The notes under the pieces: generated by a model | The model's input: only the letters and a program-made list of their open reading frames with translations | What the model was told of the DNA's origin: nothing | Databases searched by the model: none | Made by a program: the position numbers and the translations under genes | In this document: in pieces, positions 1 through 64,000 of the stretch | Position numbering within the stretch: the first letter of the stretch is position 1 | Layout of the letters: each line of letters opens with the position of its first letter | Assembly: GCA_028279985.1 (NCBI GenBank) | Contig: JANQMR010000039.1 | Span: 1,656 to 65,655 of the forward strand | DNA length: 64,000 nt | From: Woeseiaceae bacterium | GTDB taxonomy: Bacteria > Pseudomonadota > Gammaproteobacteria > Steroidobacterales > Woeseiaceae | Reading direction: 5' to 3'

Positions 1-229
1 AAATAGATCTAGCTGCACGGAAGCAGTTTCTTTCGAGGACACTTTTGTTTTAGATCCAGCGGCCATTTCTTTAGAAAATAGTATACCGTTACTCAATAAA
101 CTTGCGTGTTAATATTTCGTCGTTTCGCGTCAATTCAAGTTCAGTAACCGCTGATTATTCTTGGGATTTCGAGCTAAAAACAGTTACTACGTCATAGCGT
201 GGCGTGCCAATACGGCAGTAAGTCCAGAC

Positions 230-261
230 AAAAAAAGCCAACCACCGCTAAGTGATTGGCC
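230..261 (-). terminator. Rho-independent terminator ending the csrA-tRNA-Ser-tRNA-Arg unit
   Basis: Minus-strand RNA reads GCCAAUCAC-UUAGCG-GUGGUUGGC (9-bp stem with one G-U pair, 6-nt loop) followed by U7 (plus-strand A-run 230-236). Confidence 0.75.
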
Positions 262-275
262 TTATTAACAAAAAT

Positions 276-352
276 GGCGCGCCCGGAAGGATTCGAACCT
301 CCGACCGCCTGGTTCGTAGCCAGGTACTCTATCCAGCTGAGCTACGGGCGCG
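276..352 (-). tRNA. tRNA-Arg (anticodon ACG)
   Basis: Reverse complement is a 77-nt cloverleaf GCGCCCGTAGCTCAGCTGGATAGAGTACCTGGCTACGAACCAGGCGGTCGGAGGTTCGAATCCTTCCGGGCGCGCCA. It has anticodon loop CT-ACG-AA, a GGTTCGAATCC T-arm and an encoded CCA. Confidence 0.95.
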
Positions 353-385
353 TTGATCTGTTCAATTCACTGGCGGAAAGATTGC

Positions 386-476
386 TGGCGGAGAGAGAGG
401 GATTCGAACCCTCGATACGCTATTAACGTATACTCCCTTAGCAGGGGAGCGCTTTCGACCACTCAGCCATCTCTCC
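386..476 (-). tRNA. tRNA-Ser (anticodon GCT), class II with long variable arm
   Basis: Reverse complement GGAGAGATGGCTGAGTGGTCGAAAGCGCTCCCCTGCTAAGGGAG...GAGGGTTCGAATCCCTCTCTCTCCGCCA is 91 nt. It has anticodon loop CT-GCT-AA, a long variable stem-loop and an encoded CCA. Confidence 0.95.
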
Positions 477-707
477 GAATTCCTGCTCTCCTAAACCGGC
501 ACACGGGACGGGGCCTCGCACTCCCCGAACCTGCCGGGCCTCCGCGGGACGCGACAGTGTACTTATCGCATTCCGCGAGGTAAACCCTGTTACCTGTGTG
601 CTCGTTCCCGAAATCCGGGAGATTGTCCCGGGAATTGGGCGCTTGCCTCGGAATCGGGGGTATCTCACCGATTTCCGAAGCCTGGCCCATTATCAGGACA
701 CGAACTC

Positions 708-911
708 CTATGACTCGCCGCTGGCCTTATCGGGCTCTTCGGCGGCTTTTTCGCTTTGGATACGCTCGAAAATCTCTTCACGGTGCACGGCCACGTCCTT
801 CGGCGCGTTGATCCCGATCCGCACCTGGTTTCCTTTCACTCCGAGTACGGTGATCGTAATATCGCTCCCGATCATGACCGTTTCACCAGCGCGTCGCGTC
901 AGAATCAGCAT
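708..911 (-). CDS. csrA: Carbon storage regulator CsrA
   Basis: 67-aa [50 protein letters not shown] is a near-canonical CsrA sequence. AGGAAG RBS before the ATG at 911. The alaS-csrA-tRNA-Ser-tRNA-Arg order matches enterobacterial and pseudomonad synteny. Confidence 0.95.
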
Positions 912-1067
912 GACTTCCTACTCCTGCCAGGCGGGGTTCCACCCCGTTCTTATACGCGTGGTACTTCCTTAAACCATTGTATGGTAGCCGATTTTCGGCA
1001 GGGATGCGCGTCAGGCGGCAAAAACCGCCGCGCGCCGTTTTCCGGGCCCGGAACTGGGACCGGGAGA

Positions 1068-3674
1068 TCAGGCGAGCTGTTCCGCGACCCAGTCGGGCAC
1101 GGAGCCTAGCGCCCGGTCGAGCGCCGCCGGGTTGCTGCCGCCGGCCTGGGCAAAATCCGGACGGCCGCCGCCCTTGCCGCCGACCTGCGCGGCGACGCTC
1201 TTGATCAGGTCGCCGGCACGAATCCGGTCGGTGTTGTCGCGGGTGACGCCCGCGGCAAGCCGGACCTTGCCGTCGTCCACCGAGCCCACGACGACGATGC
1301 CGCTTTCGAGCTTGTCCTTGAAACGATCGACGGCATCCCTGAGCGTCTTGGCGTCGGCGCCGTCCATGCGCGTCGCCAACACCTTGATACCGGCGATTTC
1401 CTGGATCTTCTCCGAATGGTCAACGGCCTGCCCGGCGACCAGCGCCTGCCTGGCCTGGGCCAGTTCCCTCTCGAGATGCTTGGACCGCTGCAATACCTGC
1501 TCGAGCTTCGCCACCGTTTGATCGGGTTGCGCCTTGAGCATAGTGGCCATCGTGTCGAGCATGTGCTGATTGGCGTCGATCCAGTCCAGCGCGCCCCGGC
1601 CAGTCACCGCCTCGATACGACGAACACCGGCTGCGACCCCGCCCTCCGACGTGATCTTGAACAAGCCGATGTCGCCGGTGCGTTCGACGTGCGTGCCGCC
1701 GCAAAGCTCCATCGAAAAGTCGCCCAGGCGCAACACCCGAACCTCGTCGTCGTACTTCTCGCCGAACAGCGCAATGGCGCCGGCTTCGACGGCGGCGTCG
1801 TAAGACATCAGCCGCGTCTCGGCGGCGGTGTTCTTCCGGATCTCGGTGTTGACCAGCGCCTCGATGTCGGCAAGCTGCCCGGGCGTCACGGCTTCATAAT
1901 GTGAAAAGTCGAAGCGCAGACGGTCGGGCGCAACCAGAGAACCTTTCTGGATCACGTGTTCGCCCAGAACGCGACGCAACGCGGCATGCATCAGGTGGGT
2001 CGCCGTGTGGTTCAGGCGAATCGCCTGCCGCCTCTCGGCGTCTACAACCGCTTCGAGCTCGTCGCCAACCCGAATCTCGCCGCTTTCGACCTCGCCGTAA
2101 TGCACATTGGCCTGCGCGCTCTTCTGCGTGTCGTCGACACGGAAGTGTTTGCCACTTGCAGACAGCTTGCCGGTATCGCCAATCTGGCCGCCGCTTTCGG
2201 CGTAGAAAGGCGTCGAGGACAAGATCACGGCGCCCGTATCGCCTGCAGCAAGCACTTCGGTCTCACCACCGTCCTTAAACAGCGCAACGACACGGCCCGT
2301 CGCCTCGGTGCCTTCGTAGCCAGAGAACTCACTTTCGGCGTCGGTCCTCACCATACCGCCGGCCGCCGCGCCGAATTTGCTCGCCGCCCGGGCGCGCTCG
2401 CGCTGGCCGGCCATGGCCTTTTCGAATCCCGGCTCGTCCACGCCAAGCCCCCGCTCGCGGGCAATGTCCGCGGTCAGGTCCACCGGGAAACCGTAGGTGT
2501 CGTAGAGCTTGAAGACCAGATCGCCGGGCAACTGCTTGCCGTCGAGCTTGCCGATCGCCTCCTCGAGAATCTCCATACCGTGGTGCAAGGTCTCGGCAAA
2601 ACGCCGGCCCTCTTTCTCCAGCACCTTCTCGACGTGCGCCTGGGCCTCGACGAGCTCCGGATAGGCCTCACCCATTTCCTTCGCGAGCGGCGCGACGAGC
2701 TTGTGGAAAAACAAGTCATCGTAACCGAGCTTCTTGCCGTGACGAATCGCACGGCGGACGATACGCCGAAGCACATAACCCCTGCCCTCGTTGCCGGGCA
2801 GCACGCCGTCGGTAATCAGGAACGCACAGGCACGAATGTGATCGGCGATGACGTTCAGCGAGCTCGAACCGTCGTTGGGGACGCCCAGGGTCTGCGCGGT
2901 GGCTTCAATCAGGTTCGCAAACAGGTCGATCTCATAGTTCGAGTGCACGCCCTGCATCACGGCGGAGATCCGTTCGAGACCCATGCCGGTATCGACCGAG
3001 GGCTTCGGTAACTTCTCGAGCTCGCCGTTCGCCGAACGATCGAACTGCATGAACACGAGATTCCAGATCTCGACATAACGATCGCCGTCCTCGTCCGGAG
3101 AACCCGGCGGACCGCCCGCCACCTCCGGGCCGTGATCGTAGAAGATCTCGCTGCACGGGCCGCAGGGACCGGTGTCGCCCATCGCCCAGAAGTTGTCCTT
3201 CTCCCCCATGCGCGAAAAACGCGCCGGATCGACCTTTACTTCCTTAAGCCAGATATCGGCCGCTTCGTCGTCGTCCCGGTACACCGTGACCCACAAGCGC
3301 TCGGGCGGCAGGCCCAGCGTGCCGGTCAGGAAGTCCCAGGCATATCGAATCGCGTCGCGCTTGAAATAATCGCCGAAACTGAAATTGCCGAGCATCTCGA
3401 AGAAAGTGTGATGCCGGGCCGTGTAACCGACATTCTCAAGATCGTTGTGTTTGCCGCCGGCGCGCACGCAGCGCTGCGAGCTCACGGCACGCACGTAGCT
3501 CCGTTCGTCGTCGCCCAGGAAAACGTCTTTGAACTGCACCATGCCGGCGTTGGTGAACAACAAGGTCGGATCGTTGCCGGGTACCAGCGGCGAGCTCGCG
3601 ACGACCTGGTGATCGTGTTGCGCAAAAAAGTCCAGGAACGCCTGGCGCAGCTCGTTGCTGGTCATGGATTTCAT
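1068..3674 (-). CDS. alaS: Alanine--tRNA ligase
   Basis: Track ORF 1068..3737 trimmed to the ATG at 3674 ([17 protein letters not shown]...). Full-length AlaRS features are present, including FTNAGM, the editing-domain HTATH motif and the C-terminal DHHA1 region. Confidence 0.95.
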
Positions 3675-3675
3675 C

Positions 3676-3720
3676 GGGAATACGTCGGGGGGAAATACGT
3701 CTTGGGGAATACGTCGGGGC
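3676..3720. repeat. 15-nt x3 tandem repeat immediately upstream of the alaS start
   Basis: gggaatacgtcgggg / ggaaatacgtcttgg / ggaatacgtcggggc, contiguous, beginning 2 nt from the alaS ATG. Confidence 0.85.
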
Positions 3721-3777
3721 CGCCGGTGGAATATCAACCGTGCCGGGGAATGAGATAAACGGGTCTGTCGACAACGG

Positions 3778-3802
3778 GCCTAGTGTAGATGAGCCTAGTG
3801 TA
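3778..3802. repeat. 15-nt-period x2 repeat (gcctagtgta core) downstream of recX
   Basis: gcctagtgta occurs at 3778-3787 and 3793-3802. Both copies contain CTAG. Confidence 0.7.
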
Positions 3803-3825
3803 CGGGAATCGCAGGGCTTTGCGAG

Positions 3826-4368
3826 TCAATCCTCGCCGCCCACCGCGGCCTGGATCTGCTCGGACTCGAAGCCGCGATACTGTAAAAATCGCATCTGACG
3901 GCTCTTGTCCCTGAAATCGGCGGGCGTGGCCACGCCGAATTTCTTCTGCCTAACGTCGGCCGCCAGCGCCCGCCAATCGACACCGGCAGATTCGATCGCG
4001 GCGTCGGTCACCGACTCGCTCACCCCTTTCTCGCGGAGTTCGGCACGAATCCGGGCCGGCCCTTTGCCCTGGTTGATCCGCGACTGCAGGAAAGACTCGA
4101 CGAAACGCGCATCGCTTTGCAGGCCTTCGTCGTCCAGCGCCTCGAGGACGACCGCCGCAACGTCCGTGTCGAATCCCGCGGTCTTCAGTTTGCGTTCCAG
4201 CTCCCCCCGGGTATGCTCGCGCCGCGCAAGCAGGTCCATCGCCTTCTTACGCGCCGCAACCGGGTCTCGTGAACGATCGCCGCAATCGCCGCAATCGTCA
4301 ATGAAATCGTCGCCGGGAACGGTAACGATTTCATTGACGATGTCGTGGACCGAGGGTTTGTTTCCCAT
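3826..4368 (-). CDS. recX: Recombination regulator RecX
   Basis: 180-aa ORF directly downstream of recA. The helical-repeat sequence ...AMDLLARREHTRGELERKLKTAGF...ARFVESFLQSRINQGKGPARIRAELREKGV is typical of RecX. Confidence 0.85.
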   Translation of the reverse strand: MGNKPSVHDIVNEIVTVPGDDFIDDCGDCGDRSRDPVAARKKAMDLLARREHTRGELERKLKTAGFDTDVAAVVLEALDDEGLQSDARFVESFLQSRINQGKGPARIRAELREKGVSESVTDAAIESAGVDWRALAADVRQKKFGVATPADFRDKSRQMRFLQYRGFESEQIQAAVGGED

Positions 4369-4427
4369 CCGGGCTGGTGTCCTTTCCCCGGCGATTCCCG
4401 AGACGCTCTACCGGGCCTTTCTTCGGC

Positions 4428-4529
4428 TCCCTAAAGGTGTCTCTCCCTAAGGTGTCTCTCCCTAGGTCTCGTCTCGGTCTCCCTAGACCCTAGGCAACCC
4501 CCCTAGGATCCCCCAGGCATGCCTAGGCC
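4428..4529. repeat. Degenerate tandem repeats rich in CCTAGG / CCCTA(A)GG in the recA-recX spacer
   Basis: tccctaaaggtgtctc / tccctaaggtgtctc / tccctaggtctcgtctcggtc / tccctagac... Four CCTAGG palindromes lie at 4461, 4489, 4502 and 4522, and the last one contains the recA TAG stop (4523-4525). Confidence 0.85.
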
Positions 4530-5557
4530 TCTTTCGCCACCGCCTCGTCGGCGACGGCCTCGACCGTATTCGGCAACAACCGCGCACGGATCTTGTGCTC
4601 GATCTCGGCAGCCACTTCCGGATTGGTCCTCAGGAACTCGCGCACGTTTTCCTTGCCCTGGCCGATGCGATCGTCACCGTAGCTGTACCAGGAGCCGGCC
4701 TTGTCGACGATGCCGTTTTGCACGCCGAGCTCGATGATCTCACCTTCCCGGGAAATACCCTCGCCATAGAGGATCTCGAACTCGGCCAGCTTGAACGGCG
4801 GCGACACCTTGTTCTTGACAACCTTCACACGGGTCTGGTTGCCGATGACTTCGTCACCTTTCTTGATCGCGCCGATCCGCCGGATGTCGAGGCGCACCGA
4901 CGAGTAGAACTTGAGCGCATTACCGCCCGTCGTCGTCTCGGGACTGCCGAACATGACGCCGATTTTCATTCGGATCTGGTTGATGAAAATCACCATCGCG
5001 TTCGAACGCTTGATGTTGCCGGTGAGCTTGCGCAAGGCCTGCGACATCAGGCGCGCCTGCAGGCCGACATGGGAATCCCCCATCTCGCCTTCGATCTCGG
5101 CCTTGGGCGTCAAGGCCGCCACCGAGTCGACGACGATGACGTCCACCGCCCCCGACCGCACCAGCATGTCGGTGATCTCCAGCGCCTGCTCGCCGGTGTC
5201 GGGCTGCGATACCAGGAGCTCGTCGACGTCGACGCCGAGCTTTTCGGCATACACCGGATCGAGCGCATGCTCGGCATCGACGAAGGCCGCCGTGCCGCCC
5301 ACTTTTTGCGCCTCGGCGACGACCTGCAGGGTCAAGGTGGTTTTACCGGACGACTCCGGCCCGTAGATCTCGACCACCCGCCCCCTGGGTAAACCGCCGA
5401 TGCCGAGCGCCACGTCGAGCCCGATCGAGCCGGTCGACACCGCCTCGATGTCGCGCGACGCGCTGCCGTCACCGAGGCGCATGACCGAACCCTTGCCGAA
5501 CTGTTTTTCAATCTGGCCCAGGGCCTGTGCGAGCGCTTTTTTGCGGTTGTCGTCCAT
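4523..5557 (-). CDS. recA: Recombinase RecA
   Basis: Track ORF trimmed to the ATG at 5557 ([28 protein letters not shown]). Walker [10 protein letters not shown] is present, and the sequence is canonical RecA throughout. Confidence 0.97.
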
Positions 5558-5675
5558 TGTCTTCGTGTCATCCGGAGCGTGTTGAGACCAAGCAGGCATT
5601 ATTCCACAAAGCCCCGTCGCGAGCAGTAACGGCCCGACGGCGATTCCGGGCGATAGGTGAAGAAACGGACCGAAG

Positions 5676-6185
5676 CTATTGTTTCAGCGGGTGGTACTTT
5701 GCGCCGCCCGGCGCCGAGACCGACTCGATCAGCTCGAAGCCGGTCCAGTCCACCACTGCCGCTTGCGCCAGCCGCTGCGTTTCGAACGGCCGCGCGCGGC
5801 GAACGACGGTGATGTGCGGCCGGTAACGGCGCTCTTCGACCGTAACGCCCAGATCCGCAATGACCTCGTTCAGCGACTCGACCAGGCGCTCGAGCTCGGG
5901 CGACACCGTGGCACCGACCAGGCAGGCGACCTTGGAACGCGGCCAGTACTCCACCCGGTCGAAGCGGGTCCGAAACGGCTCGAAGGTCACGGCCGCGACG
6001 CGCGTCTTGAGTTCGGGAATGCGGCTTTCGGGAAAGGCGCCGATGAACGCCAGGGTCACGTGCCAATCGCCGCGATAAATCGCCTGGCCCTCGACGAGCT
6101 TTGCCACCGGGCTGATCTGGTTTCTCAGGCGGTCGCGCTGGCGGTCGTCCGGCCACAGCGCGTAAAACAGCCGTTTGGTGCTCAC
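5676..6185 (-). CDS. thpR: RNA 2',3'-cyclic phosphodiesterase (2H phosphoesterase, ThpR/LigT family)
   Basis: Two H-x-T motifs (HVTLAF and HITVVR) at the spacing typical of 2H phosphoesterases. The GTG start at 6185 forms a GTGA overlap with the pncC stop (6182-6184). The longer track ORF to 6335 would overlap pncC. Confidence 0.75.
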
Positions 6186-6697
6186 GGCCGCCGTTCCGCT
6201 TGCATACGCCCTCGAACCCCGTCGAGGGCGTGCGCGACGCTTTGCAGGCGAACCCGTTCGCGATCGCCGTCGAAGTCCCGGCGCTCGGCTTCGATGCACA
6301 CACCGTCGCCGCTGCGGCCTGCCCAGGCAAACCACACGGTACCCACGGGCTTGTCGATCGTGCCGCCGTCGGGGCCGGCCACACCGCTGACCGCAACCGC
6401 AAAGTCCGCGGCCGAGCGCTCGATTGCACCGGCGGCCATCTCCCGGACCACGGCTTCGCTGACCGCGCCGTGACCGCCGAGGGTGTTCTCGTCCACCCCC
6501 AAGAGCGCCGTCTTGGCGGGGTTCGAGTAGCTGACCACGCCGTAACCGAAACAGGCCGAGCTGCCCGCGATGTCGGTCAGCGCCTTGGCTATCCAGCCGC
6601 CGGTACAGGACTCGGCGGTGGCCAGCGTCTTCCCGGCGCCGCTCAGCGATCTCACGAGCCTTTCGGCCCGCTCGCGAATCTCGGCGTACTCAGTCAT
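6182..6697 (-). CDS. pncC: Nicotinamide-nucleotide amidohydrolase (CinA C-terminal domain, PncC)
   Basis: 171 aa with [21 protein letters not shown] and [12 protein letters not shown], which are typical CinA/PncC domain motifs. It sits in the usual position next to recA. Confidence 0.85.
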
Positions 6698-7775
6698 TCA
6701 GTATCGACTCGTAAAGCGCCACGTGCCTGTCCACCATCGTCTCGATCGAAAACTCGTTCCGCATACGGGTGCGGCCGGCGGCGCCCAGGCGCTGCCGCAG
6801 CGACGGGTCGCGCATCAAGCGCTCGATGGCCGCCGTCAACGCATCGGCATCGCCCGCCCCGACCAGGAGCCCGGTCTCCCCGTCCGCAACCGCCTCGACC
6901 AGGCCGCCCGCCGCAAAACCGACGACCGGGACCCCGGCCGCGGCGGCCTTCAGCGCCGCCACGCCCAGGCCCTCGCCGAGCGCCGGGTGGACGAACACGT
7001 CGATGCAACCGAAGAAACCGTCAAGATCGTCGCGAAAACCCGCAAACCGCACGATGTCGGAAACGCCGAGGCGCTCGGCCTGCTCGCGCAACTCGCGATC
7101 GAGCTCGCCTTCGCCGAACAGCACGACCCGAAACTCGGGCACCCGGCCGCGCAATGCCCGCACAGCGTCGAGCAGGAAACGGTGTCCCTTGCGCTCGATC
7201 AACTGCCCCGCCGCCGCGACGACCAGGGCATCGTCCGGCACGCCGAACTCGGAGCGCATGGCGGCACAATCCGGGTGATCGGTGAGCTGCTCCGCGTCCA
7301 CGGCGCTGCGAATCACGACCAGGCGCTCGTCCTCGACGCCGCTATCGCGCAATACGTCGGCAATCGCATTCGAGATCGCGATCACCTTCTTGAACGGCCG
7401 GTAACGCAAGGCCGCGATCAACCGCATTTCGGTATTGTCCACCCGCCGCGACACGACCGCCGGGATGTCGGCGAAGCCTGCGGCCAGCCCCCCCAACATG
7501 TCGGCGCCGCGGCGGCTGTGGCAATGCAGGATGTCGGGCTTTTTGTCCTTCAGGTACTGGGCGAGCCGATAGGCGAAGGGCAAATCCAGGTCGCCGGCGC
7601 AAAACAGGTTCCGCACCGGAATCGCGGCCCTGCGCGCGGCCGAGTCGATGCCGGAGCCGGGCGGACAGACCAGCGTACAGTCGTGACCGCGCTCGGCCAG
7701 GGCAGTCATCAGGTACAGGACCTGCTGCGGGCCGCCGTAGAGATGGCGTCCGGTTTCGACATGCAGTATTTTCAT
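6690..7775 (-). CDS. Glycosyltransferase family 4 (GT-B fold)
   Basis: 361-364 aa with the N-terminal MKILHVETG...GGPQQ pattern and the C-terminal E-x7-E region ([18 protein letters not shown]). ATG at 7775 is preferred over the upstream TTG at 7784. Confidence 0.8.
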
Positions 7776-7820
7776 TGGCCGCAATCATACTGCACCTGAT
7801 CGGTGGCGGCTCTTTAAAAC

Positions 7821-7864
7821 GCGCCACGAACGCGCCATGAATGCGCCATGAATGCGCCACGTAC
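7821..7864. repeat. 11-nt x4 tandem repeat in the GT4/mutS divergent spacer
   Basis: gcgccacgaac / gcgccatgaat / gcgccatgaat / gcgccacgtac, contiguous. Confidence 0.9.
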
Positions 7865-7910
7865 AGGCGCGAATCCTGTCGCGGCCTTCGGGAACCGCGC
7901 ATTTGACGAA

Positions 7911-7958
7911 CCATTCGAAAAACCATTCGATAAACCACTCGAAAAACCATTCGATGAA
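7911..7958. repeat. 12-nt x4 tandem repeat ending on the mutS start codon
   Basis: ccattcgaaaaa / ccattcgataaa / ccactcgaaaaa / ccattcgatgaa. The ATG at 7954 lies inside the last unit. Confidence 0.9.
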
Positions 7959-10545
7959 CCGAACGACAAACACCAACGTCTCCGCCGCCCACACGCCGAT
8001 GATGCGCCAGTATCTGCGCATCAAGGCCGACTATCCGGACATGCTGCTGTTCTACCGCATGGGCGATTTCTACGAGCTGTTCTACGAGGACGCGCAACGC
8101 GCCGCGAAGCTGCTCGATATCACCCTGACCTCGCGCGGCAAATCGGCCGGCAACGCCATCCCGATGGCCGGGGTGCCTTATCACGCGGTCGAAGGCTATC
8201 TCGCCAAACTCGTCAAACAGGGCGAGTCGGTGGCCATCTGCGAGCAGGTCGGCGACCCGGCTACGAGCAAGGGACCCGTCGAGCGAGAAGTCACGCGCAT
8301 CGTGACGCCGGGCACCCTGACCGACGAGGCGCTGCTCGATGCCCACGACGACAACCTCGTTGCCGCGATCGTTCCGGACGGCGACGCAACGGGAATCGCC
8401 TGGCTGGACTTGGCGGGCGGGCGCTTTCGGCTCACCGAAGTCGGCGACACCGAAGCCGTGCAGGCCGAGATCGAGCGGCTGAAACCCGCCGAGATCGTCA
8501 TCGACGAGGACCGCGGGGCGGCCCTGGCGTTCGACGAACGCATCCGCATCTCCAAACGCCCGCCCTGGCATTTCGACCTGGACAGCGCGACCCGGCTATT
8601 GTGCTCGCAGTTCGGCACCCGCGATCTCGAAGGCTTCGGCTGCGAGGGCATGGAACGCGGGATTGCCGCCGCCGGAGCGCTGCTGCAATACGTCGGCGAC
8701 ACGCAGAAAGCGTCGCTGCCGCATCTCGCGTCGCTCACCGTCGAGCGCCACGACGAGGCCGTCATCATGGACGGCCCGACCCGGCGCAACCTGGAGCTCG
8801 AAACCTCCCTGTCCGGCCACGACGAACACACGCTGGCCGCCGTCATGGACCGCTGCCACAGCCCAATGGGGTCGCGCCTGTTGCGGCGCTGGATTCAAAG
8901 ACCGCTGCGCAATGCCGGGATTCTGAAAGGCCGCTACCAGACGATCGACACGCTGCACGCCGCGGCACTCGTCGAGCCCCTGGCGGCGAAACTGACGGGT
9001 ATCGGCGATATCGAACGCATCCTCGCCCGGGTTGCGCTTCGCTCGGCGAGGCCCAGGGATTTGCGCCAGTTGGCGGAGGCGCTGTCGCGCCTGCCAGATC
9101 TCAAGGCATGTATCGCGGACCTGGATTCTCCATTGCTGCTCGCGCTCGAGCAGGCCATCGCCGAACACCGCGGCGAACACGGGCTACTCGACAAAGCGCT
9201 GGTGGACAACCCGCCGATGGTGATTCGCGACGGCGGCGTCATCGCGGCGGGGTTCGACGAAGAGCTGGACGAGCTTCGCGCGATTGCCGAGAACGCCGAT
9301 CAGTACCTGATCGATCTCGAAGCGCGCGAAAAAGCGCGTACCGGTATCCAGAACCTAAAACTCGGTTACAACCGCGTACACGGTTACTACATCGAGATCA
9401 GCAAGGGCCAGGCGGACAAGGCGCCGACGGAATACGTCCGCCGGCAGACGCTCAAGTCCGCGGAACGTTACATCATGCCCGAGCTCAAGACCTTCGAGGA
9501 CAAGGTGCTGAGCGCGCGTGAACGCGCATTGGCCCGGGAGAAACACCTCTATGACAGATTGATCGAGCGCCTGGTCGAGGTCCTGGCGCCGCTGAAGCAG
9601 ACGGCCGAGTCGATTGCCGAGCTCGACGTGCTGGTGTGTTTCGCGGAACGTGCGCTGGCGCTGAACCTCAGCCGCCCGGAGCTTGCCGAGGAGCCGTCGA
9701 TCGAAATCGAAGGCGGCCGCCACCTGGTCGTCGAACAGGTCATCGACACACCCTTCGTCGCCAACGACCTGACTCTCGGGCACGACCGGCACCTGCTGGT
9801 GATCACCGGTCCGAACATGGGCGGCAAGTCGACCTACATGCGGCAGACGGCCCTGATCGCGATCCTCGCGCACATCGGCAGTTACGTACCGGCCGAACGT
9901 CTCCGGATCGGCCCGCTGGACCGCATATTCACGCGCATCGGCGCATCGGACGATCTTGCGGGCGGACGCTCGACCTTCATGGTCGAAATGACCGAAACGG
10001 CGACGATACTCAACAACGCCACCGAAAGAAGCCTGGTATTGATGGACGAGATCGGCCGCGGCACCAGCACTTTCGACGGACTGTCGCTGGCCTGGGCGGC
10101 CGCCCATTACATGGGCGAGACGGCGCGGGCCTTGACCCTGTTCGCAACCCATTACTTCGAGCTGACGACCCTGACCGGGGAGTTGCCGGGCTGCGCCAAC
10201 GTGCACCTGGACGCGACGGACCACAAGGGGCAATTGGTGTTCCTGCACGCCGTCAAACCGGGCCCCGCGAGCCAGAGTTACGGGTTGCAGGTTGCCGCGC
10301 TGGCGGGCGTGCCGGCGGAGGTAATCCGTCGCGCGCGCGGCTATCTCGGCACGCTGGAGGCGGGACGAAACGACGGCCCCCAGGCCGAGCTGGATTTCTC
10401 CGCGTCGAAGGAAGCATCGAAGGACACGCCCGCAAAGACGCCGCCTGAAACCGATCCGCTGCGCGCCGCCGTAGACGCGCTGGATCCGGACGGGATGACG
10501 CCGCGCGATGCGATGGACGCCTTGTACCGGTTGAAAGCGCTGTAA
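7954..10545 (+). CDS. mutS: DNA mismatch repair protein MutS
   Basis: From the ATG at 7954 the product reads [43 protein letters not shown], collinear with the E. coli MutS N-terminus. Walker [10 protein letters not shown] is present. The upstream in-frame ATG at 7852 would add a 34-aa NHSK-repeat extension. Confidence 0.95.
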
Positions 10546-10554
10546 CCGCTTCGA

Positions 10555-11208
10555 TCAGCCTTCCCGCAGGAACTCACCGCGTTTCAGAAACGCGCCGGCC
10601 TGATCGGCAACCTGGCGGGAAATCATCATCGACGTGTGACTGACGGGCAAGACGATGTGATCGCGAGCCCCCTCGAGCTCGGTTTCGGCAACGGCGACGG
10701 TGCCGTCGCTCGGGCCGTCGAATCGGCCGGCGACACGGCCGATACCGACGGATACCGATCCCGCGACCACGCCGACGTCGCGGCGCCGGCAGACCTCGGT
10801 CGCCCATTCGTTGGCGGCCACGTCCAGCACCCCCTCGGGCAGCGAGTTGCCGAGTATCGGTTCGGCCCAGTCGATCCGGCTGATCATCTCCGCTACCCGC
10901 GAGCCGCGTAACGGCGACCCGAGACAGACGACCCGGCCCGGAACCGCATCGGGCTCATTCGCCAGCATGCGTAAAGCCACGACACCGCCCAGGCTGTGGC
11001 CGACGATGTGTGCGGCTTCGAGCTGCTGCTCGCGCAGGAACTGCGACAACAGGGCGGCATTGTCGTCGAGCGTGCCTTTCACCGACGGGTAGCTGAACAG
11101 CAATCCCCGCAAGCCGTATTCACGCTCGAGATGCCGTTTGATCAGGTACATGCCCGCACCATGCGCCCAGATACCGTGCAGGCAGACAACGGTGTTGATC
11201 TCGTTCAC
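10555..11208 (-). CDS. Alpha/beta-fold hydrolase (esterase/lipase-like)
   Basis: 217 aa with the nucleophile elbow GHSLGG, an N-terminal VCLHGIW oxyanion-type motif and a C-terminal histidine (VSHTSM). The GTG start at 11208 overlaps the upstream ORF stop (GTGA). Confidence 0.7.
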   Translation of the reverse strand: MNEINTVVCLHGIWAHGAGMYLIKRHLEREYGLRGLLFSYPSVKGTLDDNAALLSQFLREQQLEAAHIVGHSLGGVVALRMLANEPDAVPGRVVCLGSPLRGSRVAEMISRIDWAEPILGNSLPEGVLDVAANEWATEVCRRRDVGVVAGSVSVGIGRVAGRFDGPSDGTVAVAETELEGARDHIVLPVSHTSMMISRQVADQAGAFLKRGEFLREG

Positions 11209-11528
11209 TTCCGGGTACCTGACTCTCCGGGTGGGGGCTTTGTTCCTGGTGGCAGATCTGTGGCGGGTGGAGGCTCGGTTCCCGGTGGAGGCTCTGTGCC
11301 GGGAGGGGGCTGCGTCCCTGGCGGAGGTTCTGTCCCTGGTGGAAACACCGTCCCCGGAGGGGGCTCCGTTCCGGGCGGAGGCTCTGTCCCTGGTGGTGGT
11401 TCCGTCCCCGGTGGAAACTCTGTTCCTGGCGGAAACTCTGTTCCTGGTGGAGGCTCCGTTCCGGGCGGGGGCTCGGTCCCCGGAGGGGGTTCAGTGCCCG
11501 GTGGAAACTCCGATCTCGACGAGGCCAT
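11205..11528 (-). CDS. Hypothetical proline-rich hexapeptide-repeat protein (about 15 x PPGTEP)
   Basis: ATG at 11528 lies 19 nt after the aspS stop, and the TGA overlaps the GTG of the downstream hydrolase. The body is an 18-nt repeat whose variation sits almost only at every third base. No signal peptide. The reading strand is inferred from context only. Confidence 0.45.
   Translation of the reverse strand: MASSRSEFPPGTEPPPGTEPPPGTEPPPGTEFPPGTEFPPGTEPPPGTEPPPGTEPPPGTVFPPGTEPPPGTQPPPGTEPPPGTEPPPATDLPPGTKPPPGESGTRK
11230..11517. repeat. 18-nt x about 16 tandem repeat (ggt gga ggc tcN gtN ccN on the plus strand)
   Basis: Sixteen contiguous 18-mers. Differences between units are concentrated at positions 3, 6, 9, 12, 15 and 18. 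Confidence 0.95.
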
Positions 11529-11546
11529 TGTCCGGCGTCGCCGGTC

Positions 11547-13319
11547 CTATTCCGCGCGCGGCGTGCGCAGGCGGATACCGGTCTCTCGAAGTTGTTCGGC
11601 GGAGACTTCGCCGGGTGCATCGGTCAACGGATCGTGGGCGGACTGGGTTTTCGGGAAGGCCATCACGTCGCGGATGCTGTCGGCGCCGGCCATCAGCATG
11701 ACGATGCGATCGATGCCATAGGCGATGCCGCCGTGCGGCGGCGCACCGTATTGCAGCGCCCGCAACAGGAATCCGAATTTCTCGTCGGCTTCCTCCGCGC
11801 CGATGTCCAGCACGTCGAATGCCGCCGACTGAACGTCCTGCCGGTGAATACGGATCGAACCGCCGCCGATCTCCGAGCCGTTCAATACCATGTCGTAGGC
11901 GCGGGACAGCGCCCCGCCCGGGTCCTCGCGCAACGCATCGGCGTCGTTGACGGCAGGCGCGGTAAACGGGTGATGCAAGGCCGTCCAGCGTTTGCCCTGC
12001 GGATCTTTTTCGAACATCGGGAAATCGACCACCCACAACGGGCGCCAGCCCGCTTCGACCAGCCCACGATCCTCGCCGAGCCTGACGCGGAGCGCGCCCA
12101 GGGCATCGTTGACGATACGCGCCTTGTCGGCGCCGAAGAAAACCAGATCGCCGCTGGCCGCCCCGGTTCGCTCGAGGATGCCGTCGACCGCGTCGTCGGG
12201 GAGAAACTTCAGGATCGGCGATTGCAGGCCGTCGCGGCCCGCCGCGACGTCGTTGATCTTGATGTAGGCCAGGCCCTTGGCGCCGTAACGGCCGACGAAA
12301 GCCGTGTAATCGTCGATCTCCTTGCGGCTCAGGAACCCGCCGTCCGGAACGCGCAAGGCGGCGACGCGACCTTCGGGATCGGCCGCGGGTCCGGCGAATA
12401 CCTTGAACTCGACACCGCTCATCAGGTCCGCGACTTCGACCAGTTCGAGATCGATGCGCAAGTCCGGTTTATCGGTACCGTAGCGCTGCATCGCATCCGA
12501 ATAACGCATACGCGGAAACGGATCGGGCAGATCGACATCCAGCACGCGCTTGAAAACCTGCCGGATCAGCGCCTCGTTGATACCCATGACGTCTTCTTCG
12601 GCGACGAAGCTCATCTCGATATCGAGCTGCGTGAACTCCGGCTGCCGGTCGGCGCGCAGGTCTTCGTCCCGGAAACACTTGACGATCTGGTAATAGCGAT
12701 CGAAGCCCGACATCATCAACAACTGCTTGAAGATCTGCGGCGACTGCGGCAACGCGAAGAACTTGCCCGGATGCGTACGGCTCGGGACGATGTAGTCGCG
12801 GGCGCCCTCGGGCGTGGCACGCGTCAGCATCGGCGTTTCGATGTCGACGAAGCCTGTGTCGTCGAGGAAGTGGCGTATCGCCTTCGTCACTTCGTGACGC
12901 AGCCTCAGGTTGGCCGTCATGTTCTCGCGCCTGAGGTCCAGGTAACGGTACTTGAGCCGCAGTTCCTCGTTGGCGTGTTCGTCGTGGTGAAACGGGGGCG
13001 TTTCCGAGCGGTTGAGGACTTCGAGTTCCTGCGCCAGGACCTCGACACGGCCGGTCCGCATGTTCGGGTTGATCGTACCCTCCGGCCGCTCCCGTACCCT
13101 GCCCCTGACGGCCAGCACGTACTCGCTGCGAATCCGCTCCGCCTCGGCGAAAATCCCGGCGCGGTCGGGATCGAAAACCACCTGCAGGAGGCCCTCGCGA
13201 TCGCGAAGGTCGATGAAAATCACGCCGCCGTGGTCCCGGCGACGGTGCACCCAGCCGCAGACGGCAACGTCTTCGCCGATCAGCGACTGGTCAACTTGTC
13301 CACAATAATGACTGCGCAT
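11547..13319 (-). CDS. aspS: Aspartate--tRNA ligase
   Basis: The ATG at 13319 gives [43 protein letters not shown], a canonical AspRS N-terminus. Class II motifs, including FPMF and GGGSIRIH, are present. Confidence 0.95.
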
Positions 13320-13415
13320 CGTCACACTCGGGTGCGCGAAAAAGAGGCGGAATGTTACGGGCTGGGGGTCGGCAGGGCAAGAATAGGGCGGAGCCGACAG
13401 CGCGGCGTATTTGTA

Positions 13416-14060
13416 CTATAGCTCGTCGGTCCGGTCGCCGGACCATTCCGGGACGACGACGCCCAGCGAGATGATCATCTTCAAGGCTTCGTCCACGTCC
13501 ATGTCGAGCACCGTGACATCGCGTTTGGGCACCAGGATGATGAAGCCCGAGGTCGGATTGGGCGTGGTCGGCACGAAACAGCCGACGACGTCTTCGCCGG
13601 TACGGATCTGGATCTCGCCGAGGTCGGTGGAGGTCTGGAACGCCAGGCTGTAACTGCCCTTGCGCGGGTACTCGATCAGCAACACCCGCTTGAAGGCGTG
13701 ACTCGAATCGGAGAACACGATCTCGGCGAAGTTCTTCGCCGCCGAGTAAATCGAGCGGACGATGGGAATACGGTCCAGCAACGATTCCCAACCGCCCAGA
13801 AATGCCCGGCCCAGGAAATTGGCGGCCAGCACCCCGGTGATCAGCAGTATCAGCAACACCAGGATGACGCCGAGACCGGGAATGACCACGGGCTCCTGGG
13901 TGTGGAACAACTGCTGCAGGAGGATTTCCGGCCGGTACGGCGCCGGTATCAGCCCCAGCGTCTTGTCCATCTGCCTGACCGCAAACGAGATCAGCAGAAT
14001 CGTGATGCCCAGGGGTATCCAGACCAGCAGTCCGGCTACCAGATAACGGCGCAGTCGCAC
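13416..14060 (-). CDS. DUF502-family membrane protein
   Basis: 214 aa with two N-terminal TM helices and the conserved ...IPIVRSIYSAAKNF...FVPTTPNPTSGF... motif typical of DUF502. GTG start. Confidence 0.75.
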   Translation of the reverse strand: MRLRRYLVAGLLVWIPLGITILLISFAVRQMDKTLGLIPAPYRPEILLQQLFHTQEPVVIPGLGVILVLLILLITGVLAANFLGRAFLGGWESLLDRIPIVRSIYSAAKNFAEIVFSDSSHAFKRVLLIEYPRKGSYSLAFQTSTDLGEIQIRTGEDVVGCFVPTTPNPTSGFIILVPKRDVTVLDMDVDEALKMIISLGVVVPEWSGDRTDEL

Positions 14061-14069
14061 TCCGGACCC

Positions 14070-14447
14070 TCAGGCCGACTTCGCCGCACCGCCGCCGCTT
14101 GCGGCCGGTTTGGCGGTCTTGGCTTCACCCTTGCCCGCCGTTTTGGCGGGACCGGCGCTGTCCTTCTTGCCGTCGGTTTTTGCGTCCTTCCCGTCGGCTT
14201 TGCCGTCCGCGGACTTGCCGTCTTTAGACGCGGCTTCCTTATCCCCGGCGAGATTGCGCTGGTTGTCGGTCTTGAAATCGGTCTCGTACCAGCCCCCGCC
14301 CTTCAGGCGAAAGCGCGGCGCGGACAACTGGCGCTTCAACGCCGCCGCGCCGCACTCCGGGCAGTCGGTCAGCGGATCGTCCGAGATCTTCTGCAAGGCA
14401 TCCAGCGTATGCTCACAGCGCTGGCAGAGATAACCGTAAATCGGCAT
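14070..14447 (-). CDS. FmdB-family putative zinc-ribbon regulatory protein with a Lys/Ala/Gly-rich tail
   Basis: The ATG at 14447 gives MPIYGYLCQRCEHTLDALQKISDDPLTDCPECG, the CxxC...CxxC FmdB zinc ribbon. The C-terminus is low complexity. Confidence 0.8.
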   Translation of the reverse strand: MPIYGYLCQRCEHTLDALQKISDDPLTDCPECGAAALKRQLSAPRFRLKGGGWYETDFKTDNQRNLAGDKEAASKDGKSADGKADGKDAKTDGKKDSAGPAKTAGKGEAKTAKPAASGGGAAKSA

Positions 14448-14588
14448 TGGGTACTCCGTTGCTTGTCGCGAGATTGTAGGAGCCTGCGGTCCGGGCGACA
14501 ACGAACCCACTCACGATCCGGTAATTGCCCGCAGAACAGGCTCCGCTTTTGTTCTTTTCGCGCATGTCCTTGTCACGCCCTTTATAAA

Positions 14589-14624
14589 GCCTATCGCGCC
14601 TATCACGCCTATCACGCCTATTAG
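14589..14624. repeat. 9-nt x4 tandem repeat anchored on the clpB stop codon
   Basis: gcctatcgc / gcctatcac / gcctatcac / gcctattag. Read on the minus strand in the clpB frame this is TAA TAG GCG TGA TAG GCG TGA TAG GCG CGA TAG. Confidence 0.9.
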
Positions 14625-17212
14625 GCCGCGTTCTGAAACGCCAGGCGGTCCTCGGCCACGCCCACTTCGATGACGTCCCCCGGCTTGAACTTGCCTTGCA
14701 GGATCTCCTGCGCCAGCGGGTTCTCGACCTGCTGCTGTATGGCGCGTTTCAGGGGCCTCGCGCCGTAAACCGGGTCGAAGCCGGCTTCGGCAAGCCGGTC
14801 GCGAGCGTCGTCCGACAGGTGAATCCGCATGTCGCGTTCGGCCAGACGATCGTGCAGGTAACCGAGCTGGATGTCGACGATCTTGCGGATGTGCTCGCGG
14901 CCCAGCGGGTGGAACACGACGACGTCGTCCACGCGATTGATGAACTCGGGCCTGAAGTGCTGGCCGACGATGTCCATGACGGCGTGTTTCATCGCCTCGT
15001 AGCGTTCCTCGTAGTGTTCCTCGCCGGCCATCTCCTGGATGCGCTGCGAGCCCAGGTTCGAGGTCATGACGATCACCGTGTTCCGGAAATCGACGGTACG
15101 GCCCTGGCCGTCCGTCAGGCGGCCGTCGTCCAGGACCTGCAGCAAGACGTTGAACACGTCGGGATGCGCCTTCTCGACTTCGTCGAGCAGGATCACCGAG
15201 TAGGGCCGGCGCCGCACCGCTTCGGTCAGGTAACCGCCCTCCTCGTAACCCACGTAGCCCGGCGGCGCGCCGATCATCCGCGCCACCGAGTGTTTTTCCA
15301 TGAATTCGGACATGTCCAGACGCACCATCGCATCGTCGGTGTCGAACAGGAAGTTCGCCAGCGCCTTCGTGAGCTCGGTCTTGCCGACACCGGTCGGTCC
15401 GAGGAACAGGAACGAGCCGATCGGCCGGCGTGGGTCGGAAAGCCCGGCCCGCGAGCGCCGGATCGCGTTCGCCACCGCGGTAACGGCCTCGTCCTGCCCG
15501 ACGACCCGCTCCTGCACGACGGCTTCCATCCTGAGCAGCTTGTCCTTCTCCCCTTCCAGCATTTTGGATACCGGGATACCGGTCCACTTGGAGACGATCT
15601 CGGCCACTTCCTCGTCGGTCACGTTGTTGCGCAACAAGGTCGTCTCGCGGTTTTCGGCCTGCACGGCCTCGGCGAGTTGCTTCTCTAGCTCGGGGATGCG
15701 CCCGTACTGCAGTTCCGACATGCGCGCGAGGTCGTTGGCGCGATGTGCCGTTTCGAGCTCCAGCCTGGCCCGCTCCAGTTCCTCCTTGATGTGGGTCGTA
15801 CCCTGCAGCGCCGCTTTCTCGGCCTTCCACACCTCGTCGAGGTCGGCGAACTCCTTTTCGAGATCGGCCAACTGGGCGTCCAGATCCTCGAGCCGCTTTT
15901 TCGACGCTTCGTCGGATTCCTTTTTCAGGGCCTCGCGTTCGATCTTGAGCTGGATGATGCGCCGTTCCAGCCGGTCCATCGCCTCGGGCTTGGAGTCGAT
16001 TTCGATCCGGATCCGGGATGCCGCCTCGTCGACCAGATCGATGGCCTTGTCCGGTAACTGCCGGTCGCTGATGTAACGGTGCGAGAGCGTCGCGGCGGCG
16101 ACGATGGCGGGATCGGTGATCTCGACGCCATGATGAACCTCGTACCGCTCCTTGAGTCCGCGCAGGATCGCAATCGTGTCCTCCACGGTCGGCTCGCTGA
16201 CGAGCACTTTCTGGAAACGGCGCTCCAGTGCCGCGTCCTTTTCGACGTACTTGCGATACTCGTCCAGCGTCGTGGCGCCCACGCAGTGCAACTCGCCCCG
16301 TGCCAGCGCCGGCTTCAACATGTTGCCGGCATCCATCGAGCCCTCGGCCTTGCCGGCGCCGACCATCGTGTGCAACTCGTCGACGAACAGGACGATCTGG
16401 CCTTCCTGCTTCGCCAGATCGTTGAGGACGGCTTTCAGCCGTTCCTCGAATTCGCCGCGGAACTTGGCACCGGCAATCAGCGCCGCCATGTCCAAGGACA
16501 GGATGCGCTTGCCCCGCAGTCCCTCCGGTACCTCGTTGTTGACGATACGCTGCGCCAGGCCCTCGACGATCGCCGTCTTGCCGACGCCGGGCTCGCCGAT
16601 CAGCACCGGATTGTTCTTGGTGCGCCGTTGCAGGATCTGGATCGTGCGGCGTATCTCGTCGTCGCGGCCGACGATCGGGTCGAGCTTGCCCTGCTCGGCG
16701 CGCTCGGTCAGGTCGATCGTGTATTTTTCCAGTGCCTGGCGCGTGTCCTCTGCGTTCGGATCGTCCACCTGCTGGCCGCCGCGTAAATCGTCGATCGCCT
16801 TCTCGACGGCGCCGCGCACGGCACCGGCACGCTCGAAAATGTCCTTGAGCGGCGATTTGTCGTCCAGCGCGGCAAGCACGAACAGCTCGCTGGAGACGTA
16901 CTGGTCTTCACGTTCCTGGGCCAGCTTGTCGGTCAGGTTGAAGAGTCTCGCGAGGTCGTTGCCGACGTGCACGTCGCCGCCGGCGCCGGTAACTTTGGGC
17001 AGCCGGTCGATCGCGTCGCCCAATTGTGAACGCAACAGGTTGACGTTGGCGCCGGCCTTGGTCAAAAGACCCCGCACCGTGCCGCCCTGCTGGTCCAGCA
17101 GCGCCACCATCAGGTGCGCCGGCTCGATGAACTGGTGATCCTGTCCTACCGCCAGCGACTGCGCTTCGGCGAGCGCCATCTGGAACTTGCTAGTCAGTTT
17201 GTCCAAACGCAT
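14621..17212 (-). CDS. clpB: ATP-dependent chaperone ClpB
   Basis: The ATG at 17212 gives [39 protein letters not shown]. Two AAA+ modules are present (GEPGVGKT and GPTGVGKT) together with the middle coiled-coil domain. Confidence 0.97.
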
Positions 17213-17259
17213 GACAGTCCCTTGCCCCGTCCGCCGGGGGAATTCGTAAACTGCCGCAG

Positions 17260-17287
17260 AAATTGCGGTTTCGGCAGGGTTTTCAAG
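17260..17287 (-). promoter_or_regulatory. Candidate sigma-32 (heat-shock) promoter of clpB
   Basis: The minus strand reads CCTTGAAA-N12-CCGCAATTT. The E. coli RpoH consensus is CTTGAAA-N13/14-CCCCATNT, and the spacing equals that of the groE promoter. It lies about 50 nt upstream of the clpB ATG. Confidence 0.5.
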
Positions 17288-17310
17288 GCTCAGGTGACAC
17301 TTCGGCAAGC

Positions 17311-17380
17311 CCGGCATCTGGCCGAACCGGCTTCAGAGGCGAGCCGGTCGCCGGCATCAGGCCGAACCGGCTTCAGACGG
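17311..17380. repeat. 30-nt direct repeat x2 (40-nt period) starting at the pgeF stop
   Basis: ccggcatctggccgaaccggcttcagaggc (17311-17340) and ccggcatcaggccgaaccggcttcagacgg (17351-17380). On the minus strand each unit starts TGAAGCCGGTTCGGCC, and the first TGA is the pgeF stop (17373-17375). Confidence 0.85.
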
Positions 17381-18122
17381 ATGGCCCCCTCCGGCAAATC
17401 ACGGTAGCGATGCGCCCGCAGGGGCCGTCGCGGCGGTGCGAGAAGAATCGAAGCTCGTCGGCCGCCGTACAATAATCGCCGCCGTAGACGCCGGCGACGC
17501 CGGCGGCTTCCAGCCGCCGGCGGGCAAGCGCGTAGAGATCCGCCTGCCAGCGCCCGCGTTCGTTGCGCTCGAAACCGCAGCCGGCACCAGGATCGGAATC
17601 CTCGAAAGCCCGGCGCACCTCGTCGCCGACCTCGTAGGCAGGCTGTGAGATGGCCGGGCCGAGCCAGGCCAGCGTATCGCGGGTATCAGCCGGCAGGACT
17701 TCCAGCGCGCGTTCGATGACGCCGGCCGCCATGCCCCGCCAGCCCGCGTGGACCGCCCCGACGGCGCCACCGTCCGTCGTACACAGCAGGATCGGCAGGC
17801 AATCGGCCGTCAAGACCCCGCAGACGACGCCGGCGGCATGGCTCACGGCCGCGTCGGCTTCCCGGCCGGTCTCCCCGGCGCCGGTCAGGACGGCGATCTC
17901 GGTGCCATGCACCTGCCGCAGCCAGCCGGGCTCGCTGGGAAGTTCCGCGGCTTCGCGCAGGCGGCGGCGGTTCTCGGCCACGGCGGCCGGGTCGTCGCCG
18001 ACACGCGCGCCCAGGTTGAGCGAGGCATACGACCCGCCGCTGACCCCGCCCCGTCGCGTCGTCGAGGCCGCGAAAACCGATGCCGGCGCGGGCCAGTCGG
18101 GCAGGATCAGCGGGACCGGCAT
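17373..18122 (-). CDS. pgeF: Peptidoglycan editing factor PgeF (YfiH, polyphenol-oxidase-like family)
   Basis: The ATG at 18122 gives MPVPLILPDWPAPASV... The conserved TADCLPIL and VHAGWRG motifs are present. rluD-yfiH-clpB synteny matches E. coli. The start overlaps the rluD 3' end by 16 nt. Confidence 0.85.
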   Translation of the reverse strand: MPVPLILPDWPAPASVFAASTTRRGGVSGGSYASLNLGARVGDDPAAVAENRRRLREAAELPSEPGWLRQVHGTEIAVLTGAGETGREADAAVSHAAGVVCGVLTADCLPILLCTTDGGAVGAVHAGWRGMAAGVIERALEVLPADTRDTLAWLGPAISQPAYEVGDEVRRAFEDSDPGAGCGFERNERGRWQADLYALARRRLEAAGVAGVYGGDYCTAADELRFFSHRRDGPCGRIATVICRRGPSV

Positions 18123-19012
18123 GCCGCGTCCTGTCTCAGTAGCGCGATCAGGGTCTCGAAATCGTCCGGCAGTCCGGACTCGAAGCACAGGGACTCGCCG
18201 GAGACCGGGTGCGCGAGCTCGAGCCTGCTTGCGTGCAAGGCCTGGCGCCGGAACCCCCTCACCGCCTCGACCAATGCCTCGCCTGCGCCTGCCGGCAACG
18301 CCAACCGGCCGCCGTAGACCGGGTCGCCGAGCAGGGGATGCCGGCGGGCGGCAAAGTGCACGCGTATCTGGTGCGTGCGGCCAGTCTCCAGCCGGATATC
18401 GACGAAGGTATGCGCGCGGTATCGTTCGCGTACCGTGTAATGGGTAACGGCCGGCCGGCCGTCGGCACGGACCGTCATACGCGTGCGATCCACCGGATGG
18501 CGGCCGATCGGCGCATCGAGCGTCCCGCCGCCGGTCAGGACGCCGCGACACACGGCGACGTACCGGCGCGAGATCTCACGCTTCTCCAGCATTCGCACCA
18601 GCGCCGTGTGCGCCGGCAGGGTCTTGCCCACCAGCAACAGGCCGCCGGTGTCTTTGTCGAGCCGATGCACGATCCCGGCTCGCGGCAACTCGGCCAAGGC
18701 CTGCGAGTGGTGCAGCAGACCGTTCATCAGCGTGCCGGCCGGATTCCCGGCACCCGGGTGCACGACGAGGCCGGGCGGCTTGTCGACGACCAGCAGCGAC
18801 TCGTCCTCGTACACGAGCTCGAGTTCGATCGGTTCCGGTTCGGCCGGCGTGCCGGGCTCGGTCACGATGTCCACTTCGACCCGCTCGCCGCCGCGGACCC
18901 TATCCCTGGGTTTGCAGGCAAGACCGTCGACCCGGATCGCACCGCCCAGGAGCCAGCTTTTGAGGCGGCTGCGCGAATAGTCCGGAAACATCTGTGCCAG
19001 CGCCTGGTCCAA
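18107..19012 (-). CDS. rluD: 23S rRNA pseudouridine synthase RluD (start codon uncertain, see finding)
   Basis: S4 domain plus catalytic HRLDKDTGG motif, collinear with E. coli RluD. The first canonical start in frame is the TTG at 19012, but RluD-like sequence (HRLTATVPETLAGSRLDQAL) continues upstream. Confidence 0.85.
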   Translation of the reverse strand: MDQALAQMFPDYSRSRLKSWLLGGAIRVDGLACKPRDRVRGGERVEVDIVTEPGTPAEPEPIELELVYEDESLLVVDKPPGLVVHPGAGNPAGTLMNGLLHHSQALAELPRAGIVHRLDKDTGGLLLVGKTLPAHTALVRMLEKREISRRYVAVCRGVLTGGGTLDAPIGRHPVDRTRMTVRADGRPAVTHYTVRERYRAHTFVDIRLETGRTHQIRVHFAARRHPLLGDPVYGGRLALPAGAGEALVEAVRGFRRQALHASRLELAHPVSGESLCFESGLPDDFETLIALLRQDAACRSR

Positions 19013-19231
19013 ACGGCTGCCGGCAAGCGTTTCGGGGACCGTGGCGGTCAGACGATGCGGTTGGGAGGATTCGACGGCAGATCTCCTGGCGGCGGCTCGA
19101 CGCGGACCTTCCGGCCCCGCCTCGGGCCCGGCGTCCGCGAAGTTTACGGTATACTCGCACGCTTGGCCGCGAGCCGGTCAACGGCGGGGGAACGCGCCGA
19201 AAATCCCGCCCGGACAGTGGAACGACACGAC

Positions 19232-20107
19232 ATGCGACAGCTTAGCGCTCAGAGCGCCTCAACCACGCGAACAACGACGGAAACGAGGGTACGCGGCCCG
19301 TCCAGGCCCGGGCGAGCCGCGGGCCTGATCGCCCTTGCCGCAAGCTGCGCACTGCTCGCAGCCTGCGCCGGGAAAGAGCCCAAATCGGCGATACAAGACC
19401 TCAAGGAAGCCTACGATCTGGCGCAAAGCTCCGTCGAGCGCGGCAATTATCGTCGCGGTATCGAGATTTTCGAGGCGATCCAGGCGCGTTATCCGTTCAG
19501 CGACCTGAGCCGGCAGATCCAGCTCGAGCTGATGTACGCGTATTACAAAAGCGGCAGCAAGGAGCTCGCGGTCGAGACGGCCGAGACCTTCATGCGCGAG
19601 AACCCGATCCACCATCGGGTGGATTACGCGATGTACATCAAGGGCCTGTCCTACTTCGAAGCCGGGCCGGGCTTACTCGAAAGGCTGTTCCGAAAAGACG
19701 TGAGCAAACGGCCGCCCAAGGACGTGGAGTTGTCGTATACGACGCTCAGGCGGCTGGTCGATCGTTATCCGGCCAGCGAGTACGCACCCGACGCACGTCA
19801 GCGGCTGTTGTTTCTCAAAAACCGGCTCGCCGAATACGAGAACCACATCGCGGATTTCTACCTGCGCCGCGGCGCCTACGTCGCATCGCTGCGACGTGCC
19901 CAGCGTGCGCTGGAAGAGTACAACGGGGCGCCGGGTAATGCCCGTTCCCTGGAGCTGATCGTCGAATCCTACGAACGGATGGGCATGAACGAGCTCGCCG
20001 CGGACACGCGCCGCGTTCTCGAGAAGAACTTCCCCGAGCGCGGCAGCACCAGAGACCGGGGACTGGCTAGCGCTCCCGTCCCTGCGGAAACCGATACCCG
20101 GACGTAA
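19232..20107 (+). CDS. bamD: Outer membrane protein assembly factor BamD (lipoprotein)
   Basis: ATG at 19232. Signal peptide with lipobox LLAAC, then TPR-like YDLAQSSVERGNYRRGIEIFEAIQARYPFS... Divergent from rluD as in E. coli (yfiO). The rest of track ORF 18209.. is antisense to rluD. Confidence 0.85.
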   Translation: MRQLSAQSASTTRTTTETRVRGPSRPGRAAGLIALAASCALLAACAGKEPKSAIQDLKEAYDLAQSSVERGNYRRGIEIFEAIQARYPFSDLSRQIQLELMYAYYKSGSKELAVETAETFMRENPIHHRVDYAMYIKGLSYFEAGPGLLERLFRKDVSKRPPKDVELSYTTLRRLVDRYPASEYAPDARQRLLFLKNRLAEYENHIADFYLRRGAYVASLRRAQRALEEYNGAPGNARSLELIVESYERMGMNELAADTRRVLEKNFPERGSTRDRGLASAPVPAETDTRT

Positions 20108-21710
20108 TCGGGTAACGCCAGTCGCGGCCGAATGCGCGGCTGCTGATCCGGATGCCGGGCGGCGCCTGGCGCCGCTTGTACTCGTTGCGTTTGACCATCT
20201 CCAGCACCCGGATGACGACATCGCGGTCGTAACCGCGGCCTGCAATCTCCTCCACCGACAAATCCTCCTCGATGAACGCCTCGAGGATCGGATCCAGCAC
20301 CTCGTAAGGCGGTAGCGAATCGGAGTCCTTTTGCCCGGGACGCAGCTCCGCTGTCGGCTCGCGGGTCAACACCCGCTCGGGAATCACGGGCTCGATGCCG
20401 TTGCGATAACGCGCCAGCCTGTAAACCAGCGATTTGCTGCAGTCCTTGATCGGCGCGAAGCCGCCCGCCATGTCGCCATACAGGGTTGCGTAACCCACCG
20501 CCATTTCGCTCTTGTTGCCGGTGGTCAGCAACATTCGGCCGGTCTTGTTGGAAATCGCCATCAGCAACAGGCCCCGGCAGCGCGCCTGGACGTTTTCCTC
20601 GGTCGCATCCGCTTCCCGTCCGGCGAAAACGGGCTCTAGCTGTTTGACGATCGCATCGTAAATCGGCGCGATCGGAATGACCTCGTAGTCCACGCCCAGG
20701 TTGGCGGCCTCCTCGGCCGCGTCCTCCTGGCTCATCGTGGACGTGTAACGAAACGGCATCATGACCGTACGCACGCATTCGGCGCCGACGGCGTCGCGGG
20801 CCACGGCACACACCAGCGCCGAATCCACGCCGCCCGAGAGGCCGATGACGACGCCCGGGAAACCGTGTTTACGGACGTAGTCGCGGGTGCCGGTCACCAG
20901 GGCGCCGTAGACGCTAGCCTCGGTTTCCTGCAGGTCTGCGATCTCGCCAGGCTCCACGGCGATGCCGCCGGGCCTGCCCTCGATCACGATGCGGTGCAGG
21001 CCTTCCTCGAACGGGGGGGCGCGGAAGCGTGTGCGGCCGCTCGCGTCCATCAGGAAGGAACCCCCGTCGAAGACCAGCTCGTCCTGGCCGCCGACCGTAT
21101 TGACGTAGGCGACGGGCAGGCCGGTTTCGACGACTCGGTCCCTGACGACCTGCTCCCGTTCCGCCTGCGCTTCCAACTCGTAGGGTGAGCCGTTGATCGC
21201 GACGATACACTCGGCACCCGCCGCCCGCGCGGCCGCCATCGGCGCCGGCTGCCAGACGTCTTCACAGATGTTGAGGCCCAGGCAGATGCCGTTCAGCCGG
21301 AACACGGCCGGACGCTTGCCGGCCGTGAAGTAGCGTTCTTCGTCGAACACGCGGTAATTCGGCAGCAGCCGCTTGCGATAATGGGCCAGCGTCTGGCCGT
21401 CCCGGAACACGGCGCAACTGTTGTAGATGTTGCCGTCCTCATATTCGGGGAAGCCGATCAGTACCGCAATGCCGCGGACCGCATCGCGTATCTCGGCAAC
21501 CGAGGTTTCGACACCGCGCCTGAACCCCGAATGGAACAACAGGTCTTCGGGTGGATAACCGCAGACGCTGAGCTCCGGGAATACGACAAGGTCGGCGCGT
21601 AACTCGTCGCGGGCGCGCGCCGAGGTTTCCAGTATGCGTTGCCGGTTACCGTCGATATCGCCGACGATCAGGTCGAGTTGTGCCAGTGCAAGCGTCAGTC
21701 TTTCGTTCAT
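20067..21710 (-). CDS. nadE: Glutamine-dependent NAD+ synthetase
   Basis: 547 aa with an N-terminal CN-hydrolase domain (ALAQLDL..., FPELSVCGY, ICEDVW) and a C-terminal synthetase domain with the SGGVDS PP-loop. Its 3' end overlaps the bamD 3' end convergently by 41 nt. Confidence 0.9.
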   Translation of the reverse strand: MNERLTLALAQLDLIVGDIDGNRQRILETSARARDELRADLVVFPELSVCGYPPEDLLFHSGFRRGVETSVAEIRDAVRGIAVLIGFPEYEDGNIYNSCAVFRDGQTLAHYRKRLLPNYRVFDEERYFTAGKRPAVFRLNGICLGLNICEDVWQPAPMAAARAAGAECIVAINGSPYELEAQAEREQVVRDRVVETGLPVAYVNTVGGQDELVFDGGSFLMDASGRTRFRAPPFEEGLHRIVIEGRPGGIAVEPGEIADLQETEASVYGALVTGTRDYVRKHGFPGVVIGLSGGVDSALVCAVARDAVGAECVRTVMMPFRYTSTMSQEDAAEEAANLGVDYEVIPIAPIYDAIVKQLEPVFAGREADATEENVQARCRGLLLMAISNKTGRMLLTTGNKSEMAVGYATLYGDMAGGFAPIKDCSKSLVYRLARYRNGIEPVIPERVLTREPTAELRPGQKDSDSLPPYEVLDPILEAFIEEDLSVEEIAGRGYDRDVVIRVLEMVKRNEYKRRQAPPGIRISSRAFGRDWRYPITSGYRFPQGRER

Positions 21711-21755
21711 TACCGCGTCGGCGCCGGGCCTGCTGCCGGGACCCGTCGACAGGCC

Positions 21756-21816
21756 CTAGTCAACGGGCCGTAGTCAACGGGCACTAGTCTACGGGCTCTA
21801 GTCTACGGGCTCTAGG
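21756..21816. repeat. 14-nt x4 tandem repeat anchored on the sucD stop
   Basis: ctagtcaacgggcc / gtagtcaacgggca / ctagtctacgggct / ctagtctacgggct / ctagg. The last cta (21812-21814) is the sucD TAG. Confidence 0.9.
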
Positions 21817-22684
21817 CGCCGAGTACCTCGTGCATACGGCTGCCGAGCTCCGCCGGAGAGCGCACCGTGGCGACCCCGGCCGCGTCCAGCGCCTCGAATT
21901 TGGCCGCCGCCGTTCCCTTGCCGCCGGCAATAATCGCCCCGGCATGCCCCATGCGTTTGCCGGGCGGCGCGGTGACGCCGGCGATGTAGGCGACCACGGG
22001 TTTGGAGACCCGGGCTTCGATGTACGCCGCGGCCGCTTCCTCGTCGGTGCCGCCGATCTCGCCGACCATGATGATACCGTCGGTATCCGGATCGGCCTCG
22101 AACAGTTCGAGACAGTCGATGAAGTTCATGCCGCGCACCGGGTCGCCGCCGATGCCGATGCAGGTGCTCTGGCCGAGATCGTTTTGCGTGGTCTGAAACA
22201 CGGCTTCGTAGGTCAGCGTGCCCGAGCGGGAGACAATGCCGATGCGGCCGGGCTTGTGAATGAATCCCGGCATGATGCCGATCTTGCATTCCGCGGGCGT
22301 GATGATGCCGGGACAGTTCGGCCCGATCAGCCGGCAGTCGTAGTTGCGCAGCGCCGACTTGACCCGCACCATGTCGTTGACCGGAATCCCTTCGGTGATA
22401 CAGACCACCAGGCCCACCCCGGAGTCCGCCGCTTCGAGGATGGCGTCGGCCGCGAACGGCGCGGGCACGTAGATCATGCTGACGTCGGCGCCGGTCTCGG
22501 CGACCGCGTCGCGCATCGTGTCGAAGACCGGGACCCCCAGGTGCTCTTCGCCGCCGCGGCCGGGCGTGACCCCGGCCACGACCCGGGTCCCGTATTCGAT
22601 GCACTGCTCGGTGTGGAACGATCCCTGGTTGCCGGTAATGCCCTGGCAGATCACCTTGCTCGATTGATTGACGAGTACGCTCAT
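21812..22684 (-). CDS. sucD: Succinate--CoA ligase subunit alpha
   Basis: The ATG at 22684 gives [33 protein letters not shown]. The phosphohistidine loop GHAGAII is present. Confidence 0.95.
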
Positions 22685-22686
22685 GT

Positions 22687-22715
22687 CCCTTCCACTAACT
22701 TCCCTTCCACTAACT
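22687..22715. repeat. 14/15-nt x2 repeat filling the sucC-sucD spacer
   Basis: cccttccactaact / tcccttccactaact. On the minus strand this is AGTTAGTGGAAGGGA x2, which starts inside the sucC TAG and carries the GGAAGG Shine-Dalgarno for sucD. Confidence 0.8.
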
Positions 22716-23870
22716 CGCCGCGGCAACGGCTTTTCGGGCGGCGTCCGTCAGGTCGTTCGCCGCGATGATGTCGAGCCCGCTGTCGGCGAGCATTTGCCGG
22801 CCCCGGTCGACGTTGGTGCCCTCGAGGCGCACGACCACCGGCACGCCGACCCCGACTTCCTGCACCGCATCGACGATACCCTGTGCGATCAGGTCGCAAC
22901 GGACGATCCCGCCGAAGATGTTGACGAGAATGGCGCCTACGTTCTCGTTCGACAGGATCAGCTTGAAGGCCGCCGCCACCCGCTCGCTGGTCGCGCCGCC
23001 GCCTACGTCGAGGAAATTGGCCGGCTCGCCGCCGTGGAGCTTGATCAGGTCCATCGTCGCCATCGCGAGCCCGGCTCCGTTCACCATGCAGGCGATGTTG
23101 CCGTCCAGCGAGACGTAGTTCAGATCGTGCTCGGCTGCTTCGCGTTCCCGCTCGTCTTCCTGCGTCAGGTCGCGTAAGGCCTCGAGTTTCGGCTGCCGAA
23201 AGAGTGCGTTTGCCTCGATATTGATTTTTGCATCGAGTGCGACCACGTCTCCCGACTTGGTCGTAATCAGCGGGTTGATCTCGACCAGGCTCGCGTCACA
23301 TTCCAGGTAGAGCCGGTACAGGCGGCGGATCAGGTCGCCGAACTGCCGCATCTGCTTTTTGTCGAGCCCGAGACCGAAAGCGAGCTGTCTCGCCTGATAG
23401 TCCTGTAACCCCGCATCCGGCGAGACCGCCACGGAGAAGATTCTCTCCGGCGTCTCTTCGGCCACCTGCTCGATGTCCATGCCGCCGGCCGCCGACGCGA
23501 TGAACGCGACACGGCTGACCTCCCGATCCACGAGCATGGAGAGATACAGCTCGCGATCGATGTCGGAACCCGCTTCGACGTAAACGACGTTGACCGGCAG
23601 GCCGTCCGGTCCCGACTGGTGAGTGACCAGCCGGGTGCCCAGCATGCCGGCCGCGGCTTCCCGCAGCTCGTCGACGCTCCGTGTGAGCTTCACCCCGCCG
23701 GCCTTGCCGCGCCCGCCGGCGTGCACCTGGGCCTTGACGACCCACAGCTCGCCGCCGAGCTCCTTCGCCGCCTCGACGGCTTCTTCGGCCGTTTCGGCCG
23801 GGATGCCGCGCGGCACCGGGATGCCGTAGTCGGCGAACAATCGCTTGGATTGGTATTCGTGGAGATTCAT
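22710..23870 (-). CDS. sucC: Succinate--CoA ligase subunit beta
   Basis: The ATG at 23870 gives [22 protein letters not shown]. Length 386 aa. The track ORF extension to 24134 was rejected. Confidence 0.95.
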
Positions 23871-24023
23871 CGGGTTGTTGTTTCTTCTGTGGCGGGACGA
23901 GTGCGGCCGCGGGACCGCGAAACCGGGCGTATTGTGGAGCAAAGCCTGCCGTTTCGCAAAACCCGCCGCGGCGGCCGGCAAGGCGGCATCCATGTCCGTC
24001 GGCCGTCGTGGCGGGTCGCCGTA

Positions 24024-25808
24024 ATGCGCGACCAAATGAACGGCGAAATAAGCGACAATCCATGGATGGAACAGGCGACCGGGGAAAGCTTCGGCAAGCG
24101 CACGATTCGCACCAGCCGCGAGACGCTGTTGCAAATGGCGGTAGACGAGCCCGATCTGAGCTGGCGCGTTCTGAGCACGCTGAACCTGTTCCGGCTGCTG
24201 ATCGCCGCCGGGCTGCTCGGCCTGTTTTTCGTCACCGGCGAGCCTTATGTCTTCGGCGACCGCTACCCGGCCTTGTTCTCGGCGACCGCGGCGGGTTACC
24301 TAGTGTTTGCGGCCCTGTCGGGCGTCGGGCTCAATCAGCGCTGGGTGCCGGCCTACGTCCAGGGTGTCGGGCAGATCCTGGTCGATATCGTCGCGGTTAC
24401 CGTACTGGTACACGCCAGCGGCGGCGTGGGCACCGGCCTGGGCGGGCTTCTATTGGTTTTCGTCGGCGCGGGTAGCCTGGTGCTGCCGATGCAGTATCCG
24501 GCGGCGCTGGGCGCGGTCGCGACCATTGCAATCCTCGGGGAGCAGCTTTTCTCGCAGCTCGGCGGCTACGGCGCGAACTACCCGGCCGCGGGCCTCTTGT
24601 GCGCGATCATATTCACGATGTCGCTGGCCGCCAGGCCGCTGGCCAGGCGCATACAGGCCAGCGAGGCCTTGGCGCTGCAGCGCGGCGTGGATCTCAAGAA
24701 CCTCTCGGAGCTCAACGAATACATCGTTCAGCACCTCCGCGAGAGCATCGTCGTCATCGATCGCGACGATTCGGTCCGGCTCAGCAATGCGTCCGCGGCG
24801 CGACTGCTGGGGATCAACGAGCCGCTGCGCGGTATGCCGGTCTCGGGCCTGTCGGCGCCGCTCGCCGAGTACCTCGGCCGGTGGCGGCACCGGCACGAGC
24901 TCTCGTCGCATCCCGAGTTTACGCTGATCACCGCCGGCAACAACGCGCGTATCACCGCACATCTGGCGCCGCTCGGCAAAGACGGCACGCGGCTGGGACC
25001 GGTGCTGATATTCCTCGAAGACGCGAGCCTGATGAACGCCCGTGTGCAGCAATCCAAGCTCGCCTCGCTCGGCCGGCTGAGCGCCAGCATTGCGCATGAG
25101 ATACGCAATCCGGTGGGCGCGATGAGCCACGCCGCGCAACTGTTGCGAGAGTCGGAGGGCTTGAAAGACGACGATCGACGGCTGACCGACATCATCCAGA
25201 CACACTCGGAGCGGGTCAGCCACATCATCGACAACGTGCTGCAGTTGTCGCGGCGCGAATCGGGCCGTCCGGAGCAGCTCATGCTGAAACCCTGGCTGGA
25301 GGACTTCGCCGTCGAGTTCACCCGCACCTTGGGGCTGCAAGAGGGCGAGCTGACGGTCGCAGACGCCGACGAGGGTATCGAGGTGCGCATGGATCGCAGC
25401 CACCTGCGCCAGGTGCTGTGGAATCTCTGCGACAACGCGGTCAAGTATGCCAGCGAGACCGGCGGTATCCTGGTGGAGCTCGAGGCGGGCCGCCTCGACG
25501 GAGCCGGCCGGCCTTACCTCGAAGTGCGGGACCACGGCCGCGGGATCGAAGACACCACGGCCGAGAAGATCTTCGAGCCGTTTTTTACCGCACAGTCCGG
25601 CGGCACCGGACTGGGGCTTTATATCTCGCGGGAACTTTGCGAATTGAATCGCGCGACCCTTTTGCACCTTGACCGGCCGGGCGGAGGCAGTATCTTTCGT
25701 ATCGTTTTTGCCGATTCCGAACGCTGGGAGGCTCAGGAGGGCGCCGCAGGAACGGCTGGCCGGGGCAACAGCGAGACGGGATCGACCGTGAGCCAGGACC
25801 GAGAATGA
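24024..25808 (+). CDS. pilS: Sensor histidine kinase PilS (start uncertain: 24024, 24066 or 24135)
   Basis: Multi-TM N-terminus, H-box SIAHEIRNP, and an HATPase with DNAVKY...DHGRGI...GGTGLGL. The stop overlaps the pilR start (ATGA). The upstream part of track ORF 23619.. is antisense to sucC. Confidence 0.8.
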
Positions 25809-27109
25809 CCCGCCCTCTTGCCCTCGTCGTCGACGACGAACCCGACATCTGCGAGCTGCTGGCGATGACTCTCGGGCGCATGAATATCGATACCGAGACC
25901 GCAGGCGACGTCGGCGGCGCGAAGGGTCGGCTCGGCGCAACACGTTTCGACGTGTGCCTGACCGACATGCGGCTGCCGGACGGGGACGGCCTGGAGCTCG
26001 TCGAATGGATGCAGTCCCACGCACCGGACGTTCCGGTCGCGGTGATCACGGCGCACGGCAACATCGAGACGGCCGTGCAGGCTTTGAAGCTGGGTGCCTT
26101 CGACTTCCTGTCCAAGCCGCTGGATCTCAACCACCTGCGCAACATCGTCGAGAACGCGCTGAAGCTCGATCGGGGCGGGGACAACAACAAAGCCGGCCTG
26201 CTCGGCGACTCCGCGCCGATGCAGGCGCTTCGCGACATGATCGAACGCGTGGCGCGCTCCCAGGCGCCGGTGCATATCTCGGGCGAGTCGGGCACCGGCA
26301 AGGAGCTCGTAGCGCGGTTGATTCACGAGAGCGGTCCGCGGGCCGAGGGGCCGTTCGTGCCGATCAACTGCGGCGCGATCCCGGCGGAACTGATGGAGAG
26401 TGAGTTTTTCGGGCATCGAAAGGGCAGCTTTACCGGCGCGGTCAGTGACAAACAGGGGCTGGTGCAGGCCGCGGCCGGTGGTAGCTTGTTTCTGGACGAA
26501 ATCGCCGACCTGCCGTTGGCGATGCAGGTGAAACTCCTCAGAGTGATTCAGGAAAAGTCCGTACGTCCGGTGGGCGCCTCGCGCGAAGAGCCGGTCGATG
26601 CGCGGATCTTGTCGGCGACGCACCGGAACTTGTCTGAGATGGTGGCAACCGGCGAGTTCCGAGAAGACTTGTTCTATCGAATCAACGTTATCGAGCTGCG
26701 CGTCCCCGCACTGAGAGATCGCGGGAACGACGTGCTGCTGCTCGCCGAGCACCTACTGAAGAAACTGGGGTCCCGCGCAACGCTGGACGAAGGCGCCCGG
26801 CACGAGCTGCTGAGCTATGCCTTCCCCGGCAACGTCCGGGAGCTCGAAAACACGCTTGAACGAGCAGTGACGCTTTGCTCAAGTGGCACCATTGGCGAGA
26901 CGGATTTGAACTTGAAGTCGAACGAGATCGGCGGCGGCCGAAGCGTTGCCGCCACCGGGGATCTCGGAAGTCGCATCGACGACGTGCAGCGGCAAGCGAT
27001 CGTCGATGCGCTGGAGAAAACTCGCTACAACAAGACAGCGGCTGCGAAGCTGCTGGGCTTGACGTTACGGCAACTTAGATATCGTATCCAGAAGCTAGAG
27101 ATCAAATGA
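25805..27109 (+). CDS. pilR: Sigma-54-dependent response regulator PilR
   Basis: Receiver domain (VVDDE...DMRLPDGDG), AAA+ domain with GESGTGKE and the sigma-54 contact loop GSFTGA, and a C-terminal Fis-type HTH (NKTAAAKLLGLTLRQLRYRI). Confidence 0.9.
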   Translation: MTRPLALVVDDEPDICELLAMTLGRMNIDTETAGDVGGAKGRLGATRFDVCLTDMRLPDGDGLELVEWMQSHAPDVPVAVITAHGNIETAVQALKLGAFDFLSKPLDLNHLRNIVENALKLDRGGDNNKAGLLGDSAPMQALRDMIERVARSQAPVHISGESGTGKELVARLIHESGPRAEGPFVPINCGAIPAELMESEFFGHRKGSFTGAVSDKQGLVQAAAGGSLFLDEIADLPLAMQVKLLRVIQEKSVRPVGASREEPVDARILSATHRNLSEMVATGEFREDLFYRINVIELRVPALRDRGNDVLLLAEHLLKKLGSRATLDEGARHELLSYAFPGNVRELENTLERAVTLCSSGTIGETDLNLKSNEIGGGRSVAATGDLGSRIDDVQRQAIVDALEKTRYNKTAAAKLLGLTLRQLRYRIQKLEIK

Positions 27110-27201
27110 GCCGTGACCTCGTTTGTGACGCCGGACACGAATCTCGTTGCCGCGGGCCTGTATAAGTTTCTAGTCATTTGAAAAACAAGGCAATTTGATC
27201 C

Positions 27202-29151
27202 GTGCACCACGAGACCGCGCGCGAATCTCTGCTTTTCGGCGCGATCGTCGCGACAATCCTCATGCTCGGGTGGTTCGTCTACGAACCGGCATTGGACAGC
27301 GTCTTTTTGTTCGACGACGAGCCGAATCTCCACCAGCTCGAAGCGGTCACCGATTCCGAGTCGGCGCTCATGTTCACCCTATCGGGGGCGGCTGGCCCTT
27401 TGGGACGACCATTGGCTCTTGCGACATTCTTGCCTCAAGTAGACGCGTGGAATGACGAGAATGCCGCAGCGTTCTTGATTATCAATGTCCTGATACACCT
27501 CTTTAACGGACTGCTCGTTTATCACCTGTTCCTAAGGCTGGCCCGGACTCAAAAGGCAACTAGTCCGAACGATCAGTGGGTCGCAATCGGGGGTATGGCG
27601 TTATGGCTATTCATGCCGCTGCTCGCTTCCTCATCGCTCATGATCGTCCAACGGATGACCACGCTGAGTGGGACATTCATGTTAATCGGTCTCAATGCCT
27701 ACCTAGCTGCTCGATCGCGGATAGGGATGAGTCCCGCTTTGGCACTGACCGGGATGAGCACTGCGCTCGTTGCTGCCACTTCTCTAGCGGTTCTCACGAA
27801 AGAGAACGGTGCACTGTTACCTACGCTAGTGCTCATGCTCGAAGCCACGCTGCTCTCGCAACCTAGCGGCGTTCGCGTCGCGCACTGGCGGGCGTGGCAA
27901 ACGACGTTTCTTGTCGCGCCAACACTAGTGATTTTGCTATTCGTCGCGAGCAAGTTGCAATACGCCGACTTCCTGGTCGAAAGACGTGGCTACGACGGGA
28001 TTGATCGCCTGGTTACGGAGGCGCGAATACTCTTTGAGTATCTCTACAATTCATTTATACCGAACCCTGAGAAACTCGGTCCCTTCCACGACGACCGGAG
28101 GATCAGCGTTACACTCGCCGCTCCATCTACTTTGGTCCCGGTAGCAGGCTGGCTGACAGCAATCAGCCTCGCGCTAATGTTTCGCAGGAGATATCCGGTA
28201 GCTGCTTTCGCGATACTCTGGTATCTCGCGGGACATGCGCTCGAGTCCACGACGCTGCCGCTTTATCTTTACTTCGAGCATCGGAATTACATGCCACTAC
28301 TCGGGCCTGTGTTCGCGGTGGCTAGTCTATGCTGCGCTGTGAATCTTCGGTACCGCAAGATCGCCCGGTTCGCTCTGCCGCTTTACATCATCGTCAACGC
28401 AGGAGTACTGTACAGCGTTACTTCCCTTTGGGGCATGCCGTTGAACGCCGCGGCCTACTGGCACCACAATGCACCGGCGTCAGTCGCCGCGGCGAGTCAC
28501 CTTGCGATTCAGCAGTCCCGATACATGGCGCTGGCGGTAGGAATTCTCACTCTCAGAGAGTTCGCCCTACGAAATCCCGAGCATGCCTACCTGCGCTTGC
28601 CGGAGCTGAGCCTGTCCTGCAAGGTAGCACGGGGTGCAGATCACTCCGAAACCGTACAATACCTCAGTGATACTCTGCCCACGGTGAGATTCAGTCACTC
28701 GGTCGGCTCAATGCTCGATTCACTAATGCTTACGATCGCGACAACCGACTGTAACGGCGTCGACCTCGACGTTGGACGCAAACTGGCAGACACATTGATG
28801 AGCAATCCGCGCTATCGTAAAAGCCCGAGATTCGGCAGTTATTACCACCAGCTTCTGGCGCAGATCGCATGGGATAGCGGCGATCCCGAGGCAGCCACTA
28901 CAAATCTCGAGCAGGCGAGGAACTTGCTATCCACCGATCAGTTGCATCGACAATTCGTCGGAATTCTCGCCGCGCAGAACCGGTTCGACGAAGCCCGAGA
29001 GTATCTCGCTGTTGCTGAAGGTGAGCTTCCGTCGCACTTGCTGCGAAATTATGCCGGACGACTAAGATTGAGAAGCCTCGGAAGACACATCGACACGTTG
29101 GAAGCGCAGGCCGGCGAGCAGGTCCCCAATGCCGGGCGCATGGACCACTGA
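27202..29151 (+). CDS. Polytopic GT-C-fold glycosyltransferase, TMTC/PMT-like, with C-terminal helical-repeat (TPR-like) domain (paralog 1)
   Basis: 649 aa, GTG start. TM1 is followed by FLFDDEPN (DD at 27313-27318). It also has GRPLALATF, NVLIHLFNGLLV, many TM helices, YFEHRNYMPLLG and a soluble helical C-terminus. These motifs match the family signature I recall for TMTC/DUF1736-type GT-C enzymes. Confidence 0.65.
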   Translation: MHHETARESLLFGAIVATILMLGWFVYEPALDSVFLFDDEPNLHQLEAVTDSESALMFTLSGAAGPLGRPLALATFLPQVDAWNDENAAAFLIINVLIHLFNGLLVYHLFLRLARTQKATSPNDQWVAIGGMALWLFMPLLASSSLMIVQRMTTLSGTFMLIGLNAYLAARSRIGMSPALALTGMSTALVAATSLAVLTKENGALLPTLVLMLEATLLSQPSGVRVAHWRAWQTTFLVAPTLVILLFVASKLQYADFLVERRGYDGIDRLVTEARILFEYLYNSFIPNPEKLGPFHDDRRISVTLAAPSTLVPVAGWLTAISLALMFRRRYPVAAFAILWYLAGHALESTTLPLYLYFEHRNYMPLLGPVFAVASLCCAVNLRYRKIARFALPLYIIVNAGVLYSVTSLWGMPLNAAAYWHHNAPASVAAASHLAIQQSRYMALAVGILTLREFALRNPEHAYLRLPELSLSCKVARGADHSETVQYLSDTLPTVRFSHSVGSMLDSLMLTIATTDCNGVDLDVGRKLADTLMSNPRYRKSPRFGSYYHQLLAQIAWDSGDPEAATTNLEQARNLLSTDQLHRQFVGILAAQNRFDEAREYLAVAEGELPSHLLRNYAGRLRLRSLGRHIDTLEAQAGEQVPNAGRMDH

Positions 29152-29170
29152 GGCCAGGAACGATGGTCGG

Positions 29171-31123
29171 ATGATTGCGCAGCGGAAATCCATGGTGACC
29201 GCCCTCACAGTAGGCATCCTGCTGTCGGTAGGCTGGCTCTTGTATCGCCCGGGGACAGGCGGCGTTTTCCTGCTTGACGATTTCGATACGCTTGGCGGAC
29301 TCGCAGTAATCGAGGATCTGGGATCGGCAATCGATTACATCGGATCTTTCAACGAAGGTCCCTTGGGCCGCCCACTCGCAATGGCCAGCTTCGCTCTCCA
29401 GGCTGAGAGCTGGGATGAGGATCCGGCTTCGTTCATCCGAGCCAATACTGCGATTCACTTGTTTAATGGCCTTTTGGTATTCCTTTTCCTTAGCCATTTG
29501 TGCCGGGCACTGCGCTTCGACGATACCGACTCTCGATTCGTTGCGATCGCAGCGACGGCGCTTTGGATAGTCATGCCGCTACTAGCATCGGCGAATCTGT
29601 TGATTGTCCAACGTATGACTACACTGAGTGCGACGTTTGTCCTAACCGGACTGGCTGGTTACCTGAGCCTGCGCCGCAGAATCAAACACAGTACTGATAT
29701 GTCGCTGTTGCTCCTGGGACTGGTTCTGGCATTGACAACCTTGCTTGCTGTGCTCTCCAAGGAAAACGGTGCACTTCTGCCGACACTTGTCCTCGTGTTG
29801 GAGCTCACATTACTTAGTCGGCCAGAGTCCGTACCTACGGTTAAATGGCGATCCTGGATGGCTGTCTTTCTCGTACTGCCGACGGTCGTTATTGCCGTCT
29901 ACCTCGCTTTTAGAATCCCATATAGCGAGTCGGTGCTTGCCAGGCGAGACTTCGATACAGGTGAGAGACTATTGACTCAGGCGCGTGTTCTATGGGAGTA
30001 CCTCTCTCATGCGCTACTTCCGAGACCTACCGAGCTAGGTCCTTTTCACGACGCGTACCCAGTAGCCAGGTCCCTTACCGATCCAGCAACCGCTGCGGCG
30101 GCCTGTAGTTGGGTGCTGCTTGCTGTTGGCGCATTCGTTTGGCGCAGACGTTACCCTGTTGCCGCTTTCGCCGTACTCTGGTATCTCGCTGCTCACTCGA
30201 TCGAATCGACGACCATACCGCTGGAACTCTATTTCGAGCATCGTAATTACGTACCCATTATTGGCCCGTTGTTTGCCCTTTGTGCCGTGGCTGCCCGCGT
30301 CCCGACCGGATACCAATATAGTGCGCGCACTGGCATCCTCGCATACATCTTCGTCAACGCCGGGATACTGTTCAGCGTGACTTCACTATGGGGACAGCCG
30401 ATGGTCGCTGCAGGCAATTGGTATGCAAATGCACCGAATTCTATGCGCGCCGTTTCAAACCTCGCCAATCGCCAAATGCTCGAGATGGGCCCGATGGTCG
30501 GCGCAATAACACTCGGGGATTTCGCGCAAGCTCATCCCAAGCATTCTTACTTGCACATTCCGCAACTGGCGGTAGCATGCAACGCTAGGCCGGACTTGGA
30601 CTACACGGAAGACGTAGAACGTTTGCTAGAAGTACTTCCAAAGACCGGATTCTCATATACAGCAGGTGAGATGCTGGATACTCTGCAATCCGTCATAACC
30701 GACGAACCTTGTAAGGGAGTTGACAGCGAGGTCATCGCCAACCTTGCAGCAGCACTGATGCGGAACCCACGTTATCGAGTAAACCGCGTGTATCGCCAAT
30801 ATCACGAGCAATTGCTGGCAAGACTCGCCTGGGACGACGGCGACGTGGAAAAAGCGATCGAGCACTTGCACAATGCGTTCGAAATATGGCCGCATGCACG
30901 CGTTAACACAATGATGATCACCGCACTAGTGAGTATTGGCAAATTCGAGGAAGCACGAGAGTTTGCTGCAGAAGCAGAGCGGCGCTTGCCGCGACACCCG
31001 CTCAGGCGTCGGATCTCGCGCAGGGAACTCGACGGCCTGAGTGACTATATCGACTCCGCCGAAAGAGACGCTCGAACGAGCGATGAATCGTCAGGTGCCG
31101 GGCTGGCACACAATAATGACTAA
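29171..31123 (+). CDS. Polytopic GT-C-fold glycosyltransferase, TMTC/PMT-like, with C-terminal helical-repeat domain (paralog 2)
   Basis: About 650 aa. ATG at 29171 (AGGAA 10 nt upstream), with an alternative ATG at 29129 that overlaps paralog 1. It carries the same motif set: FLLDDFDT (DD at 29276-29281), GRPLAMASF, NTAIHLFNGLLV and YFEHRNYVPIIG. Long blocks are identical to paralog 1 (VQRMTTLS, KENGALLPTLVL, RRRYPVAAFA). Confidence 0.65.
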   Translation: MIAQRKSMVTALTVGILLSVGWLLYRPGTGGVFLLDDFDTLGGLAVIEDLGSAIDYIGSFNEGPLGRPLAMASFALQAESWDEDPASFIRANTAIHLFNGLLVFLFLSHLCRALRFDDTDSRFVAIAATALWIVMPLLASANLLIVQRMTTLSATFVLTGLAGYLSLRRRIKHSTDMSLLLLGLVLALTTLLAVLSKENGALLPTLVLVLELTLLSRPESVPTVKWRSWMAVFLVLPTVVIAVYLAFRIPYSESVLARRDFDTGERLLTQARVLWEYLSHALLPRPTELGPFHDAYPVARSLTDPATAAAACSWVLLAVGAFVWRRRYPVAAFAVLWYLAAHSIESTTIPLELYFEHRNYVPIIGPLFALCAVAARVPTGYQYSARTGILAYIFVNAGILFSVTSLWGQPMVAAGNWYANAPNSMRAVSNLANRQMLEMGPMVGAITLGDFAQAHPKHSYLHIPQLAVACNARPDLDYTEDVERLLEVLPKTGFSYTAGEMLDTLQSVITDEPCKGVDSEVIANLAAALMRNPRYRVNRVYRQYHEQLLARLAWDDGDVEKAIEHLHNAFEIWPHARVNTMMITALVSIGKFEEAREFAAEAERRLPRHPLRRRISRRELDGLSDYIDSAERDARTSDESSGAGLAHNND

Positions 31124-31141
31124 GCCTGAGAGGATTTTGAG

Positions 31142-31993
31142 ATGGCGACGCTATCGATAATCATACCGGCCAAGAACGAAGCCATCACAATCGCCGACAT
31201 CGTCGCGCGAGCGCACTCACGATTCGGCGACGCAGAGATCATCGTCGTCAACGATGGATCGGACGACGAGACGGCGCGACTAGCCGCCAACGGAGGCGCG
31301 ACCGTCGTCACTCATCCCGTGTCGTTAGGCAACGGAGCTGCAATAAAGAATGGCGCCAGGGCGGCGACGGGTGACACACTGGTAATGATGGATGCAGACG
31401 GCCAACATCAACCGGAGGAGATCGTTAAACTGCTCCAAAAACTTGACGAAGGATTCGATATGGTAGTCGGTGCACGCGATTCTGGCTCGCACGCCAATGT
31501 CGGCCGCCTAGTCGCCAACGGATTCTATAATCGTTTCGCATCGATGATCAGCGGCCAAACTATACCGGACCTGACATCTGGATTCCGCGCAGTTCGCGCT
31601 GTCCATTTCAACAGGTTTCTGCACCTATTGCCGAACGGCTTTTCGTATCCAACAACAATCACGATGGCCTTCCTACGATCCGGTTTTCCTGTCGGGTTCG
31701 TTCCGATTAGCGCAAAAAAACGGAGAGGAAGAAGTCATATCAGGCCAATTCGAGATGGCCTACGTTTCCTCGCGATTATTTTTAAAGTGGCAACACTATA
31801 TTCACCGTTGAAGATCTTCCTGCCGATCAGCGCCGCGTTCTTCCTGACCGGTATCGGCTACTACGTATACACCTATCTCATGGTCGGTCGGTTTACGAAT
31901 ATGAGCCTCCTCGTTTTGAGTGCTTCCGTGATTGTCTTTCTGATTGGATTGATCTCGGAGCAGATTACCGCTCTTACATTCAGCAAGTCGTGA
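31142..31993 (+). CDS. GT2 polyprenyl-phosphate glycosyltransferase (GtrB/Dpm1/ArnC-like)
   Basis: 283 aa with IIIPAKNE, VVNDGSDDET and the DAD motif (MDADGQH), then two C-terminal TM helices, the architecture typical of lipid-phosphate-sugar synthases. Strong RBS GAGAGGA. Confidence 0.8.
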   Translation: MATLSIIIPAKNEAITIADIVARAHSRFGDAEIIVVNDGSDDETARLAANGGATVVTHPVSLGNGAAIKNGARAATGDTLVMMDADGQHQPEEIVKLLQKLDEGFDMVVGARDSGSHANVGRLVANGFYNRFASMISGQTIPDLTSGFRAVRAVHFNRFLHLLPNGFSYPTTITMAFLRSGFPVGFVPISAKKRRGRSHIRPIRDGLRFLAIIFKVATLYSPLKIFLPISAAFFLTGIGYYVYTYLMVGRFTNMSLLVLSASVIVFLIGLISEQITALTFSKS

Positions 31994-31996
31994 CCG

Positions 31997-32722
31997 ATGC
32001 TCGATCGACTAAGGAAGTTCGCCGCTCGCGTTCGGAAGACGCCGTTACATCCACAATGGTTCGCATTCCTGCATTCGGACAGAGATCTACAAGAAATTTG
32101 CAAGGACCTCTCCGGCATGGTCCTTGACGTCGGAAGTGCGGAAGGTCGTCCTCGTCGTTACCTGTCTGAAAGCGCTACTTACGTCGCTCTCGACTACTAC
32201 GAAACGGCGAGCGAATGGTACTGTACGCGACCCGACGTGTATGGAGACGCGCAAGCGCTGCCCATCGCCAGTGCCTCCATCGACCACGTGCTGCTATTGA
32301 ACGTGCTTGAACACCTTCCCCGACCGGATCTGTGCCTACAGGAACTAAACCGGGTTCTCGAGCACGGCGGTAGCCTGACTATACAGGTCCCGTTTCTGTA
32401 TCCAGTCCACGACGCCCCGCTCGATTTTCATCGCTGGACTCGCTATGGACTGGTACAGGCCGCAGGTCGATCCGGCTTTGAGGTCGTTTTGGAAGGTGCG
32501 ATCGGTCACCCGCTGGAGACTGCCGCATTGAACCTGAACATTGCTATCGCCAAATCCACCCTCAATTGGATCGAAAAAAAGAGCCCTTTGGCGATACTGG
32601 TTGTTGCGGTACCTCCCCTTGTCTTTCTCATAAACTGCCTTGCCTGGGTTGTGGCGGCTGTAAGCCCAGATGATGACATGATGCCTCACGCATACCGAAT
32701 GCGCTGGATCAAGAGCTTCTAA
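31997..32722 (+). CDS. Class I SAM-dependent methyltransferase with C-terminal membrane anchor
   Basis: Motif I VLDVGSAEG and a Methyltransf_11-like core (IDHVLLLNVLEHL...LNRVLEHGGSL), followed by a hydrophobic helix LAILVVAVPPLVFLINCLAWVVAAV. It starts 3 nt after the GT2 stop. Confidence 0.7.
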   Translation: MLDRLRKFAARVRKTPLHPQWFAFLHSDRDLQEICKDLSGMVLDVGSAEGRPRRYLSESATYVALDYYETASEWYCTRPDVYGDAQALPIASASIDHVLLLNVLEHLPRPDLCLQELNRVLEHGGSLTIQVPFLYPVHDAPLDFHRWTRYGLVQAAGRSGFEVVLEGAIGHPLETAALNLNIAIAKSTLNWIEKKSPLAILVVAVPPLVFLINCLAWVVAAVSPDDDMMPHAYRMRWIKSF

Positions 32723-33672
32723 GCCTTCCGGTGCGCGCCCGCGAGCGTTGCAATTGCGACGAAAACAAGGTCGACAATTAGCGACCACAGCCGACTGAAG
32801 ATAGTGAGAACCAGCGCAACCTCTCGCGGCAGGATTACTGACAGCAGCACCAACTGGCTTGCGTCTCTCACGCCGAGCCCGCTGGGAACACATGGGGCAG
32901 CCATACCGATTACACCAGACAGATTGACGGCACCGACGATAAAAATGAGGTCCGCGGCGGATACGGAACCCCATACGGCAAGTGCCATAAAGTAGTACGC
33001 GACCCCAGCCAGCAGGCTACCGATCGCGTAGAGTAACAGAGATCGCAAAGTCGCCTTGGAGTTCGTCGCCAACTCAGCGTAGGCTTCTTGGCCCCGTAGC
33101 ACTTTGTAGGAGAATCTGATCACGCGGTTGAATATCGCCGGTATCAGCAGGATAGCAAACACCAGTCCGGCACTCAGCACGGCCAACCCGATTCGTCCGT
33201 TGAACTGAGAAGTCAGGCGACCATCCAATCCGAGGAGCAAGAGTGAGACTGCTGCAATCGCGACTATCTGCGTGCCAGCCTCAAGGACAGAGGCAACCGT
33301 GAGGCGGCTTTTGGAAATCCCAAGGTCCCGCGCAAGAAGCACGCGACCGGCGATCCAAGGAACAGTACCGGGAATGTAGCGAGCCATCCAGGACCGCGCA
33401 TAGATCGATGCAAGCACGCTAAATGCAGGTATGTCGGTTGCGCCAAGATCCCGCAGAATTCCCCGCCAAATATAGACTCCCCAGTAACGAAATCCCAGAG
33501 AGAAGCAGGCGCCTATGAGTAGCGGCCAGGGATCGAGCCGTAACTCTCGGAGGATTTCATAATCTAGCTCCTGGAGAAACAGCGCAAGGAACACGACAAT
33601 TCCGGACAACAGCGCGGCGCGCAGCCAGAATTCTGTGCTGTGGCGTTTAGTCCTAGTCGAGGAGTCGGCCAA
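32719..33672 (-). CDS. Flippase-like integral membrane protein (LPG-synthase-TM / UPF0104 family)
   Basis: 317 aa with about 8 TM helices. The pattern (FRYWGVYIWRGILRDLG..., SWMARYIPGTVPWIAGRVLLA) resembles the lysylphosphatidylglycerol-synthase TM/flippase-like family. TTG start at 33672 is uncertain. Confidence 0.55.
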   Translation of the reverse strand: MADSSTRTKRHSTEFWLRAALLSGIVVFLALFLQELDYEILRELRLDPWPLLIGACFSLGFRYWGVYIWRGILRDLGATDIPAFSVLASIYARSWMARYIPGTVPWIAGRVLLARDLGISKSRLTVASVLEAGTQIVAIAAVSLLLLGLDGRLTSQFNGRIGLAVLSAGLVFAILLIPAIFNRVIRFSYKVLRGQEAYAELATNSKATLRSLLLYAIGSLLAGVAYYFMALAVWGSVSAADLIFIVGAVNLSGVIGMAAPCVPSGLGVRDASQLVLLSVILPREVALVLTIFSRLWSLIVDLVFVAIATLAGAHRKA

Positions 33673-34849
33673 ACGCGTCGCTCACTAGCTGCCGCTGTTC
33701 ATCGATCCTCGATGCCAACAACATACGTAGTCGTGGCGCCTCTCGAAGCGCCCTGTCGATGGCATCTAGTACAATTTCCTCCGCCTCATCCAGCAGCAGA
33801 TCCTCAATCGGAAAAGCATACTCTTCGAGGCCCAGTTGGTCGAAATAGACCCTGCCTTTGTCGACGTAGAAAAAGCTCAGGCTCGGCGTGCATCCACTAG
33901 TAGCAATGATACTGGAGTGGAGCCTTACGCCAATCATGAGCCTCGCTGCCGCCAATAACGCCCTAAGTAGACGCGGCGAGACGACATCGTCTCGCAAGAC
34001 CTTCAGGTTGATCTGCCGATCCAGTTCACCGGTGATCTGCTCGCAAAAGGATACATCCTCACCCATGTGCATGGGAACCACCAATATGTTGGGTGTGAAC
34101 TCGGCCATTGCCTCGATGGTCATGCTCAGGGCCGCTCTATACCGTTCGTTCCTGGAATCGGGACCCTCTTTAAAAAAGACCTTGCGATATCGGTAAGGCA
34201 GGACTCCACCCGTCGAATAGTGAAACCAGTTTCTTGGCGCGAATGCAATAAAGTCTTCAAGAAACGACTTGGTTATGCCGAGACGATCGAGCACCGCAAG
34301 ATCGTCGGAACTGAAGGGACCTGGCTTCGGTAGAATCGCCGGGTCGTAGGCCGCATCGATTTTGGATGGCTTCACTCCCCAGCTTCTCAACTTCTCGTAC
34401 GATTCGTCGTCGCGAAGTATGAACTTCCGGGTACGATTCACTATGAAAACAATCAATCGCTTGCTGACCGCGGATCCCGTGGGGCCAATGCCTTGGAATA
34501 CGCCGTATATGTTCGGATTAAAGGTGCGCAGCCAGAGAATCTTGAGGCACCAGTACCACAACGTAGCCTTGTTCGTATAGTCCTTGAGATACTCACCTCC
34601 CCCCCAGTACACAACATCGGAGCGTTTCGCCTCGCGACCGAGTCTTATCCAGTCCAACAGGTTGATCGATTGCACGTCGGACCTCAGAAAGTCGATCCCG
34701 AGCCAACGTCGATCTCGCTCGGCTTGCTCTGAAACTCCCGTTATCTCCGCACCGTTGTGCCGACGTCTCACCAGTTCGATGACACCTTCCGCAATCGCAC
34801 GATCGCCACGATTCTTCGCAAGATCACTGTTGATCAGTAGTACCCTCAC
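33653..34849 (-). CDS. Polysaccharide pyruvyl transferase family protein
   Basis: 398 aa. The N-terminal MRVLLINSDLAKNRGDRAI motif and GGGEYL are typical of the PS_pyruv_trans family (CsaB/WcaK-like). The GTG start forms a GTGA overlap with the GT4 stop. Confidence 0.7.
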   Translation of the reverse strand: MRVLLINSDLAKNRGDRAIAEGVIELVRRRHNGAEITGVSEQAERDRRWLGIDFLRSDVQSINLLDWIRLGREAKRSDVVYWGGGEYLKDYTNKATLWYWCLKILWLRTFNPNIYGVFQGIGPTGSAVSKRLIVFIVNRTRKFILRDDESYEKLRSWGVKPSKIDAAYDPAILPKPGPFSSDDLAVLDRLGITKSFLEDFIAFAPRNWFHYSTGGVLPYRYRKVFFKEGPDSRNERYRAALSMTIEAMAEFTPNILVVPMHMGEDVSFCEQITGELDRQINLKVLRDDVVSPRLLRALLAAARLMIGVRLHSSIIATSGCTPSLSFFYVDKGRVYFDQLGLEEYAFPIEDLLLDEAEEIVLDAIDRALREAPRLRMLLASRIDEQRQLVSDAFGRLLD

Positions 34850-36114
34850 CGCCCGCGCACTCCAGCGGCAGACTGCAGCAAATCCAGGTACTTCCGGCTA
34901 ATAGCTGGCCAGTCAAAATCAGCAGCAAGGCGTTTCGCCTCTTCCGCCTCGCGGGCAACGACGGCCGGCTCGGCATTGACATACCGGATGATAGCTGTCG
35001 CTATTGCCGCCGTATCTCTTTCCGGCACAATGGTGCCACAGCGACCATCGAGTATCTCCTGCGCGCCACTGACGTCGGTTGCGACGATCATTTTTCCGAA
35101 CGCAAGAGCTTCCATCAATGCCACAGGCAGACCTTCCGAGTCGCCCATGCTGTCGATGACTGATGGCAACACGAATAGTTCGCTGGCCTGAAAAAGGGCT
35201 TGCTTTGACTCACCGGTAACGTGACCCGTAAAGGTAACGTCACCGGACAACTTGAGACCCATCACTTGGTCCGCGAGCTGCCCCATAAGCTGACCGTCGC
35301 CTGCGATTACCAGCTGTATCTCACGACGAATATCCTCCGCGAGCGTAGAGTATGCATCGATTAGTACGTTGAATCCCTTTTTCTCGACCAGTCGCCCCAG
35401 CGCGAGAATGATTCTGCGAGATGCGTCTATCCCGCAGCCGTGCAAAGCCTCTCTGACGGTATGATCCGGAAGTCTGTCGGCGCCCATACCTGTGCCCATC
35501 GGTAGAATTGTCAGTTTGTGCGCGAATCTTTCTTCCCACTCTTTTTCGTCAAAGAAATCAATCAGTTTTCTAGCTGTTTGATTAGAGACCGCCGTAAAGG
35601 CCGAAGCATGCCGCAGGACGCTCCGAATTAGTCGTTTCGCCAAGGGAATACTCCGTAGTACCGAGACGTCCGAGGCATGTGTGGTAAACACGAAAGGAAT
35701 ACCTGAACGTCTGCTGACACTGTAAGCTATTACAGCTTGCGGCATGAACCAGTGCGCGTAGATGAGCCTTGGGTGAATCTCACGACACAACAAAGCCAGC
35801 GCCCTTCGCTGTGCCAAGAGAAAAAATGGAATCAACAGATACCGCGCCGGCTTCTCCCTGAGCGCTGGGAGAATTCCACGACCGGTCAGTGTTTCGAGTT
35901 TATGTGGCCAAAAATAATGATAACGAACTTCGGTGAATCCTTCGCGACGAATGAGCGACGGTAGAGATCCATCATATGTGTTGTGAGGAACGAGAACGTA
36001 GACGTCGAGCGAGGGGTCTTCTGCGAGCATTGCCGAGACCTGTTCGAAGACAAACGCCGGTACCGGATCGTCGGGTCGAGCGGGAAACGTCGTTGTGGAG
36101 ACAATGATCTTCAT
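34846..36114 (-). CDS. Glycosyltransferase family 4
   Basis: 422 aa with a GT-B fold. The C-terminal EX7E region is SEGLPVALMEALAFGKMIVATDVSG. ATG at 36114. Transcribed divergently from pilA1. Confidence 0.8.
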   Translation of the reverse strand: MKIIVSTTTFPARPDDPVPAFVFEQVSAMLAEDPSLDVYVLVPHNTYDGSLPSLIRREGFTEVRYHYFWPHKLETLTGRGILPALREKPARYLLIPFFLLAQRRALALLCREIHPRLIYAHWFMPQAVIAYSVSRRSGIPFVFTTHASDVSVLRSIPLAKRLIRSVLRHASAFTAVSNQTARKLIDFFDEKEWEERFAHKLTILPMGTGMGADRLPDHTVREALHGCGIDASRRIILALGRLVEKKGFNVLIDAYSTLAEDIRREIQLVIAGDGQLMGQLADQVMGLKLSGDVTFTGHVTGESKQALFQASELFVLPSVIDSMGDSEGLPVALMEALAFGKMIVATDVSGAQEILDGRCGTIVPERDTAAIATAIIRYVNAEPAVVAREAEEAKRLAADFDWPAISRKYLDLLQSAAGVRGR

Positions 36115-36156
36115 TGATTTAGCGGCGTCGTCGAACGACGACTAGCGGACGAAATC

Positions 36157-36206
36157 TGTCACATTTTGACAATGGCTGACAGTTTTGTCGGATCACGACC
36201 GTGACA
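36157..36206. promoter_or_regulatory. Candidate PilR enhancer (UAS): clustered TGTC/GACA inverted repeats
   Basis: TGTCA-cattt-TGACA (36157-36171), TGACA-gttt-TGTCg (36177-36190) and a further TGACA (36202-36206), 75-125 nt upstream of the sigma-54 promoter. Confidence 0.35.
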
Positions 36207-36281
36207 TCGATCACAGCCAGCGGCTGGCTTTTCGGGTACTTTACCAATACAAACAGCATCTTAGCAACGATTGTCAACTAT

Positions 36282-36297
36282 TGGCACAGCGTTTGCT
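36282..36297 (+). promoter_or_regulatory. Sigma-54 (-24/-12) promoter of pilA1
   Basis: TGGCAC-agcgt-TTGCT is an exact match to the TGGCAC-N5-TTGC(A/T) consensus, 60 nt upstream of the pilA1 ATG. The sigma-54 activator PilR is encoded upstream. Confidence 0.8.
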
Positions 36298-36357
36298 TTA
36301 TCACGCGTACGGGCAAACTCGCCGTATTAATTTAGATACTCTCACGGAGACTGAGAA

Positions 36358-36789
36358 ATGAAGAAGCAGCAGGGTTTCACACTCATCGAACTGATGATCG
36401 TCGTTGCGATCATCGGTATTCTGGCCGCGATCGCGATTCCGGCCTATCAGGACTACACGATCCGCGCGCAGGTATCCGAAGGCATCAATCTGTCGGCCGG
36501 CGCCAAAACCGCTGTCACCGAGTATTACCAGGATGTCGGCTCACTACCAGCCGACAACCCGCAAGCCGGTATCGCTTCAGCTGGCGAGATCCTCGGCAGG
36601 TATGTCACCGGTGTGGCAGTCGCAAATGGCGTTATTACAGTAACCTACGGCTCCCAGGCCAACCCGATCATCGCCACCAGACAAGTTGTTCTGAGGCCGG
36701 ACACGACCAACCCGGGCAGCGTAACCTGGCAGTGCGAGACGGCCGGTGGCATGGAGAACAAGCACGTTCCGGCGTCTTGCCGCAACTAG
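36358..36789 (+). CDS. pilA: Type IVa major pilin PilA (paralog 1)
   Basis: MKKQQG/FTLIELMIVVAIIGILAAIAIPAYQDY: short leader, Gly-1/Phe+1/Glu+5. C-terminal disulfide loop C...C (WQCETAGGMENKHVPASC). GGAG RBS. Confidence 0.92.
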   Translation: MKKQQGFTLIELMIVVAIIGILAAIAIPAYQDYTIRAQVSEGINLSAGAKTAVTEYYQDVGSLPADNPQAGIASAGEILGRYVTGVAVANGVITVTYGSQANPIIATRQVVLRPDTTNPGSVTWQCETAGGMENKHVPASCRN

Positions 36790-36826
36790 TACGCACCTGA
36801 ATCAACACTAGTTGCTGAAAGCGGGA

Positions 36827-36860
36827 GGGGCTCCGGCCGCGTCGTTGGAGCCCCTTAGTT
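36827..36860 (+). terminator. Putative intrinsic terminator/attenuator after pilA1
   Basis: GGGGCTCC-N12-GGAGCCCC (8-bp GC stem) followed by TTAGTTCTCC. The weak U-tract makes partial read-through into pilA2 plausible. Confidence 0.45.
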
Positions 36861-37032
36861 CTCCTCATCAATCGCGCTTATCGGCCGGGGACCATTGCAA
36901 CTGCCCATGATCCCACGCTCAACTCGCGCGAGTTCTGCGAACCTACAGCCGAGGCTCGGACCCAAGGTTTCGTTTAGAATACTTCACCAACCCGTCGAAA
37001 CGGCCGGCAGTTCGGAGAACAGGAGCTGAATA

Positions 37033-37527
37033 ATGCGAAATGCCGCAAAAGGGTTCACGTTGATCGAACTGATGATCGTCATCGCGATCATCGGTATTCT
37101 TGCGTCCCTCGCCGTCTCCGCCTACCAAACGTATACCGTTCGCGCGCAGATCGCTGAGGGGTTGAACATGGCGGCCGCCGCAAAAACACCCATTGTCGAT
37201 GCTTTCAACGTCAACGGCACACCGGCTGCCGACCGGACCGAAGCCGGCCTGACCCCGCTCGCAACAGATACCCAGGGCAACTATGTGGCTTCGGTCGATG
37301 TCGTGGATGGACGTCTGGACATTGTGTTCGGCAACAACGCGCACTCGGCTATTTTCGGCGACCGTCTTTCGATAACACCCTACACGACACCCGGGGGAAC
37401 CATCGCTTGGCGCTGCGGCGCTGCGGCGCCGCCGAGCGCAACGCCACTGGACGGTGGCGGCGTCACTTCCCAACATCTGGTTCCGACCGTCGAGACCCGC
37501 TATCTCCCCGCCGCCTGCCGGGACTGA
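37033..37527 (+). CDS. Type IVa pilin (paralog 2)
   Basis: MRNAAKG/FTLIELMIVIAIIGILASLAVSAYQTY. 164 aa with a long C-terminal Cys-Cys loop (WRCGAAAPPSATPLDGGGVTSQHLVPTVETRYLPAAC). AGGAG RBS. Confidence 0.88.
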   Translation: MRNAAKGFTLIELMIVIAIIGILASLAVSAYQTYTVRAQIAEGLNMAAAAKTPIVDAFNVNGTPAADRTEAGLTPLATDTQGNYVASVDVVDGRLDIVFGNNAHSAIFGDRLSITPYTTPGGTIAWRCGAAAPPSATPLDGGGVTSQHLVPTVETRYLPAACRD

Positions 37528-37690
37528 GCAAGATTTGGGAGGAAACGATACCCGACCGGCCGCCCCCCCCGAGGCCGACTGGACCGATCCTCTATTTGTG
37601 TGATGGCGCGCACAAAATCCAGTTGATCCGAGCGGTTGGATCAGTGAGACTGTAATACTGGGAGAATCGGCACGGTGCGCTAGACAGCTT

Positions 37691-39409
37691 ATGGCAGCAA
37701 CGGCTTCACAAACCAATCTTGCTGGGCTACCTCGCCGGCTGGTGCAGGACGGCATTATTGCCGAGGACAGGCTCCAGGAAGCCACCGAAGCCGCCCGTAA
37801 GGACAAGCTGCCGCTCGTCGCCTATCTGGTCAACCAGGAACTCGCCGAGGCCCGCGCGATTGCGGTTGCGGCCTCACACGAATTCGGCGTGCCACTACTG
37901 GATCTTGATGCCATCGAGCTCGAAATCGACCTCATCCGTACGGTCGATCAAAAGCTGATCAACAAACACCGGGTGCTACCACTGGTCAAACGCGGCCAGC
38001 GCTTGTTTCTGGGTATCGCCGACCCGACCAACCTGCAGGCCATCGACGAGATCAAGTTCCAGACCAGCCTCAGGATCGACCCGGTTGTCGTCGAACAGGA
38101 CAAGCTCGAGGAGCGCATCATCAAGGCGATCGAGGCTGTCGATACGAGTATGCCGGGCCTCGAGGACGACGATTTTGACCTCGAGAACCTCGAGGTGGGT
38201 CCAGACGAGGAAGAGACTGAGGACGTTCACCGCGACGATATCGAGGACGCGCCGGTTGTCCGTTTTGTCAACAAAATCCTGCTCGATGCGATCAAACGCG
38301 GCGCATCGGACGTGCATTTCGAGCCCTACGAGAAGTACTTCCGCGTGCGGACACGCCTGGACGGTGTCTTGTCCGAGGTGGCACAACCGCCGGTCGCGCT
38401 TGCGAACAAGGTCTGCGCGCGGCTTAAGGTCATGTCGCGAATGGACATCGCTGAGCGCCGCGTACCACAGGACGGACGCATCAAGATGCGTTTGTCCAAG
38501 AATCGCGCGATCGATTTTCGAGTCAACACCTGTCCGACCTTGTTCGGCGAAAAAATCGTGTTACGTATCCTCGACCCGTCGAGTGCCAAGCTCGGTATCG
38601 ATATGTTGGGTTACGAGGAACATCAAAAAGACCTGTATATGAAACACCTGATGAAGCCCTATGGCATGATTCTGGTGACAGGTCCGACCGGTTCAGGTAA
38701 GACCGTGTCGCTGTACACGGGCCTCAACATCCTGAACACAGTGGATCGCAATATCTCGACAGCCGAGGATCCTGCCGAAATCAACCTGCCCGGCATCAAT
38801 CAGGTCAATGTGAATCCGAAGGTCGGCCTGACGTTCGCGTCTTCACTCAAAGCCTTTCTGCGCCAGGACCCGGACGTGATCATGGTAGGTGAGATTCGCG
38901 ATCTCGAGACGGCCGAGATAGCTATCAAAGCCGCACAGACCGGCCACCTGGTACTTTCCACGCTGCACACCAACGATGCCCCGCGCACTTTGACGCGCAT
39001 GGTGGACATGGGCGTGAAGCCCTATGCGATCGCAACCTCAGTTAGCCTGATCATCGCCCAACGTCTGGCGCGGCGGTTGTGCGACAACTGTAAGGAGGTT
39101 CGAGACGTGCCGCGCGAGGCCTTGGAAAAGGAAGGATTCGACGCCGGTGATCTCGACGACGGTTTGACAGTCTTTGGGCCGAAAGGCTGTAGACAGTGCA
39201 ACGACGGCTACAAAGGCCGGGTCGGCATCTTTCAGGTCATGGAGGTCTCGGAGACGATGGGCCGGATCATCATGGAAGGCGGCAACGCGATGCAGATCGC
39301 CGACCAGGCGGTCGCTGAAGGCGTTATCGATTTGCGCAGGGCTGGTTTGAACAAAGTCAAGGAAGGGGTTACCAGCCTGGAAGAGGTTAACCGGGTTACA
39401 ATCGAATAG
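37691..39409 (+). CDS. pilB: Type IV pilus assembly ATPase PilB
   Basis: 572 aa with an N-terminal GSPII-like domain, Walker A GPTGSGKT, and Asp/His boxes. A CxxC...CxxC-type tetracysteine cluster is present (CDNC...CRQC). Confidence 0.95.
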   Translation: MAATASQTNLAGLPRRLVQDGIIAEDRLQEATEAARKDKLPLVAYLVNQELAEARAIAVAASHEFGVPLLDLDAIELEIDLIRTVDQKLINKHRVLPLVKRGQRLFLGIADPTNLQAIDEIKFQTSLRIDPVVVEQDKLEERIIKAIEAVDTSMPGLEDDDFDLENLEVGPDEEETEDVHRDDIEDAPVVRFVNKILLDAIKRGASDVHFEPYEKYFRVRTRLDGVLSEVAQPPVALANKVCARLKVMSRMDIAERRVPQDGRIKMRLSKNRAIDFRVNTCPTLFGEKIVLRILDPSSAKLGIDMLGYEEHQKDLYMKHLMKPYGMILVTGPTGSGKTVSLYTGLNILNTVDRNISTAEDPAEINLPGINQVNVNPKVGLTFASSLKAFLRQDPDVIMVGEIRDLETAEIAIKAAQTGHLVLSTLHTNDAPRTLTRMVDMGVKPYAIATSVSLIIAQRLARRLCDNCKEVRDVPREALEKEGFDAGDLDDGLTVFGPKGCRQCNDGYKGRVGIFQVMEVSETMGRIIMEGGNAMQIADQAVAEGVIDLRRAGLNKVKEGVTSLEEVNRVTIE

Positions 39410-39438
39410 ACCGAGCCGCGTACAGACGGACTACAGAA

Positions 39439-40656
39439 ATGGCTGAAACGGCAATCATGAACGAGCCGTTCCTCTGGGAAGGGACGGACCGTAAGGGTAA
39501 AAAAGTCAAAGGCAAGAGCATGGCGGCAACCGAAGCGGCCGTGCGCGCGGATCTCAGGCGCCAAGGCGTCGTTCCCACCCGCATCCGCAAGCAGCGCAGG
39601 AGTCTGCTCGCGGGTACCAGCAAGATCACACCAGGCGACATCGCGATATTCAGCCGTCAGCTCGCTACCATGCTCGCGGCCGGCATCCCGCTGGTGCAGG
39701 CCTTCGAAATCATCGGCAGCGGCCACGAAAACGCGGCTATGCAAAAGTTGATCATGGCGATCAAGGCCGACGTCGAAGGCGGCAGCGCTCTGGCGGAGGC
39801 GCTGGCCAAGCATCCCGTGTATTTCGACGACCTGTTCGTCAATCTCGTCGAGTCCGGCGAGCAGGCGGGCGCGCTGGAAACCTTGCTGGACAAGATCGCG
39901 ACCTACAAGGAAAAAACCGAGGCGATCAAGAAGAAAATCAAAAAGGCGCTGACGTATCCGGCGGCTGTGCTGGTTGTGGCCTTCGTCGTCACGACGATCC
40001 TGCTGATTTTCGTGATTCCGGCCTTCGAGGACCTGTTCCAGGGCTTCGGCGCGGATTTGCCCACGTTTACTCGGATGGTCATCGACTTGTCGGTATTCGT
40101 CAGAACCCAGGGGTGGTTACTTGCGATGGGTATCGGCGCCGGCTTCTTTACCTTTTTCTATTTCAAGAAACGCTCCAAGGCAATGCGCCATTTCCTCGAC
40201 CGAGTGACACTGAAAACACCGGTCATCGGTCCGATCATGCAAAAGGCCTCGATCGCCCGCTACGCGCGTACACTGTCAACGATGTTCGCCGCCGGCGTTC
40301 CTTTGGTCGAGGCCTTGGAGTCGGTTTCCGGCGCAACCGGTAACATCGTCTACGAGCAGGGTGTGCTCAAGATGCGCGACGAAGTCGCCACCGGCCAGCG
40401 CCTGCAGCAGTCGATGGAAAACACCGATCTGTTCCCGAACATGGTGATCCAGATGATTGCAGTCGGCGAGGAATCGGGATCGCTGGACGACATGTCGGCC
40501 AAGGTGGCGGACTTCTACGAGGAAGACGTCGACAACGCCGTGGACAACCTGTCCAGCCTGCTGGAGCCTATGATCATGGCGATCCTGGGTGTGCTGGTCG
40601 GCGGCCTGGTCGTCGCGATGTACCTGCCGATCTTCAAGATGGGTTCGGTCATCTAG
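39439..40656 (+). CDS. pilC: Type IV pilus platform protein PilC (GspF family)
   Basis: 405 aa with two GspF repeats and three TM segments. The N-terminus ...FLWEGTDRKGKKVKG is typical of PilC. Confidence 0.95.
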   Translation: MAETAIMNEPFLWEGTDRKGKKVKGKSMAATEAAVRADLRRQGVVPTRIRKQRRSLLAGTSKITPGDIAIFSRQLATMLAAGIPLVQAFEIIGSGHENAAMQKLIMAIKADVEGGSALAEALAKHPVYFDDLFVNLVESGEQAGALETLLDKIATYKEKTEAIKKKIKKALTYPAAVLVVAFVVTTILLIFVIPAFEDLFQGFGADLPTFTRMVIDLSVFVRTQGWLLAMGIGAGFFTFFYFKKRSKAMRHFLDRVTLKTPVIGPIMQKASIARYARTLSTMFAAGVPLVEALESVSGATGNIVYEQGVLKMRDEVATGQRLQQSMENTDLFPNMVIQMIAVGEESGSLDDMSAKVADFYEEDVDNAVDNLSSLLEPMIMAILGVLVGGLVVAMYLPIFKMGSVI

Positions 40657-40755
40657 GCATATCACCGTCCCCTGCCCGTTTGCATTACAACGGCGTTCGG
40701 AGGAAACTCCGGACGCCGTTTGCGTTTGAGCCAAAGGAAGTACCGGAACTCCAGC

Positions 40756-41652
40756 ATGGCCGAACTCTTCACCGAGGCCCCCGCCGTCTTCATTGCGGTC
40801 GTGTTTGCATTTGCATTGATGATCGGCAGCTTTCTCAACGTCGTGATCTACCGGCTGCCGCTCATGATGCAACGCGAATGGCGCGAACAATGCGCCGAGC
40901 TCGCGGAGACGGCGGCGCCCGAGCTGCCCGAGGTCAGCTTCAACGAGGGCCGGTTCAACCTGGTCGTGCCGCGCTCGCGCTGCCCTTCCTGCGGTGCCGC
41001 AATCAAGGCCTGGCAGAACATCCCCGTGCTGAGTTACCTGATGCTGGGCGGCCGCTGCGCCGAATGCCGCAAGACGATTTCACTGCGCTACCCGGTCGTC
41101 GAATTTGCCACCGCCGTGCTCTGCGCCGTGGTTGCCTGGCGATTCGGCTTCGGCTGGGAGTCGGTGATGGGGATCGGGCTGACCCTGGCGCTGGTGCCGA
41201 TCACACTGATCGACTACGACGAGCAACTCATCCCCGATTCGATCGTGCTGCCGCTCATGTGGGTCGGACTGGGCATGAGCCTTTTCCATCCGCTGGCCGG
41301 CGCCGACACGCTGTTCATCGCGCCAACCGACGCGATCGTCGGCGCGATGGCCGGTTATCTGACCTTGTGGGTTTTCTACCAAGCATTCAAGCTCGCTACC
41401 GGCAAGGAAGGCATGGGTTACGGCGACTTCAAGCTGCTCGCTGCGCTAGGCGCCTGGCTGGGCTGGCAATACCTGTTTACGATCATCATCACCTCCGCCG
41501 TCGTCGGCGCCGTGATCGGCATCGCCTTGATCGTGTTTCGCGGGCGGGATAGCCAGGTGCCCATCCCGTTCGGGCCGTTCCTGGCCGGCGCCGGTTGGAT
41601 AACGATGCTTTACGGCGACACCGTCAGGGACTTCCTGCATCTGCCGTTCTAG
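40756..41652 (+). CDS. pilD: Prepilin peptidase / N-methyltransferase PilD
   Basis: The ATG at 40756 gives MAELFTEAPAVFIAVVFAFALMIGSFLNVVIYRLP. It has the Cys cluster CPSC...CAEC and the catalytic Asp motifs (LIDYDEQLIPD; GMGYGDFKLLAALG). Confidence 0.9.
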   Translation: MAELFTEAPAVFIAVVFAFALMIGSFLNVVIYRLPLMMQREWREQCAELAETAAPELPEVSFNEGRFNLVVPRSRCPSCGAAIKAWQNIPVLSYLMLGGRCAECRKTISLRYPVVEFATAVLCAVVAWRFGFGWESVMGIGLTLALVPITLIDYDEQLIPDSIVLPLMWVGLGMSLFHPLAGADTLFIAPTDAIVGAMAGYLTLWVFYQAFKLATGKEGMGYGDFKLLAALGAWLGWQYLFTIIITSAVVGAVIGIALIVFRGRDSQVPIPFGPFLAGAGWITMLYGDTVRDFLHLPF

Positions 41653-41707
41653 TGCCTTTATAACTAGTGCCTTTATAACAGGGCCTTTGTAACTAGGGCC
41701 TTTTAAC
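41650..41707. repeat. 15-nt-period x4 tandem repeat anchored on the pilD stop
   Basis: tagtgcctttataac / tagtgcctttataac / agggcctttgtaac / tagggccttttaac. The first TAG (41650-41652) is the pilD stop and the second TAG is in frame with it. Confidence 0.9.
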
Positions 41708-41883
41708 ACGACGCCAGTGAAGCCCGCTGAGTCCCAAACCGCGCCAACCCTAAGTGCTAGGAGCGAGCTTTGTGACACTGAATGAGATAAGCGACGAGCA
41801 ACACCGAGTGGCGCGGTTTGGGAACTCGACCCGAAGGGCTGGTGCTGTGTTTCCGGCTAGCCAGGCTCCGAGAGGAGGATTGC

Positions 41884-42510
41884 GTGACCGACACGCGTGA
41901 CGACAAGACACGGCCACTCCGAGTCGGCCTGACCGGCGGAATCGCCAGCGGCAAGTCCACGGTCAGCGCCATCTTTGCCGAACTCGGCGCCGCCGTGATC
42001 GACACCGACGTCATCGCGCGCGAAGTGGTCGCGCCCGGACAAGCGGCCATCGACGAAATCCGCCGCGAATTCGGCGAGGACTACCTCACCGCCGACGGCA
42101 AGCTCGACCGCGCGACGATGCGCCGTCTGGTGTTCGCCGACGACACGGCACGTTCCAGGCTCGAGGCGATCCTGCACCCGCGGATTCGTGACGAGACTCT
42201 CGCACAAGCCACGGCGGCCGGCGGCCCCTACCAACTGATCGTCGTACCGCTGCTGGTCGATTCGCCCTTATTGCAATTCGTCGATCGGGTCCTGGCCGTG
42301 GACTGCGCCGAGGACACGCAGATCGAGCGTTTGATGGCGCGGGACGCGGATTCCGAAGAACAGGCCCGTCGCATTTTGGCGACACAAGCCAGCCGGCAGG
42401 AACGACTGGCCATCGCCGACGATGTAATCGACAACGACGGTTCGCTGGAGCGAACACGACGGCAAATCCTCGCACTGGACCGCGCATATCGCGCAGAAAG
42501 CGCCTGCTAG
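41884..42510 (+). CDS. coaE: Dephospho-CoA kinase
   Basis: GTG at 41884 is preceded by GAGAGGAGGA. P-loop GLTGGIASGKST. About 208 aa, in the usual position after pilD. Confidence 0.9.
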   Translation: MTDTRDDKTRPLRVGLTGGIASGKSTVSAIFAELGAAVIDTDVIAREVVAPGQAAIDEIRREFGEDYLTADGKLDRATMRRLVFADDTARSRLEAILHPRIRDETLAQATAAGGPYQLIVVPLLVDSPLLQFVDRVLAVDCAEDTQIERLMARDADSEEQARRILATQASRQERLAIADDVIDNDGSLERTRRQILALDRAYRAESAC

Positions 42511-42533
42511 GGACGACTGTTAGGGACGACAGG
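42508..42533. repeat. 13-nt x2 repeat anchored on the coaE stop
   Basis: tagggacgactgt / tagggacgacagg. The first TAG is the coaE stop. Confidence 0.8.
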
Positions 42534-42576
42534 GGCTGATTTGCCCTGCCGCAAGCGGTGGCGCAGAATAAGCTGC

Positions 42577-43377
42577 ATGGTGAAACCTGCGGGCAAAATA
42601 GCCGCTCATACGGTGAAGGGCGGTGCGTACTACGAGCAACCGCTGAACGAACGCATGCGCACCTTTCTGAGGCTGGAGTTCCTCTACCAGCAGTTGCTCA
42701 TTTTTTTCGAGCGCGAGGCCGACTGGGCGACCCGGGCCACGATCGCGACCCTGCTCGAGATCCTGGCCATCCTGTCGCGCGGCGACGTGCGCAGCGAAGT
42801 CCACAAGGAACTCGACCACCAACTCGACCTGCTCAGGCGATTCCAGAGCCAGCCGGAGGTCGACACCCGTCGCCTCGACTCGCTGGTCCGTAATCTGATC
42901 GACAGCCGCGCGCGGTTGAGCGAGATCGGCACCAAATACCTGCAACCGCTGAAAGACAGCGAGTTCCTGAACGCGATCAAACACAGGAGTTCGATCCCGG
43001 GCGGAACCTGCGAGTTCGATCTGCCCGAGTACAGTCACTGGCTCAGACAGACCTTCAGCCGCCGCGCCGAGGATCTGTCGCGCTGGATCGACGCAATACG
43101 CCCGCTGTGCGATGCGGTCGCCGAAGTGCTCTGGCTGATACGCGAGAGCGCGCGCCCCGTGGAGAAGCGTGCGATCAACGGCATGTATCAACACAACATG
43201 CAAAAGGATACGAGCTGCCGGCTGTTGAGAGTGAGCCTGCCGGAAGGAAGCTCCCTGTTCCCCGAAATCAGCGGCAGCCAGCACCGCTTCACGATACGTT
43301 TTCTCGACTGGTCCACGATCGACAGCCGCGCCGTCCAGACCGGACACGACGTGGACTTTCAGTTGTCGATTTGCTGA
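42577..43377 (+). CDS. zapD: Cell division protein ZapD (YacF)
   Basis: Collinear with E. coli ZapD: YEQPLNERMRTFLRLEFLYQQL..., RSSIPGGTCEFDLPEYSHWL, LFPEISGSQHRFTIRF. ATG at 42577 is preferred over the TTG at 42541. Confidence 0.85.
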   Translation: MVKPAGKIAAHTVKGGAYYEQPLNERMRTFLRLEFLYQQLLIFFEREADWATRATIATLLEILAILSRGDVRSEVHKELDHQLDLLRRFQSQPEVDTRRLDSLVRNLIDSRARLSEIGTKYLQPLKDSEFLNAIKHRSSIPGGTCEFDLPEYSHWLRQTFSRRAEDLSRWIDAIRPLCDAVAEVLWLIRESARPVEKRAINGMYQHNMQKDTSCRLLRVSLPEGSSLFPEISGSQHRFTIRFLDWSTIDSRAVQTGHDVDFQLSIC

Positions 43378-43382
43378 GTCGG

Positions 43383-43455
43383 CCGGACCGTCATCCGGAC
43401 AATTGTCATCTGTACGATCGTCAACCGGACGATTATCAATCGTACGACCGTCAAC
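43383..43455. repeat. 15-nt x5 degenerate tandem repeat anchored on the mutT stop
   Basis: The plus-strand tca triplets at 43391, 43406, 43421, 43436 and 43451 are exactly 15 nt apart. On the minus strand these are five TGA codons in the mutT frame, the first being the mutT stop. Confidence 0.85.
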
Positions 43456-43864
43456 CGGACCGAATCCCGACGGCTTCCAACTCGCACAAGGCCTCGATGA
43501 CCGGTCGGTCCGCGGGCAGCAGGTTCGCATCGGACAGCCCCCGGGCCTCGACCCAGCGCAGGCGCTGACCTTCCCGGCCCTCCGGTTCGTTACGCCAGGC
43601 GCTGATCAGGAAAAAGTCGATCGACACCGCCCGGTCCGGATACTCGTGTTCGAGGTGCATGAAATGACGCGATGACTCGAGCCCGATACCCAGTTCCTCG
43701 GCGAGCTCGCGATGCAAGGCCTGTTCAGCACTCTCGCCGGCGCCGATCTTGCCGCCGGGAAACTCCCACATCCCCTGGAACGGGCCGTCACCGAGACGCT
43801 CGGCGATCAGGACCCGGCCGTCCGCGTCACGCAGAATACCGGCCGCTACCGCAAAACGGTTCAT
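43451..43864 (-). CDS. mutT: Nudix hydrolase, MutT-like (8-oxo-dGTP diphosphatase)
   Basis: The ATG at 43864 gives MNRFAVAAGILRDADGRVLIAER... Nudix box GGKIGAGESAEQALHRELAEELG. It starts 4 nt after the secA stop, matching the secA-mutT synteny of E. coli. Confidence 0.8.
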   Translation of the reverse strand: MNRFAVAAGILRDADGRVLIAERLGDGPFQGMWEFPGGKIGAGESAEQALHRELAEELGIGLESSRHFMHLEHEYPDRAVSIDFFLISAWRNEPEGREGQRLRWVEARGLSDANLLPADRPVIEALCELEAVGIRSG

Positions 43865-43868
43865 TCGT

Positions 43869-46811
<2,943 letters not shown>

Positions 46812-47107
46812 GAAGGACTCCTGCGGAACGCTTGCGCCGGCCCGAGCCGATTGGCCCCGGGCGAAACCCGGTATTTTAGAGGCTTGTGCACGTGTTTAGT
46901 ACCTGCCGGGGGCTTCCGGCGAATCGCCGAACAACCGCCTGGGCCCTCGACGGCTCCCTTGTGACGGCTTCGGTTATCGCTGTCGCGGAACTGTGGTCGA
47001 ATCAGCCGATCACAAGCCCAATCGGACTATTATTGGCCGCATCTTCGGGCACATCTTTGAGTCCGTCGTCAGGCCCCGCCGACCGCTCTCCGGATTGGAT
47101 GTCCGCC

Positions 47108-48040
47108 CTAGTCGGAGGTTCCGCGAATGAAATTGACCGGATTCACCCGACGACCGCCTTTCAGCACTTCGAAATGCAGGTTCGGACCGGTCGCCCGTCC
47201 GGTTTCCCCCATCAATGCAACGGTCTGACCCTTGCGGATCTCGTCGCCGACGTCGACCAGGTTTTCGGAATTGTGCGCGTAACGCGTTGCGTAGCCGTTG
47301 CCGTGATTGATCTCGACCATCAGTCCGTAGCCGTAACGCTTGCCCGACCAGGTAACGACGCCGTCGGCGACGGCAACGATGTCGGACCCCGACTTGCCCG
47401 CGAAGTCGATACCGGTGTGGTTCGCAGGTTTACCCGTGAACGGATCGGTGCGCTTGCCGAAGTAGGACGAAATCCAGCCCGACTTGACCGGCCGGCCCTG
47501 CGGATAAACCCGTTGTTTCAGATTCTGCCCGGCGATGACGGCCTCGAGCACACCGAGTTGCGCTTCGCGGTCGTCGAGCTGCAGATCGAGTTGCTGCATC
47601 GCTTCGACGACCTCCGGAATCGCTACGCCGGAACCGGTGGCAACCGGCTCTTCCGGTCCACCTACGGCCGGAACATGGTCGAAATCGAACTCGCCGTCAT
47701 CGATGTCCGCCATATCGGTGAGGCGTCGGCCCAAGGCATCGAGGCGGATGATCCGCGCGTTCATCTGCGCCATGCGTATCGCCAGTGCGTCCAGCGTGTC
47801 TTCCTTGTCCTGCCGAATCGCCGCGATCGTCTGCTGCTGGGAGTCGATTTCTTCGTTCAGCGACACCAGTTCGCCGGCGCTGACGCCGGACCCCGTGTGA
47901 GAAGCATACAAGTAACCGCCGGTGAAACCCGCGGCGCCGAGGACACCGAGCAGACCAAATGCGGCGACACCGATGGACAAGCCGGACAGGGTCAGTTGCC
48001 GGAGCTTGCCAAGCCCCTTGCCGAAAATCACCACGTTCAT
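47108..48040 (-). CDS. M23-family (LytM-type) metallopeptidase-domain protein with N-terminal TM helix and coiled coil
   Basis: ATG at 48040 (MNVVIFGKGLGKLRQLTLSGLSIGVAAFGLL). C-terminal LytM domain with HTGIDFA, YAH and GPNLHFEV. The 5' extension in the track (TTG at 48121) runs through a tandem repeat. Confidence 0.8.
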   Translation of the reverse strand: MNVVIFGKGLGKLRQLTLSGLSIGVAAFGLLGVLGAAGFTGGYLYASHTGSGVSAGELVSLNEEIDSQQQTIAAIRQDKEDTLDALAIRMAQMNARIIRLDALGRRLTDMADIDDGEFDFDHVPAVGGPEEPVATGSGVAIPEVVEAMQQLDLQLDDREAQLGVLEAVIAGQNLKQRVYPQGRPVKSGWISSYFGKRTDPFTGKPANHTGIDFAGKSGSDIVAVADGVVTWSGKRYGYGLMVEINHGNGYATRYAHNSENLVDVGDEIRKGQTVALMGETGRATGPNLHFEVLKGGRRVNPVNFIRGTSD

Positions 48041-48080
48041 CGAAACCGCCTCGAGTGCGCTTTTGTCGTCTTGTCGTTTT

Positions 48081-48125
48081 TCCGCCGGTAACTTTTCCAC
48101 CGGTAACTCGTCCACCGGCAACGCG
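48081..48125. repeat. 15-nt x3 tandem repeat upstream of the M23 peptidase gene
   Basis: tccgccggtaacttt / tccaccggtaactcg / tccaccggcaacgcg. Confidence 0.85.
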
Positions 48126-48391
48126 GTGTCGTTCGAGCGTCGGCATCGTTGCGGCGATCACCCGTGTTCTGTAACTTGCGGTGGATCATCGTTCAGGCAG
48201 CCCCGCTGTCTTGGGAAAGAATCCCTTGAGACCGGTGAGACCGGTGGTTTTGCGCCCCCGCTTTTCGGCAGGTTTGCCTTTGGACACCCGCCAATATGCA
48301 TAATGTCCGTTTTTAATACAAGAACAAGGCGCTGGAACGGTGACTCCGGTCACTTCCAGCCGGCCGAATTCGTCAACCCAATCACGTCTCG

Positions 48392-48691
48392 ATGCCCGCA
48401 AAACGCCTTGGAAGCTTGATTAACCCCTTGAATAACGGGGAGTTGGCGGACATCGTCCGGCGTGCCAGGGACATGGGCGCGCTGGTCGAGGCCCTGGCCC
48501 AATCGCTGCCTCCGGACGAAGCCGGAAGTCTGGTCGCCGCGAACCTTCGCGACGACGGCGAGTTGGTCGTGATCTGCCGTTCCCCGGCCTGGGCGGCCCG
48601 GCTCCGTTACGAAGCGGACACCCTGTTGGACGCCGCCCGGCGACACGGGGCCGTTGCGAACCGGCTTACGATACGCGTCGCACGCCCGTGA
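48392..48691 (+). CDS. DUF721-domain protein (DciA-like family)
   Basis: 99 aa. The C-terminal pattern GELVVICRSPAWAARLRYEADTLLDAAR...LTIRV matches the DUF721 signature as I recall it. The position between secA/M23 and lpxC is conserved in many gammaproteobacteria. Confidence 0.55.
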   Translation: MPAKRLGSLINPLNNGELADIVRRARDMGALVEALAQSLPPDEAGSLVAANLRDDGELVVICRSPAWAARLRYEADTLLDAARRHGAVANRLTIRVARP

Positions 48692-48777
48692 TCCCAAAGT
48701 AAACGGGGCTCGCCCGCGCTATCCGCCGTCTCGGCCGACGCCGGGGAACGGAAATCGGCTGGTACCTCCCCGGCCGA

Positions 48778-49686
48778 TCAGGCGTAAGACGGGGTCGCGT
48801 AGGAGATGGGTGACTTGCGGGAATCCTCGAAGATCGTTTCTTCCCAGGCGGACTCCTGTTCGAGCAGCTCGCGCAAGAGCTTGTTGTTGAGACCGTGCCC
48901 GGACTTGTAGGCGCTGTACTCTCCGATCAGCGTGTGTCCGAGCAAATACATATCGCCGATCGCATCGAGAATCTTGTGGATGACGAACTCGTTCGAGTAG
49001 CGCAGGCCGTCTTCGTTGAGAATCCGGTAGTCGTCGAGAACGATGGCGTTGTCCATGCTGCCGCCCAAAGTCAGGTTGCGCTCGCGCAAGGCCTCGACGT
49101 CGCGAAGAAAACAAAACGTGCGGGCCCGGCTGATCTCTTTCAGGAATGAGGTCGAAGAAAAATCGATACTGGCATTCTGGCTGATCTTGTTGAACACCGG
49201 GTGATTGAAAAACACCTCAAAGTTCACTTTGAAACCGTTGAAAGGCCGAAGCTCCGCCCACTTGTCGCCGTCCTCGACCCGAACCCGCTTCTTGATGCGG
49301 ATAAAACGCTTGGGCGCGTTTTGTTCCTCGATACCGGCGGATTGCAGCAAAAACACGAACGGACCCGCGCTGCCGTCCATGATCGGCACTTCAGCGGCCG
49401 ACAGATCGACGTTGAGATTGTCGATTCCGAGCCCCGCCAAAGCAGACATCAGGTGCTCGACGGTGGCGACTTTGACGCCGTCTTTGATCAGCGTCGTGCC
49501 CAACATGGTTTCGCCGACCAGCTTCGGGTTCGCCGGCACGTCGGCGGGTTCGTCCAGGTCGACGCGGCGGAACACAATACCGGTGTTTTCGGCGGCGGGC
49601 CTCAAGGTCATGTAGACCTTCTCACCGGTGTGCAACCCCACCCCGGTTGCACGAATCGCCGTTCTCAGTGTTCGCTGTTGCAACAT
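48778..49686 (-). CDS. lpxC: UDP-3-O-acyl-N-acetylglucosamine deacetylase
   Basis: The ATG at 49686 gives [31 protein letters not shown], collinear with E. coli LpxC ([21 protein letters not shown]). Confidence 0.95.
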
Positions 49687-49997
49687 CGCTACCGCTTTTT
49701 GCTTTTGAAACTCGGCGGCTGCTGCCGATCTGTTGTAGACCCACCACAGCATTGCCGTGAATGTGTCATTTTGATGTCAGCCGAGCGCGCGCAAGCGTAG
49801 CATAGCGTTTTCAAACTTTTCAAGATTTTCAGTGCGTTATGACTTCATGTCAGACACTGCCCGAACACGGGGATCGCAGGACGAAGCAAAATCGCCGACC
49901 CGGGGCGAAAAACCCGGGCCGGCGCGGAGGTTGCGCCCCGACGCTGGTGAGTGCGGTTGCGGCGATGCGTCGGAGCGCCGGCGGGATACGACCCGAT

Positions 49998-50069
49998 CCG
50001 CCTGGCGGTGGATCGACCCGCTAGCGGCGGGCTAATACGCCTGGCGGCGCACTAGTCCGCCTGACGGCG
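49998..50069. repeat. Four palindromic CCGCC-N-GGCGG-type units at about 20-nt spacing spanning the ftsZ stop
   Basis: ccgcctggcgg (49998), ccgctagcgg (50018), cgcctggcg (50038) and cgcctgacggcg (50058). The ftsZ TAG (50052-50054) lies between the last two units, and the last unit encodes the ftsZ C-terminal residues. Confidence 0.75.
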
Positions 50070-51197
50070 AAGGAATGCCGGAATGTCGAGCAGTTCCTCC
50101 TGCAGCCCCATCGGTTCGACGTCGTCACCCACCGCGCGCTTGCGCTGCACGGTCGGTTTGTCCAGCCCGTGATAGTTCGGCTCCACCGGCTGTTGCGCGG
50201 GACGGCGAACGATGCGCATCGGCGACTCCGATTGCGCCGCAGCCTGACCGAGCCCGGTGGCGACCACGGTAACCCGGATCCGGTCGGTCATGTCGGGATC
50301 GATCACGGTGCCGACGACGACCGTCGCATCGTCGGATGCGAACTCCTTGACGGTGTTGCCCACGCCCTGGAACTCGCCGATGGACAGGTCCATTCCGGCC
50401 GTCACGTTGACCAGGATGCCGTTCGCACCGGCCAGGTTGATGTCCTCGAGCAGCGGCGAGGAAACGGCCGCCTCGGCGGCTTCGCGGGCACGATCTTCGC
50501 CCGACGAGGAACCCGAGCCCATCATCGCCATACCCATCTCGGCCATGACGGTCCTGACATCGGCGAAGTCGACGTTGATCAGCCCCGGCCGGGTGATCAG
50601 CTCGGCGATACCCTGCACGGCGCCCTGCAAGACCTGATTGGCCGAACGGAAGGCGTCCAGCAAGGTCGTTTCGCCCCCGAGAACGGTCAGGAGCTTCTCG
50701 TTCGGAATCGTGATCAGCGAATCGACGTACTTGCCGAGCTCCGAGATACCGTGATCGGCGATGGCCATGCGCTTGGCGCCCTCCATCGAAAACGGCTTGG
50801 TCACGACGGCGACGGTCAGGATACCGAGCTCCTTGGCAACCTGCGCCACGACGGGCGTCGCACCCGTGCCGGTGCCGCCGCCCATGCCGGCCGTGATGAA
50901 CAACATGTCCGCGCCTTCGATCACCTCGTGAATCCGGTCACGATCCTCCATCGCCGCCTGCCGGCCGACGTCGGGGTCCGCCCCGGCTCCCAGACCCTTG
51001 GTGATGTTGCAGCCGATTTGCAGCGAGGTTCGGACTCGCGATCCCTTCAAGGCCTGCGCATCGGTATTGGCGCAAATGAAGTCCACGCCTTCGATGCCGG
51101 CTTCCACCATGTGCGCGACGGCGTTGCCGCCGCCGCCGCCGACCCCGATGACCTTGATGACCGCGCTCTGGCTGTGCGCATCCATTAACTCAAACAT
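50052..51197 (-). CDS. ftsZ: Cell division GTPase FtsZ
   Basis: ATG at 51197 ([27 protein letters not shown]) with a GGAGGA RBS. Tubulin signature GGGTGTG. The C-terminal conserved peptide [11 protein letters not shown] is present. Confidence 0.97.
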
Positions 51198-51294
51198 CTG
51201 TGTTTCCTCCGCGTCATGCTCGTTCGGGGCACTCACCCAGCCCCTGCTTCGATCCGGCCGTCTCCTGCCGGTTTTCTTTTGGCGATGTTGCCGC

Positions 51295-51350
51295 CAAACC
51301 CAAGAATCTTTCCTAAACAAGAATTCTTCATAAACAAAAATCTTGCTAAA
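51295..51350. repeat. 16-17-nt x3 AT-rich tandem repeat anchored on the ftsA stop
   Basis: On the minus strand: TTTAGCAAGATTTTTG / TTTATGAAGAATTCTTG / TTTAGGAAAGATTCTTG. The first TAG is the ftsA stop (51346-51348). Confidence 0.75.
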
Positions 51351-52584
51351 ACTGCCCGCTGAACCACGCCTTCATGCGTTCCCAGACCTCACCGATACCG
51401 CCGCCGATCGGAGTCGCCCGGCGTCCGCGGCGCGTAACGTTCTCGTAGCCGTAAAGCAGCAGGCCGACCCCGGTTGCGTGTATCGGATTGCGTATGACCT
51501 CGCGCAAACCCTCGACGTACTGCGGCGCGCCCAGGCGCACCGGCATGTGGAACACCTCCTCGGCAAGCTCCACGGCCCCCTCCATTTTTGCGCTGCCGCC
51601 GGTGATGACGATGCCGGCCGCTATCAGCTCTTCGAATCCGCTTCTTCGGAGCTCTTCGCGAATCAATCCGAAAAGCTCTTCGTAGCGCGGCTCGACGATC
51701 TCCGCGAGCGTCTGCCGCGCCAGCCGGCGCGGCGGCCGTTCGCCGACGCTCGGCACCTCGATGGTCTCGTCGGGGTTTGCAAGCTGCGACAGCGCGCAGG
51801 CGTATTTGATCTTGATGTCCTCGGCATACTGGGTCGGCGTACGCATCGACACGGCGATGTCGTTGGTCACCTGGTCGCCTGCGATCGGTATCACCGCCGT
51901 GTGCTGTATCGCGCCGCCCAGGAAGACAGCCATGTCGGTCGTGCCGCCGCCGATGTCGACGATGCAGGAACCGAGCTCCTTCTCGTCGTCGGTCAGCACC
52001 GAATAACTCGAGGCGAGTTGCTCGAGCACGATGTCGTCGACTTCCAAGCCGCAGCGCTGCACGCATTTGACGATGTTCTGCGCCGCGCTCTCGGCGCCGG
52101 TCACCATGTGCACCTTGGCTTCGAGGCGTACGCCCGACATCCCGACCGGTTCGCGTATGCCTTCCTGATTGTCGATCAGGAATTCCTGCGGCAGGATGTG
52201 CAGGATCTTCTGATCGGCGGGAATCGCGACCGCCCGCGCCGCGTCTATGACCCGGTCGACGTCGCCCGCGGAGACTTCCTTGTCGCGAATCGCGACGATG
52301 CCGTGCGAATTCAAGCTGCGGACGTGGCTGCCGGCGATGCCGGTATACACCGAATGGATGTCGCAGCCGGCCATCAGCTCGGCTTCCTCGACGGCGCGCT
52401 GAATCGAGTGGACGGTGGACTCGATGTTGACCACCACGCCTTTCTTGAGGCCGCGAGACGGGTGCGAGCCGATCCCGACGACCTCGATCCCGCCGCCGTC
52501 GTTGACCTCGCCGACGATCGCCACGACCTTGGACGTGCCGATATCGAGGCCGACGATCAGGTTCTTGTCGCCGCGTTTCGACAT
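51346..52584 (-). CDS. ftsA: Cell division protein FtsA
   Basis: 412 aa with an actin-like fold ([19 protein letters not shown]; [12 protein letters not shown]) and a C-terminal amphipathic helix. Confidence 0.95.
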
Positions 52585-53421
52585 TCAGTCGGTCCCTCGC
52601 TCGATCCCGCGCGATGCCAGCATTTCCTGCTCCTCGGCTGCCGTACCAAAAACCGGCGCCGGTGCGCCTCCCTTCCAGCCGATGCTGAAACCGTTGCCGT
52701 AACGCATGTCGACGTAGTCGATGTCGGCGGCATGACCGGTGACGATGCTGGCGACGACGTCGAGAAACAGCGCGACACGCGCATTCACGTCGCGACGGCC
52801 GAGCCGCACTTCGACGCCGTTGCCGAGCGTCATCAACCAGGCGCCGCGATCGTCGAGCTCGATGCTTCGGATATCCTGTCCGAGCGGGATCAGATGTTTG
52901 CGCGCCTCGAGATAACGCTCCGCAACCTCGCCCGAGCGATGCGCCGGACCGTTGAGCGTCGGCAACTCGGCAGGCAGGTGCTTGAGATCGGTGACGAACA
53001 GCTCGCCGCGTACGTTCAGCAGTCCGCGCTCGCCCCAGATCGCGGCAGGCGTCTGCTCGCTGACGACGATTTCCAGGCGGCTGGGCCAGCGTCGTGCAAC
53101 GGTCGCCCGATCGACCCAGGCCAGGGCCTGCACCTTCGCCTGAACCCGGCCCAGATCCACGGCCAGAAAACCCGCCGCAAGCTCGTCACTGATCGCCTCC
53201 TCGATCTGCAAAGCCGTCACCCGCTGAAAAGGTCCGCTGATCGAGATCGATTCGATCGGCCGATCGAGCAAGTGGCTGCTGAGCTGGTAGGTCGCGACAA
53301 CCACGGCGACGGCCGCCGGCAGGGCGACGAGACGACCGACGCCAATACCGATACGCGGCAGACTCAGCCGGATGCGGCGCGCCGGCTTGCGCTTGCGACG
53401 CCGTGCCTGTTTACGCGCCAT
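52585..53421 (-). CDS. ftsQ: Cell division protein FtsQ
   Basis: 278 aa with a basic N-terminus, a single TM helix, and POTRA plus FtsQ domains. It lies between ddl and ftsA. Confidence 0.85.
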   Translation of the reverse strand: MARKQARRRKRKPARRIRLSLPRIGIGVGRLVALPAAVAVVVATYQLSSHLLDRPIESISISGPFQRVTALQIEEAISDELAAGFLAVDLGRVQAKVQALAWVDRATVARRWPSRLEIVVSEQTPAAIWGERGLLNVRGELFVTDLKHLPAELPTLNGPAHRSGEVAERYLEARKHLIPLGQDIRSIELDDRGAWLMTLGNGVEVRLGRRDVNARVALFLDVVASIVTGHAADIDYVDMRYGNGFSIGWKGGAPAPVFGTAAEEQEMLASRGIERGTD

Positions 53422-54424
53422 CGGCCACCCCCTTTAACTCCTGGCCGAGACTTTCGACGACGATGTCGCGGTCGAAGCTCGTCTCGAGGATTCGCCAGCA
53501 CAAAGCCTCGAAATCGATACCGGCCCGGCTCGCCGCCATCGGTACCAGGCTGTGACTGGTCATGCCCGGAATCGTGTTGACCTCGAGCACCTGCGGCTTC
53601 CCGTCCGCGGCCGTCATGAAGTCCACGCGCCCCCAGCCGCTGCAACCGAGCTCGCAGAAAGCGGCCGTGGCGAGCTCGGCATAAACGGCTTCGGTCTCCG
53701 CGTCCCCGGTACCCGGACAGTGGTAGCGGGTTCGATCCGATTCGTATTTAGCGCGATAGTCGTAAAAGATCCGGGGCGTCTCGATACGTATGGTCGGCAA
53801 CGCCCGGCCCTGCAGAATGCCGACCGTGAACTCGGCGCCGACGACGCAGCGCTCGACCAGCGCGGGTTCGTCGAAGCCGAGCGCAAGATCGACGGCCTCG
53901 CCGAGCTCGTCGGCGCTGAAAACCTTGGTCATGCCGACGCTCGAACCCTGCCCGATGGGCTTCAATACCAGCGGATAACCGAGCTGATCCGCCGCGCGGA
54001 CCGCCTCGCCGCGGTTCTGGACGACGGCGTAGTCCGGCGTCGGAATGCCCGCGGCCTCGAACACCCGTTTGCTGCGCCACTTGTCCATCGCGAGCGCAGA
54101 CGCCATGACGCCGCTGCCCGTGTACGGCATATCCAGGCACTCGAGCGCCCCCTGGATCGCGCCGCCCTCGCCGCCCGGACCGTGGAGGGCGATCCAGACG
54201 CGATCGAACCCGGCCGCGGCAAACGCCGCAAGCCCGCGCCCGGCCGGGTCCCAGGCGGCGGCGTCGACGCCCCGATTGCGCAGCGCCTGGAGCACGGCAT
54301 TGCCGGTCAAAAGCGATATCTCGCGCTCGGCCGAATCGCCGCCGAGAAAAACCGCGACCCGCCCGAACTCGGCGGGGTCCGACGCCGTCCGACGGTGTTC
54401 GTCGATGTCGCAGGGTCTCCTCAT
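53411..54424 (-). CDS. ddl: D-alanine--D-alanine ligase
   Basis: 337 aa with VAVFLGGDSAEREISL and ATP-grasp motifs. ATGA overlap with the murB stop. Confidence 0.9.
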   Translation of the reverse strand: MRRPCDIDEHRRTASDPAEFGRVAVFLGGDSAEREISLLTGNAVLQALRNRGVDAAAWDPAGRGLAAFAAAGFDRVWIALHGPGGEGGAIQGALECLDMPYTGSGVMASALAMDKWRSKRVFEAAGIPTPDYAVVQNRGEAVRAADQLGYPLVLKPIGQGSSVGMTKVFSADELGEAVDLALGFDEPALVERCVVGAEFTVGILQGRALPTIRIETPRIFYDYRAKYESDRTRYHCPGTGDAETEAVYAELATAAFCELGCSGWGRVDFMTAADGKPQVLEVNTIPGMTSHSLVPMAASRAGIDFEALCWRILETSFDRDIVVESLGQELKGVADGA

Positions 54425-55320
54425 TCCGGCGGCATCCCGACAATACGCACTTCGTGCAAGAGCTCGACGCCGTGGACGTCGCGCACGGTGCGTTGGACGT
54501 GATCGATCAAAGCCTCGATGTCCGCGGCGCTGGCGTCACCGGCATTGATGATGAAATTCGCGTGCTTGGGCGACACTTCGGCGCCGCCGATGCGATGCCC
54601 CTTGAGTCCGGCCGCCTCGATCAGCCGCGCCGCATGGTCGCCGGGCGGGTTCCGAAACACCGAGCCGCAGCTCGGCAGGCCGAGCGGCTGGGTGCGTTTG
54701 CGCCGATCCAGCATGTCCTGCATCGCTTCCATGCTCGGCGTCCAGTCGGAATCGAAACACAGGGTCGCGCCCAGGAACCACTCGTCGGGCGGTCCGACGA
54801 CATGCCGATAGCCAACCGAGTATTCGGCCGGCGCGCGCAGGTGTATCTCGCCGTCGCGGTCGATCGTTTGCACGGACTCGACGCGCTCCCAGGTTTCGCC
54901 GCCATGGGCGCCCGCGTTCATCGCCAACGCGCCGCCGACCGTTCCCGGAATACCGGCGAAGAACTCCGACGGCCCGAGACCCCATCGAATACACTGCCGG
55001 GCGAGTTGGGTGCAGGTCAGGCCCGCGCCCGCCCGAACCCGGAGTCGATCCAGGCGTTCGAGTTCGCGCAGTATCGGCGCCGCGGAAATCACGGCGCCCT
55101 TCAGCCCCCCGTCGCGGACCAGCAGGTTGCTGCCCGCGCCATGCCAGAAAACGTGGGTGTCCTCATCCAGCCCGCGCAGGAAATGCTTGAGGTCTTCCAC
55201 GTCGGCCGGCCGGAAAAAGCTTTCCGCCGGACCGCCGACACGCCAGGAGGTATGCCGGCTCATCGGCTCGCCGGCGCGGAGCTCGCCGTGCACCCGAGCG
55301 GACGAGGCGGCGTTCATCAC
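54421..55320 (-). CDS. murB: UDP-N-acetylenolpyruvoylglucosamine reductase
   Basis: 299 aa with an FAD-binding domain ([11 protein letters not shown]; GAGSNLLV) and a C-terminal MurB domain (SCGSVFRNP). The start (GTG 55320 or ATG 55317) overlaps the murC stop. Confidence 0.9.
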
Positions 55321-56741
55321 GAGTGCACCTGCAATGAAGGCTTGCCGCTAAGGCACCCGGCAAGACCCGCCGCATAGGCGCCGATGTCGCCGGCGCCCAT
55401 CGTCAGGACCAGATCCCCGTCGCAAAGCAGTCCTTTGAGCACGGACTCGACACCGTCCAGCGATTCGACGAACACCGGCTCCACGCCGCCGCGCGACCTG
55501 ACCGCCCGCGCCAGCGCCCGGCCGTCGGCGCCGGCAATCGGGGCCTCGCCGGCAGCATAAACGTCGAGCAGGATCAAGACGTCAGCCTCGGACAGCACCC
55601 TGGCGAAGTCGTCCATCAGGTCGCGGGTTCGCGTATAGCGGTGCGGTTGGAACACCAGCACGACCCGGCGCGACGGCCAGCCGCTTTTGGCCGCTGCCAG
55701 GGTCGCGGCAAGCTCGGTCGGGTGATGGCCGTAATCGTCGATCAGCAATACCGTTCCGACCGCGGTATCGACCTCGCCCAGATTCTGGAAACGACGATCG
55801 ATACCCTGGAACTGCTCGAGCGCCCGGACGACCGCCGCATCCCCGACCGCGAGCTCCTCCGCCACGGCAATCGCCGCGAGCGCGTTTCGGACATTGTGCA
55901 GCCCCGGCAGACGCAGCTCGATCGCGAGCGCCGGCCGGTCGTCGCCGCGAATCACGTCGAAGCGCGTGACACCCTGGTCGAAGCGTACGTCGACCGCCCG
56001 CACATCGGCGTTTTCGTCCAGGCCGTAACTTCTCACGCTGCGGCCGATCCGGCCGAGTATCTCGCCGACCCCGGGATCGTCGATACAGACCACGGCCAGG
56101 CCGTAAAAAGGCAGGTTGTGCAAGAACTCGACGAAGCCGGACCTGAGTTTTTCGATGTCGCCGTCGTAGGTCGACATGTGGTCGGCGTCGATGTTGGTCA
56201 CTACCGCCAACATCGGCTTCAAGTGCACGAAAGAGGCGTCGCTCTCGTCCGCTTCGGCAACCAGGTATTCCCCCTGGCCGAGACGCGCATTGGCATCGGC
56301 GCTTTTCAGGCGGCCGCCGATGACGAAGGTCGGATCGAGGCCGCCCTCGCCAAGCACGCTGGCGACGAGGCTGGTCGTCGTCGTTTTGCCGTGGGTACCG
56401 GCGACGGCGATCGAGTAGCGAAAGCGCATCAGCTCGGCCAGCATTTCGGCGCGCGGCACGACCGGCATCAGCCGGTCCCGGGCGGCGGCGACCTCGGGAT
56501 TGGTTTCATCGACCGCGCTGGACACGACGACGGCGTCGGCATCGCGGATGTTGTCGGCGGCGTGGCCGATGAATACGGTGGCACCCTGCCGCTCCAGGCG
56601 CCGTGTCTGTTTGTTGGCTTTGAGATCCGAGCCCTGCACGCGATAGCCGAGACTCAGCATCACCTCGGCAATGCCGGACATTCCGGAGCCGCCGATGCCG
56701 ACGAAGTGGACGCAGTGGATCCGGCGCATGCGTTCGATCAT
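55317..56741 (-). CDS. murC: UDP-N-acetylmuramate--L-alanine ligase
   Basis: ATG at 56741 ([27 protein letters not shown]) forms an ATGA overlap with the murG stop. P-loop GTHGKTTT. The long track extension to 57179 was rejected. Confidence 0.95.
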
Positions 56742-57838
56742 CGAGAGTCTCCCGCTTGCGCCAGACACAGCTCGGTAATCCGCTCGGTAATCCGCGCTAA
56801 CGACTCCGGCCGCGCCAGCTTTCGGGCGATCACGGCGCGATCGCGAAGCGCATCGCGCGATGCGAGATATTCGCCCAGTACGGCGGCAAACGACTCGGCG
56901 CCGAGATCGCGCTCGTCGATGACGCTCGCAGCGCCCGCCTCGGCCATGGGTTTTGCGTTGGCCGTCTGGTGATCGTCCACGGCCGCCGGATAGGGTACGA
57001 ATATCGCCGGCAGGCCGACCGCGCAGAGTTCCGCGACCGTCAGCGCCCCGGCGCGACAAACGACCAGATCGGCCCATGCGTAAGCCTCCGCCATGTCCTC
57101 GATAAAGGGCAGCAGATCGACGTCGATCCCGGCTTCGGCATAAGCGGCGGACGCCGCATCGCGGGTCAGCTCGCCGCACTGGTGGCGGACTAGCGGCCGC
57201 GCGTCCTCCGGCAACAGCGCCAGCGCCGCCGGCACGATGCGATTCAACGCAAGCGCACCCTGGCTGCCGCCTAGGATCAGTAAACGCATCGGACCGTGTC
57301 GCTCGGCGTAACGACGCTCGGGAACGGCCACCGCAGCGATATCGCTGCGCACCGGATTGCCGACCGTTTCGGCATCCGCGACGGTGTTAAAACTGCCCGG
57401 GAAGGCTTGCAGCACAACCCGGGCAAGACGCGCCAGAAGTCGGTTGGTCAAGCCGGCGACCGCGTTTTGCTCGTGTATCAGCAACGGTCGCCGGGTCAGC
57501 CAGGCGGCGACGCCGCCCGGCCCGCTGACGAAGCCGCCCATGCCGAGCACGACGGCCGGACGGCGGCGAAACATGATCCGGAGCGATTCCATCAAGGCCC
57601 ACGACAGCCGGACCGGTGCCAGTAGCATCGCCAGGCCGCCTTTACGGCGCAGGCCGCGGATCGATATCCATTCGATGTCGATACCGGCCGCCGGCACGAC
57701 ACGCGCCTCCAGTCCGCGACGGGTGCCGAGCCACACGACATCCCGCGACCGCGACATCAGCGCGCGCGCCACGGCCAGGGCCGGGTAGACGTGACCGCCG
57801 GTTCCGCCCGCCATGATCATGATCGGACGGCCGCTCAC
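56738..57838 (-). CDS. murG: Undecaprenyldiphospho-muramoylpentapeptide beta-N-acetylglucosaminyltransferase
   Basis: GTG at 57838 ([24 protein letters not shown]) forms a GTGA overlap with the ftsW stop. Contains an in-frame 12-nt x2 duplication at 56770-56793 (ITER-ITEL). Confidence 0.9.
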
Positions 57839-59019
57839 GAGCGTCTCCTGCGACGCCGATTGACGGGACTGGCATCGACGGTCAGCTCGTGGTGGATGCG
57901 CAGCAGGATCGCTATGGCCATCATCGTCACGATCAGGCTGGACCGGCCGTAACTGACCAGCGGCAGCGTCAGTCCCTTGGTCGGCAGCAAACCCATGTTG
58001 ACCCCGAAGCTGATGAAAGCCTGCAGCGCAAGCCAGGTGCCGATGCCGATCGCGACGTAACTTTCGAAACAACGCTCGGCCGCCGCGGCGCGTTTGCCCA
58101 GATCGAGGATTCGCCACAGGAATGCGAGAAACAGGCCGATCAACAACAGCGAGCCGGCCAGGCCGAACTCCTCGGCGAACACGGCAAACACGAAGTCCGT
58201 ATGCGCCTCGGGCAGGTAGAACAGCTTCTGCACGCTGTTGCCCAGACCGACGCCGAACCATTCGCCCCGGCCGATCGCGATCAGCGACTGCGTCAACTGG
58301 AAACCGGAATCGTAGGGATCGGCCCAGGGATCGAGAAAGGCGGTCAGGCGCTCCATGCGGTACGAGGACGTGAGCGCAAGCGCCGCTGCCGCAAAGACTG
58401 CCGCCGAGAAAAACAACAGGAAATCGCGAATTCTCGCGCCGGCGACGAACAGCATCGTCAGCGCCGTCGCGAGCAGCACGACGGCGGCGCCAAAATCCGG
58501 TTCCGCAAGCAGGGCCGCACAAGCCAGGCTCAAAACCAGCATGGGCTTGAGAAAACCGGTGAAGCGTTCGCGGACATCCTTGCTGCGCCGGACCAAATAT
58601 CCCGATAGGTAGAGAATGAAACACAGCCGCGCAGGCTCAGATACCTGCAGGTTGATGAAGCCGACACGAATCCAGCGACGACCGCCGTTGACCTCGTGAC
58701 CGATACCTGGAATCAGCACCAGCAACAGCAGTACGAGCCCCGCCAGCAACAGCAGCGGTCCGACGCTGCGCCAGAATTGCATCGGCAGGTATAGACACAC
58801 ACATCCGGCAACGCCGCCAATCAGCACCGCCACGAGCTGGCGCTCTAGGTAGAAAAACGGGTTGCCGGTCTCGTCGTCCGAAATCGAGATCGATGCCGAC
58901 GTCAGGATCACGAAACCGCTGAGCATGATGCCCAAAGTCAGGCTCAGCAATACCGGGTCGAGCTTGAGCGGAGTCTTGAGTCTTGCCGGAAACGGCATTG
59001 TCGCGCTTTGTGCGGTCAC
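57835..59019 (-). CDS. ftsW: Peptidoglycan glycosyltransferase FtsW (SEDS family)
   Basis: Ten-TM SEDS protein (...LPEAHTDFVFAVFAEEFG...). The start is either GTG 59019 (GTGA overlap with the murD stop) or ATG 58998. Confidence 0.85.
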   Translation of the reverse strand: MTAQSATMPFPARLKTPLKLDPVLLSLTLGIMLSGFVILTSASISISDDETGNPFFYLERQLVAVLIGGVAGCVCLYLPMQFWRSVGPLLLLAGLVLLLLVLIPGIGHEVNGGRRWIRVGFINLQVSEPARLCFILYLSGYLVRRSKDVRERFTGFLKPMLVLSLACAALLAEPDFGAAVVLLATALTMLFVAGARIRDFLLFFSAAVFAAAALALTSSYRMERLTAFLDPWADPYDSGFQLTQSLIAIGRGEWFGVGLGNSVQKLFYLPEAHTDFVFAVFAEEFGLAGSLLLIGLFLAFLWRILDLGKRAAAAERCFESYVAIGIGTWLALQAFISFGVNMGLLPTKGLTLPLVSYGRSSLIVTMMAIAILLRIHHELTVDASPVNRRRRRRS

Positions 59020-60371
59020 GGTCCGAGCTCCATGACCGCATCGGCGAACGCGTTCCCGCGCGCGGCGTAGTCGTCGAACTGATCCAGGCTCGCGCAAGCC
59101 GGCGCCAGCAGAACCGTGTCGCCCGCCGTCGCATGCGCGCTGGCCTGGCGCACGGCCTCCTGCATGTCACCGGCGAAGACCACCGGCAGCGCCGTATCCA
59201 GCGCCGCGGCAATCGCTGCGGCAATCGCTGCGGCGTCCTTGCCGATCAGCACCGCGGCCCTGAGCTTGCCGTCGAGCGCGTCGGCCAGCGCCGAAAAATC
59301 GCCGCCCTTGCCGTCCCCGCCGGCAATCAGCACGAGCATGCCGTCGATGGATGCGATCGAGGCGACCGCCGCCGCGACGTTGGTCGCCTTGGAGTCGTTC
59401 ACGAACTCGATCTCATCCAGGCGGCGCACGAACTGCATTCGATGCGGCAGGCCCGGAAACTCACACAGGACCTGCAGCGCGTCGGCAGGCGGGACCCCGA
59501 TCAACTCGGCCGCCGCCAGCGCCGCGAGCGCGTTGGCGCGATTGTGCACGCCGACCATCTTCAACTCGTTTGCGGCCAACAACCGTTCTTCGCCGCGGGC
59601 GAGGAACAGCACCTGATCCTCCCGGCGAACGCCGTACTGCCCGTCGGCGGGTTCGTCGAGGCCGAAACCGATCTTGCGCTCGATGTCGCGGACGTGCTCG
59701 CAGGCGACGGCATCGGCTCGATTGAAAACCGCGGCGCCCGCCTCGCGAAAGATCCGGTACTTGCTGCGGCGATACTCCTGCTCGTCGGCGTGCCAGTCGA
59801 GGTGGTCCGGCGAGACGTTGAGCAGCACGGCCACCGCCGCCGGAAGGTGTGCGGTGCGTTGAAGCTGGAAGCTGGACAGCTCCAGCACGTACCAGTCCGG
59901 TACCGGCCCGTCGAGCAGATCGAGCGCCGGCTCGCCGAGATTCCCGCCGGCGCGCGTGTCGATCCCGCCCGCGCGACAGATGTGATGGATCAGCGTCGTC
60001 GCCGTGCTCTTGCCGTTGGTTCCGGTGACGGCAAGGAATGGCGCCCCGGCGTCGCGGGCAAACAGCTCGACGTCCGAAACCACCTCGATACCCGCGTCGC
60101 GGGCGGCAAGCAACAGCGGGTGACTGTCCACGATTCCGGGCGAGGCAATGACGCGCCCGAGGCCGCCCGGCAGCTCGAGCTCGCCCAGCGCGACTTCGGC
60201 GTCGGGCCAGATCTTCTCGAGCGCTTCGATCCCCGGCGGTTCCGTCCGGGTGTCGAAGAACAGCGCCTCGCCGCCGCGGCGCTTGAGGTACCGGGCGATC
60301 GACAGGCCCGTCGCGCCCAATCCGACCACCAGGTCCGGGACGGTCGCGCTCGTCCGCTTCGAGACGCTCAT
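59016..60371 (-). CDS. murD: UDP-N-acetylmuramoylalanine--D-glutamate ligase
   Basis: ATG at 60371 (ATGA overlap with the mraY stop). The N-terminus carries [10 protein letters not shown], followed by the P-loop GTNGKST. Confidence 0.9.
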
Positions 60372-61450
60372 CGGATCTTGAGGCTCGCAAGGCCGATCAG
60401 CACCAGGATCACGGTGATGATCCAGAATCGCACGATTACTTTTGGCTCGGCCCAACCCTTGAGCTCGAAGTGGTGATGCAGGGGCGCCATTCGGAATACG
60501 CGTTTACCGGTCAACTTGTAGGAGGCCACCTGGATCATCACGGACAGCGTCTCGACCACGAACACGCCGCCCATGATCACCAACACGATCTCCTGGCGGA
60601 CGACGACCGCGACGCAGCCGAGCGCCGCGCCCAGCGCCAGCGCGCCGATGTCGCCCATGAAAACCTGGGCCGGGTAAGTGTTGAACCACAGAAAACCCAG
60701 CCCTGCGCCCGCCAGCGCGGCGCAAAAAACCAGGATCTCGCCGGTGCCCGGCACGTAGGGGATGCCGAGGTAACCCGAGAAATTGATGTTTCCGGTGACA
60801 TAAGCGAACACGCCCAGCGCGCCGCCGACCAGCACGGAAGGCATGATCGCCAGGCCGTCGAGACCGTCGGTGAGATTGACGGCGTTCGAAAAACCAACAA
60901 TAAAAAAGTACGTCACGACGACCTGCAATATCCCGATGGATATCGCGAGATCTTTGAAGTACGGAATCAGCAACGAGGTCGAAACCTCATCGGTCGCCGT
61001 GACGTACAAAGCAATGGCAGCGGTCAGAGCCGCTGCAGACTGCCAGAAGAACTTGGTCCCGGCCGAGATGCCGGCCGGATCCTGTAATACGAGTTTCTTG
61101 TAGTCGTCCACATAGCCGATCACGCCGAAGGCAATCGTGACCAGCAGCACGATCCAGACGAAACGGTTCTCCAGGTCCGCCCACAACAGCGTGCTGAACG
61201 CGATCGCAATCAGGATCAGCGCCCCGCCCATCGTCGGCGTGCCGGCCTTCGGCAGATGCGTGATCGGTCCGTCGGCGCGTACCGGCTGTCCGACTTGATT
61301 GACGGACAGCCTGGCGATCATTCGCGGTCCGATCGCGAAGCACAGCACCAGCGCGGTCAGCGCTCCCAGAATCGCGCGCATCGTCAGGTAGTTGAAGACG
61401 TTGAAGCCCGATTCGAACTGCGACAGGTATTGCGTGACATACAGCAGCAC
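60368..61450 (-). CDS. mraY: Phospho-N-acetylmuramoyl-pentapeptide transferase
   Basis: The GTG at 61450 gives [34 protein letters not shown], collinear with E. coli MraY ([27 protein letters not shown]). It starts 2 nt after the murF stop. Confidence 0.95.
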
Positions 61451-61452
61451 GG

Positions 61453-62814
61453 CTATACCTCCGGCCGATCGGTATCGGGCCGCCGCAGCGCGTCGACGAC
61501 CCGTTCCATGCGCATGAAACGCGAACCCTTCACCAGGACCTTGACGTCTGCGTCCAGCGCCGGTGCGAGCGCCGCAATCAGCGCGTCTACCGAAGAGAAC
61601 CACTCCCCGTCGCCGCCGAAACCGTTCACGGTGTTCCGGGACAGGCCGCCGGCCGCGAACAGGCGCGATACGCCGGCTTTCTTTACCCGCTCCCCGACTT
61701 CGCGATGCAGCCGCGGGGCGTCGTCGCCGAGCTCGGCCATGTCGCCGAGCACCAACCAGTGCTCACCCGGTAACGTCGTCAGGAACTCCGCGGCGGCGAC
61801 GACGCTGTTCGGGTTCGCGTTGTAGCTGTCGTCGAATACCGTCGATCCGTTCACGCCCTCGAGCGGTCGCAGCCTTCCGGAAACCGGCTGCACCGATTCG
61901 AGGGCGGCGCGAATCGTTTGCGCGTCGATGCCGAGCGCAGTGGCGATCGCCGCCGCCGCACAAGCGTTCCGAACGTTGTGCCTGCCGGGCAAGGCCAGCG
62001 ACACGTCGATCTCGCCGCCGGGGAGACGCATGCGGAAGCCGGTCAGCCCGGCTTCGGCTTTAATCCGAGTCGCGTGGACGTCCGCGTCGCCGCCGAGCCC
62101 GAAACTCAACACGCCCACATCTTCGACCAGCGAAGACCAGTACTCGAAATAATGGTCGTCGGCATTGAGCACGGCGAAGTTCGGTCTTTTTTCCCCGGAC
62201 AGGATCTCGCCTTTCGCACGCGCGACGCCGTCGATGGAACCGAAACCCTCCAGGTGCGCGGCGCCGGCGTTGGTCAGCGCAACGACGTCCGGACCGGCGA
62301 GCGACGTGAGATAGGCGATCTCGCCCGCGTGGTTCGCGCCCATTTCGATGACCGCATATCGGTGTTCGGACTCGATTCGGCTCAGCATCAGCGGCACGCC
62401 GATCTCGTTGTTGAGGTTGCCGTGGGTCGCAAGCGTCTGCCCGGCCGCCGAAAGGCACGCAGCGGTCAGCTCTTTGAGCGTGGTCTTGCCGTTACTGCCG
62501 GTGATCCCCACGACCGTCACGTCTTGACGCTCCCGCCAGGCGGCCCCGAGCCTGCCCAGCGCCGCCCGCGTATCGGCGACGACGATCTGCGCGAGATCGA
62601 CGTCGGCCGCCTCGCTGACCACCGCAGCCGCCGCACCCTGCTCGGCGGCCTGGGCAACGTAGTCGTGACCGTCGAAGTTCGGTCCTTTGAGGGCAAAAAA
62701 CAGCTCGCCGCCGACCATGTTGCGGGTATCGGTGCCGATGGCGGTGAACGGCCGGTCGTCACCCCGCAATACGCCGTGCATGGCTGCCGCCGCGAAGCTC
62801 AGATCCGCTTTCAT
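61453..62814 (-). CDS. murF: UDP-N-acetylmuramoyl-tripeptide--D-alanyl-D-alanine ligase
   Basis: 453 aa with P-loop GSNGKTT and the Mur ligase middle and C-terminal domains. Overlaps the murE stop by 4 nt. Confidence 0.9.
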
Positions 62815-64000
62815 CGCTTTGCCCCTGCGTCGCCGGTCCGCCCGGCCTCGAGACGGGCGGCGGCGATTGCGTAATCGGAGAAATCGATACGTCCCGTGCC
62901 CAACTGTTGTTGATGCTCGTGGCCCTTGCCGGCAATCAGCACGACATCGCCGGTTGCGGCGGCATCGATGCCGTGCGCAATCGCCGCCTCGCGATCGTTT
63001 ATGACCGTGGCGTCGGCAGGCCGCAGCAAACCCGCCAGGATTTCGGCGTTGATGCGCTCCGGCGCCTCACCGCGCGGATTGTCCGACGTCAGCACGACCG
63101 CGTCCGCCAGACGCTCGGCGACGCGACCCATCAGCGGACGTTTGCCGCGGTCGCGCTCGCCGCCGCAGCCGAACACGCACCACAATCTGCCGCGGCAGTG
63201 CGGCCGCAAGGCTTCAAGCGCCGCCTCCAGGGCATCCGGCGTGTGTGCGTAGTCTATGTAGACCCTGGGCCCGCCGCGGTCCGACCCTACGCGCTGCATA
63301 CGCCCCGGCGGCGCCTCGGCGCCGGACAGGGCCCGACACACGGCGTCGATCGGATGTCCCTGATGCAACAACAACGCGAGCACCAGGACCGCGTTTGCAA
63401 CGTTGAAGCCGCCCGGCATCGCAATCTCGAGCCTTGCCTCACCCCAGGAGCCGCTAAGGTCGATCTCGGAGCCTTCCTCGCGGGCGACGACCGAACGGAC
63501 GAAAACGTGCGGACGGCCGTGCGCCGCCCGGTCCGGTGTCGTGGACACGACCACGACCTCGCCGCGGCAGCGCTCCGCAAGCCGGCTACCGAAGTCGGAA
63601 TCGATGTTGATGATCCCGACTCGCGGCCGGCAGTCGGTGAACAGCAAAGCCTTGGCTTCGCCGTAGCGCGACATGTCGCCGTGATAGTCGAGATGGTCGC
63701 GAGTCAGATTGGTGAACAGGGCGTACTCGAACGTAAGGCCGTCGACGCGCCCTTGCGCCAGGGCATGCGACGACACCTCGACGGCCGCCTGCGATGCGCC
63801 GCTATCGCGAAAATCCGCGAGCCGCCGGTGGAACTCGATGACATCGGGCGTGGTCATGCCGTCGCCGGCGGTCAACGCTTCGACGCCGTAGCCGAGCGTA
63901 CCCGCGTATCCGCAGCTTACGCCGAGGTCGCGAAGACACCGTGCAATCAGCCAGGCCACCGTGGTCTTGCCGTTGGTGCCCGTGACGCCGCTGACCGCGA
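62811..64000 (-). CDS. murE: UDP-N-acetylmuramoyl-L-alanyl-D-glutamate--2,6-diaminopimelate ligase (5' end beyond the window)
   Basis: The frame stays open to the window edge. The sequence upstream of the track start reads ...AVSGVTGTNGKTTVAWLIARCL (P-loop), so the M at 63959 is an internal GTG. The DNPR motif (TSDNPRGE) is present. Confidence 0.9.
   Translation of the reverse strand, partial: AVSGVTGTNGKTTVAWLIARCLRDLGVSCGYAGTLGYGVEALTAGDGMTTPDVIEFHRRLADFRDSGASQAAVEVSSHALAQGRVDGLTFEYALFTNLTRDHLDYHGDMSRYGEAKALLFTDCRPRVGIINIDSDFGSRLAERCRGEVVVVSTTPDRAAHGRPHVFVRSVVAREEGSEIDLSGSWGEARLEIAMPGGFNVANAVLVLALLLHQGHPIDAVCRALSGAEAPPGRMQRVGSDRGGPRVYIDYAHTPDALEAALEALRPHCRGRLWCVFGCGGERDRGKRPLMGRVAERLADAVVLTSDNPRGEAPERINAEILAGLLRPADATVINDREAAIAHGIDAAATGDVVLIAGKGHEHQQQLGTGRIDFSDYAIAAARLEAGRTGDAGAKR

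Follow-up and report, generated by a model that had tools for sequence, protein, structure and literature searches.

Why do short tandem repeats occupy so many gene boundaries, often over the stop codon itself, in a 64-kb stretch of the genome of an uncultured coral-associated Woeseiaceae bacterium (hereafter the window)? The most plausible reading is that a mutational habit of this lineage, sifted by selection, produced the arrays, and not that they are a new functional element. They were detected with Tandem Repeats Finder (TRF), using scores of at least 50 or at least 40 as cut-offs, and the gene names in the window were confirmed with NCBIfam and Pfam. TRF recovered all arrays listed in the initial annotation except one, at 3778-3802, which had been seen by eye (Table 1). 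The 27 spacers hold 13 arrays at the higher cut-off and 15 at the lower, for 0.04 and 0.29 expected from 200 dinucleotide shuffles; shuffled controls, proposed earlier for stop-codon regions of the whole genome, thus exclude chance for the window spacers. Per unit length, intergenic DNA of the window holds about 30 times as many arrays as coding DNA. The estimate that roughly half of the gene ends carry an array holds, since 14 of the 24 spacers of at least 20 nt outside the low-GC pilin island have one, and in the island, described as devoid of arrays, TRF indeed detected none scoring at least 50. The sequence base consists of these 64 kb and about 140 kb from close relatives, and 'genome-wide' statements are extrapolations from it.

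Table 1. Tandem arrays and duplications in the window, with the basis of each assignment.
Feature	Position	Strand	Basis and remarks
alaS 5' array, 14 nt x3.1	3676..3719	-	TRF; ends 1 nt short of alaS ATG (3674)
Duplicated alaS promoter-like box CGTACACTAG, 15-nt spacing	3778..3802	-	Below TRF threshold
In-frame 9-nt x2.4 repeat, variable N-terminal segment of recX	4276..4297	-	Sister-species comparison
recA-recX spacer array	4427..4522	-	Core TAGGGAGAGACACCT, 15 nt x3.2 at 4427-4475 (TRF)
11 nt x4, divergent glycosyltransferase (GT4)/mutS promoter region	7818..7861	.	TRF
mutS 5' array, 12 nt x ~4	7900..7960	+	TRF: 12 x3.8 / 24 x2.5
clpB stop array, 9 nt x3.7 (TAGGCGTGA)	14589..14621	-	TRF; in frame, directly after TAA
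In-frame 12-nt duplication in clpB (HYEE/RYEA)	14995..15023	-	4-aa insertion vs L005, L011, L019
40 nt x2.2 duplication across pgeF TGA (17373-17375)	17311..17396	-	TRF; upstream of clpB sigma-32-like promoter (clpB start corrected from 17317 to 17212)
sucD stop array, 14 nt x4.6	21752..21815	-	TRF; TAG opens each unit
sucC stop and sucD ribosome-binding site, exact 15-nt duplication (AGTTAGTGGAAGGGA x2)	22686..22715	-	TRF: 15 x2.0, 100%
pilD stop array, 15 nt x4.1, from TAG onward	41649..41707	+	TRF
coaE duplication, 13 nt x2.1	42504..42530	+	TRF and sister alignment
mutT end array, 15 nt x4.7 (30 x2.5)	43386..43460	-	TRF; fills convergent zapD/mutT spacer
M23 peptidase leader array, 15 nt x3	48078..48122	-	TRF; between c-di-GMP-I aptamer and ATG (48040)
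9-nt duplication CACCGGTCT x2 inside c-di-GMP-I riboswitch aptamer (48193-48288)	48227..48246	-	TRF
Weak 9 nt x2.7 (TTTTCAAAA) upstream of lpxC	49808..49831	-	TRF score 34; overlaps a promoter-like match
ftsZ end array, 20 nt x2.3 or more	50024..50069	-	Units are copies of codons RRQAD and stop
ftsA stop array, 17 nt x2.6-3, TAG included	51301..51350	-	TRF
In-frame 12-nt duplication in murG (RITE/RITE), x2.2	56770..56795	-	4-aa insertion vs 10 relatives

Arrays of this kind might be produced by assembly or sequencing errors, or by chance. Contigs from three independent coral metagenome runs (X1, X2 and X3) reproduce the array-bearing stretches compared (3530-8077, 21650-22800 and 47950-51450) base for base, with 0 differences, which excludes an assembly artefact for these stretches. 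Outside this comparison lie the arrays at 14589, 17311 and 41649-43460, and the three within 41649-43460 are seen only in related strains (X5 and L113). Other groups' assemblies of related strains and species also contain the same or related arrays. We found no point in favour of artefact or chance, an explanation already contradicted by the independent runs, the assemblies of relatives and the shuffles, and which we regard as virtually impossible.

The arrays are not one dispersed repeat family. As first noticed, units differ between loci: the longest word common to different arrays is at most 9 nt (null mean 9.0), a sharing no greater than chance. They are of local origin and copy known features, e.g., the C-terminal codons RRQAD and stop of ftsZ, the last mutT codons with their TGA, the last pgeF codons with their stop, or the sucC stop with the sucD ribosome-binding site, and also the start codon of mutS, the -10 box of the alaS promoter, a riboswitch aptamer and in-frame coding sequence. 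The array reported at the mutT stop is real, with the correction that it occupies the spacer of the convergent genes zapD and mutT and that its units copy the mutT end.

Many of these units are single in related genomes. In the sister species L029, L030 and L032, one copy, CCCCGAAGTATTCCGA, directly precedes the alaS ATG, and the alaS promoter-like box, a family-conserved element of which the window has two exact copies as the 10-mer TACACTAGGC, with 15-nt spacing, is single-copy in these three species and across Woeseiaceae. The mutS start region is also single in sister species, which lack the mutS 5' array; in the window, the mutS ATG (7954) falls in the last unit and the first mutS codons in the next, and the upstream copies have ATA or AAA where ATG stands. 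In other relatives, single copies are found at ftsA-ftsZ (TTTTAGCGGGTTTTTTGGG) and in the M23 leader (both in L114 and L116), in the riboswitch aptamer (L114, L116 and L034), at sucC-sucD (L118), at pgeF (L120, whose PgeF is 89% identical) and at zapD/mutT, where 1-13 nt separate the two stops of L114 and L116. The sister spacers of sucD, pilD and clpB are too diverged to reveal an ancestral single copy; the clpB stop array is missing from L118 and L119, and the pilD-coaE spacer measures 0 nt in other Woeseiaceae. The arrays are thus recent. The ftsZ end array is common to sister species at 3-4 units and missing from other Woeseiaceae, and the 7818-7861 array corresponds to about two degenerate copies in sister species.

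Insertions of a mobile or dispersed family (MIRU, REP/BIME or miniature inverted-repeat elements) would also populate such sites: MIRUs insert at gene junctions (PMC12548453), and in other Woeseiaceae the TAG stops of these spacers bear REP-like hairpins. However, the arrays have neither a unit consensus nor palindromic structure (palindromes are not enriched), and their units are homologous to single-copy local sequence of sister species, coding ends included. These observations already contradict a mobile family, to which we give hardly any credence.

Copy number is polymorphic, varying at six loci between conspecific strains (about 95.5% identity). Relative to the window, strain X5 lacks 17 nt of the recA-recX array (at 4433) and one 15-nt copy at sucC-sucD, where it is single-copy, and its sucD array is longer by 42 nt (3 units); the pilD array has one 15-nt unit fewer in X5 and L113, the mutT end array is 8 nt longer in X8, and the M23-secA spacer varies by +14 and +10 nt. 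The comparison of related strains suggested in the initial annotation therefore yields whole-unit differences between conspecifics. Other arrays have diverged in X5 by smaller changes: a 1-nt indel in the alaS 5' array, with copy number unchanged; seven substitutions and three 1-nt indels in the ftsA array, with unit number unchanged; and six substitutions within the 7818-7861 array (eight in 7818-7890) plus a 1-nt insertion. Between the window and L113, all indels of at least 4 nt are located in spacers or are in frame, and pilD of L113 contains a 15-nt in-frame indel. Within genes, only in-frame repeats survive: all five coding-region arrays scoring at least 50 have a period that is a multiple of three, one of the five being the M23 array later placed upstream of the true start.

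Array density drops with phylogenetic distance from the window, being 2.81 per 10 kb in the window, 3.61 in L113, 1.39 in sister species, 0.61 and 0.12 in other Woeseiaceae and 0 in Ferrimonas. The same junctions have been hit independently in sister lineages: directly 3' of the recA stop, L029 carries a 14-nt x3.4 array unlike that of the window, and L030 carries none; in L116, 12 nt of the zapD end are separately duplicated and the pilD-coaE spacer contains repeats; and L118 has a 102 nt x2.5 array at the clpB promoter. Different in-frame repeats also occur in sister species at the site of the recX N-terminal repeat. Single-copy sisters, whole-unit strain differences and this gradient strongly support a lineage-specific process of slippage or duplication, one of the possibilities raised at the outset. 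Its supposed restriction to termination regions must be abandoned, as start codons, promoter boxes, the riboswitch aptamer and in-frame coding sequence are copied as well. One point against the explanation preferred below is that unit sizes bunch between 9 and 20 nt, six arrays having 15-nt units, a hint of some specific mechanism.

We consider it likely that this lineage forms or retains tandem duplications of 9-40 nt at an increased rate, and that slippage and a filter of selection then act on them. The arrays would be young locus-specific minisatellites, arising by tandem duplication of local sequences of 9-40 nt and then lengthened or shortened by slippage, and the coral-associated species, and less strongly its genus, would far exceed its relatives in making or keeping them. 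Selection would set where they survive. A tandem duplication leaves unchanged the sequence through the end of the first copy and from the start of the second; therefore, a copy spanning a stop spares the upstream protein and one spanning a start spares the downstream gene. Within genes, copies would persist only if they are in frame and in tolerant segments, and out-of-frame copies would be retained only in dispensable C-terminal tails, with a new stop inside the array, as in coaE. There, the duplication caused a frameshift that gave rise to the TAG stop now in use; the second unit aligns with the sister sequence GATAGCGACGACAACCGC TGA, and the ancestral TGA is still found about 30 nt downstream. 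Arrays would consequently gather at gene boundaries, many with a stop codon in every unit, and effects on expression (additional stop codons, a second ribosome-binding site or -10 box, a changed riboswitch leader) would be by-products. The molecular cause may be replication slippage or template switching, and a weakened safeguard (single-strand exonucleases, for instance) or purifying selection that is weak because the population is host-associated possibly contributed.

The stop codon lies inside 9 of 12 arrays, for 3.2-4.4 under a uniform-placement null (P = 5e-5 to 1e-3), so that the proposed anchoring on stop codons survives this test. At recA, the array begins at the stop only in a loose sense: its core is 48 nt away, and it is the degenerate TAGG-rich copies running from this core that reach the TAG (4523-4525). 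Because stop-including arrays exceed the null, geometry and selection alone are not fully sufficient, and the process proposed above explains the excess only partly. Duplication might instead be mutationally targeted to where translation ends, with a possible route through R-loops formed by untranslated nascent RNA behind the stop, or through RNA polymerase pile-up, leading to replication stall and slippage; anchoring would then reflect mutational bias and not a selection filter. Besides the excess itself, the clpB, pilD and ftsZ arrays, all at the stop in long spacers (prior 0.06-0.09 each), point in this direction. Nevertheless, targeting appears unlikely in view of the arrays over start codons, within promoter regions, inside the aptamer and in coding sequence, and of the sucC-sucD and ftsA-ftsZ boundaries, which lie within operons where translation resumes at once; moreover, the null ignores promoter and ribosome-binding-site constraint and stop-creating frameshifts such as that of coaE, and the sample is 12 arrays.

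Selection for a function would offer another explanation, the arrays serving as back-up stops against TAG read-through, 3'-UTR or terminator elements, arrays of binding sites for an RNA- or DNA-binding protein, or tunable spacers that set translational coupling. Many units contain stop codons, the 9- and 15-nt periods at clpB, pilD and mutT keep the frame, TAG is the stop of 19 of the 52 genes in the window, and some arrays occupy regulatory locations (mutS promoter, sucD ribosome-binding site, riboswitch leader). The M23 array is upstream of its gene, as annotated, but not directly 5' of it: the start is at 48040 (MNVVIFGK), 38-82 nt away, and the array lies in the riboswitch leader. The ftsZ array folds well (z = -3.4), whereas no consistent RNA structure emerges across the other arrays (z-scores 0.6 to -2.3) and no terminator-like site was detected inside any array of the window; a conserved ftsZ terminator is located at 49893-49924, about 100 nt past the ftsZ array. 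X6 RNA contigs run unbroken through the sucD array as far as the start region of nadE, although carried-over DNA may account for this. Most periods are out of frame, e.g., 13, 14, 17, 20 and 40 nt, units are unrelated between loci, sister species keep the same genes without arrays, and copy number differs between strains. The fail-safe stops, terminators and binding sites suggested earlier are thus not supported, and selected function seems very improbable. The CTAG richness of the units, also pointed out initially, corresponds to a genuine but modest excess (18 observed, 11.3 expected by a Markov model), explained by the amplification of units containing a TAG stop.

Among known systems, phase-variable contingency loci similarly carry slippage-prone repeats near promoters or gene ends, and changes in the length of these repeats can affect expression. 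Their repeats have units of 1-8 nt in many copies, in promoters or 5' coding regions of surface and virulence genes, whereas the window arrays have longer units, at housekeeping genes and mostly 3' ends, with no on/off frame logic apparent. MIRU units measure 46-101 bp and belong to one dispersed, apparently mobile family that has a common sequence and contains an ORF coupled to the gene downstream, unlike the unrelated, locally derived 9-40 nt units described here. As in the window, MIRUs form tandem units exactly at gene junctions, where they overlap starts or stops and do little damage to the adjacent genes (PMC12548453). The VNTRs of Burkholderia pseudomallei comprise many locus-specific arrays, 68-75% of them intergenic and with multiples of three in genes, whose copy number changes quickly between strains via slipped-strand mispairing (PMC1853098). 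The window arrays resemble them in being locus-specific, mostly intergenic, in frame inside genes and strain-variable, but differ in unit size (9-40 nt, vs mostly 6-9) and copies (2-5, vs 4-10); 36% of the B. pseudomallei arrays recur elsewhere in the genome and none does so here within the window. Density appears about three times higher here (2.8 vs roughly 0.8 per 10 kb, under different detection criteria), and the systematic inclusion of stops or starts and the demonstrable single-copy ancestors are undescribed in B. pseudomallei (PMC1853098). Finally, REP/BIME elements (RAYT-associated, GTAG-headed palindromes) likewise occupy short spacers directly 3' of stop codons, whereas the window arrays are non-palindromic head-to-tail direct repeats without consensus. 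Relatives of the source organism have REP/BIME-like elements that use the TAG of the stop codon.

Tandem Repeats Finder (TRF) recovered every tandem array listed at gene boundaries in the initial annotation except one two-copy pair, which is visible without it. The units abut directly, head to tail and with no spacers between them (TRF matches of 71-100%, 2-4.7 copies), and the sequences were also read directly. Of the 18 arrays of score >=50, 13 fall in intergenic DNA, which makes up 8% of the window on the curated gene map; their density there is about 30-fold that in coding sequence. In the 27 spacers, 13 arrays (score >=50) and 15 arrays (score >=40) were observed, versus means of 0.04 and 0.29 in 200 dinucleotide-preserving shuffles of the same spacers. 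The estimate that roughly half of the spacers carry an array is borne out, with 14 of the 24 spacers of at least 20 nt outside the lower-GC island. Contigs assembled independently from three coral metagenome runs (X1, X2 and X3) present no difference from the window over three stretches (see the table), and the arrays located there are therefore not an assembly artefact. Arrays are indeed absent from the lower-GC island, but this carries little weight as evidence, about two being expected in its 810 nt of spacer (P(0) ~0.13).

Gene names were assigned from NCBIfam and Pfam. The order in the window is csrA, alaS, recX, recA, thpR, cinA, a GT4 glycosyltransferase gene, mutS, an alpha/beta hydrolase gene, aspS, DUF502, a zinc-ribbon protein gene, clpB, pgeF, rluD, bamD, nadE, sucD, sucC, pilS, pilR, the lower-GC island, pilB, pilC, pilD, coaE, zapD, mutT, secA, the M23 peptidase gene, dciA, lpxC, and ftsZ through murE. 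The window DNA itself is present in four coral metagenome runs (X1-X4). The nearest genomes detected with RecX are metagenome-assembled Woeseiaceae (50-67% identity). Sister species were retrieved via RecX, ZapD and PgeF homologues, and the nearest relatives obtained come from TARA coral metagenomes and one JGI sample. A metagenome scan with the M23 protein gave distant relatives only (72-77% identity), which were taken as a baseline and not as sister taxa. Searches for proteins identical to RecA and SucD gave no match.

Positions and contents of the features in the window and in related sequences; positions refer to the window unless a handle is given, and each array is read in the sense of its flanking gene
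Feature	Position	Unit or content
sucC-sucD array		AGT TAG TGGAAGGGA x2; stop and ribosome-binding site
ftsZ array		copies of CGC CGT CAG GCG GAC TAG; conserved C-terminal RRQAD and stop
mutT array	43386-43460	five or six 15-nt copies; last mutT codons and TGA
pgeF array		40-nt unit including the pgeF TGA
clpB, sucD, pilD, ftsA arrays		stop codon in every unit
mutS array		12-nt units; ATG in the last unit, ATA or AAA in upstream copies
alaS array		14 nt immediately preceding ATG, x3
alaS -10-like box		CGTACACTAG; family-conserved, doubled in the window
Two-copy pair	3778-3802	exact 10-mer, 2 copies, 15-nt spacing
Array in M23 leader	48078-48122	15 nt x3, between aptamer and M23 ATG
c-di-GMP-I riboswitch in M23 leader	48193-48288 (-)	RF01051, 56 bits
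Duplication within the aptamer	48227-48246	9-nt tandem
M23 start	48040	
clpB start	17212	
Region upstream of clpB	17213-17310	sigma-32-like CTTGAAA box, conserved across the clade
clpB promoter repeat, sister species	L118 10777-11029; L119	102 nt x2.5
pilD-coaE inverted repeat	41735-41825	14 bp, CCCAAACCGCGCCA ... TGGCGCGGTTTGGG, ~60 nt apart
M23-secA spacer	46940-47080	decayed 12-14 nt repeats, below TRF threshold
M23-secA spacer, conspecific strain	L113 12845-12996	clear arrays, 14 nt x3.6 and 12 nt x3.1
Conserved ftsZ terminator	49893-49924	downstream of the ftsZ array
Stretches with 0 differences in X1-X3	3530-8077; 21650-22800; 47950-51450	
Lower-GC island	27200-37700	53-58% GC, between pilR and pilB; glycosyltransferase-like and pilin genes
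tRNA-Arg and tRNA-Ser	275-476	beyond csrA
Same position, sister species	L029 14100-16457; L030 14474-17302; L032 10116-13498	integrase, transposase and phage-like genes next
Hydrolase-aspS repeat	11227-11512	period 18/54/90 nt
Same repeat region, sister species	L029 2048-2367; L030 2577-2890; L118 17290-17634	
REP-like hairpins, other Woeseiaceae	L017 381-569; L022 1004-1320; L024 856-900; L025 10522-10620; L008; L020; L032 5700-5830	GTAGGAGCCCGCC...GGCGGGCGAC and GTGGGAGCGGCTTTAGCCGCGA in recA-recX and recX-alaS spacers

In each array the units are recognisably the local boundary sequence. The arrays have no common unit: the longest word shared between them is at most 9 nt, versus a null mean of 9.0 in shuffled controls, and a dispersed repeat family can be ruled out, sharing being no greater than in shuffles. 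Several placements had to be revised. The core of the recA array, described as starting at the stop codon, is in fact 48 nt away from it; the array assigned to the mutT stop does copy the end of mutT and is located between the convergent genes zapD and mutT. The M23 array does not lie directly 5' of its gene, whose start was reset to MNVVIFGK, as stop codons precede this motif in relatives. The clpB start was revised too (see the table). The richness in CTAG noted initially is present as a modest excess (18 observed versus 11.3 expected), accounted for by amplified TAG stops and not by a special signal. Six-nucleotide palindromes are apparent by eye; their counts do not support an enrichment in palindromes or restriction sites (22 per kb of arrays versus 23 per kb of coding DNA), and 9 of 16 arrays contain a palindrome versus a shuffle mean of 7.9. 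In the 52 genes of the window, stop codons are TAG in 19 (37%), TGA in 27 and TAA in 6, a TAG share that seems high for a 63% GC genome.

At nine loci with an array in the window, the sister species present a single copy: alaS 5', the alaS box, the mutS start, ftsA-ftsZ (TTTTAGCGGGTTTTTTGGG), the M23 leader, zapD/mutT (where the stops are 1-13 nt apart), sucC-sucD, pgeF and the riboswitch aptamer. The sucD, pilD and clpB spacers were too diverged for this comparison. The ftsZ array is older: it is common to the genus at 3-4 units and missing in 13 other Woeseiaceae, which instead have a conserved terminator hairpin. In coaE, a 13-nt duplication within the C-terminal codons shifts the frame and brings a TAG of the unit into frame, and the ancestral TGA remains about 30 nt downstream. 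Independent events have affected these same junctions in the sister lineages: L029 has its own 14-nt x3.4 array after recA, the zapD end is duplicated over 12 nt in L116, which also has repeats in pilD-coaE, and L118 combines a repeat at the clpB sigma-32-like promoter with a 15-nt duplication after sucD. The whole clpB promoter region forms the tandem repeat in L118 and L119. In most Woeseiaceae no spacer separates pilD from coaE (0 nt), and the inverted repeat found between them in the window is common to the conspecific strain L113 and absent from the sister species L114. A general spacer expansion relative to the family was not retained, only ftsA-ftsZ being clearly longer (109 nt; family median 41, maximum 94) and the other spacers being too variable.

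Copy number also varies among conspecific strains, for which we compared X5 and L113 (95.5% identity over 13 kb for the latter). Relative to the window, the recA array is 17 nt shorter, the pilD array and sucC-sucD are each 15 nt shorter (the latter being thereby back to one copy), the sucD array is longer by 42 nt (three units), and the M23-secA spacer is longer by 14 and 10 nt; in the further run X8 the mutT array is 8 nt longer, which is not a whole unit. Close strains thus differ in copy number by whole units, as in variable-number tandem repeats (VNTRs). The remaining arrays have the same copy number and gather substitutions quickly (7 in ~40 nt at ftsA, 8 in 73 nt upstream of mutS). All indels of at least 4 nt between the window and L113 are in spacers or in frame. 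The M23-secA spacer contains decayed repeats in the window and clear arrays in L113, which indicates array birth and decay within one species. Counting arrays of period 7-60 and score >=50, their density per 10 kb is 2.81 in the window, 3.61 in L113, 1.39 in sister species (122 kb), 0.61 in other Woeseiaceae genomes (343 kb), 0.12 in 80 syntenic Woeseiaceae metagenome contigs (721 kb) and 0 in Ferrimonas.

Inside genes, the motifs HYEE/RYEA in ClpB and RITE/RITE in MurG each correspond to a 12-nt tandem insertion (4 aa) missing in all aligned relatives, and RecX contains in-frame repeats that are different in each lineage. Five arrays of score >=50 were assigned to coding sequence; their periods are 21, 12, 15, 12 and 12, all divisible by three, and the 15-nt one (M23) was later found in the leader. 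At this score, coding sequence retains only multiples of three. The M23 leader array and the duplication within the aptamer are both single-copy in sister species.

The arrays reflect a burst of short tandem duplications that is real, specific to the lineage, recent and still under way. A tandem duplication leaves the sequence intact up to the end of copy 1 and intact again from the start of copy 2, a geometry by which a segment taken across a stop codon never changes the upstream protein. A segment across a start codon likewise leaves the downstream gene intact, and one inside a gene survives only where it keeps the frame and is tolerated, or where nothing but a dispensable tail is rewritten, as in coaE. 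Since ancestral spacers are short, many neutral placements necessarily take in a boundary codon. This geometry leaves an excess: 9 of 12 arrays include the stop, versus 3.2 expected with uniform placement in the reconstructed ancestral spacer (P = 5e-5) and 4.4 when the 35 nt before the start are protected (P = 1e-3). The main rival explanation of this excess, or a refinement of the geometric one, would be a mutational bias acting where translation ends, and the persistence of the excess beyond the placement null speaks in its favour. Stop-creating frameshifts and a stronger constraint on the promoter-proximal half of the spacer account for part of the excess, and the stop-codon bias is explained only in part. 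The proposal that arrays start exactly at the stop did not hold, as three or four do versus about two expected among stop-including arrays, which is not significant.

Possible molecular causes of the duplications are slippage or template switching, the weakening of a safeguard, or inefficient purifying selection in a population associated with a host. In Escherichia coli, tandem-repeat rearrangements are RecA-independent, stimulated by replication defects and suppressed by single-strand exonucleases; the genes of these exonucleases are therefore the first candidates. We consider it improbable that replication or repair is specifically altered in the lineage, or that transcription and translation bring about an instability, such that duplications of ~9-20 nt arise preferentially where translation ends and the polymorphic arrays serve core housekeeping operons as evolvable tuning knobs. 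Such tuning would have as candidate targets the sucC-sucD coupling, the mutS promoter and start, the clpB heat-shock promoter and the c-di-GMP riboswitch leader; if true, this would amount to a contingency-locus strategy on central genes of a host-associated bacterium.

We looked for signatures of function in the arrays. Across 12 arrays, RNA fold z-scores lie between +0.6 and -2.3, with ftsZ (-3.4) as the exception, and several arrays have no fold at all; a common RNA structure was rejected. A role as intrinsic terminators (a GC-rich hairpin and U tract at the gene end) was also rejected: 35 terminator-like sites were located, and no array is overlapped by any of them. Contigs from the metatranscriptome run X6 extend without a break across the sucD array as far as the start region of nadE and also cover the sucC-sucD duplication, suggesting that the arrays are probably transcribed and are not strong terminators, although DNA carry-over is possible. 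In phase-variable contingency loci, a gene is turned on or off by changes in repeat length, via frame or promoter spacing; an influence on expression is conceivable for three of the window arrays, those at the mutS promoter, the sucD ribosome-binding site and the riboswitch leader.

Among known systems, VNTR-rich genomes such as that of Burkholderia pseudomallei come closest; its arrays are mostly intergenic, have units in multiples of three inside genes and mutate fast (PMC1853098). MIRUs, which form one mobile family with an internal ORF coupled to the adjoining genes by overlapping start and stop codons and are located at junctions (PMC12548453), resemble the window arrays in position but differ in that the latter share no family sequence; stop and start codons lie inside some window units, and most periods are not multiples of three. 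Unlike REP/BIME elements, the arrays have no palindromic hairpin with a GTAG head and no shared sequence; unlike CRISPR arrays, with identical repeats and unique spacers, their units abut. They combine abutting direct copies, copy-number change between strains, a local single-copy ancestor and in-frame-only occurrence in genes, and belong with bacterial minisatellites or VNTRs, their density being unusually high and their evolutionary record unusually legible. Our literature searches found no description of arrays in this lineage. REP-like hairpins do occur in other Woeseiaceae, often with the stop-codon TAG incorporated into the head of the element, and in L017 they form a 47-nt tandem array.

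These loci offer a clean natural example of the birth of bacterial intergenic DNA, in which ancestral and derived states are both visible: spacers of 0-13 nt in relatives have become 73-189 nt in the window, for the most part through copies of the spacer ends themselves. A gene can thus survive the duplication of its stop codon, ribosome-binding site, -10 box or riboswitch segment, which provides raw material for new regulation. The arrays are also ready-made strain markers for an uncultured coral-associated bacterium, and a warning for gene callers, as the M23, clpB and recX starts and the coaE stop are affected. Should the duplications stem from the loss of a safeguard against slippage, bacterial minisatellite formation could be studied in this lineage as in a natural mutant.

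Other features of the region were observed. The gene content of the lower-GC island is unlike among the window, L113 and the sister species L114 and L116, and the island is therefore a variable pilin or glycosylation locus. The mobile-element genes found in relatives next to the two tRNA genes suggest that this site is probably an integration hot spot. Finally, the long repeat between the hydrolase gene and aspS is conserved in sister species, where gene callers place on it an ORF of 207-220 aa with no Pfam match; read on the + strand it would be GGSVP-like, and a Gly/Pro-rich repeat protein is a candidate product.

Follow-up and report, generated by a model that had tools for sequence, protein, structure and literature searches.

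In a 64-kb window of a Woeseiaceae contig (the whole stretch of DNA analyzed, 64,000 nucleotides), seven ORFs (27202-36114) fill the interval between pilSR and the pilin genes pilA1 and pilA2, and their most likely role is to glycosylate the type IV pilins. Taken as a whole, we consider it reasonably probable that the locus serves type IV pilin O-glycosylation, with a conserved two-gene core, encoding GT-C and GT2 proteins, and an add-on cassette. Gene context gives pilin glycosylation good support, and the experimentally unstudied GT-C and GT2 core is commonly found adjacent to pilin genes. The evidence lies in the genes present, in the predicted folds and families of their products, and in conserved synteny.

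In the pathway that we infer, including its sugar, its acceptor, and the order of its steps, the membrane-anchored GT2 protein, working at the cytoplasmic face, would use a nucleotide sugar to charge polyprenyl monophosphate with a sugar. The cassette would elaborate the lipid-linked sugar ahead of flipping: the GT4 protein would add a second sugar, and the pyruvyl transferase and SAM methyltransferase, both of which need cytoplasmic co-substrates, would decorate it. The LPG_synthase_TM protein would then act as the flippase to the periplasmic face, where GTC1 and GTC2 would transfer the glycan to Ser/Thr residues of PilA1 and PilA2, whose genes follow the island. The GT-C enzymes would thus move a short decorated glycan en bloc.

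Layout and composition of the locus

All seven ORFs that a preliminary description of this DNA had placed between pilR and pilA1 were confirmed at the same coordinates. The features of the locus and its context are as follows.

23619-25808, + strand: pilS, sensor kinase, context and regulator (Pfam 6TM_PilS, HisKA, HATPase_c)
25805-27109, + strand: pilR, sigma-54-dependent response regulator, context (Response_reg, Sigma54_activat, and HTH_8)
27202-29151, + strand: GTC1, predicted TfpW-like polytopic GT-C protein with C-terminal TPR, 649 aa (47% identity to GTC2 over 566 residues; weak TPR matches; ortholog of GTCa in locus L082, 61% identity)
29129-31123, + strand: GTC2, predicted TfpW-like GT-C/TPR paralog, 650-664 aa (AF2, Foldseek, family alignment A1)
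31142-31993, + strand: GT2, predicted polyprenyl-phosphate sugar synthase of the GtrB/DPM1/ArnC type, 283 aa (Glycos_transf_2, 2.6e-27)
31997-32722, + strand: SAM-dependent methyltransferase with C-terminal membrane anchor (Methyltransf_11, 3.2e-14; TM 198-216)
32719-33672, - strand: LPG_synthase_TM-family polytopic protein, candidate flippase (PF03706, 3.7e-15; ~8 hydrophobic segments)
33653-34849, - strand: polysaccharide pyruvyl transferase, CsaB/WcaK-like (PS_pyruv_trans, 1.5e-19)
34846-36114, - strand: GT4 cytoplasmic glycosyltransferase, GT-B fold (Glycos_transf_1/Glyco_trans_1_4, ~1e-30)
36282-36296, + strand: sigma-54 (-24/-12) promoter of pilA1 (exact TGGCAC-N5-TTGC consensus, TGGCACAGCGTTTGC)
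36358-36789, + strand: pilA1, type IVa major-pilin-like, 143 aa, candidate acceptor (Pilin and N_methyl)
36825-36856, + strand: 13-bp GC-rich hairpin after pilA1 (predicted fold -28.7 kcal/mol; z = -1.9, marginal)
37033-37527, + strand: pilA2, second type IVa pilin, 164 aa, candidate acceptor (Pilin and N_methyl; sequence)
37691-41652, + strand: pilB, pilC, and pilD, assembly ATPase, platform protein, and prepilin peptidase (T2SSE, T2SSF; Peptidase_A24 in an identical contig, where the public gene call puts pilD at 40756-41652)

Three gene starts call for comment. The pilS ORF is probably over-extended at its start (relatives have 554 to 562 aa), and the public gene call of the identical contig indicates that the true GTC2 start is probably 29171, giving 650 aa, and that GT4 may start at 36030, giving 394 aa. 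The exact sigma-54 consensus lies ~60 nt upstream of pilA1 and occurs only once in the window, in agreement with the sigma-54 dependence previously proposed for this gene. The hairpin 3' of pilA1 is a possible terminator or attenuator, and PilA2 has a long disulfide loop rich in Ser/Thr/Pro/Ala. The GT4, pyruvyl transferase, and LPG_synthase_TM genes overlap and form an operon of their own on the strand opposite to the GT-C genes; this operon could serve another glycan. The window's GT-C genes thus lie upstream of the pilins with the opposite-strand operon in between, unlike the usual place of such genes directly downstream of pilA, which speaks against the pilin reading.

The lower G+C content noted in the preliminary description was seen again (0.52 to 0.56 per kb across 27 to 37 kb, versus ~0.63 to 0.70 in the flanks). 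GC3 was 0.56 to 0.65 in the seven island genes versus 0.79 to 0.84 in nadE, pilS, pilR, pilC, pilD, and secA. Because pilA1, pilA2, and pilB are intermediate (0.70 to 0.72), the shift in composition weakens gradually and does not end until around 41 kb. Nothing indicative of mobility was found: the genes annotated in the stretch nadE-secA include no integrase or transposase, no tRNA lies within 26 kb, and a repeat search around the island gave nothing meaningful, all as the earlier reading of the letters had it for integrases, transposases, and flanking direct repeats. The claim that the block was horizontally acquired holds at most for alleles or for the accessory cassette and fails for the core, which occupies the same pilR-pilA position in the related genomes L084, L082, L001, L004, L005, and L024. 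By this synteny, the GT-C and GT2 core is a resident of the pilR-pilA locus and no new insertion.

Identity between the window and its very close relative L084 was 96% for PilB and PilC and 91% for PilS, versus 62% for GTC2, 77% for GT2, and 78% for the pilins (PilA1, 78%). In its evolution, the locus recalls an O-antigen locus: position and core stay fixed, the alleles evolve fast, and the decoration genes can be exchanged.

Sugar synthase and decoration genes

PDB matches of the GT2 protein were to ArnC (8e-16), DPMS (1e-12), and GtrB (2e-9) and to no other kind of protein. Its best NCBIfam matches (AglJ, PpgS, Dol-P-hexose transferase, ArnC, and PgfS) all fell under their cutoffs; membership in AglJ, the best of these at 1.1e-39, was rejected, as the score was 136.6 bits versus a TIGR04182 cutoff of 325. 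Two hydrophobic TM segments lie at the C terminus (209-227 and 254-272). These matches identify GT2, at the level of sequence, as a polyprenyl-phosphate sugar synthase of the GtrB/DPM1/ArnC type. Both the two C-terminal TM helices and the single-segment membrane anchor of the methyltransferase had been anticipated, and each of the families forecast for the five non-GT-C proteins (Glycos_transf_2, Methyltransf_11, LPG_synthase_TM, PS_pyruv_trans, and Glycos_transf_1) was matched in Pfam. The pyruvyl transferase matched the NCBIfam CsaB model at 2e-32, under its cutoff.

We compared 86 loci carrying GT-C family members. A GT2 gene of the same GtrB/DPM1 type as in the window lay directly downstream of the GT-C gene in 49 of them, the copies being 55 to 77% identical. 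Methyltransferase homologs adjoined this module in 15 loci and in L082, whose gene order is GTCa-GTCb-GT2-methyltransferase-GT4-LPG_synthase_TM-sulfotransferase-methyltransferase-methyltransferase, plus amino-sugar genes. In Acinetobacter kookii, the order is pilin, GT-C, GT2, ABC exporter, GT4, three further GT2 genes, and Glf. LPG_synthase_TM genes recurred beside the module in ~18 loci, which fits a flippase role; no GtrA or EamA-type small flippase was matched among the seven island proteins, and none recurred among the neighbors. Since only the GT-C and GT2 genes lie between pilR and pilA in L084, the methyltransferase, GT4, pyruvyl transferase, and LPG_synthase_TM genes constitute a swappable add-on cassette.

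It is possible, though we regard it as distinctly less probable, that two adjacent systems are present, with GTC1/GTC2 and GT2 (possibly together with the methyltransferase) placing a single sugar or homopolymer on pilin, with a polyprenyl-phosphate monosaccharide as donor in the manner of the Gtr and TfpW routes, and the GT4-pyruvyl transferase-LPG_synthase_TM operon serving an unrelated envelope glycan. The separate overlapping operon on the opposite strand is consistent with this, as are its absence from L084, where GT-C and GT2 still adjoin pilA, and the finding of a pyruvyl transferase with the module in only 3 loci. Moreover, the known GT-C partners of GtrB-type synthases in the Gtr, Arn, and PMT systems use monosaccharide donors. 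However, unrelated lineages also carry GT4 genes (32 loci) and LPG_synthase_TM genes next to the module, and in L082 both lie on the same strand, directly after GT2 and the methyltransferase. Further, the three-gene operon, lacking an initiating phosphoglycosyltransferase, a polymerase, and an exporter, would make no glycan alone. No initiating phosphoglycosyltransferase, Wzy, or ligase was found in the island, and no such family recurred among 144 further neighbor ORFs, so that the GT2 product would be the only evident lipid-linked start for GT4. We favor a single pathway in which the cassette acts on the GT2 product.

Linkage to pilin genes across related loci

In 41/86 loci, drawn from many lineages of gamma- and betaproteobacteria, a same-strand pilin gene lay upstream of GT-C at a distance of no more than 1.5 kb, and 53/86 had a pilin within 12 kb; in unbiased clustering of neighbors, GT2 and pilin were top-ranked. 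The coupling of a synthase and GT-C system to type IV pilins, as put forward in the preliminary description, is borne out by these upstream pilins and downstream GT2 genes. Tandem GT-C genes went with tandem pilins (7/9 versus 3/33; Fisher P = 1.4e-4, an association coming from two to three lineages only). The two old GT-C paralogs of the window would probably split the work between PilA1 and PilA2, yet L084 and L001 have one GT-C gene each and two pilins, so that a separate enzyme for each pilin is less likely.

We think it unlikely that the GT-C and GT2 proteins modify a non-pilin acceptor (a periplasmic or surface protein, LPS, or EPS), with proximity to pil genes reflecting co-regulation or a recombination hotspot. 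In its favor, ~14 Woeseiaceae loci have a second GT-C and GT2 pair that lacks pil neighbors and adjoins oadAB and an M20 peptidase gene. This indicates that the family is not exclusively pil-linked and that pilin need not be the sole target. There was also no pilin within 12 kb in 33/86 loci (although pilSR is present in three of these, L004, L005, and L024, and several lie on short contigs), and the neighboring cassettes resemble those of O-antigen or EPS (DegT, AsnB-like, epimerases, and Wzx-like). Against it, the 41 loci with a pilin immediately upstream on the same strand span many families and are far above a chance expectation of ~0.2% per gene (a rough guess that assumes a handful of pilin genes in each genome). 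A protein acceptor is suggested by the TPR domain and by the top fold matches (PMT and STT3), and when close relatives are compared, pilins diverge rapidly together with GT-C proteins. Pilin accordingly remains our preferred acceptor, within which no conserved Ser/Thr site could be pinpointed.

The GT-C family and its relation to known systems

The membrane domain of GTC1 and GTC2 had no Pfam match at E <= 0.01, whether to PMT, PMT_2, DUF1736, or any glycosyltransferase model, and no PDB sequence match even with the family profile. Of the Pfam families expected for these two proteins by the preliminary description, TPR was thus found, weakly and only at the C terminus (residues 547 to 624), and PMT_2/DUF1736 was not. 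The AF2 model of GTC2 (pLDDT, 85) has a helical membrane domain to about residue 420, followed by an all-helical repeat domain. In Foldseek searches of the PDB, the TM-domain model matched Pmt4 best (probability, 1.0; TMq, 0.49), STT3 several times (0.95 to 0.99), and also ArnT and ALG6; GT-C enzymes were the sole high-probability matches, with weak E-values (best, 2.7e-3). GTC1 and GTC2 are therefore most likely GT-C fold proteins, as modeled, in line with their earlier description as GT-C-like proteins with helical-repeat C termini.

The family comprises 5,319 clusters (50% identity, E <= 1e-30). Directly after TM1, in the first periplasmic loop, is a DD motif (D38/D39 in GTC1 and D50/D51 in GTC2) that is invariant in alignments A1 and A2 and present in 402/471 sampled members and ~118/138 diverse representatives. 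Alignment A1 showed many invariant charged or aromatic loop residues, those of GTC2 including, besides D50/D51, R81, K211/E212, H356/E359, and YFEHRNY at 368-374. The conserved DD loop would serve catalysis, and the periplasmic TPR domain would grip the protein acceptor. That these ~650-aa proteins are instead non-enzymes, such as pilus assembly or chaperone factors like TfpY/TfpZ with unrelated sugar genes as neighbors, is very improbable given the predicted fold, the invariant residues, and the tight coupling to a sugar synthase gene, even though the TM domain matches no Pfam glycosyltransferase and public annotation reads only "tetratricopeptide repeat protein" or "hypothetical" (some JGI records have the auto-assigned name "protein O-mannosyl-transferase").

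The closest described counterpart is TfpW of Pseudomonas (para)aeruginosa group IV (Pa5196/PA7), a polytopic GT-C protein of ~646 aa with about 11 TM segments and a C-terminal periplasmic TPR domain. It has an essential DDx in periplasmic loop 1 and a proline-rich YX6PFX7P motif in loop 4, conserved among published homologs. TfpW is encoded beside pilA, as are homologs in several species, and O-glycosylates pilin from a polyprenyl-phosphate donor. Size, polytopic membrane domain, C-terminal TPR domain, first-loop DD, and pilA linkage agree, so that GTC1 and GTC2 appear TfpW-like by the published TfpW architecture. As to exact position, the gene directly follows a pilin gene in the 41 loci, but in the window and its Woeseiaceae relatives it lies between pilR and pilA, upstream of pilA. 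Contrary to the earlier suggestion, the system is thus not fully undescribed, and its supposed difference from the TfpW route appears to concern the supply of the donor and the genes for decoration, and not the kind of enzyme.

TfpW uses polyprenyl-P-D-Araf, whose synthesis takes DPPR synthase/DprE1/DprE2 and a GtrA-like protein, encoded away from pilA in P. aeruginosa; the window locus has a GtrB/DPM1-type GT2 built in. No D-Araf pathway genes occurred in the island or recurred among the 144 neighbor ORFs, the genome being represented here by 64 kb alone. The window also differs in having two paralogs, upstream of pilA, and GT4, methyl, pyruvyl, and LPG_synthase_TM genes. The family signature is YFEHRNY. 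The loop-4 motif YX6PFX7P was found in 0/471 sampled members and 0/147 diverse representatives, and a Y-x6-P half-motif occurred at the invariant Y291 in 184/449, with F never next. TfpW and a published homolog (AAM52060.1 and WP_130134296.1) were not in the 16 family clusters inspected; the homologs found were unnamed or "TPR repeat."

TfpO/PilO and PglL also glycosylate type IV pilins but belong to the Wzy_C family, use Und-PP-linked O-antigen units, and are unrelated to GTC1/GTC2. The claimed difference from the TfpO route stands, with no Wzy_C match in the island proteins and none recurring among neighbors. The tfpO gene directly follows pilA, and its pilin glycan blocks some pilus-specific phages. 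For the window's locus, the phage receptor masking put forward in the preliminary description found no support: the GT-C family was absent from the viral contigs searched, and no protein matched PADLOC.

Three-component systems (GtrA/GtrB/GtrC, ArnC/ArnEF/ArnT, CsbB/GtcA/YfhO, and PgfS/PgfM) combine a GT2 synthase, a flippase, and a GT-C transferase. The island resembles Gtr/Arn-type systems in its GT2 with C-terminal TM helices and a GT-C-fold transferase outside the cytoplasm. Their acceptors are O-antigen, lipid A, or teichoic acid, whereas that of the window is probably a protein (pilin); their flippases are small (GtrA, ArnE/F, and GtcA), whereas the candidates here and in similar loci are LPG_synthase_TM, Wzx-like, or ABC proteins; and the extra GT4, methyltransferase, and pyruvyl transferase suggest that the lipid-linked sugar is extended before flipping. 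PMT (GT39) and TMTC1-4 are comparable in fold (Pmt4), in domain order, with TPR after a GT-C membrane domain (TMTC), and in polyprenyl-monophosphate donors made by a DPM1-type GT2, but GTC1/GTC2 match them in neither Pfam nor PDB sequences and are bacterial and pilin-linked. The proposed logic resembles that of archaeal Agl systems, in which a dolichol-monophosphate-linked sugar started by AglJ is lengthened by soluble GTs, methylated on the lipid (AglP), flipped, and moved by a GT-C enzyme (AglB/AglS); Agl glycans are N-linked to S-layer protein, whereas the glycan proposed here would be O-linked to pilin.

Gene content and composition of the island

We examined seven ORFs lying between pilSR and the two pilin genes pilA1 and pilA2, whose order and strands match those of the preliminary description.

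Features of the island and the adjoining pilin genes
27202-29151, +, GTC1, polytopic GT-C/TPR protein resembling TfpW (the pilin GT-C arabinosyltransferase of Pseudomonas aeruginosa)
29129-31123, +, GTC2, a second such protein (likely start 29171)
31142-31993, +, GT2
31997-32722, +, methyltransferase
32719-33672, -, LPG_synthase_TM protein
33653-34849, -, pyruvyl transferase
34846-36114, -, GT4
36282-36296, exact sigma-54 promoter upstream of pilA1
37033-37527, PilA2

The families expected from the sequence (Glycos_transf_2, Methyltransf_11, LPG_synthase_TM, PS_pyruv_trans, and Glycos_transf_1) were all matched by Pfam, as were PilS and PilR upstream of the island and two Pilin/N_methyl proteins downstream. 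A match had also been expected for the membrane domains of GTC1 and GTC2, but no Pfam model matched these domains, and the two proteins gave only weak C-terminal TPR hits. The lower-G+C block noted earlier between pilSR and the pilins is real: from 27 to 37 kb, G+C content drops from ∼0.65 to ∼0.55, and GC3 is 0.56 to 0.65 in the seven island genes versus 0.79 to 0.84 in the flanking housekeeping genes, with the pilins and pilB intermediate. We found no insertion marks (tRNA or flanking repeat) around the island and no integrase or transposase among the genes annotated between nadE and secA.

The sigma-54 promoter (TGGCACAGCGTTTGC) is the sole exact match in the 64-kb window, and a 13-bp hairpin lies 3' of pilA1. 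Scans for sigma-70 promoters and terminators gave counts no higher than chance, some of them below it, and were left unused. The methyltransferase and LPG_synthase_TM genes are convergent and overlap by 4 nt (32719-32722), which leaves no room for terminators, and the overlap between the LPG_synthase_TM gene and the pyruvyl transferase gene is 20 nt (33653-33672). Mechanically called, the pilS ORF (23619-25808) encodes 729 amino acids versus 554 to 562 for PilS of relatives, so translation probably starts ∼500 nt 3' of position 23619. Genes for tRNA-Arg(ACG) and tRNA-Ser(GCT) occur at the window start (275-476) within a low-G+C stretch (1-1000; 0.53) that is unconnected to the island.

The locus in close relatives and across genomes

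Three metagenomic relatives share the flanks of the window (nadE-sucDC-pilSR ... pilA-pilA-pilBCD-coaE-secA). The pilR-pilA interval of the first, L084, holds only a GTC gene (that is, one for a TfpW-like GT-C/TPR protein) and GT2. The second, L082, carries GTCa-GTCb-GT2-MT-GT4-LPG_synthase_TM-sulfotransferase-MT-MT (MT, methyltransferase) plus amino-sugar genes, and the third, L001, one GTC, GT2, a methyltransferase, GT4, and other genes. Between the window and L084, identity is 96% for both PilB and PilC and 91% for PilS, and it is 62% for GTC2, 77% for GT2, and ∼78% for each pilin. The GC3 dip is present in the relatives too, but weaker. Based on this gene content, these identities, and the weaker dip, the locus is a hypervariable site at a constant position, with a core that is resident and decoration genes that can be exchanged, rather than a newly inserted island. 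The earlier claim of horizontal acquisition was therefore overstated, since the GTC-GT2 core already resides at this site in the relatives; the stronger composition shift in the window would fit allele or cassette replacement by recombination. Further, GTC1 pairs one-to-one with GTCa and GTC2 with GTCb (61% each, versus 47 to 48% crosswise), which points to an old duplication.

At an E value of ≤1e-30, the GT-C family comprised 5,319 representatives (50% identity clusters), labeled in databases as "hypothetical," "TPR repeat protein," or occasionally "protein O-mannosyl-transferase." The locus thus leads to a family that is very large and has gone unstudied. In many environmental bacteria, and also in the cultivable genera Acinetobacter, Microbulbifer, Dyella, Methylotuvimicrobium, and Marinobacter, this family is coupled to a lipid-sugar synthase and to pilA. 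Searches of viral contigs for relatives and of plasmids by tblastn returned no match. PADLOC gave no hit for any island protein, which leaves a defense-system label without support.

We compared 86 loci, consisting of the 80 best genomic loci and 6 from exact look-ups. A pilin gene lay upstream on the same strand within 1.5 kb in 41/86 loci and within 12 kb in 53/86, and a GT2 gene (55 to 77% identical) was immediately downstream of the GTC in 49/86. When all neighboring ORFs were clustered without bias, GT2 (48 loci) and pilin (44 loci) ranked at the top, followed at lower counts by GT4 (32), methyltransferase (15), and PilS/PilR (12). The order pilA(-pilA)-GTC(-GTC)-GT2-GT4... was repeated in Competibacteraceae, Methylococcales, Thiotrichaceae, Dyella, Alcanivorax, Microbulbifer, Rhodocyclaceae, and Acinetobacter. 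Other neighbors were LPG_synthase_TM proteins (∼18 loci), Wzx-like proteins (9 loci), DegT, AsnB-like enzymes, epimerases, many methyltransferases, sulfotransferases, and one AT3-SGNH acyltransferase. Among the neighboring ORFs, no gene for an initiating phosphoglycosyltransferase, a Wzy/ligase, or the D-arabinose pathway recurred. In Acinetobacter kookii, a cultivable organism (L081:7512-17923, FMYO01000008.1), pilin-GTC-GT2 precedes genes for an ABC exporter (ABC_membrane and ABC_tran), GT4, three GT2 proteins, and UDP-galactopyranose mutase (Glf), a set that has the look of a full pathway for a lipid-linked oligosaccharide, possibly with Galf.

It is important to note that ∼14 Woeseiaceae loci carry GTC and GT2 beside oadAB without pil genes, so pilins need not be the sole acceptors. 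There the order is oadA-oadB-GTC-GT2, then, on the other strand, an M20 peptidase gene, and many Woeseiaceae MAGs have this as a second pair (L008, L009, L013, L016-L020, L038, L043, and L055; for instance, L009:7068-12900). The labels of three records look wrong: L023, titled "Candidatus Saccharibacteria" but with a pilin-GTC-GT2-GT4 cluster of proteobacterial type; L031, titled "plasmid" although it is a 5.3-Mb Methylocaldum record; and L046, titled "uncultured Enterobacteriaceae."

Predicted fold of the GT-C/TPR proteins and the candidate donor synthase

GTC1 and GTC2 are polytopic paralogues of ∼650 amino acids that are 47% identical. An AlphaFold model of GTC2 made from a 24-sequence alignment was confident (pLDDT 85, pTM 0.84). 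Because the full-length fold search was swamped by the TPR domain, the membrane domain was modeled alone (pLDDT 76.6, pTM 0.83). With this model, high-probability matches in the PDB were GT-C enzymes only, led by Pmt4 (probability 1.0, TMq 0.49) and then several STT3 structures (0.95 to 0.99), with ArnT and ALG6 lower. Since the E values were modest (at least 2.7e-3), we assign the GTC proteins a predicted GT-C fold but not a family. A PDB sequence search with GTC2 and a profile search with the family alignment recovered TPR proteins only. A DD pair directly after the first TM helix is invariant in the alignments and general across the family; further invariant loop residues are R81, K211/E212, H356/E359, and the signature YFEHRNY.

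The GT2 carries a pair of TM helices at its C terminus, and its PDB matches were exclusively polyprenyl-phosphate sugar synthases (ArnC, archaeal DPMS, and GtrB). Its top NCBIfam models (AglJ, PpgS, Dol-P-hexose transferase, ArnC, and PgfS) all scored below cutoff. In L014, L018, L021, L022, and L062, a UDP-GlcNAc 2-epimerase gene (Epimerase_2) adjoins GT2, which hints that the sugar may be ManNAc in some versions of the module. CsaB-type pyruvyl transferases act on ManNAc.

Proposed mechanism and relation to known pilin glycosylation systems

Glycans on pilins affect antigenicity and the function of the pilus, as well as susceptibility to pilus-specific phages. In the best-supported model, which we consider fairly probable, GT2 would make a polyprenyl-phosphate sugar, this lipid-linked sugar would get to the periplasmic face, and the GT-C/TPR enzymes would put it onto pilin Ser/Thr. 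The main point of the preliminary description, a pilin-linked synthase/flippase/GT-C glycosylation system, held up on the protein families, the fold, and the synteny with pilin and GT2, with the flippase a candidate. Because GT4, the pyruvyl transferase, and the SAM methyltransferase need cytoplasmic cosubstrates, and because the island holds a candidate flippase and no other initiating enzyme, the lipid-linked sugar would probably be extended and decorated before flipping and then moved as a short glycan, an order that would follow the logic of archaeal Agl pathways. We infer en-bloc transfer, LPG_synthase_TM as the flippase, and pairing of paralogous enzymes with paralogous pilins, the last because tandem GTCs accompany tandem pilins (7/9 loci versus 3/33, P = 1.4e-4; counted from ORF calls, in 2 to 3 lineages only). 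Confirmation of the model would make this a modular pilin glycosylation system whose decoration cassettes can be exchanged, give LPG_synthase_TM proteins their first glycan-related role, and supply new GT-C enzymes for protein glycoengineering.

Our literature search returned just two kinds of enzyme for the glycosylation of type IVa pilins, TfpW and the Wzy_C-type O-oligosaccharyltransferases TfpO/PglL, and no paper in which a pilin GT-C is paired with a GtrB-type synthase. Among known systems, TfpW comes closest. This protein of 646 amino acids contains 11 TM helices, needs a DDx motif in its first periplasmic loop, and ends in a TPR domain; it is encoded just after pilA, and homologues in other species also adjoin pilA. 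Compared by published description, the window GTCs share the size, the polytopic membrane domain, the DD pair in the first periplasmic loop, the C-terminal TPR domain, and the linkage to pilA, with their genes upstream of pilA. The TfpW loop-4 motif YX6PFX7P was absent from every family member sampled, and only its Y-x6-P part occurred, in ∼40%. Homology searches with GTC2 and with family members of Microbulbifer and Acinetobacter, together with cluster look-ups, returned no protein named TfpW and none of the published accessions. The cyanobacterial pilin "Ogt" was rejected as a relative, being an unrelated GT41 enzyme. Given the TfpW-like architecture, the novelty first ascribed to the system was overstated, although its donor route (an adjacent GtrB-type GT2 versus unlinked D-Araf genes for TfpW) and its decoration cassettes do differ.

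A broader reading, which we hold to be rather unlikely, is a third, widespread proteobacterial route of pilin O-glycosylation. Here a TfpW-like GT-C would act as an oligosaccharyltransferase whose substrate is an oligosaccharide attached to polyprenyl monophosphate and bearing methyl, pyruvyl, or sulfate groups. This glycan would be started by a GtrB/DPM1-type GT2, extended in the cytoplasm by archaeal Agl/eukaryotic Dol-P logic, and flipped by LPG_synthase_TM (MprF-flippase-like) proteins, with paralogous GT-C enzymes matched to paralogous pilins via their TPR domains. 

Pilins adjacent to GTC genes lacked a conserved acceptor Ser/Thr and a C-terminal Ser; Ser/Thr was only diffusely enriched, in the alpha-beta loop. 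The C-terminal region of PilA2 contains an unusually long disulfide loop of ∼34 residues rich in Ala, Pro, Ser, and Thr (CGAAAPPSATPLDGGGVTSQHLVPTVETRYLPAAC). This loop resembles the low-complexity sequons of bacterial O-glycosylation systems; that of PilA1 is short.

Follow-up and report, generated by a model that had tools for sequence, protein, structure and literature searches.

Tandem predicted GT-C-fold membrane glycosyltransferases in a type IV pilin locus of a Woeseiaceae bacterium

The pil locus of a Woeseiaceae bacterium (GenBank assembly GCA_028279985.1, contig JANQMR010000039.1) carries two adjacent genes for similar membrane proteins together with two pilin genes, which raises the question of what the membrane proteins do and whether each of them serves one pilin. 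Here, we analysed a stretch of 64,000 nucleotides containing this locus, referred to as the window. FAM1 (27202..29151, forward strand) encodes 649 aa from a GTG start and was assigned, from its ORF and fold matches, as a predicted GT-C-fold membrane glycosyltransferase with a TPR domain. Its paralogue FAM2, supported by its ORF, BLASTP and a structural model, follows on the same strand and is annotated with 650 aa (29171..31123) in one public assembly and with 664 aa (29129..31123) in another; the start at 29171 is preceded by an AGGA box at a distance of 11 nt and leaves no overlap with FAM1. BLASTP aligned the two proteins with 47% identity over 566 aa (E = 5e-169), indicating that their likeness does not arise by chance. 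The preliminary description of this DNA had recognised a tandem pair of about 650 aa with long common blocks, and VQRMTTLS, KENGALLPTLVL, RRRYPVAAFA, and YFEHRNY(M/V)P were indeed found in both proteins, as were GRPL..A(T/S)F and N..IHLFNGLLV. The DD codons lie where it had placed them, at 27313-27318 in FAM1 (D38-D39) and 29276-29281 in FAM2. It had also described the C-terminal halves as divergent, but per-domain alignment shows that this divergence is not strong: the alignment reaches the end of the proteins, with 38.8% identity in the C-terminal domain versus 48.4% in the membrane domain. FAM1 is 60% identical to its orthologue L087_c1 and FAM2 is 61-64% identical to the orthologues P0002-P0004; the L087 locus keeps the tandem pair with about 60% identity per copy. 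All family invariants are present in FAM1 and in FAM2. Sequence comparison thus indicates that the pair is old and stably kept, and both copies are probably functional.

The surrounding genes define a pil locus with a glycan island of low GC. The sensor kinase gene pilS (24024..25808, forward strand) was assigned from its ORF, and its syntenic relatives match 6TM_PilS, HisKA, and HATPase_c; its start is uncertain, with candidates between 24024 and 24135. The gene for the sigma54-dependent response regulator PilR (25805..27109, forward strand) lies directly 5' of FAM1, and its orthologues in L001, L003, L087, L089, and L092 match Response_reg, Sigma54_activat, and HTH_8. Downstream of FAM2 on the forward strand are a GT2 polyprenyl-phosphate glycosyltransferase gene of the ArnC/DPMS/GtrB/AglJ type (31142..31993; Pfam Glycos_transf_2, 2.6e-27) and a class I methyltransferase gene (31997..32722; Methyltransf_11, 3e-14), which closes the FAM1-FAM2-GT2 gene string. 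The reverse strand encodes a flippase-like LPG_synthase_TM membrane protein (32719..33672; PF03706, 3.7e-15) and the products of two variable island genes, a polysaccharide pyruvyl transferase (33653..34849; PS_pyruv_trans, 1.5e-19) and a GT4 glycosyltransferase (34846..36114; Glyco_trans_1_4, 1e-31; Glycos_transf_1, 3.5e-30).

The pilin genes lie 5-6 kb 3' of FAM1 and FAM2 on the same strand, with these five further glycan genes in between. Two pilin paralogues in the same locus had been reported before, and sequence comparison agrees: pilin 1 (36358..36789, 143 aa) is type IVa major-pilin-like (TIGR02532, 3.6e-10; PRK10574, 2.6e-22), and pilin 2 (37033..37527, 164 aa, forward strand) is 39% identical to it; its disulphide loop is longer and Ser/Thr/Pro-rich, and its alpha-beta loop is rich in Thr and Pro. 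A sigma54-type -24/-12 box, TGGCACAGCGTTTGC, is located at 36282..36296 (forward strand), 62 nt 5' of the start of pilin 1. The pattern by itself occurs in the window no more often than expected (11 matches versus 11 expected), and it is the position rather than the pattern that is suggestive. The 13-bp GC-rich hairpin 3' of pilin 1 (36825..36856, forward strand; MFE -30 kcal/mol for an 86-nt stretch, z = -1.9) is likely a terminator or attenuator. The forward-strand ORFs of pilB (37691-39409), pilC (39439-40656), and pilD (40720-41652) follow; they were assigned by synteny, and the syntenic genes in L089 and L092 match T2SSE, T2SSF, and Peptidase_A24, respectively.

The AlphaFold models of FAM2 and FAM1 are confident (pLDDT 86.9 and 84.7), and each contains 11 TM helices followed by C-terminal helical repeats. 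When the membrane domain was compared with the PDB by Foldseek, the top five matches were Pmt4, STT3A (two entries), ArnT, and PIGU, with probabilities of 0.93-1.00. The best structural match is Pmt4 (9i5k_A; probability 1.00, TM-score 0.51), although the E-values are only about 1e-2. Further matches include Pmt1/2, ALG6, and ALG3, also of the GT-C fold, whereas non-GT-C structures do not exceed a probability of 0.18. K+R residues are denser in the predicted cytoplasmic loops (0.11-0.55) than in PL1, PL2, and PL5 (0-0.05), and their density in the DD loop is 0.047. Two cysteines of the C-terminal domain are kept in 91% and 98% of 90 sequences. The charge bias and the conserved cysteines assign a periplasmic location to the TPR domain and to the DD loop, for which the preliminary description had proposed it too. 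Nearly all invariant residues are on the periplasmic side; in 90 diverse members, D36-D37 is 99% conserved, and it does not vary in A1 and A3. The earlier GT-C reading is therefore upheld by the fold matches and by the invariant DD of periplasmic loop 1. The C-terminal repeat domain was identified as TPR by profile comparison with the PDB (1e-31; OGT TPR, 5e-9), and the models are likewise consistent with 11 membrane helices leading into a periplasmic TPR domain.

No Pfam, NCBIfam, or PDB sequence profile matches the membrane domain. We scanned 76 family members (38 close members at E <= 10 and 38 diverse members at E <= 1) and found no match to DUF1736, PMT_2, PMT, or MIR, only TPR families. 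Wzy_C_2 gave a marginal match (E = 0.028) across the TPR region. Of the TMTC/PMT-like assignment made earlier, the GT-C fold and the C-terminal repeat domain stand, but membership of the TMTC or PMT families does not, since none of the 76 members matched their profiles.

The FAM family is very large, with approximately 5,500 clusters at 50% identity. Of 49 loci outside Woeseiaceae, about 40 have a type IVa pilin gene immediately 5' of FAM; this arrangement is also seen in Acinetobacter, and the adjacency is conserved across several orders. GT2 is found directly 3' of FAM in most loci, with 54-80% identity between loci. Its closest NCBIfam models are AglJ (1e-39) and PpgS (4e-27), both below the family cut-offs, and it matches ArnC (8e-16), DPMS (1e-12), and GtrB (2e-9) in the PDB. 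Judging from these matches, GT2 probably makes a lipid-linked sugar donor for FAM1 and FAM2. Methyltransferase copies with 59-61% identity lie 3' of GT2 in L001, L027, and L087, and the LPG_synthase_TM family, whose member in the window is a candidate lipid-sugar flippase, recurs in the islands of L001 and L087. The minimal islands of relatives consist of pilR-FAM-GT2-pilin-pilin and nothing else.

The fold, the topology signals, the motif conservation, and the gene linkage to pilins and GT2 are observed here, and from them we infer a donor, an acceptor, and a division of labour between FAM1 and FAM2. On balance, we favour the reading that both are inner-membrane GT-C glycosyltransferases with a periplasm-facing active site, which carry out pilin glycosylation of the TfpW type on a donor pathway of the GtrB/ArnC type. 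On the cytoplasmic side of the membrane, GT2 would use a nucleotide sugar to load undecaprenyl phosphate with a monosaccharide, and the lipid-linked sugar would be flipped by the LPG_synthase_TM protein, by a housekeeping flippase, or by the transferase itself. FAM1 and FAM2 would then move the sugar onto Ser/Thr residues of the type IV pilins from this locus, using the DD/R/KE/EHRNY site for catalysis and the periplasmic TPR domain to hold the protein acceptor. Several observations weigh against this reading: the Foldseek E-values are weak, sequence profiles do not recognise the membrane domain, and in the window FAM1 and FAM2 lie 5 kb away from the pilins, next to pilR. The GT4 and pyruvyl transferases do not fit simple monosaccharide transfer; together with the methyltransferase they vary between strains and probably diversify the glycan. 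Because a common donor synthase is present, the work of FAM1 and FAM2 is most likely divided on the acceptor side: they might use different sites, separate a priming from an extending step, or form a hetero-oligomer.

How this division might run was weighed against the family-wide data. The preliminary description had proposed one transferase per pilin, in which each pilin paralogue would be glycosylated by its own enzyme, FAM1 or FAM2, and divergent TPR domains would confer the specificity. The window itself contains two transferases and two pilins, and across the family two adjacent pilins occur in 9/12 two-copy loci versus 10/39 single-copy loci (Fisher p = 0.005), or in 4/6 versus 4/28 when counted by lineage (p = 0.018); however, these comparisons involve few loci, which are not independent of one another phylogenetically. 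Non-sister copies gave rise to the 2+2 arrangement in at least four lineages, and evolution is faster in the C-terminal domain (mean p-distance 0.80) than in the membrane domain (0.63). However, single-copy relatives of either type keep two pilins, which speaks against pairing as a rule: one transferase accompanies two pilins in L089 (FAM2 type), L092 (FAM1-like), and L001 and L003 (third clade). Within the lineage of the window, the pilin number is constant at two while the transferase copy number varies. Three loci of the family have two copies with one pilin. The partial correlation with pilin divergence is no higher for the C-terminal domain (0.17) than for the membrane domain (0.20), and the C-terminal domains of FAM1 and FAM2 are still 39% identical. 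We therefore regard a strict division by pilin paralogue as unlikely, while the enrichment of two pilins in two-copy loci leaves room for pilin specialisation in this genome. It is conceivable instead, and we advance it tentatively, that FAM1 and FAM2 act on the same pilins in different roles, as a Pmt1-Pmt2-like hetero-oligomer, as priming and extending enzymes, or at different sites. A single GT2 donor synthase for two transferases and the old, stably kept pair are in keeping with this. The PMTs, which are the closest fold matches, are dimeric (9i5k is a Pmt4 homodimer and 6p25 a Pmt1-Pmt2 complex, as deposited), and TfpW self-interacts and has been suggested to act in priming as well as in polymerisation (bioRxiv 10.1101/2020.04.19.049825). 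Against it, the single-copy relatives indicate that one enzyme can suffice.

The acceptor could also be a glycan or lipid (O-antigen, EPS, or lipid A), as for GtrC or ArnT, with the island merely situated within the pil locus, or one copy could serve non-pilin proteins. GT4, pyruvyl transferase, and methyltransferase genes are typical of polysaccharide loci, the island has a low GC content, and ArnT is among the fold matches. Moreover, a sister Woeseiaceae clade with FAM and GT2 has no pilin gene within 10 kb, which implies that not every member of the family has to act on pilins. Nevertheless, the pilin-FAM adjacency kept across several orders, the minimal islands that hold FAM, GT2, and pilins only, and a TPR domain typical of GT-C enzymes with protein acceptors (TMTC and TfpW) make such an acceptor improbable for the pair in the window.

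The favoured pilin glycosylation by FAM1 and FAM2 can be placed among known systems. We compared FAM by eye with the TMTC family of eukaryotic protein O-mannosyltransferases (GT105), using its definition and motifs M1-M7 (Table 4 of PMC7801869), and FAM motifs were found in the same order and loops as M1, M2, M4, and M7, in line with the earlier likening to TMTC. Like TMTC1-4, FAM has 11 TM helices, a cytoplasmic N-terminus, and a C-terminal TPR domain, luminal in TMTC and periplasmic in FAM. Both have a DD right after TM1, and the R-P about 30 residues past DD, the K-E (KE(NG)) in loop 3, and the E-x-R-x-Y (E-H-R-N-Y) before TM10 of FAM resemble SHKSYRP, KE(T/Q)xxT, and ERxxY of TMTC. They further share a long helical TM7-TM8 loop and a partner GT2 of the DPM1/DPMS type. 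In contrast, M3 (RxD), M5 (DW), and M6 (PxxP) have no clear counterpart in FAM, the 76 FAM members match neither DUF1736 nor PMT_2 of Pfam, and in this bacterial host the carrier would be undecaprenyl and the acceptors would be pilins.

With the PMTs (Pmt1/2/4 and mycobacterial Pmt; GT39), which work as dimers, FAM shares an acidic pair in loop 1; by analogy, a GT2-made polyprenyl-phosphate monosaccharide donor and Ser/Thr O-glycosylation outside the cytoplasm may be common features as well. FAM differs in having TPR repeats in place of a MIR domain, no PMT Pfam match, and a sequence identity of only about 13%. As in ArnC/ArnT and GtrA/GtrB/GtrC, the gene of a probable GT2 polyprenyl-phosphate sugar synthase adjoins that of a GT-C transferase predicted to act in the periplasm, but those systems modify lipid A or O-antigen and have neither a TPR domain nor linkage to pilin genes. 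TfpO/PilO and PglL are also multi-TM enzymes linked to pilins, which they glycosylate in the periplasm, and their genes are often found beside pilA; they belong, however, to the unrelated Wzy_C family and transfer preassembled Und-PP-oligosaccharides. An identity of FAM as a PglL/TfpO O-oligosaccharyltransferase was rejected, as the profile scans gave no Wzy_C match.

Judged by published description rather than by sequence, the closest characterised bacterial analogue is TfpW, the GT-C-type pilin D-arabinofuranosyltransferase of P. aeruginosa Pa5196/PA7, which the preliminary description had not mentioned; an enzyme of this type would thus be already known. TfpW was shown to glycosylate pilin, and homologues were reported in Acinetobacter and Cellvibrionales (bioRxiv 10.1101/2020.04.19.049825). 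Unlike TfpW, FAM1 and FAM2 are duplicated and adjoin pilR instead of following pilA, and the conserved GT2 beside FAM points to another donor pathway; DprE1, DprE2, PRPP-transferase, and GtrA of the D-arabinofuranose donor pathway were not found between pilR and the pilins. The TfpW motif YX6PFX7P of periplasmic loop 4 is represented in FAM1 (Y280-P287) and FAM2 (Y277-P284) by Y-X6-P only, followed by N or R rather than F and with no P after X7; its Y is invariant across the FAM family. [quoted passage not shown] The gene lies directly 3' of pilA in most members of the FAM family, which, like the TfpW homologues, is present in Acinetobacter and Cellvibrionales.

The type IV pilus locus of the window begins with sucCD (minus strand) and pilS, followed by pilR (25805-27109) and two large ORFs, FAM1 (27202-29151) and FAM2 (to 31123), which encode adjacent paralogous membrane proteins. 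These are followed by the glycosyltransferase gene GT2 (31142-31993), a methyltransferase gene (31997-32722), and three minus-strand genes spanning 32719-36114 (LPG_synthase_TM, pyruvyl transferase and GT4). The two type IVa pilin genes, pilin 1 (36358-36789) and pilin 2 (37033-37527), come next, and then pilB, pilC, pilD and coaE. FAM2 has two candidate starts, at 29129 and 29171, and public gene calls differ accordingly (664 aa in the NCBI record, 650 aa in the Logan assembly). The start at 29171 is preferred because an AGGA box lies 11 nt upstream and overlap with FAM1 is avoided; the 664-aa form overlaps the FAM1 end by 23 nt. The 27-38 kb island, pilins included, has a GC content of 53-59%, compared with 63-67% in the flanks, and its gene content differs in all relatives examined (L001, L003, L087, L089, L091 and L092), which suggests that the island is hypervariable and possibly exchanged. 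In this lineage, the FAM module adjoins pilR at the far end of the variable glycan island. Two single-copy relatives carry minimal islands of the order pilR-FAM-GT2-pilin-pilin-pilB (L089, 10001-14354; L092, 10001-14408), which identifies FAM and GT2 as the core module; these islands would be the simplest natural systems for testing.

FAM1 and FAM2 share 47% identity over 566 aa (E = 5e-169). The motifs and DD codon coordinates quoted in the preliminary description are all correct in both sequences. The C-terminal halves diverge less than that description implied (38.8% identity, against 48.4% for the membrane domain). Across 76 family members, the membrane domain gave no sequence match in Pfam, NCBIfam or the PDB (the last searched by phmmer and hmmsearch with close and broad family profiles), and profiles detected only the C-terminal TPR repeats. 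The broad profile matched TPR proteins at 1e-31 overall and the OGT TPR at 5e-9. AlphaFold models were obtained for full-length FAM2 (pLDDT 86.9) and the FAM1 membrane domain (84.7). Both show 11 TM helices, with TM1 and TM7 each followed by a helical periplasmic loop, and the C-terminal helical-repeat domain was modelled as well. Since TPR proteins filled the Foldseek results for the full-length protein, a model of the membrane domain alone was needed. Its top matches were all GT-C enzymes, namely Pmt4 (probability 1.00, TM 0.51), STT3A, ArnT and PIGU, followed by Pmt1/Pmt2, ALG6 and ALG3, and then by unrelated transporters at probability ≤0.18. Because these matches have weak E-values of about 1e-2, the GT-C assignment applies at the level of fold only. 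Fold, topology and motifs together support the GT-C/TMTC-like reading proposed earlier, TMTC being the eukaryotic protein O-mannosyltransferases.

Helix boundaries from the model were mapped onto an alignment of 90 family sequences. The frequency of K+R per residue is 0.11-0.55 in predicted cytoplasmic segments and 0-0.05 in periplasmic loops 1, 2 and 5. Two cysteines of the C-terminal domain are kept in 91% and 98% of the 90 sequences, a pattern that fits a periplasmic disulphide. Nearly all invariant residues lie at the predicted periplasmic face (D36, D37, R67, N92, H96, W132, P136, Q147, R148, K197, E198, R266, Y277, E345 and E356-H-R-N-Y360). The charge bias, the cysteines and the placement of the invariants thus argue against a cytoplasmic DD motif and agree with the extracytoplasmic loop originally proposed. 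For TfpW, the Pseudomonas aeruginosa pilin glycosyltransferase, reporter fusions showed both loop 1 and the C-terminal domain to be periplasmic (bioRxiv 10.1101/2020.04.19.049825).

Clustered at 50% identity, the family numbers 5,520 clusters with a cut-off of E ≤ 1e-30 and 11,933 with E ≤ 1e-10; the weakest hits may owe their match to the TPR domain. Neither Pfam nor NCBIfam has a model for the family, whose members are currently annotated only as "tetratricopeptide repeat protein". The best 150 representative matches were all close family members and contained no bridge to known families, and a literature search found no published account of the family beyond TfpW. Carriers include Woeseiaceae (closest to the window), Competibacteraceae, Methylococcales, Thiotrichaceae, Wenzhouxiangella, Dyella, Microbulbifer, Alcanivorax, Hahella, Acinetobacter, Marinobacter and some Betaproteobacteria. 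Typical gammaproteobacterial pilin-FAM-GT2 loci also occur in three MAGs assigned to Candidatus Saccharibacteria, Pseudolabrys and Dichelobacter nodosus (L026, L085 and L071), which probably reflects misbinning or mislabelling.

In about 40 of 49 non-Woeseiaceae loci with enough flank, the gene immediately upstream of FAM, in the same orientation, encodes a type IVa pilin. The same holds in Acinetobacter wuhouensis, and Acinetobacter orthologues are arranged pilA-FAM-GT2. GT2 is directly downstream of FAM in most loci. Across several orders (L001-L092), GT2 is 54-80% identical to that of the window, whereas FAM is 30-50% identical; this far better conservation suggests one common lipid-linked sugar family-wide. 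GT2 matches the polyprenyl-phosphate glycosyltransferases ArnC (8e-16), Pyrococcus DPMS (1e-12) and GtrB (2e-9), as well as the NCBIfam models AglJ and PpgS, both under the model cut-offs. A sister Woeseiaceae clade (L017, L021 and L056, at ~7000-12800 in each) carries FAM and GT2 directly after oadA/oadB-like oxaloacetate-decarboxylase genes; there, no pilin gene occurs within 10 kb. In several distant loci whose ORFs were read by eye (L028, L063 and L069), genes for an asparagine-synthase-like amidotransferase (N-terminus MCGIAF...), a GT4 and a ~300-aa membrane protein lie downstream of FAM, replacing or accompanying GT2; this set may represent an alternative glycan pathway. ORF inspection around FAM loci without GT2 revealed no obvious D-Araf-type genes. 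A tie between the second transferase and the GT4 plus LPG_synthase_TM genes was also considered and rejected, as the association is absent across loci.

Judged from its sequences, the tandem FAM1-FAM2 pair is old. The first and second copies of the two-copy relative L087 are 60% and 61% identical to FAM1 and FAM2, respectively, compared with only 47% between FAM1 and FAM2, and every family invariant is retained in both window proteins. It had been proposed that each transferase serves one pilin. As a rule this is not supported in the window's lineage, where pilins are constant at two and the transferase number varies: L089 (FAM2 type), L092 (FAM1-like), L001 and L003 each combine one transferase with two pilins. 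Across the wider family, two adjacent pilins occur in 9 of 12 two-copy loci against 10 of 39 single-copy loci (p = 0.005), and in 4 of 6 against 4 of 28 in rough lineage counts (p = 0.018), both comparisons resting on small counts and ignoring kinship. In Competibacteraceae and Dyella, the two copies of a pair are not sisters, so the state of two enzymes and two pilins arose repeatedly. In a mirror-tree analysis of 25 loci with a single pilin and a single transferase, pilin divergence was coupled to the C-terminal domain no more closely than to the membrane domain (partial r 0.17, versus 0.20 for the membrane domain). We consider it unlikely, for this genome, that FAM1 and FAM2 are specialised on separate pilins. 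Because there is a single GT2 for two transferases, the two enzymes probably divide the work at the acceptor, whether by site, as a priming and an extending enzyme, or within a Pmt1-Pmt2-like hetero-oligomer. TfpW has been shown to self-interact (bioRxiv 10.1101/2020.04.19.049825).

The two pilins differ in their putative control signals. A sigma54-type box, TGGCACAGCGTTTGC, lies at 36282-36296, 62 nt upstream of pilin 1, and a 13-bp GC-rich hairpin follows the pilin 1 stop codon (36825-36856); a box of exactly this form is absent for pilin 2. With this arrangement, pilin 1 looks like a PilR/sigma54-driven major pilin, and read-through into pilin 2 looks attenuated. In pilin 2, the alpha-beta loop is rich in Thr/Pro and the long disulphide loop in Ser/Thr/Pro, whereas such sites are few in pilin 1, a contrast that is no more than suggestive.

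The most economical reading of FAM1, FAM2 and GT2 is a three-step periplasmic glycosylation. GT2 would produce an undecaprenyl-phosphate sugar, the lipid-linked sugar would be flipped, and the GT-C enzyme would move it onto pilin Ser/Thr while the TPR domain engages the protein. We infer the donor sugar, the flippase and the acceptor sites alike. More broadly, we put forward as a long shot that FAM and GT2 form the core of a very widespread, unmodelled bacterial protein O-glycosylation system (TMTC/PMT-like, using an undecaprenyl-phosphate monosaccharide, mainly on type IV pilins), in which recurrent two-enzyme/two-pilin loci reflect enzyme-acceptor specialisation evolved several times.

Pilin glycosylation alters pilus surface chemistry. 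In Pseudomonas it guards against pilus-specific phages (bioRxiv 10.1101/150227; PMC11841053). If the three-step glycosylation model is right, a TfpW-like enzyme with a GtrB/ArnC-like donor synthase would be among the commonest pilin-modifying modules in Gammaproteobacteria. Annotation would improve once the family is defined. FAM and GT2 would provide a compact two-gene system for how GT-C enzymes choose protein acceptors, and the natural variation between loci in the number of enzymes (one or two) and of pilins (one or two) would amount to experiments on acceptor specificity. We rate the interest as moderate, mainly because the module is so widespread yet unannotated and its variable enzyme and pilin counts offer a test bed for specificity.

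Among known systems, a PglL/TfpO-type enzyme was rejected for FAM because the Wzy_C domain is absent. FAM shares with TMTC the plan of 11 TM helices plus TPR and, compared by eye, appears to have counterparts at the positions of DD, RP, KE and ERxxY (EHRNY in FAM) (PMC7801869), but the TMTC-defining Pfam profiles are unmatched, so it is TMTC-like and not TMTC. By published description, FAM resembles TfpW in size, topology, DDX loop and TPR domain and, in most non-Woeseiaceae loci, in gene position; it differs in that the YX6PFX7P motif is half present in FAM1 and FAM2, and that GT2 replaces the D-Araf pathway of TfpW at the locus. TfpW is the best functional analogue of FAM and possibly a member of the same family. 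The FAM-GT2 scheme parallels ArnC/ArnT, GtrB/GtrC, Ppm1/PMT and DPM1/TMTC and, among bacterial pilin systems, TfpW.

Follow-up and report, generated by a model that had tools for sequence, protein, structure and literature searches.

A predicted polyprenyl-phosphate glycan pathway encoded in an island of the type IV pilus locus of a Woeseiaceae bacterium

To our knowledge, pilin glycosylation is understood in few pathogens only, where it involves TfpO/PglL-type O-oligosaccharyltransferases or TfpW with arabinofuranose. The stretch of DNA analysed here (the window, 64,000 nucleotides from a Woeseiaceae bacterium) carries, close to its pilin genes, a GT2 glycosyltransferase gene, a methyltransferase gene and a gene for a flippase-like membrane protein. 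The question is whether these genes serve one lipid-linked sugar donor, and which enzymes would use it. A preliminary description had treated the three genes as a module. Their open reading frames were found where it had placed them (31142-31993, 31997-32722 and 32719-33672), but they do not form a self-contained unit. The partners of the flippase-like gene are a GT4 gene and a pyruvyltransferase gene, and the whole unit is a pilus-locus island, with the following features in and around it.

25805-27109, plus strand: pilR, sigma-54 response regulator, left island border (by translation; 76-86% identical to pilR of related loci)
27202-29151, plus strand: GT-C-like membrane protein 1 with C-terminal TPR, TfpW-like architecture, 649 aa (weak TPR matches only, Pfam)
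29129-31123, plus strand: GT-C-like membrane protein 2 with C-terminal TPR, 664 aa (TPR_19/TPR_14, Pfam)
31142-31993, plus strand: polyprenyl-phosphate glycosyltransferase (predicted), GT2, GtrB/DPMS/ArnC type, 283 aa (PF00535, 2.6e-27)
31997-32722, plus strand: class I SAM methyltransferase with hydrophobic helical hairpin, 241 aa (PF08241, Methyltransf_11, 3.2e-14)
32719-33672, minus strand: PF03706 (LPG_synthase_TM/PplT/UPF0104) flippase-like membrane protein, 317 aa, TTG start (Pfam, 3.7e-15)
33653-34849, minus strand: polysaccharide pyruvyl transferase, CsaB/WcaK-like, 398 aa (PF04230, 1.5e-19)
34846-36114, minus strand: GT4 glycosyltransferase, 422 aa (PF13692, 1e-31; PF00534, 3.5e-30)
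36358-36789, plus strand: PilA1, type IVa major pilin paralogue and likely glycosylation target (Pilin PF00114, 1.5e-24, and N_methyl)
37033-37527, plus strand: PilA2, type IVa pilin paralogue with a Ser/Thr/Pro-rich C-terminal loop (Pilin PF00114, 1.1e-16, and N_methyl)

The island (about 27.2-36.1 kb) lies between pilSR and pilA1/pilA2-pilBCD of this Woeseiaceae-type gammaproteobacterium and, by its sequence, appears to be horizontally acquired. Its GC content is 53-58% versus about 65% in the flanks, and a relative (G013) has the order pilR-pilA-pilA-pilBCD with nothing between pilR and the first pilA, which represents an empty site. Besides the triad, the island encodes two TfpW-like GT-C/TPR proteins, the GT4 and the pyruvyltransferase. 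The GT2 and methyltransferase genes are separated by CCG (3 nt), with the methyltransferase ATG at 31997. At its other end the methyltransferase gene stops with TAA (32720-32722) and the convergent flippase-like gene, on the minus strand, with TAG (32719-32721), so that the two overlap in the 4 nt CTAA (32719-32722); both junctions are as first described. The same island was present at 75-80% identity, with one GT-C, in a metagenome locus (L100) that keeps both the 3-nt gap and the 4-nt overlap.

The GT2 gene is preceded by an RBS-like GAGAGGA, ends with TGA at 31991-31993 and is the only copy in the genome. Its catalytic domain (PF00535) covers residues 5-154 (Pfam). The motif MDADGQH occupies residues 83-89, and D84-A-D86 and R112 aligned with D94xD96 and R122 of GtrB (PDB 5eke, in which the chain numbering is native +23), that is, with the DxD metal/nucleotide motif and the acceptor-phosphate arginine (PMC4728340). 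At the putative catalytic acid D157 of GtrB, the same phmmer column holds G147 in the GT2, and D143 (D-x-x-SGF) aligned with the Asp of ArnC/DPMS, four residues upstream of that column. Two C-terminal hydrophobic segments were found by hydropathy (209-227 and 248-266), and the alignment with ArnC reached residue 217. All of the PDB matches (7/7) were ArnC, DPMS or GtrB. The best NCBIfam matches were AglJ (1e-39), PpgS (4e-27) and a Dol-P hexose transferase (9e-22), followed by ArnC and PgfS; none of the NCBIfam matches reached an equivalog cutoff, with the AglJ model scoring 136.6 bits against a cutoff of 325. PgaC matched far more weakly (6e-11) and in the N-terminal part only. Motif, helices and matches thus agree with the GtrB/ArnC/Dpm1 type proposed at the outset, and a processive polysaccharide synthase was ruled out, since the solved relatives are only ArnC, DPMS and GtrB and the PgaC match is weak and N-terminal. 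On its sequence, the GT2 is best read as a polyprenyl-phosphate glycosyltransferase of the GtrB/DPMS/ArnC type.

The methyltransferase belongs to a family of 577 homologues at E<1e-10, which formed 146 clusters (50% identity, E<1e-30), nearly all of 238-265 aa and aligned through the hairpin. Motif I is the variant DVGSAEG (family consensus DIGCADG); the family conserves D66, D84, the TPLHPQWFAF motif and the hairpin. Hydropathy gave one very hydrophobic segment (198-216, KD 2.57), which had been described as a terminal TM helix. In the AlphaFold (AF2) model (pLDDT 89, seven strands), helices 172-193 and 197-222 form a hairpin insertion that follows strand 6 (161-169) of the Rossmann sheet and precedes strand 7 (232-239), the C-terminal one. 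The hydrophobic segment was therefore retained and the terminal TM helix was not, because the modelled hairpin precedes strand 7; its position implies a hairpin that would be re-entrant and monotopic in the membrane.

The neighbourhood of the methyltransferase was surveyed in 74 species-level loci. A GT2 lies directly upstream in 27/56 loci from several orders, and a GT4, the commonest neighbour, directly downstream in 37/59. Twenty-seven loci have flanks of 8 kb or more on each side; of these, 22 contain a GT2, 20 DegT, 19 pil genes within 10 kb, 17 a GT-C and 11 a PF03706-like gene. The usual order is pilR-pilA-GT-C(1-3)-GT2-MT-GT4...pilBCD and was found in Woeseiaceae, Thiotrichales, Methylococcaceae, Rhodanobacteraceae (including the cultured Dyella humi), Acidiferrobacterales, Desulfobulbia and Syntrophales. 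The tight coupling of a GT2 and a methyltransferase, first thought unusual, is therefore a recurrent pairing. This island type recurs in many environmental bacteria and is made of parts of known kinds. Among congeners, the GT2 is present in 24/36 genomes and the methyltransferase in 7/36; in three congeners the methyltransferase occurs while the GT2 is absent, and two of these genomes are only 76-87% complete. From these sequences, the methyltransferase appears dispensable for the GT2 and phyletically uncoupled from it. It would be an optional tailoring step, outside donor synthesis proper.

More than 1000 class I methyltransferase structures matched the model at E<=1e-3 (Foldseek). The sugar O-methyltransferases RebM and AtmM ranked first by sequence and by fold, with E-values within tenfold of those of many unrelated methyltransferases, so that this ranking does not discriminate among class I enzymes. 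We consider it very unlikely that the enzyme acts on a membrane lipid, a quinone-like compound or a protein and is only loosely tied to glycan clusters. Such a substrate would fit the weak NCBIfam matches to lipid and quinone methyltransferases (Mtf2, UbiE/MenG, phthiotriol MT), a phosphatidylethanolamine N-methyltransferase among the structural matches, and the orphan copies at 55-65% identity (L026/L024, L078, L022), of which L026, L078 and L022 have no glycan genes within 10 kb. Against it, a GT2 and/or GT4 flanks the gene directly in most loci, the top structural matches are sugar methyltransferases, and unrelated methyltransferases fill the same position in GT2x-GT4-PyrT-flippase cassettes.

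The two GT-C-like paralogues are 45% identical and have 7-8 hydrophobic segments by crude hydropathy. Their membrane part had no Pfam, NCBIfam or PDB sequence match. The AF2 model of protein 2 is all-helical (pLDDT 91.7), and its best non-TPR Foldseek matches were the GT-C enzymes Pmt4 (E 7e-3, TM 0.43), PglB and STT3, weak matches at E 7e-3 to 6e-2 with none below 1e-3. After TM1 the proteins carry FLLDDF or FLFDDE (VFLFDDEPN in protein 1) at the site of the DDx motif, and D50 and D51 (protein 2 numbering) were invariant in 28 homologues. As published, TfpW is a protein of 646 aa that combines N-terminal TMs with a TPR region; its first periplasmic loop holds a DDx motif that is essential, and tfpW is encoded directly after pilA. 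With TfpW of P. aeruginosa Pa5196/PA7 the island proteins thus share the length of about 650 aa, the N-terminal TMs, the DDx in the first loop, the TPR, the place in a pilin locus and the polyprenyl-phosphate-linked donor, which in the island is predicted. They differ in that there are two paralogues and in the donor route: TfpW uses PRPP-derived D-arabinofuranose (PPPRS, DprE1/E2), whereas the island encodes a GtrB-type GT2 and tailoring enzymes and no PPPRS or DprE1/E2 genes. In many genomes the gene immediately before this type of GT2 encodes a GT-C, which fits the initial proposal that the upstream GT-C enzymes consume the donor.

The target of these enzymes is most likely a pilin. We regard as quite unlikely that the GT2/GT-C system decorates LPS, another polysaccharide or other envelope proteins, with the pilus locus as a mere recombination hot spot for variable surface-glycan cassettes. 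The GT2 of most congeners follows oadA-oadB, whether accompanied by a GT-C or not, and pil genes are absent from the surrounding 10 kb, so that the pair is not pilus-specific by position; one locus (L019) has the full GT2-RmlA-MT-GT4 cassette at that site, and Gtr-type systems classically modify O-antigen (PMC11127046). Against these points stand the pil genes near 19 of the 27 long-flank loci in several orders, the TfpW-like GT-C architecture and the GT-C placed immediately after pilA in eight loci (L058, L065, L068, L074, L076, L082, L086 and L099), as published for tfpW. In the window, moreover, the minus-strand GT4-pyruvyltransferase-flippase operon and pilA1 share a divergent region of 243 nt.

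The flippase-like protein scored 56.6 bits for PF03706 (cutoff 33.4), with residues 19-302 aligning to positions 5-299 of the 302-position profile, and has seven hydrophobic segments by hydropathy. This match and the NCBI name of one homologue ('flippase-like domain-containing protein') uphold the LPG-synthase-TM annotation given initially. A profile built from 29 homologues found no solved MprF chain at E<=1. PF03706 is the phospholipid flippase domain of MprF; we know of no proven substrate for members outside MprF. The orthologues come after a GT4 and a PS_pyruv_trans gene in 7/7 contexts. The window GT4, the first gene of the operon divergent from pilA1, shares 42-44% identity with its counterparts in the trios of two other loci (L102 and L103), and the pyruvyltransferase matched the CsaB model at 2e-32, below the cutoff (NCBIfam). 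In four contexts outside pilus loci, a different two-TM GT2 (AglJ/PpgS/ArnC-like) lies directly ahead of the trio in the same operon, and class I methyltransferases unrelated to the hairpin family come after it, twice convergent with the trio at a 1-4 nt junction as in the window. The five functions therefore co-cluster with non-orthologous parts.

Alternatively, two independent systems may adjoin here: a Gtr-like set for periplasmic glycosylation, of GT-C and GT2 (with or without the methyltransferase), and a separate GT4-pyruvyltransferase-flippase operon that makes and flips a pyruvylated glycolipid (a glycosylated phospholipid or diacylglycerol) and not the GT2 product. This we judge unlikely, although it has a precedent. 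The order GT4 synthase-modifier-UPF0104 flippase is that of P. aeruginosa gpgSDF (GlcN-phosphatidylglycerol), with C. difficile hexSDF cited as analogous, and the PF03706 proteins with experimental links, MprF and gpgSDF, act on glycerolipids, lipid translocation by GpgF being unproven (PMC12713373). The trio is also invariant and portable, standing alone in a Woeseia MAG (L114), and the PF03706 genes usually seen in other methyltransferase islands share no more than 16-23% identity with the flippase-like protein of the window. On the other hand, a polyprenyl-phosphate-type GT2, which phospholipid glycosylation would not need, stands directly ahead of the trio in the same operon in 4/7 contexts, so that the trio usually travels with one. 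The GT4 scores 35.5 bits on the GpgS model (NF053787) against a cutoff of 480, which places it outside GpgS, and the modifier of gpgSDF is a deacetylase where that of the island is a pyruvyltransferase. Other PF03706 subfamilies recur in methyltransferase/GT2/GT-C islands without a pyruvyltransferase. CsaB-type pyruvyltransferases of known role act on polyprenyl-linked glycans, which also speaks against a separate glycolipid.

We therefore favour, with modest confidence and from gene content, a single pathway in which a glycan would be built on polyprenyl phosphate, tailored, flipped and passed to the GT-C enzymes, probably for transfer onto pilin. At the cytoplasmic face, the GT2 would transfer a sugar from its nucleotide-activated form to polyprenyl (undecaprenyl) phosphate, and the GT4 would probably extend the lipid-linked sugar. 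The pyruvyltransferase and the methyltransferase would then tailor the glycan, the hydrophobic hairpin of the latter dipping into the inner leaflet to reach the lipid-anchored substrate. The MprF-type (PF03706/PplT) protein may carry the completed glycan, still on its lipid, across to the periplasmic face, where the two TfpW-like GT-C/TPR enzymes would transfer it, most likely to Ser/Thr of pilins. Within this scheme we infer the sugar, the methyl acceptor, the step order, flipping, transfer as a mono- or oligosaccharide and the pilin target.

The three-component Gtr systems (GtrB, GtrA and GT-C; ArnC/ArnEF/ArnT, CsbB/GtcA/YfhO, streptococcal PgfS/PgfM) share with the island the DxD-bearing GT2 with two C-terminal TM helices, a candidate membrane translocator and a GT-C enzyme acting outside the cytoplasm, which in the island is putative. 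In contrast to them, the island has no GtrA, ArnEF or MATE-type flippase and holds a PF03706/MprF-type protein in that place; between 27.1 and 36.1 kb there was neither an ORF nor free intergenic space for a small GtrA-family flippase. The additional cytoplasmic GT4, pyruvyltransferase and methyltransferase suggest that the lipid-linked sugar is extended or tailored before export, unlike in classical Gtr systems.

A more tentative proposal, which we hold possible but somewhat doubtful, is that many Proteobacteria of sediment and soil possess a bacterial version of the dolichol-phosphate route of archaea, from an AglJ-like start to TfpW-like transfer onto pilins. An AglJ-like GT2 would start the glycan on polyprenyl monophosphate, the GT4 would extend it, and it would be methylated, by the monotopic hairpin enzyme, and pyruvylated while lipid-linked; the MprF-type (PplT) flippase would then translocate it and the TfpW-like GT-C enzymes would load type IV pilins. 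The Agl set of Haloferax volcanii comprises AglJ, AglG/I/E, the methyltransferase AglP, and AglD for Dol-P-mannose, and AglD carries a PF03706 domain according to InterPro IPR022791. A glycan begun on polyprenyl monophosphate by an AglJ-like GT2 is a shared feature, this role being predicted in the island. In Haloferax, AglJ, further glycosyltransferases and AglP act on the dolichol-phosphate-linked glycan before flipping (PMC3871713), and GT-A domains are fused to PplT/PF03706 in Euryarchaeota (10.1101/2022.03.11.483950). The island differs in being bacterial and probably O-linked to pilin, in having a TfpW-like transferase and not AglB, and in the distinct hairpin-bearing family of its methyltransferase.

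In conclusion, a donor route different from those of the known pilin systems appears widespread beside the pilin genes of uncultured bacteria from marine sediment and soil, and is predicted to join a GtrB-type synthase to tailoring in the cytoplasm and to a flippase candidate of the MprF type. The PF03706 protein is a candidate polyprenyl-phosphate-sugar flippase, and the hairpin-anchored methyltransferases constitute an uncharacterised family (146 clusters when grouped at 50% identity). Genetic work is feasible in Dyella humi DHG40, a carrier that is in culture. If the archaeal-type route is true, PF03706 proteins would be polyprenyl-phosphate-glycan flippases, a new function for the family, and these bacteria would have hypervariable pilus coats, plausibly masking a phage receptor. 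Such a modular system, with a constant GT-C/GT2 core and swappable tailoring blocks, could explain strain-level diversity of the pilus surface and phage-receptor masking.

The triad of a GT2 glycosyltransferase, a class I methyltransferase and a flippase-like gene was located in the window at the positions that the preliminary description had assigned to its three open reading frames, with agreeing Pfam families:

31142-31993, plus strand: GT2, 283 aa (Pfam Glycos_transf_2, 2.6e-27)
31997-32722, plus strand: methyltransferase, 241 aa (Pfam Methyltransf_11, 3.2e-14)
32719-33672, minus strand: PF03706 flippase-like gene, 317 aa, TTG start (Pfam LPG_synthase_TM)

Both junctions described earlier were confirmed. 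The GT2 TGA is followed by the 3-nt spacer CCG and then by the methyltransferase ATG, while the TAA of the methyltransferase and the TAG of the convergent, minus-strand flippase-like gene share the overlap CTAA. The label flippase-like was also supported by an LPG_synthase_TM match over the full length (56.6 bits, cutoff 33.4); the flippase alignment, used as a profile against the PDB, gave no match. In the public annotation the methyltransferase (P0001) has 201 aa and starts at an internal Met. Since the N-terminal 40 residues of the 241-aa frame, including the invariant TPLHPQWFAF, are kept in 25 homologues, 241 aa is, judged from the alignment, the correct reading.

The assignment of the GT2 as GtrB/Dpm1-like was upheld. 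Its solved relatives found by sequence are all polyprenyl-phosphate glycosyltransferases, namely ArnC (8e-16), P. furiosus DPMS (1e-12) and Synechocystis GtrB (2e-9). The NCBIfam top ranks were AglJ (1e-39, whole length), PpgS, Dol-P hexose transferase, ArnC and PgfS, with no equivalog cutoff reached, and the processive PgaC matched far more weakly and in the N-terminal part only. D84-A-D86 and R112 align with D94xD96 and R122 of GtrB, the roles of which have been described (PMC4728340). The column of GtrB D157 is Gly in the GT2, and D143 of the GT2 (D-x-x-SGF) matches ArnC and DPMS. Two hydrophobic helices lie at the C-terminus. Because relatives, motif residues and helices are of the polyprenyl-phosphate type, the GT2 does not group with processive synthases, the outcome that the preliminary description had named as contrary to its proposal, and membership of that class was rejected.

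The methyltransferase belongs to a compact family with no characterised member. At E<1e-10 it has 577 homologues; those with E<1e-30 form 146 clusters at 50% identity, and almost all of these are 238-265 aa long and align to about residue 235. Its AlphaFold model (pLDDT 89.3) is a seven-stranded Rossmann fold. A hairpin of helices 172-193 and 197-222, in which mean hydropathy is 2.4 and Pro206 is invariant, separates strand 6 from strand 7, the latter made up of the C-terminal residues 232-239. Since the hairpin is inserted between these strands, the model makes a monotopic protein with a re-entrant hairpin more likely than the bitopic, tail-anchored form, which was rejected. The top structural matches were the sugar O-methyltransferases RebM and AtmM, a ranking that does not discriminate. 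We consider it very unlikely that the methyl acceptor is something other than a sugar.

The triad lies between pilS/pilR and pilA1, pilA2, pilB, pilC and pilD. On the plus strand, two TfpW-like membrane proteins (GT-C1 and GT-C2), the GT2 and the methyltransferase follow each other with a 23-nt overlap, an 18-nt spacer and the 3-nt spacer; on the minus strand, divergent from pilA1, run a GT4, a PS_pyruv_trans pyruvyltransferase and the flippase-like gene, with overlaps of 4 nt and 20 nt. This island is an insertion, because in the congener G013 pilR directly precedes two pilins and pilBCD. At 26000-40000, a span that takes in the island and the pilin/pilB region, GC content falls from ~65% to 53-58%, as would be expected if the entire variable portion of the pilus locus had been acquired horizontally. 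No tRNA genes were found at the island borders, and no operon boundaries were drawn from a promoter/terminator scan of 26.9-36.5 kb because sites were no more numerous than in shuffled sequence. The same island is present on a TARA metagenome contig (L100), where it is 75-80% identical, has one GT-C only and keeps the junctions unchanged.

Both GT-C proteins have an invariant DD after TM1, an N-terminal TM domain and a TPR tail, and in these features and in size they fit the published description of TfpW. Neither gave Pfam or NCBIfam matches for the membrane domain; the GT-C alignment, run as a profile against the PDB, matched TPR proteins only and, like a single-sequence PDB search, was uninformative on the membrane domain. 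The best non-TPR matches of the AF2 model (pLDDT 91.7) were the GT-C enzymes Pmt4, PglB and STT3, with weak scores. The GT-C assignment of the two proteins is likely but not proven. PilA2 (37033-37527) contains a long Ser/Thr/Pro-rich stretch within its C-terminal disulfide loop (…AAAPPSATPLDGGGVTSQHLVPTVETRYLPAAC), a plausible O-glycosylation region. Glycosylation of a target other than pilin appears quite unlikely.

Species-representative genomes were scanned for the methyltransferase, and neighbours at the 74 loci obtained were identified by tblastn. The loci belong to Woeseiaceae, Thiotrichaceae/Thiomargarita, Methylococcaceae, Rhodanobacteraceae (Dyella humi, Rudaea, Arenimonas), Acidiferrobacterales, Sedimenticola, Desulfobulbia, Syntrophales and Chloroflexota. 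A GT2 of the window type is directly upstream in 27 of the 56 loci with enough flank, with gaps of 16-119 nt between the GT2 and methyltransferase HSPs, and a GT4 is directly downstream in 37/59. At 27 loci the sequence extends at least 8 kb to both sides; of these, 22 have GT2, 20 DegT, 19 pil genes and 17 GT-C, and only two are orphans. The commonest order was pilR-pilA-GT-C(1-3)-GT2-MT-GT4-...-DegT-RmlAB-pilBCD. In Dyella humi DHG40, a non-pathogenic carrier that is in culture, the order is pilBCD-GT2-MT-GT4...DegT-GT-C (L092). Because it recurs in this survey, the GT2-methyltransferase pairing, which had been called unusual, is common, though uncharacterised. A PF03706-like gene was detected by HMM in 11 of the 27 loci with long flanks.

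In the metagenome protein P0103, a methyltransferase homologue, the reading frame continues into the start of the downstream GT4 (...VVVVTTSYP), which shows tight abutment of the two genes. At L013 (genome G017; 1465-2410) the GT4 is apparently split into ORFs of 129 and 207 aa, perhaps through a frameshift or misassembly of the MAG. Sister islands (L019-L021, L012/L077, L037) hold a FemAB/Acetyltransf_6-like gene, a sulfotransferase, a second methyltransferase, DegT and RmlAB, a gene content that suggests acylated, methylated amino-dideoxyhexose glycans in these relatives. In the window island, GT4, pyruvyltransferase and flippase-like gene replace the typical block of DegT, RmlAB, FemAB-like gene and second methyltransferase, and the window genome has no orthologues of DegT, RmlA/B, the FemAB-like gene or the second methyltransferase. 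A DegT/Rml-made amino sugar as GT2 donor was considered and set aside, since the window genome lacks these genes and its GT2 is nonetheless 66-74% identical to those of genomes having them.

Within the genus, a GT2 orthologue (66-74% identity) was found in 24/36 congeners and the methyltransferase in 7/36. Both genes are found in G006, in G029 and, on different contigs, in G017, and likewise in the genome of the window; three congeners have the methyltransferase without the GT2. Because these counts uncouple the two genes, GT-C/GT2 is the constant core, to which the methyltransferase adds an optional tailoring step. Across the genus the GT2 sits by default downstream of the oxaloacetate decarboxylase genes oadA-oadB, immediately so in most congeners (L105-L111, L104, L110, L113) and sometimes with a GT-C (634 aa) in between; this flank is a second preferred site of the same GT2 module.

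Orthologues of the flippase-like gene (44-81% identity) were examined in six contexts besides the window, and in 7/7 the gene follows a GT4 and a PS_pyruv_trans gene. In the main rival reading, which we regard as unlikely, GT4, pyruvyltransferase and flippase-like gene are a separate gpgSDF-like glycolipid operon. At L102, L103, L115 and L116, outside pilus loci, the three genes are preceded by a different GT2 (313-324 aa), which has two C-terminal TM helices and AglJ/PpgS/PgfS/ArnC profile matches like the window GT2. After the three genes comes, at each of the four loci, an unrelated class I methyltransferase; it converges on them at L102 and L116 (junction of 1-4 nt) and runs in their direction at L103 and L115. 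The five functions (GT2, GT4, pyruvyltransferase, methyltransferase and flippase-like protein) thus occur together even where the GT2 and methyltransferase genes are not orthologous, which is the strongest reason to place them in a single pathway. Next to these cassettes lie multi-TM proteins of 694 aa (L103, 10472-12556; 14 TM predicted, marginal PMT_2 match, E 0.014) and 678 aa (L115, 9484-11520), neither with significant Pfam/NCBIfam matches, which may represent an undescribed GT-C-like family.

We lean towards a single pathway. The GT2 would start a glycan on polyprenyl phosphate, and at the inner leaflet GT4, pyruvyltransferase and methyltransferase would lengthen and modify it. The PF03706 protein would then flip the lipid-linked glycan, and the GT-C enzymes would pass it on, probably to pilin. 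The Haloferax Agl pathway, in which AglJ and the methyltransferase AglP act on dolichol phosphate (PMC3871713), is a precedent, as are the existing GT-A-PplT fusions (10.1101/2022.03.11.483950). What the preliminary description observed is thus confirmed, and its interpretation has partial support: the polyprenyl-phosphate-type GT2 is retained and the unusual pairing is not. The island is a variation on Gtr-type three-component systems and TfpW pilin glycosylation, and its occurrence is widespread.
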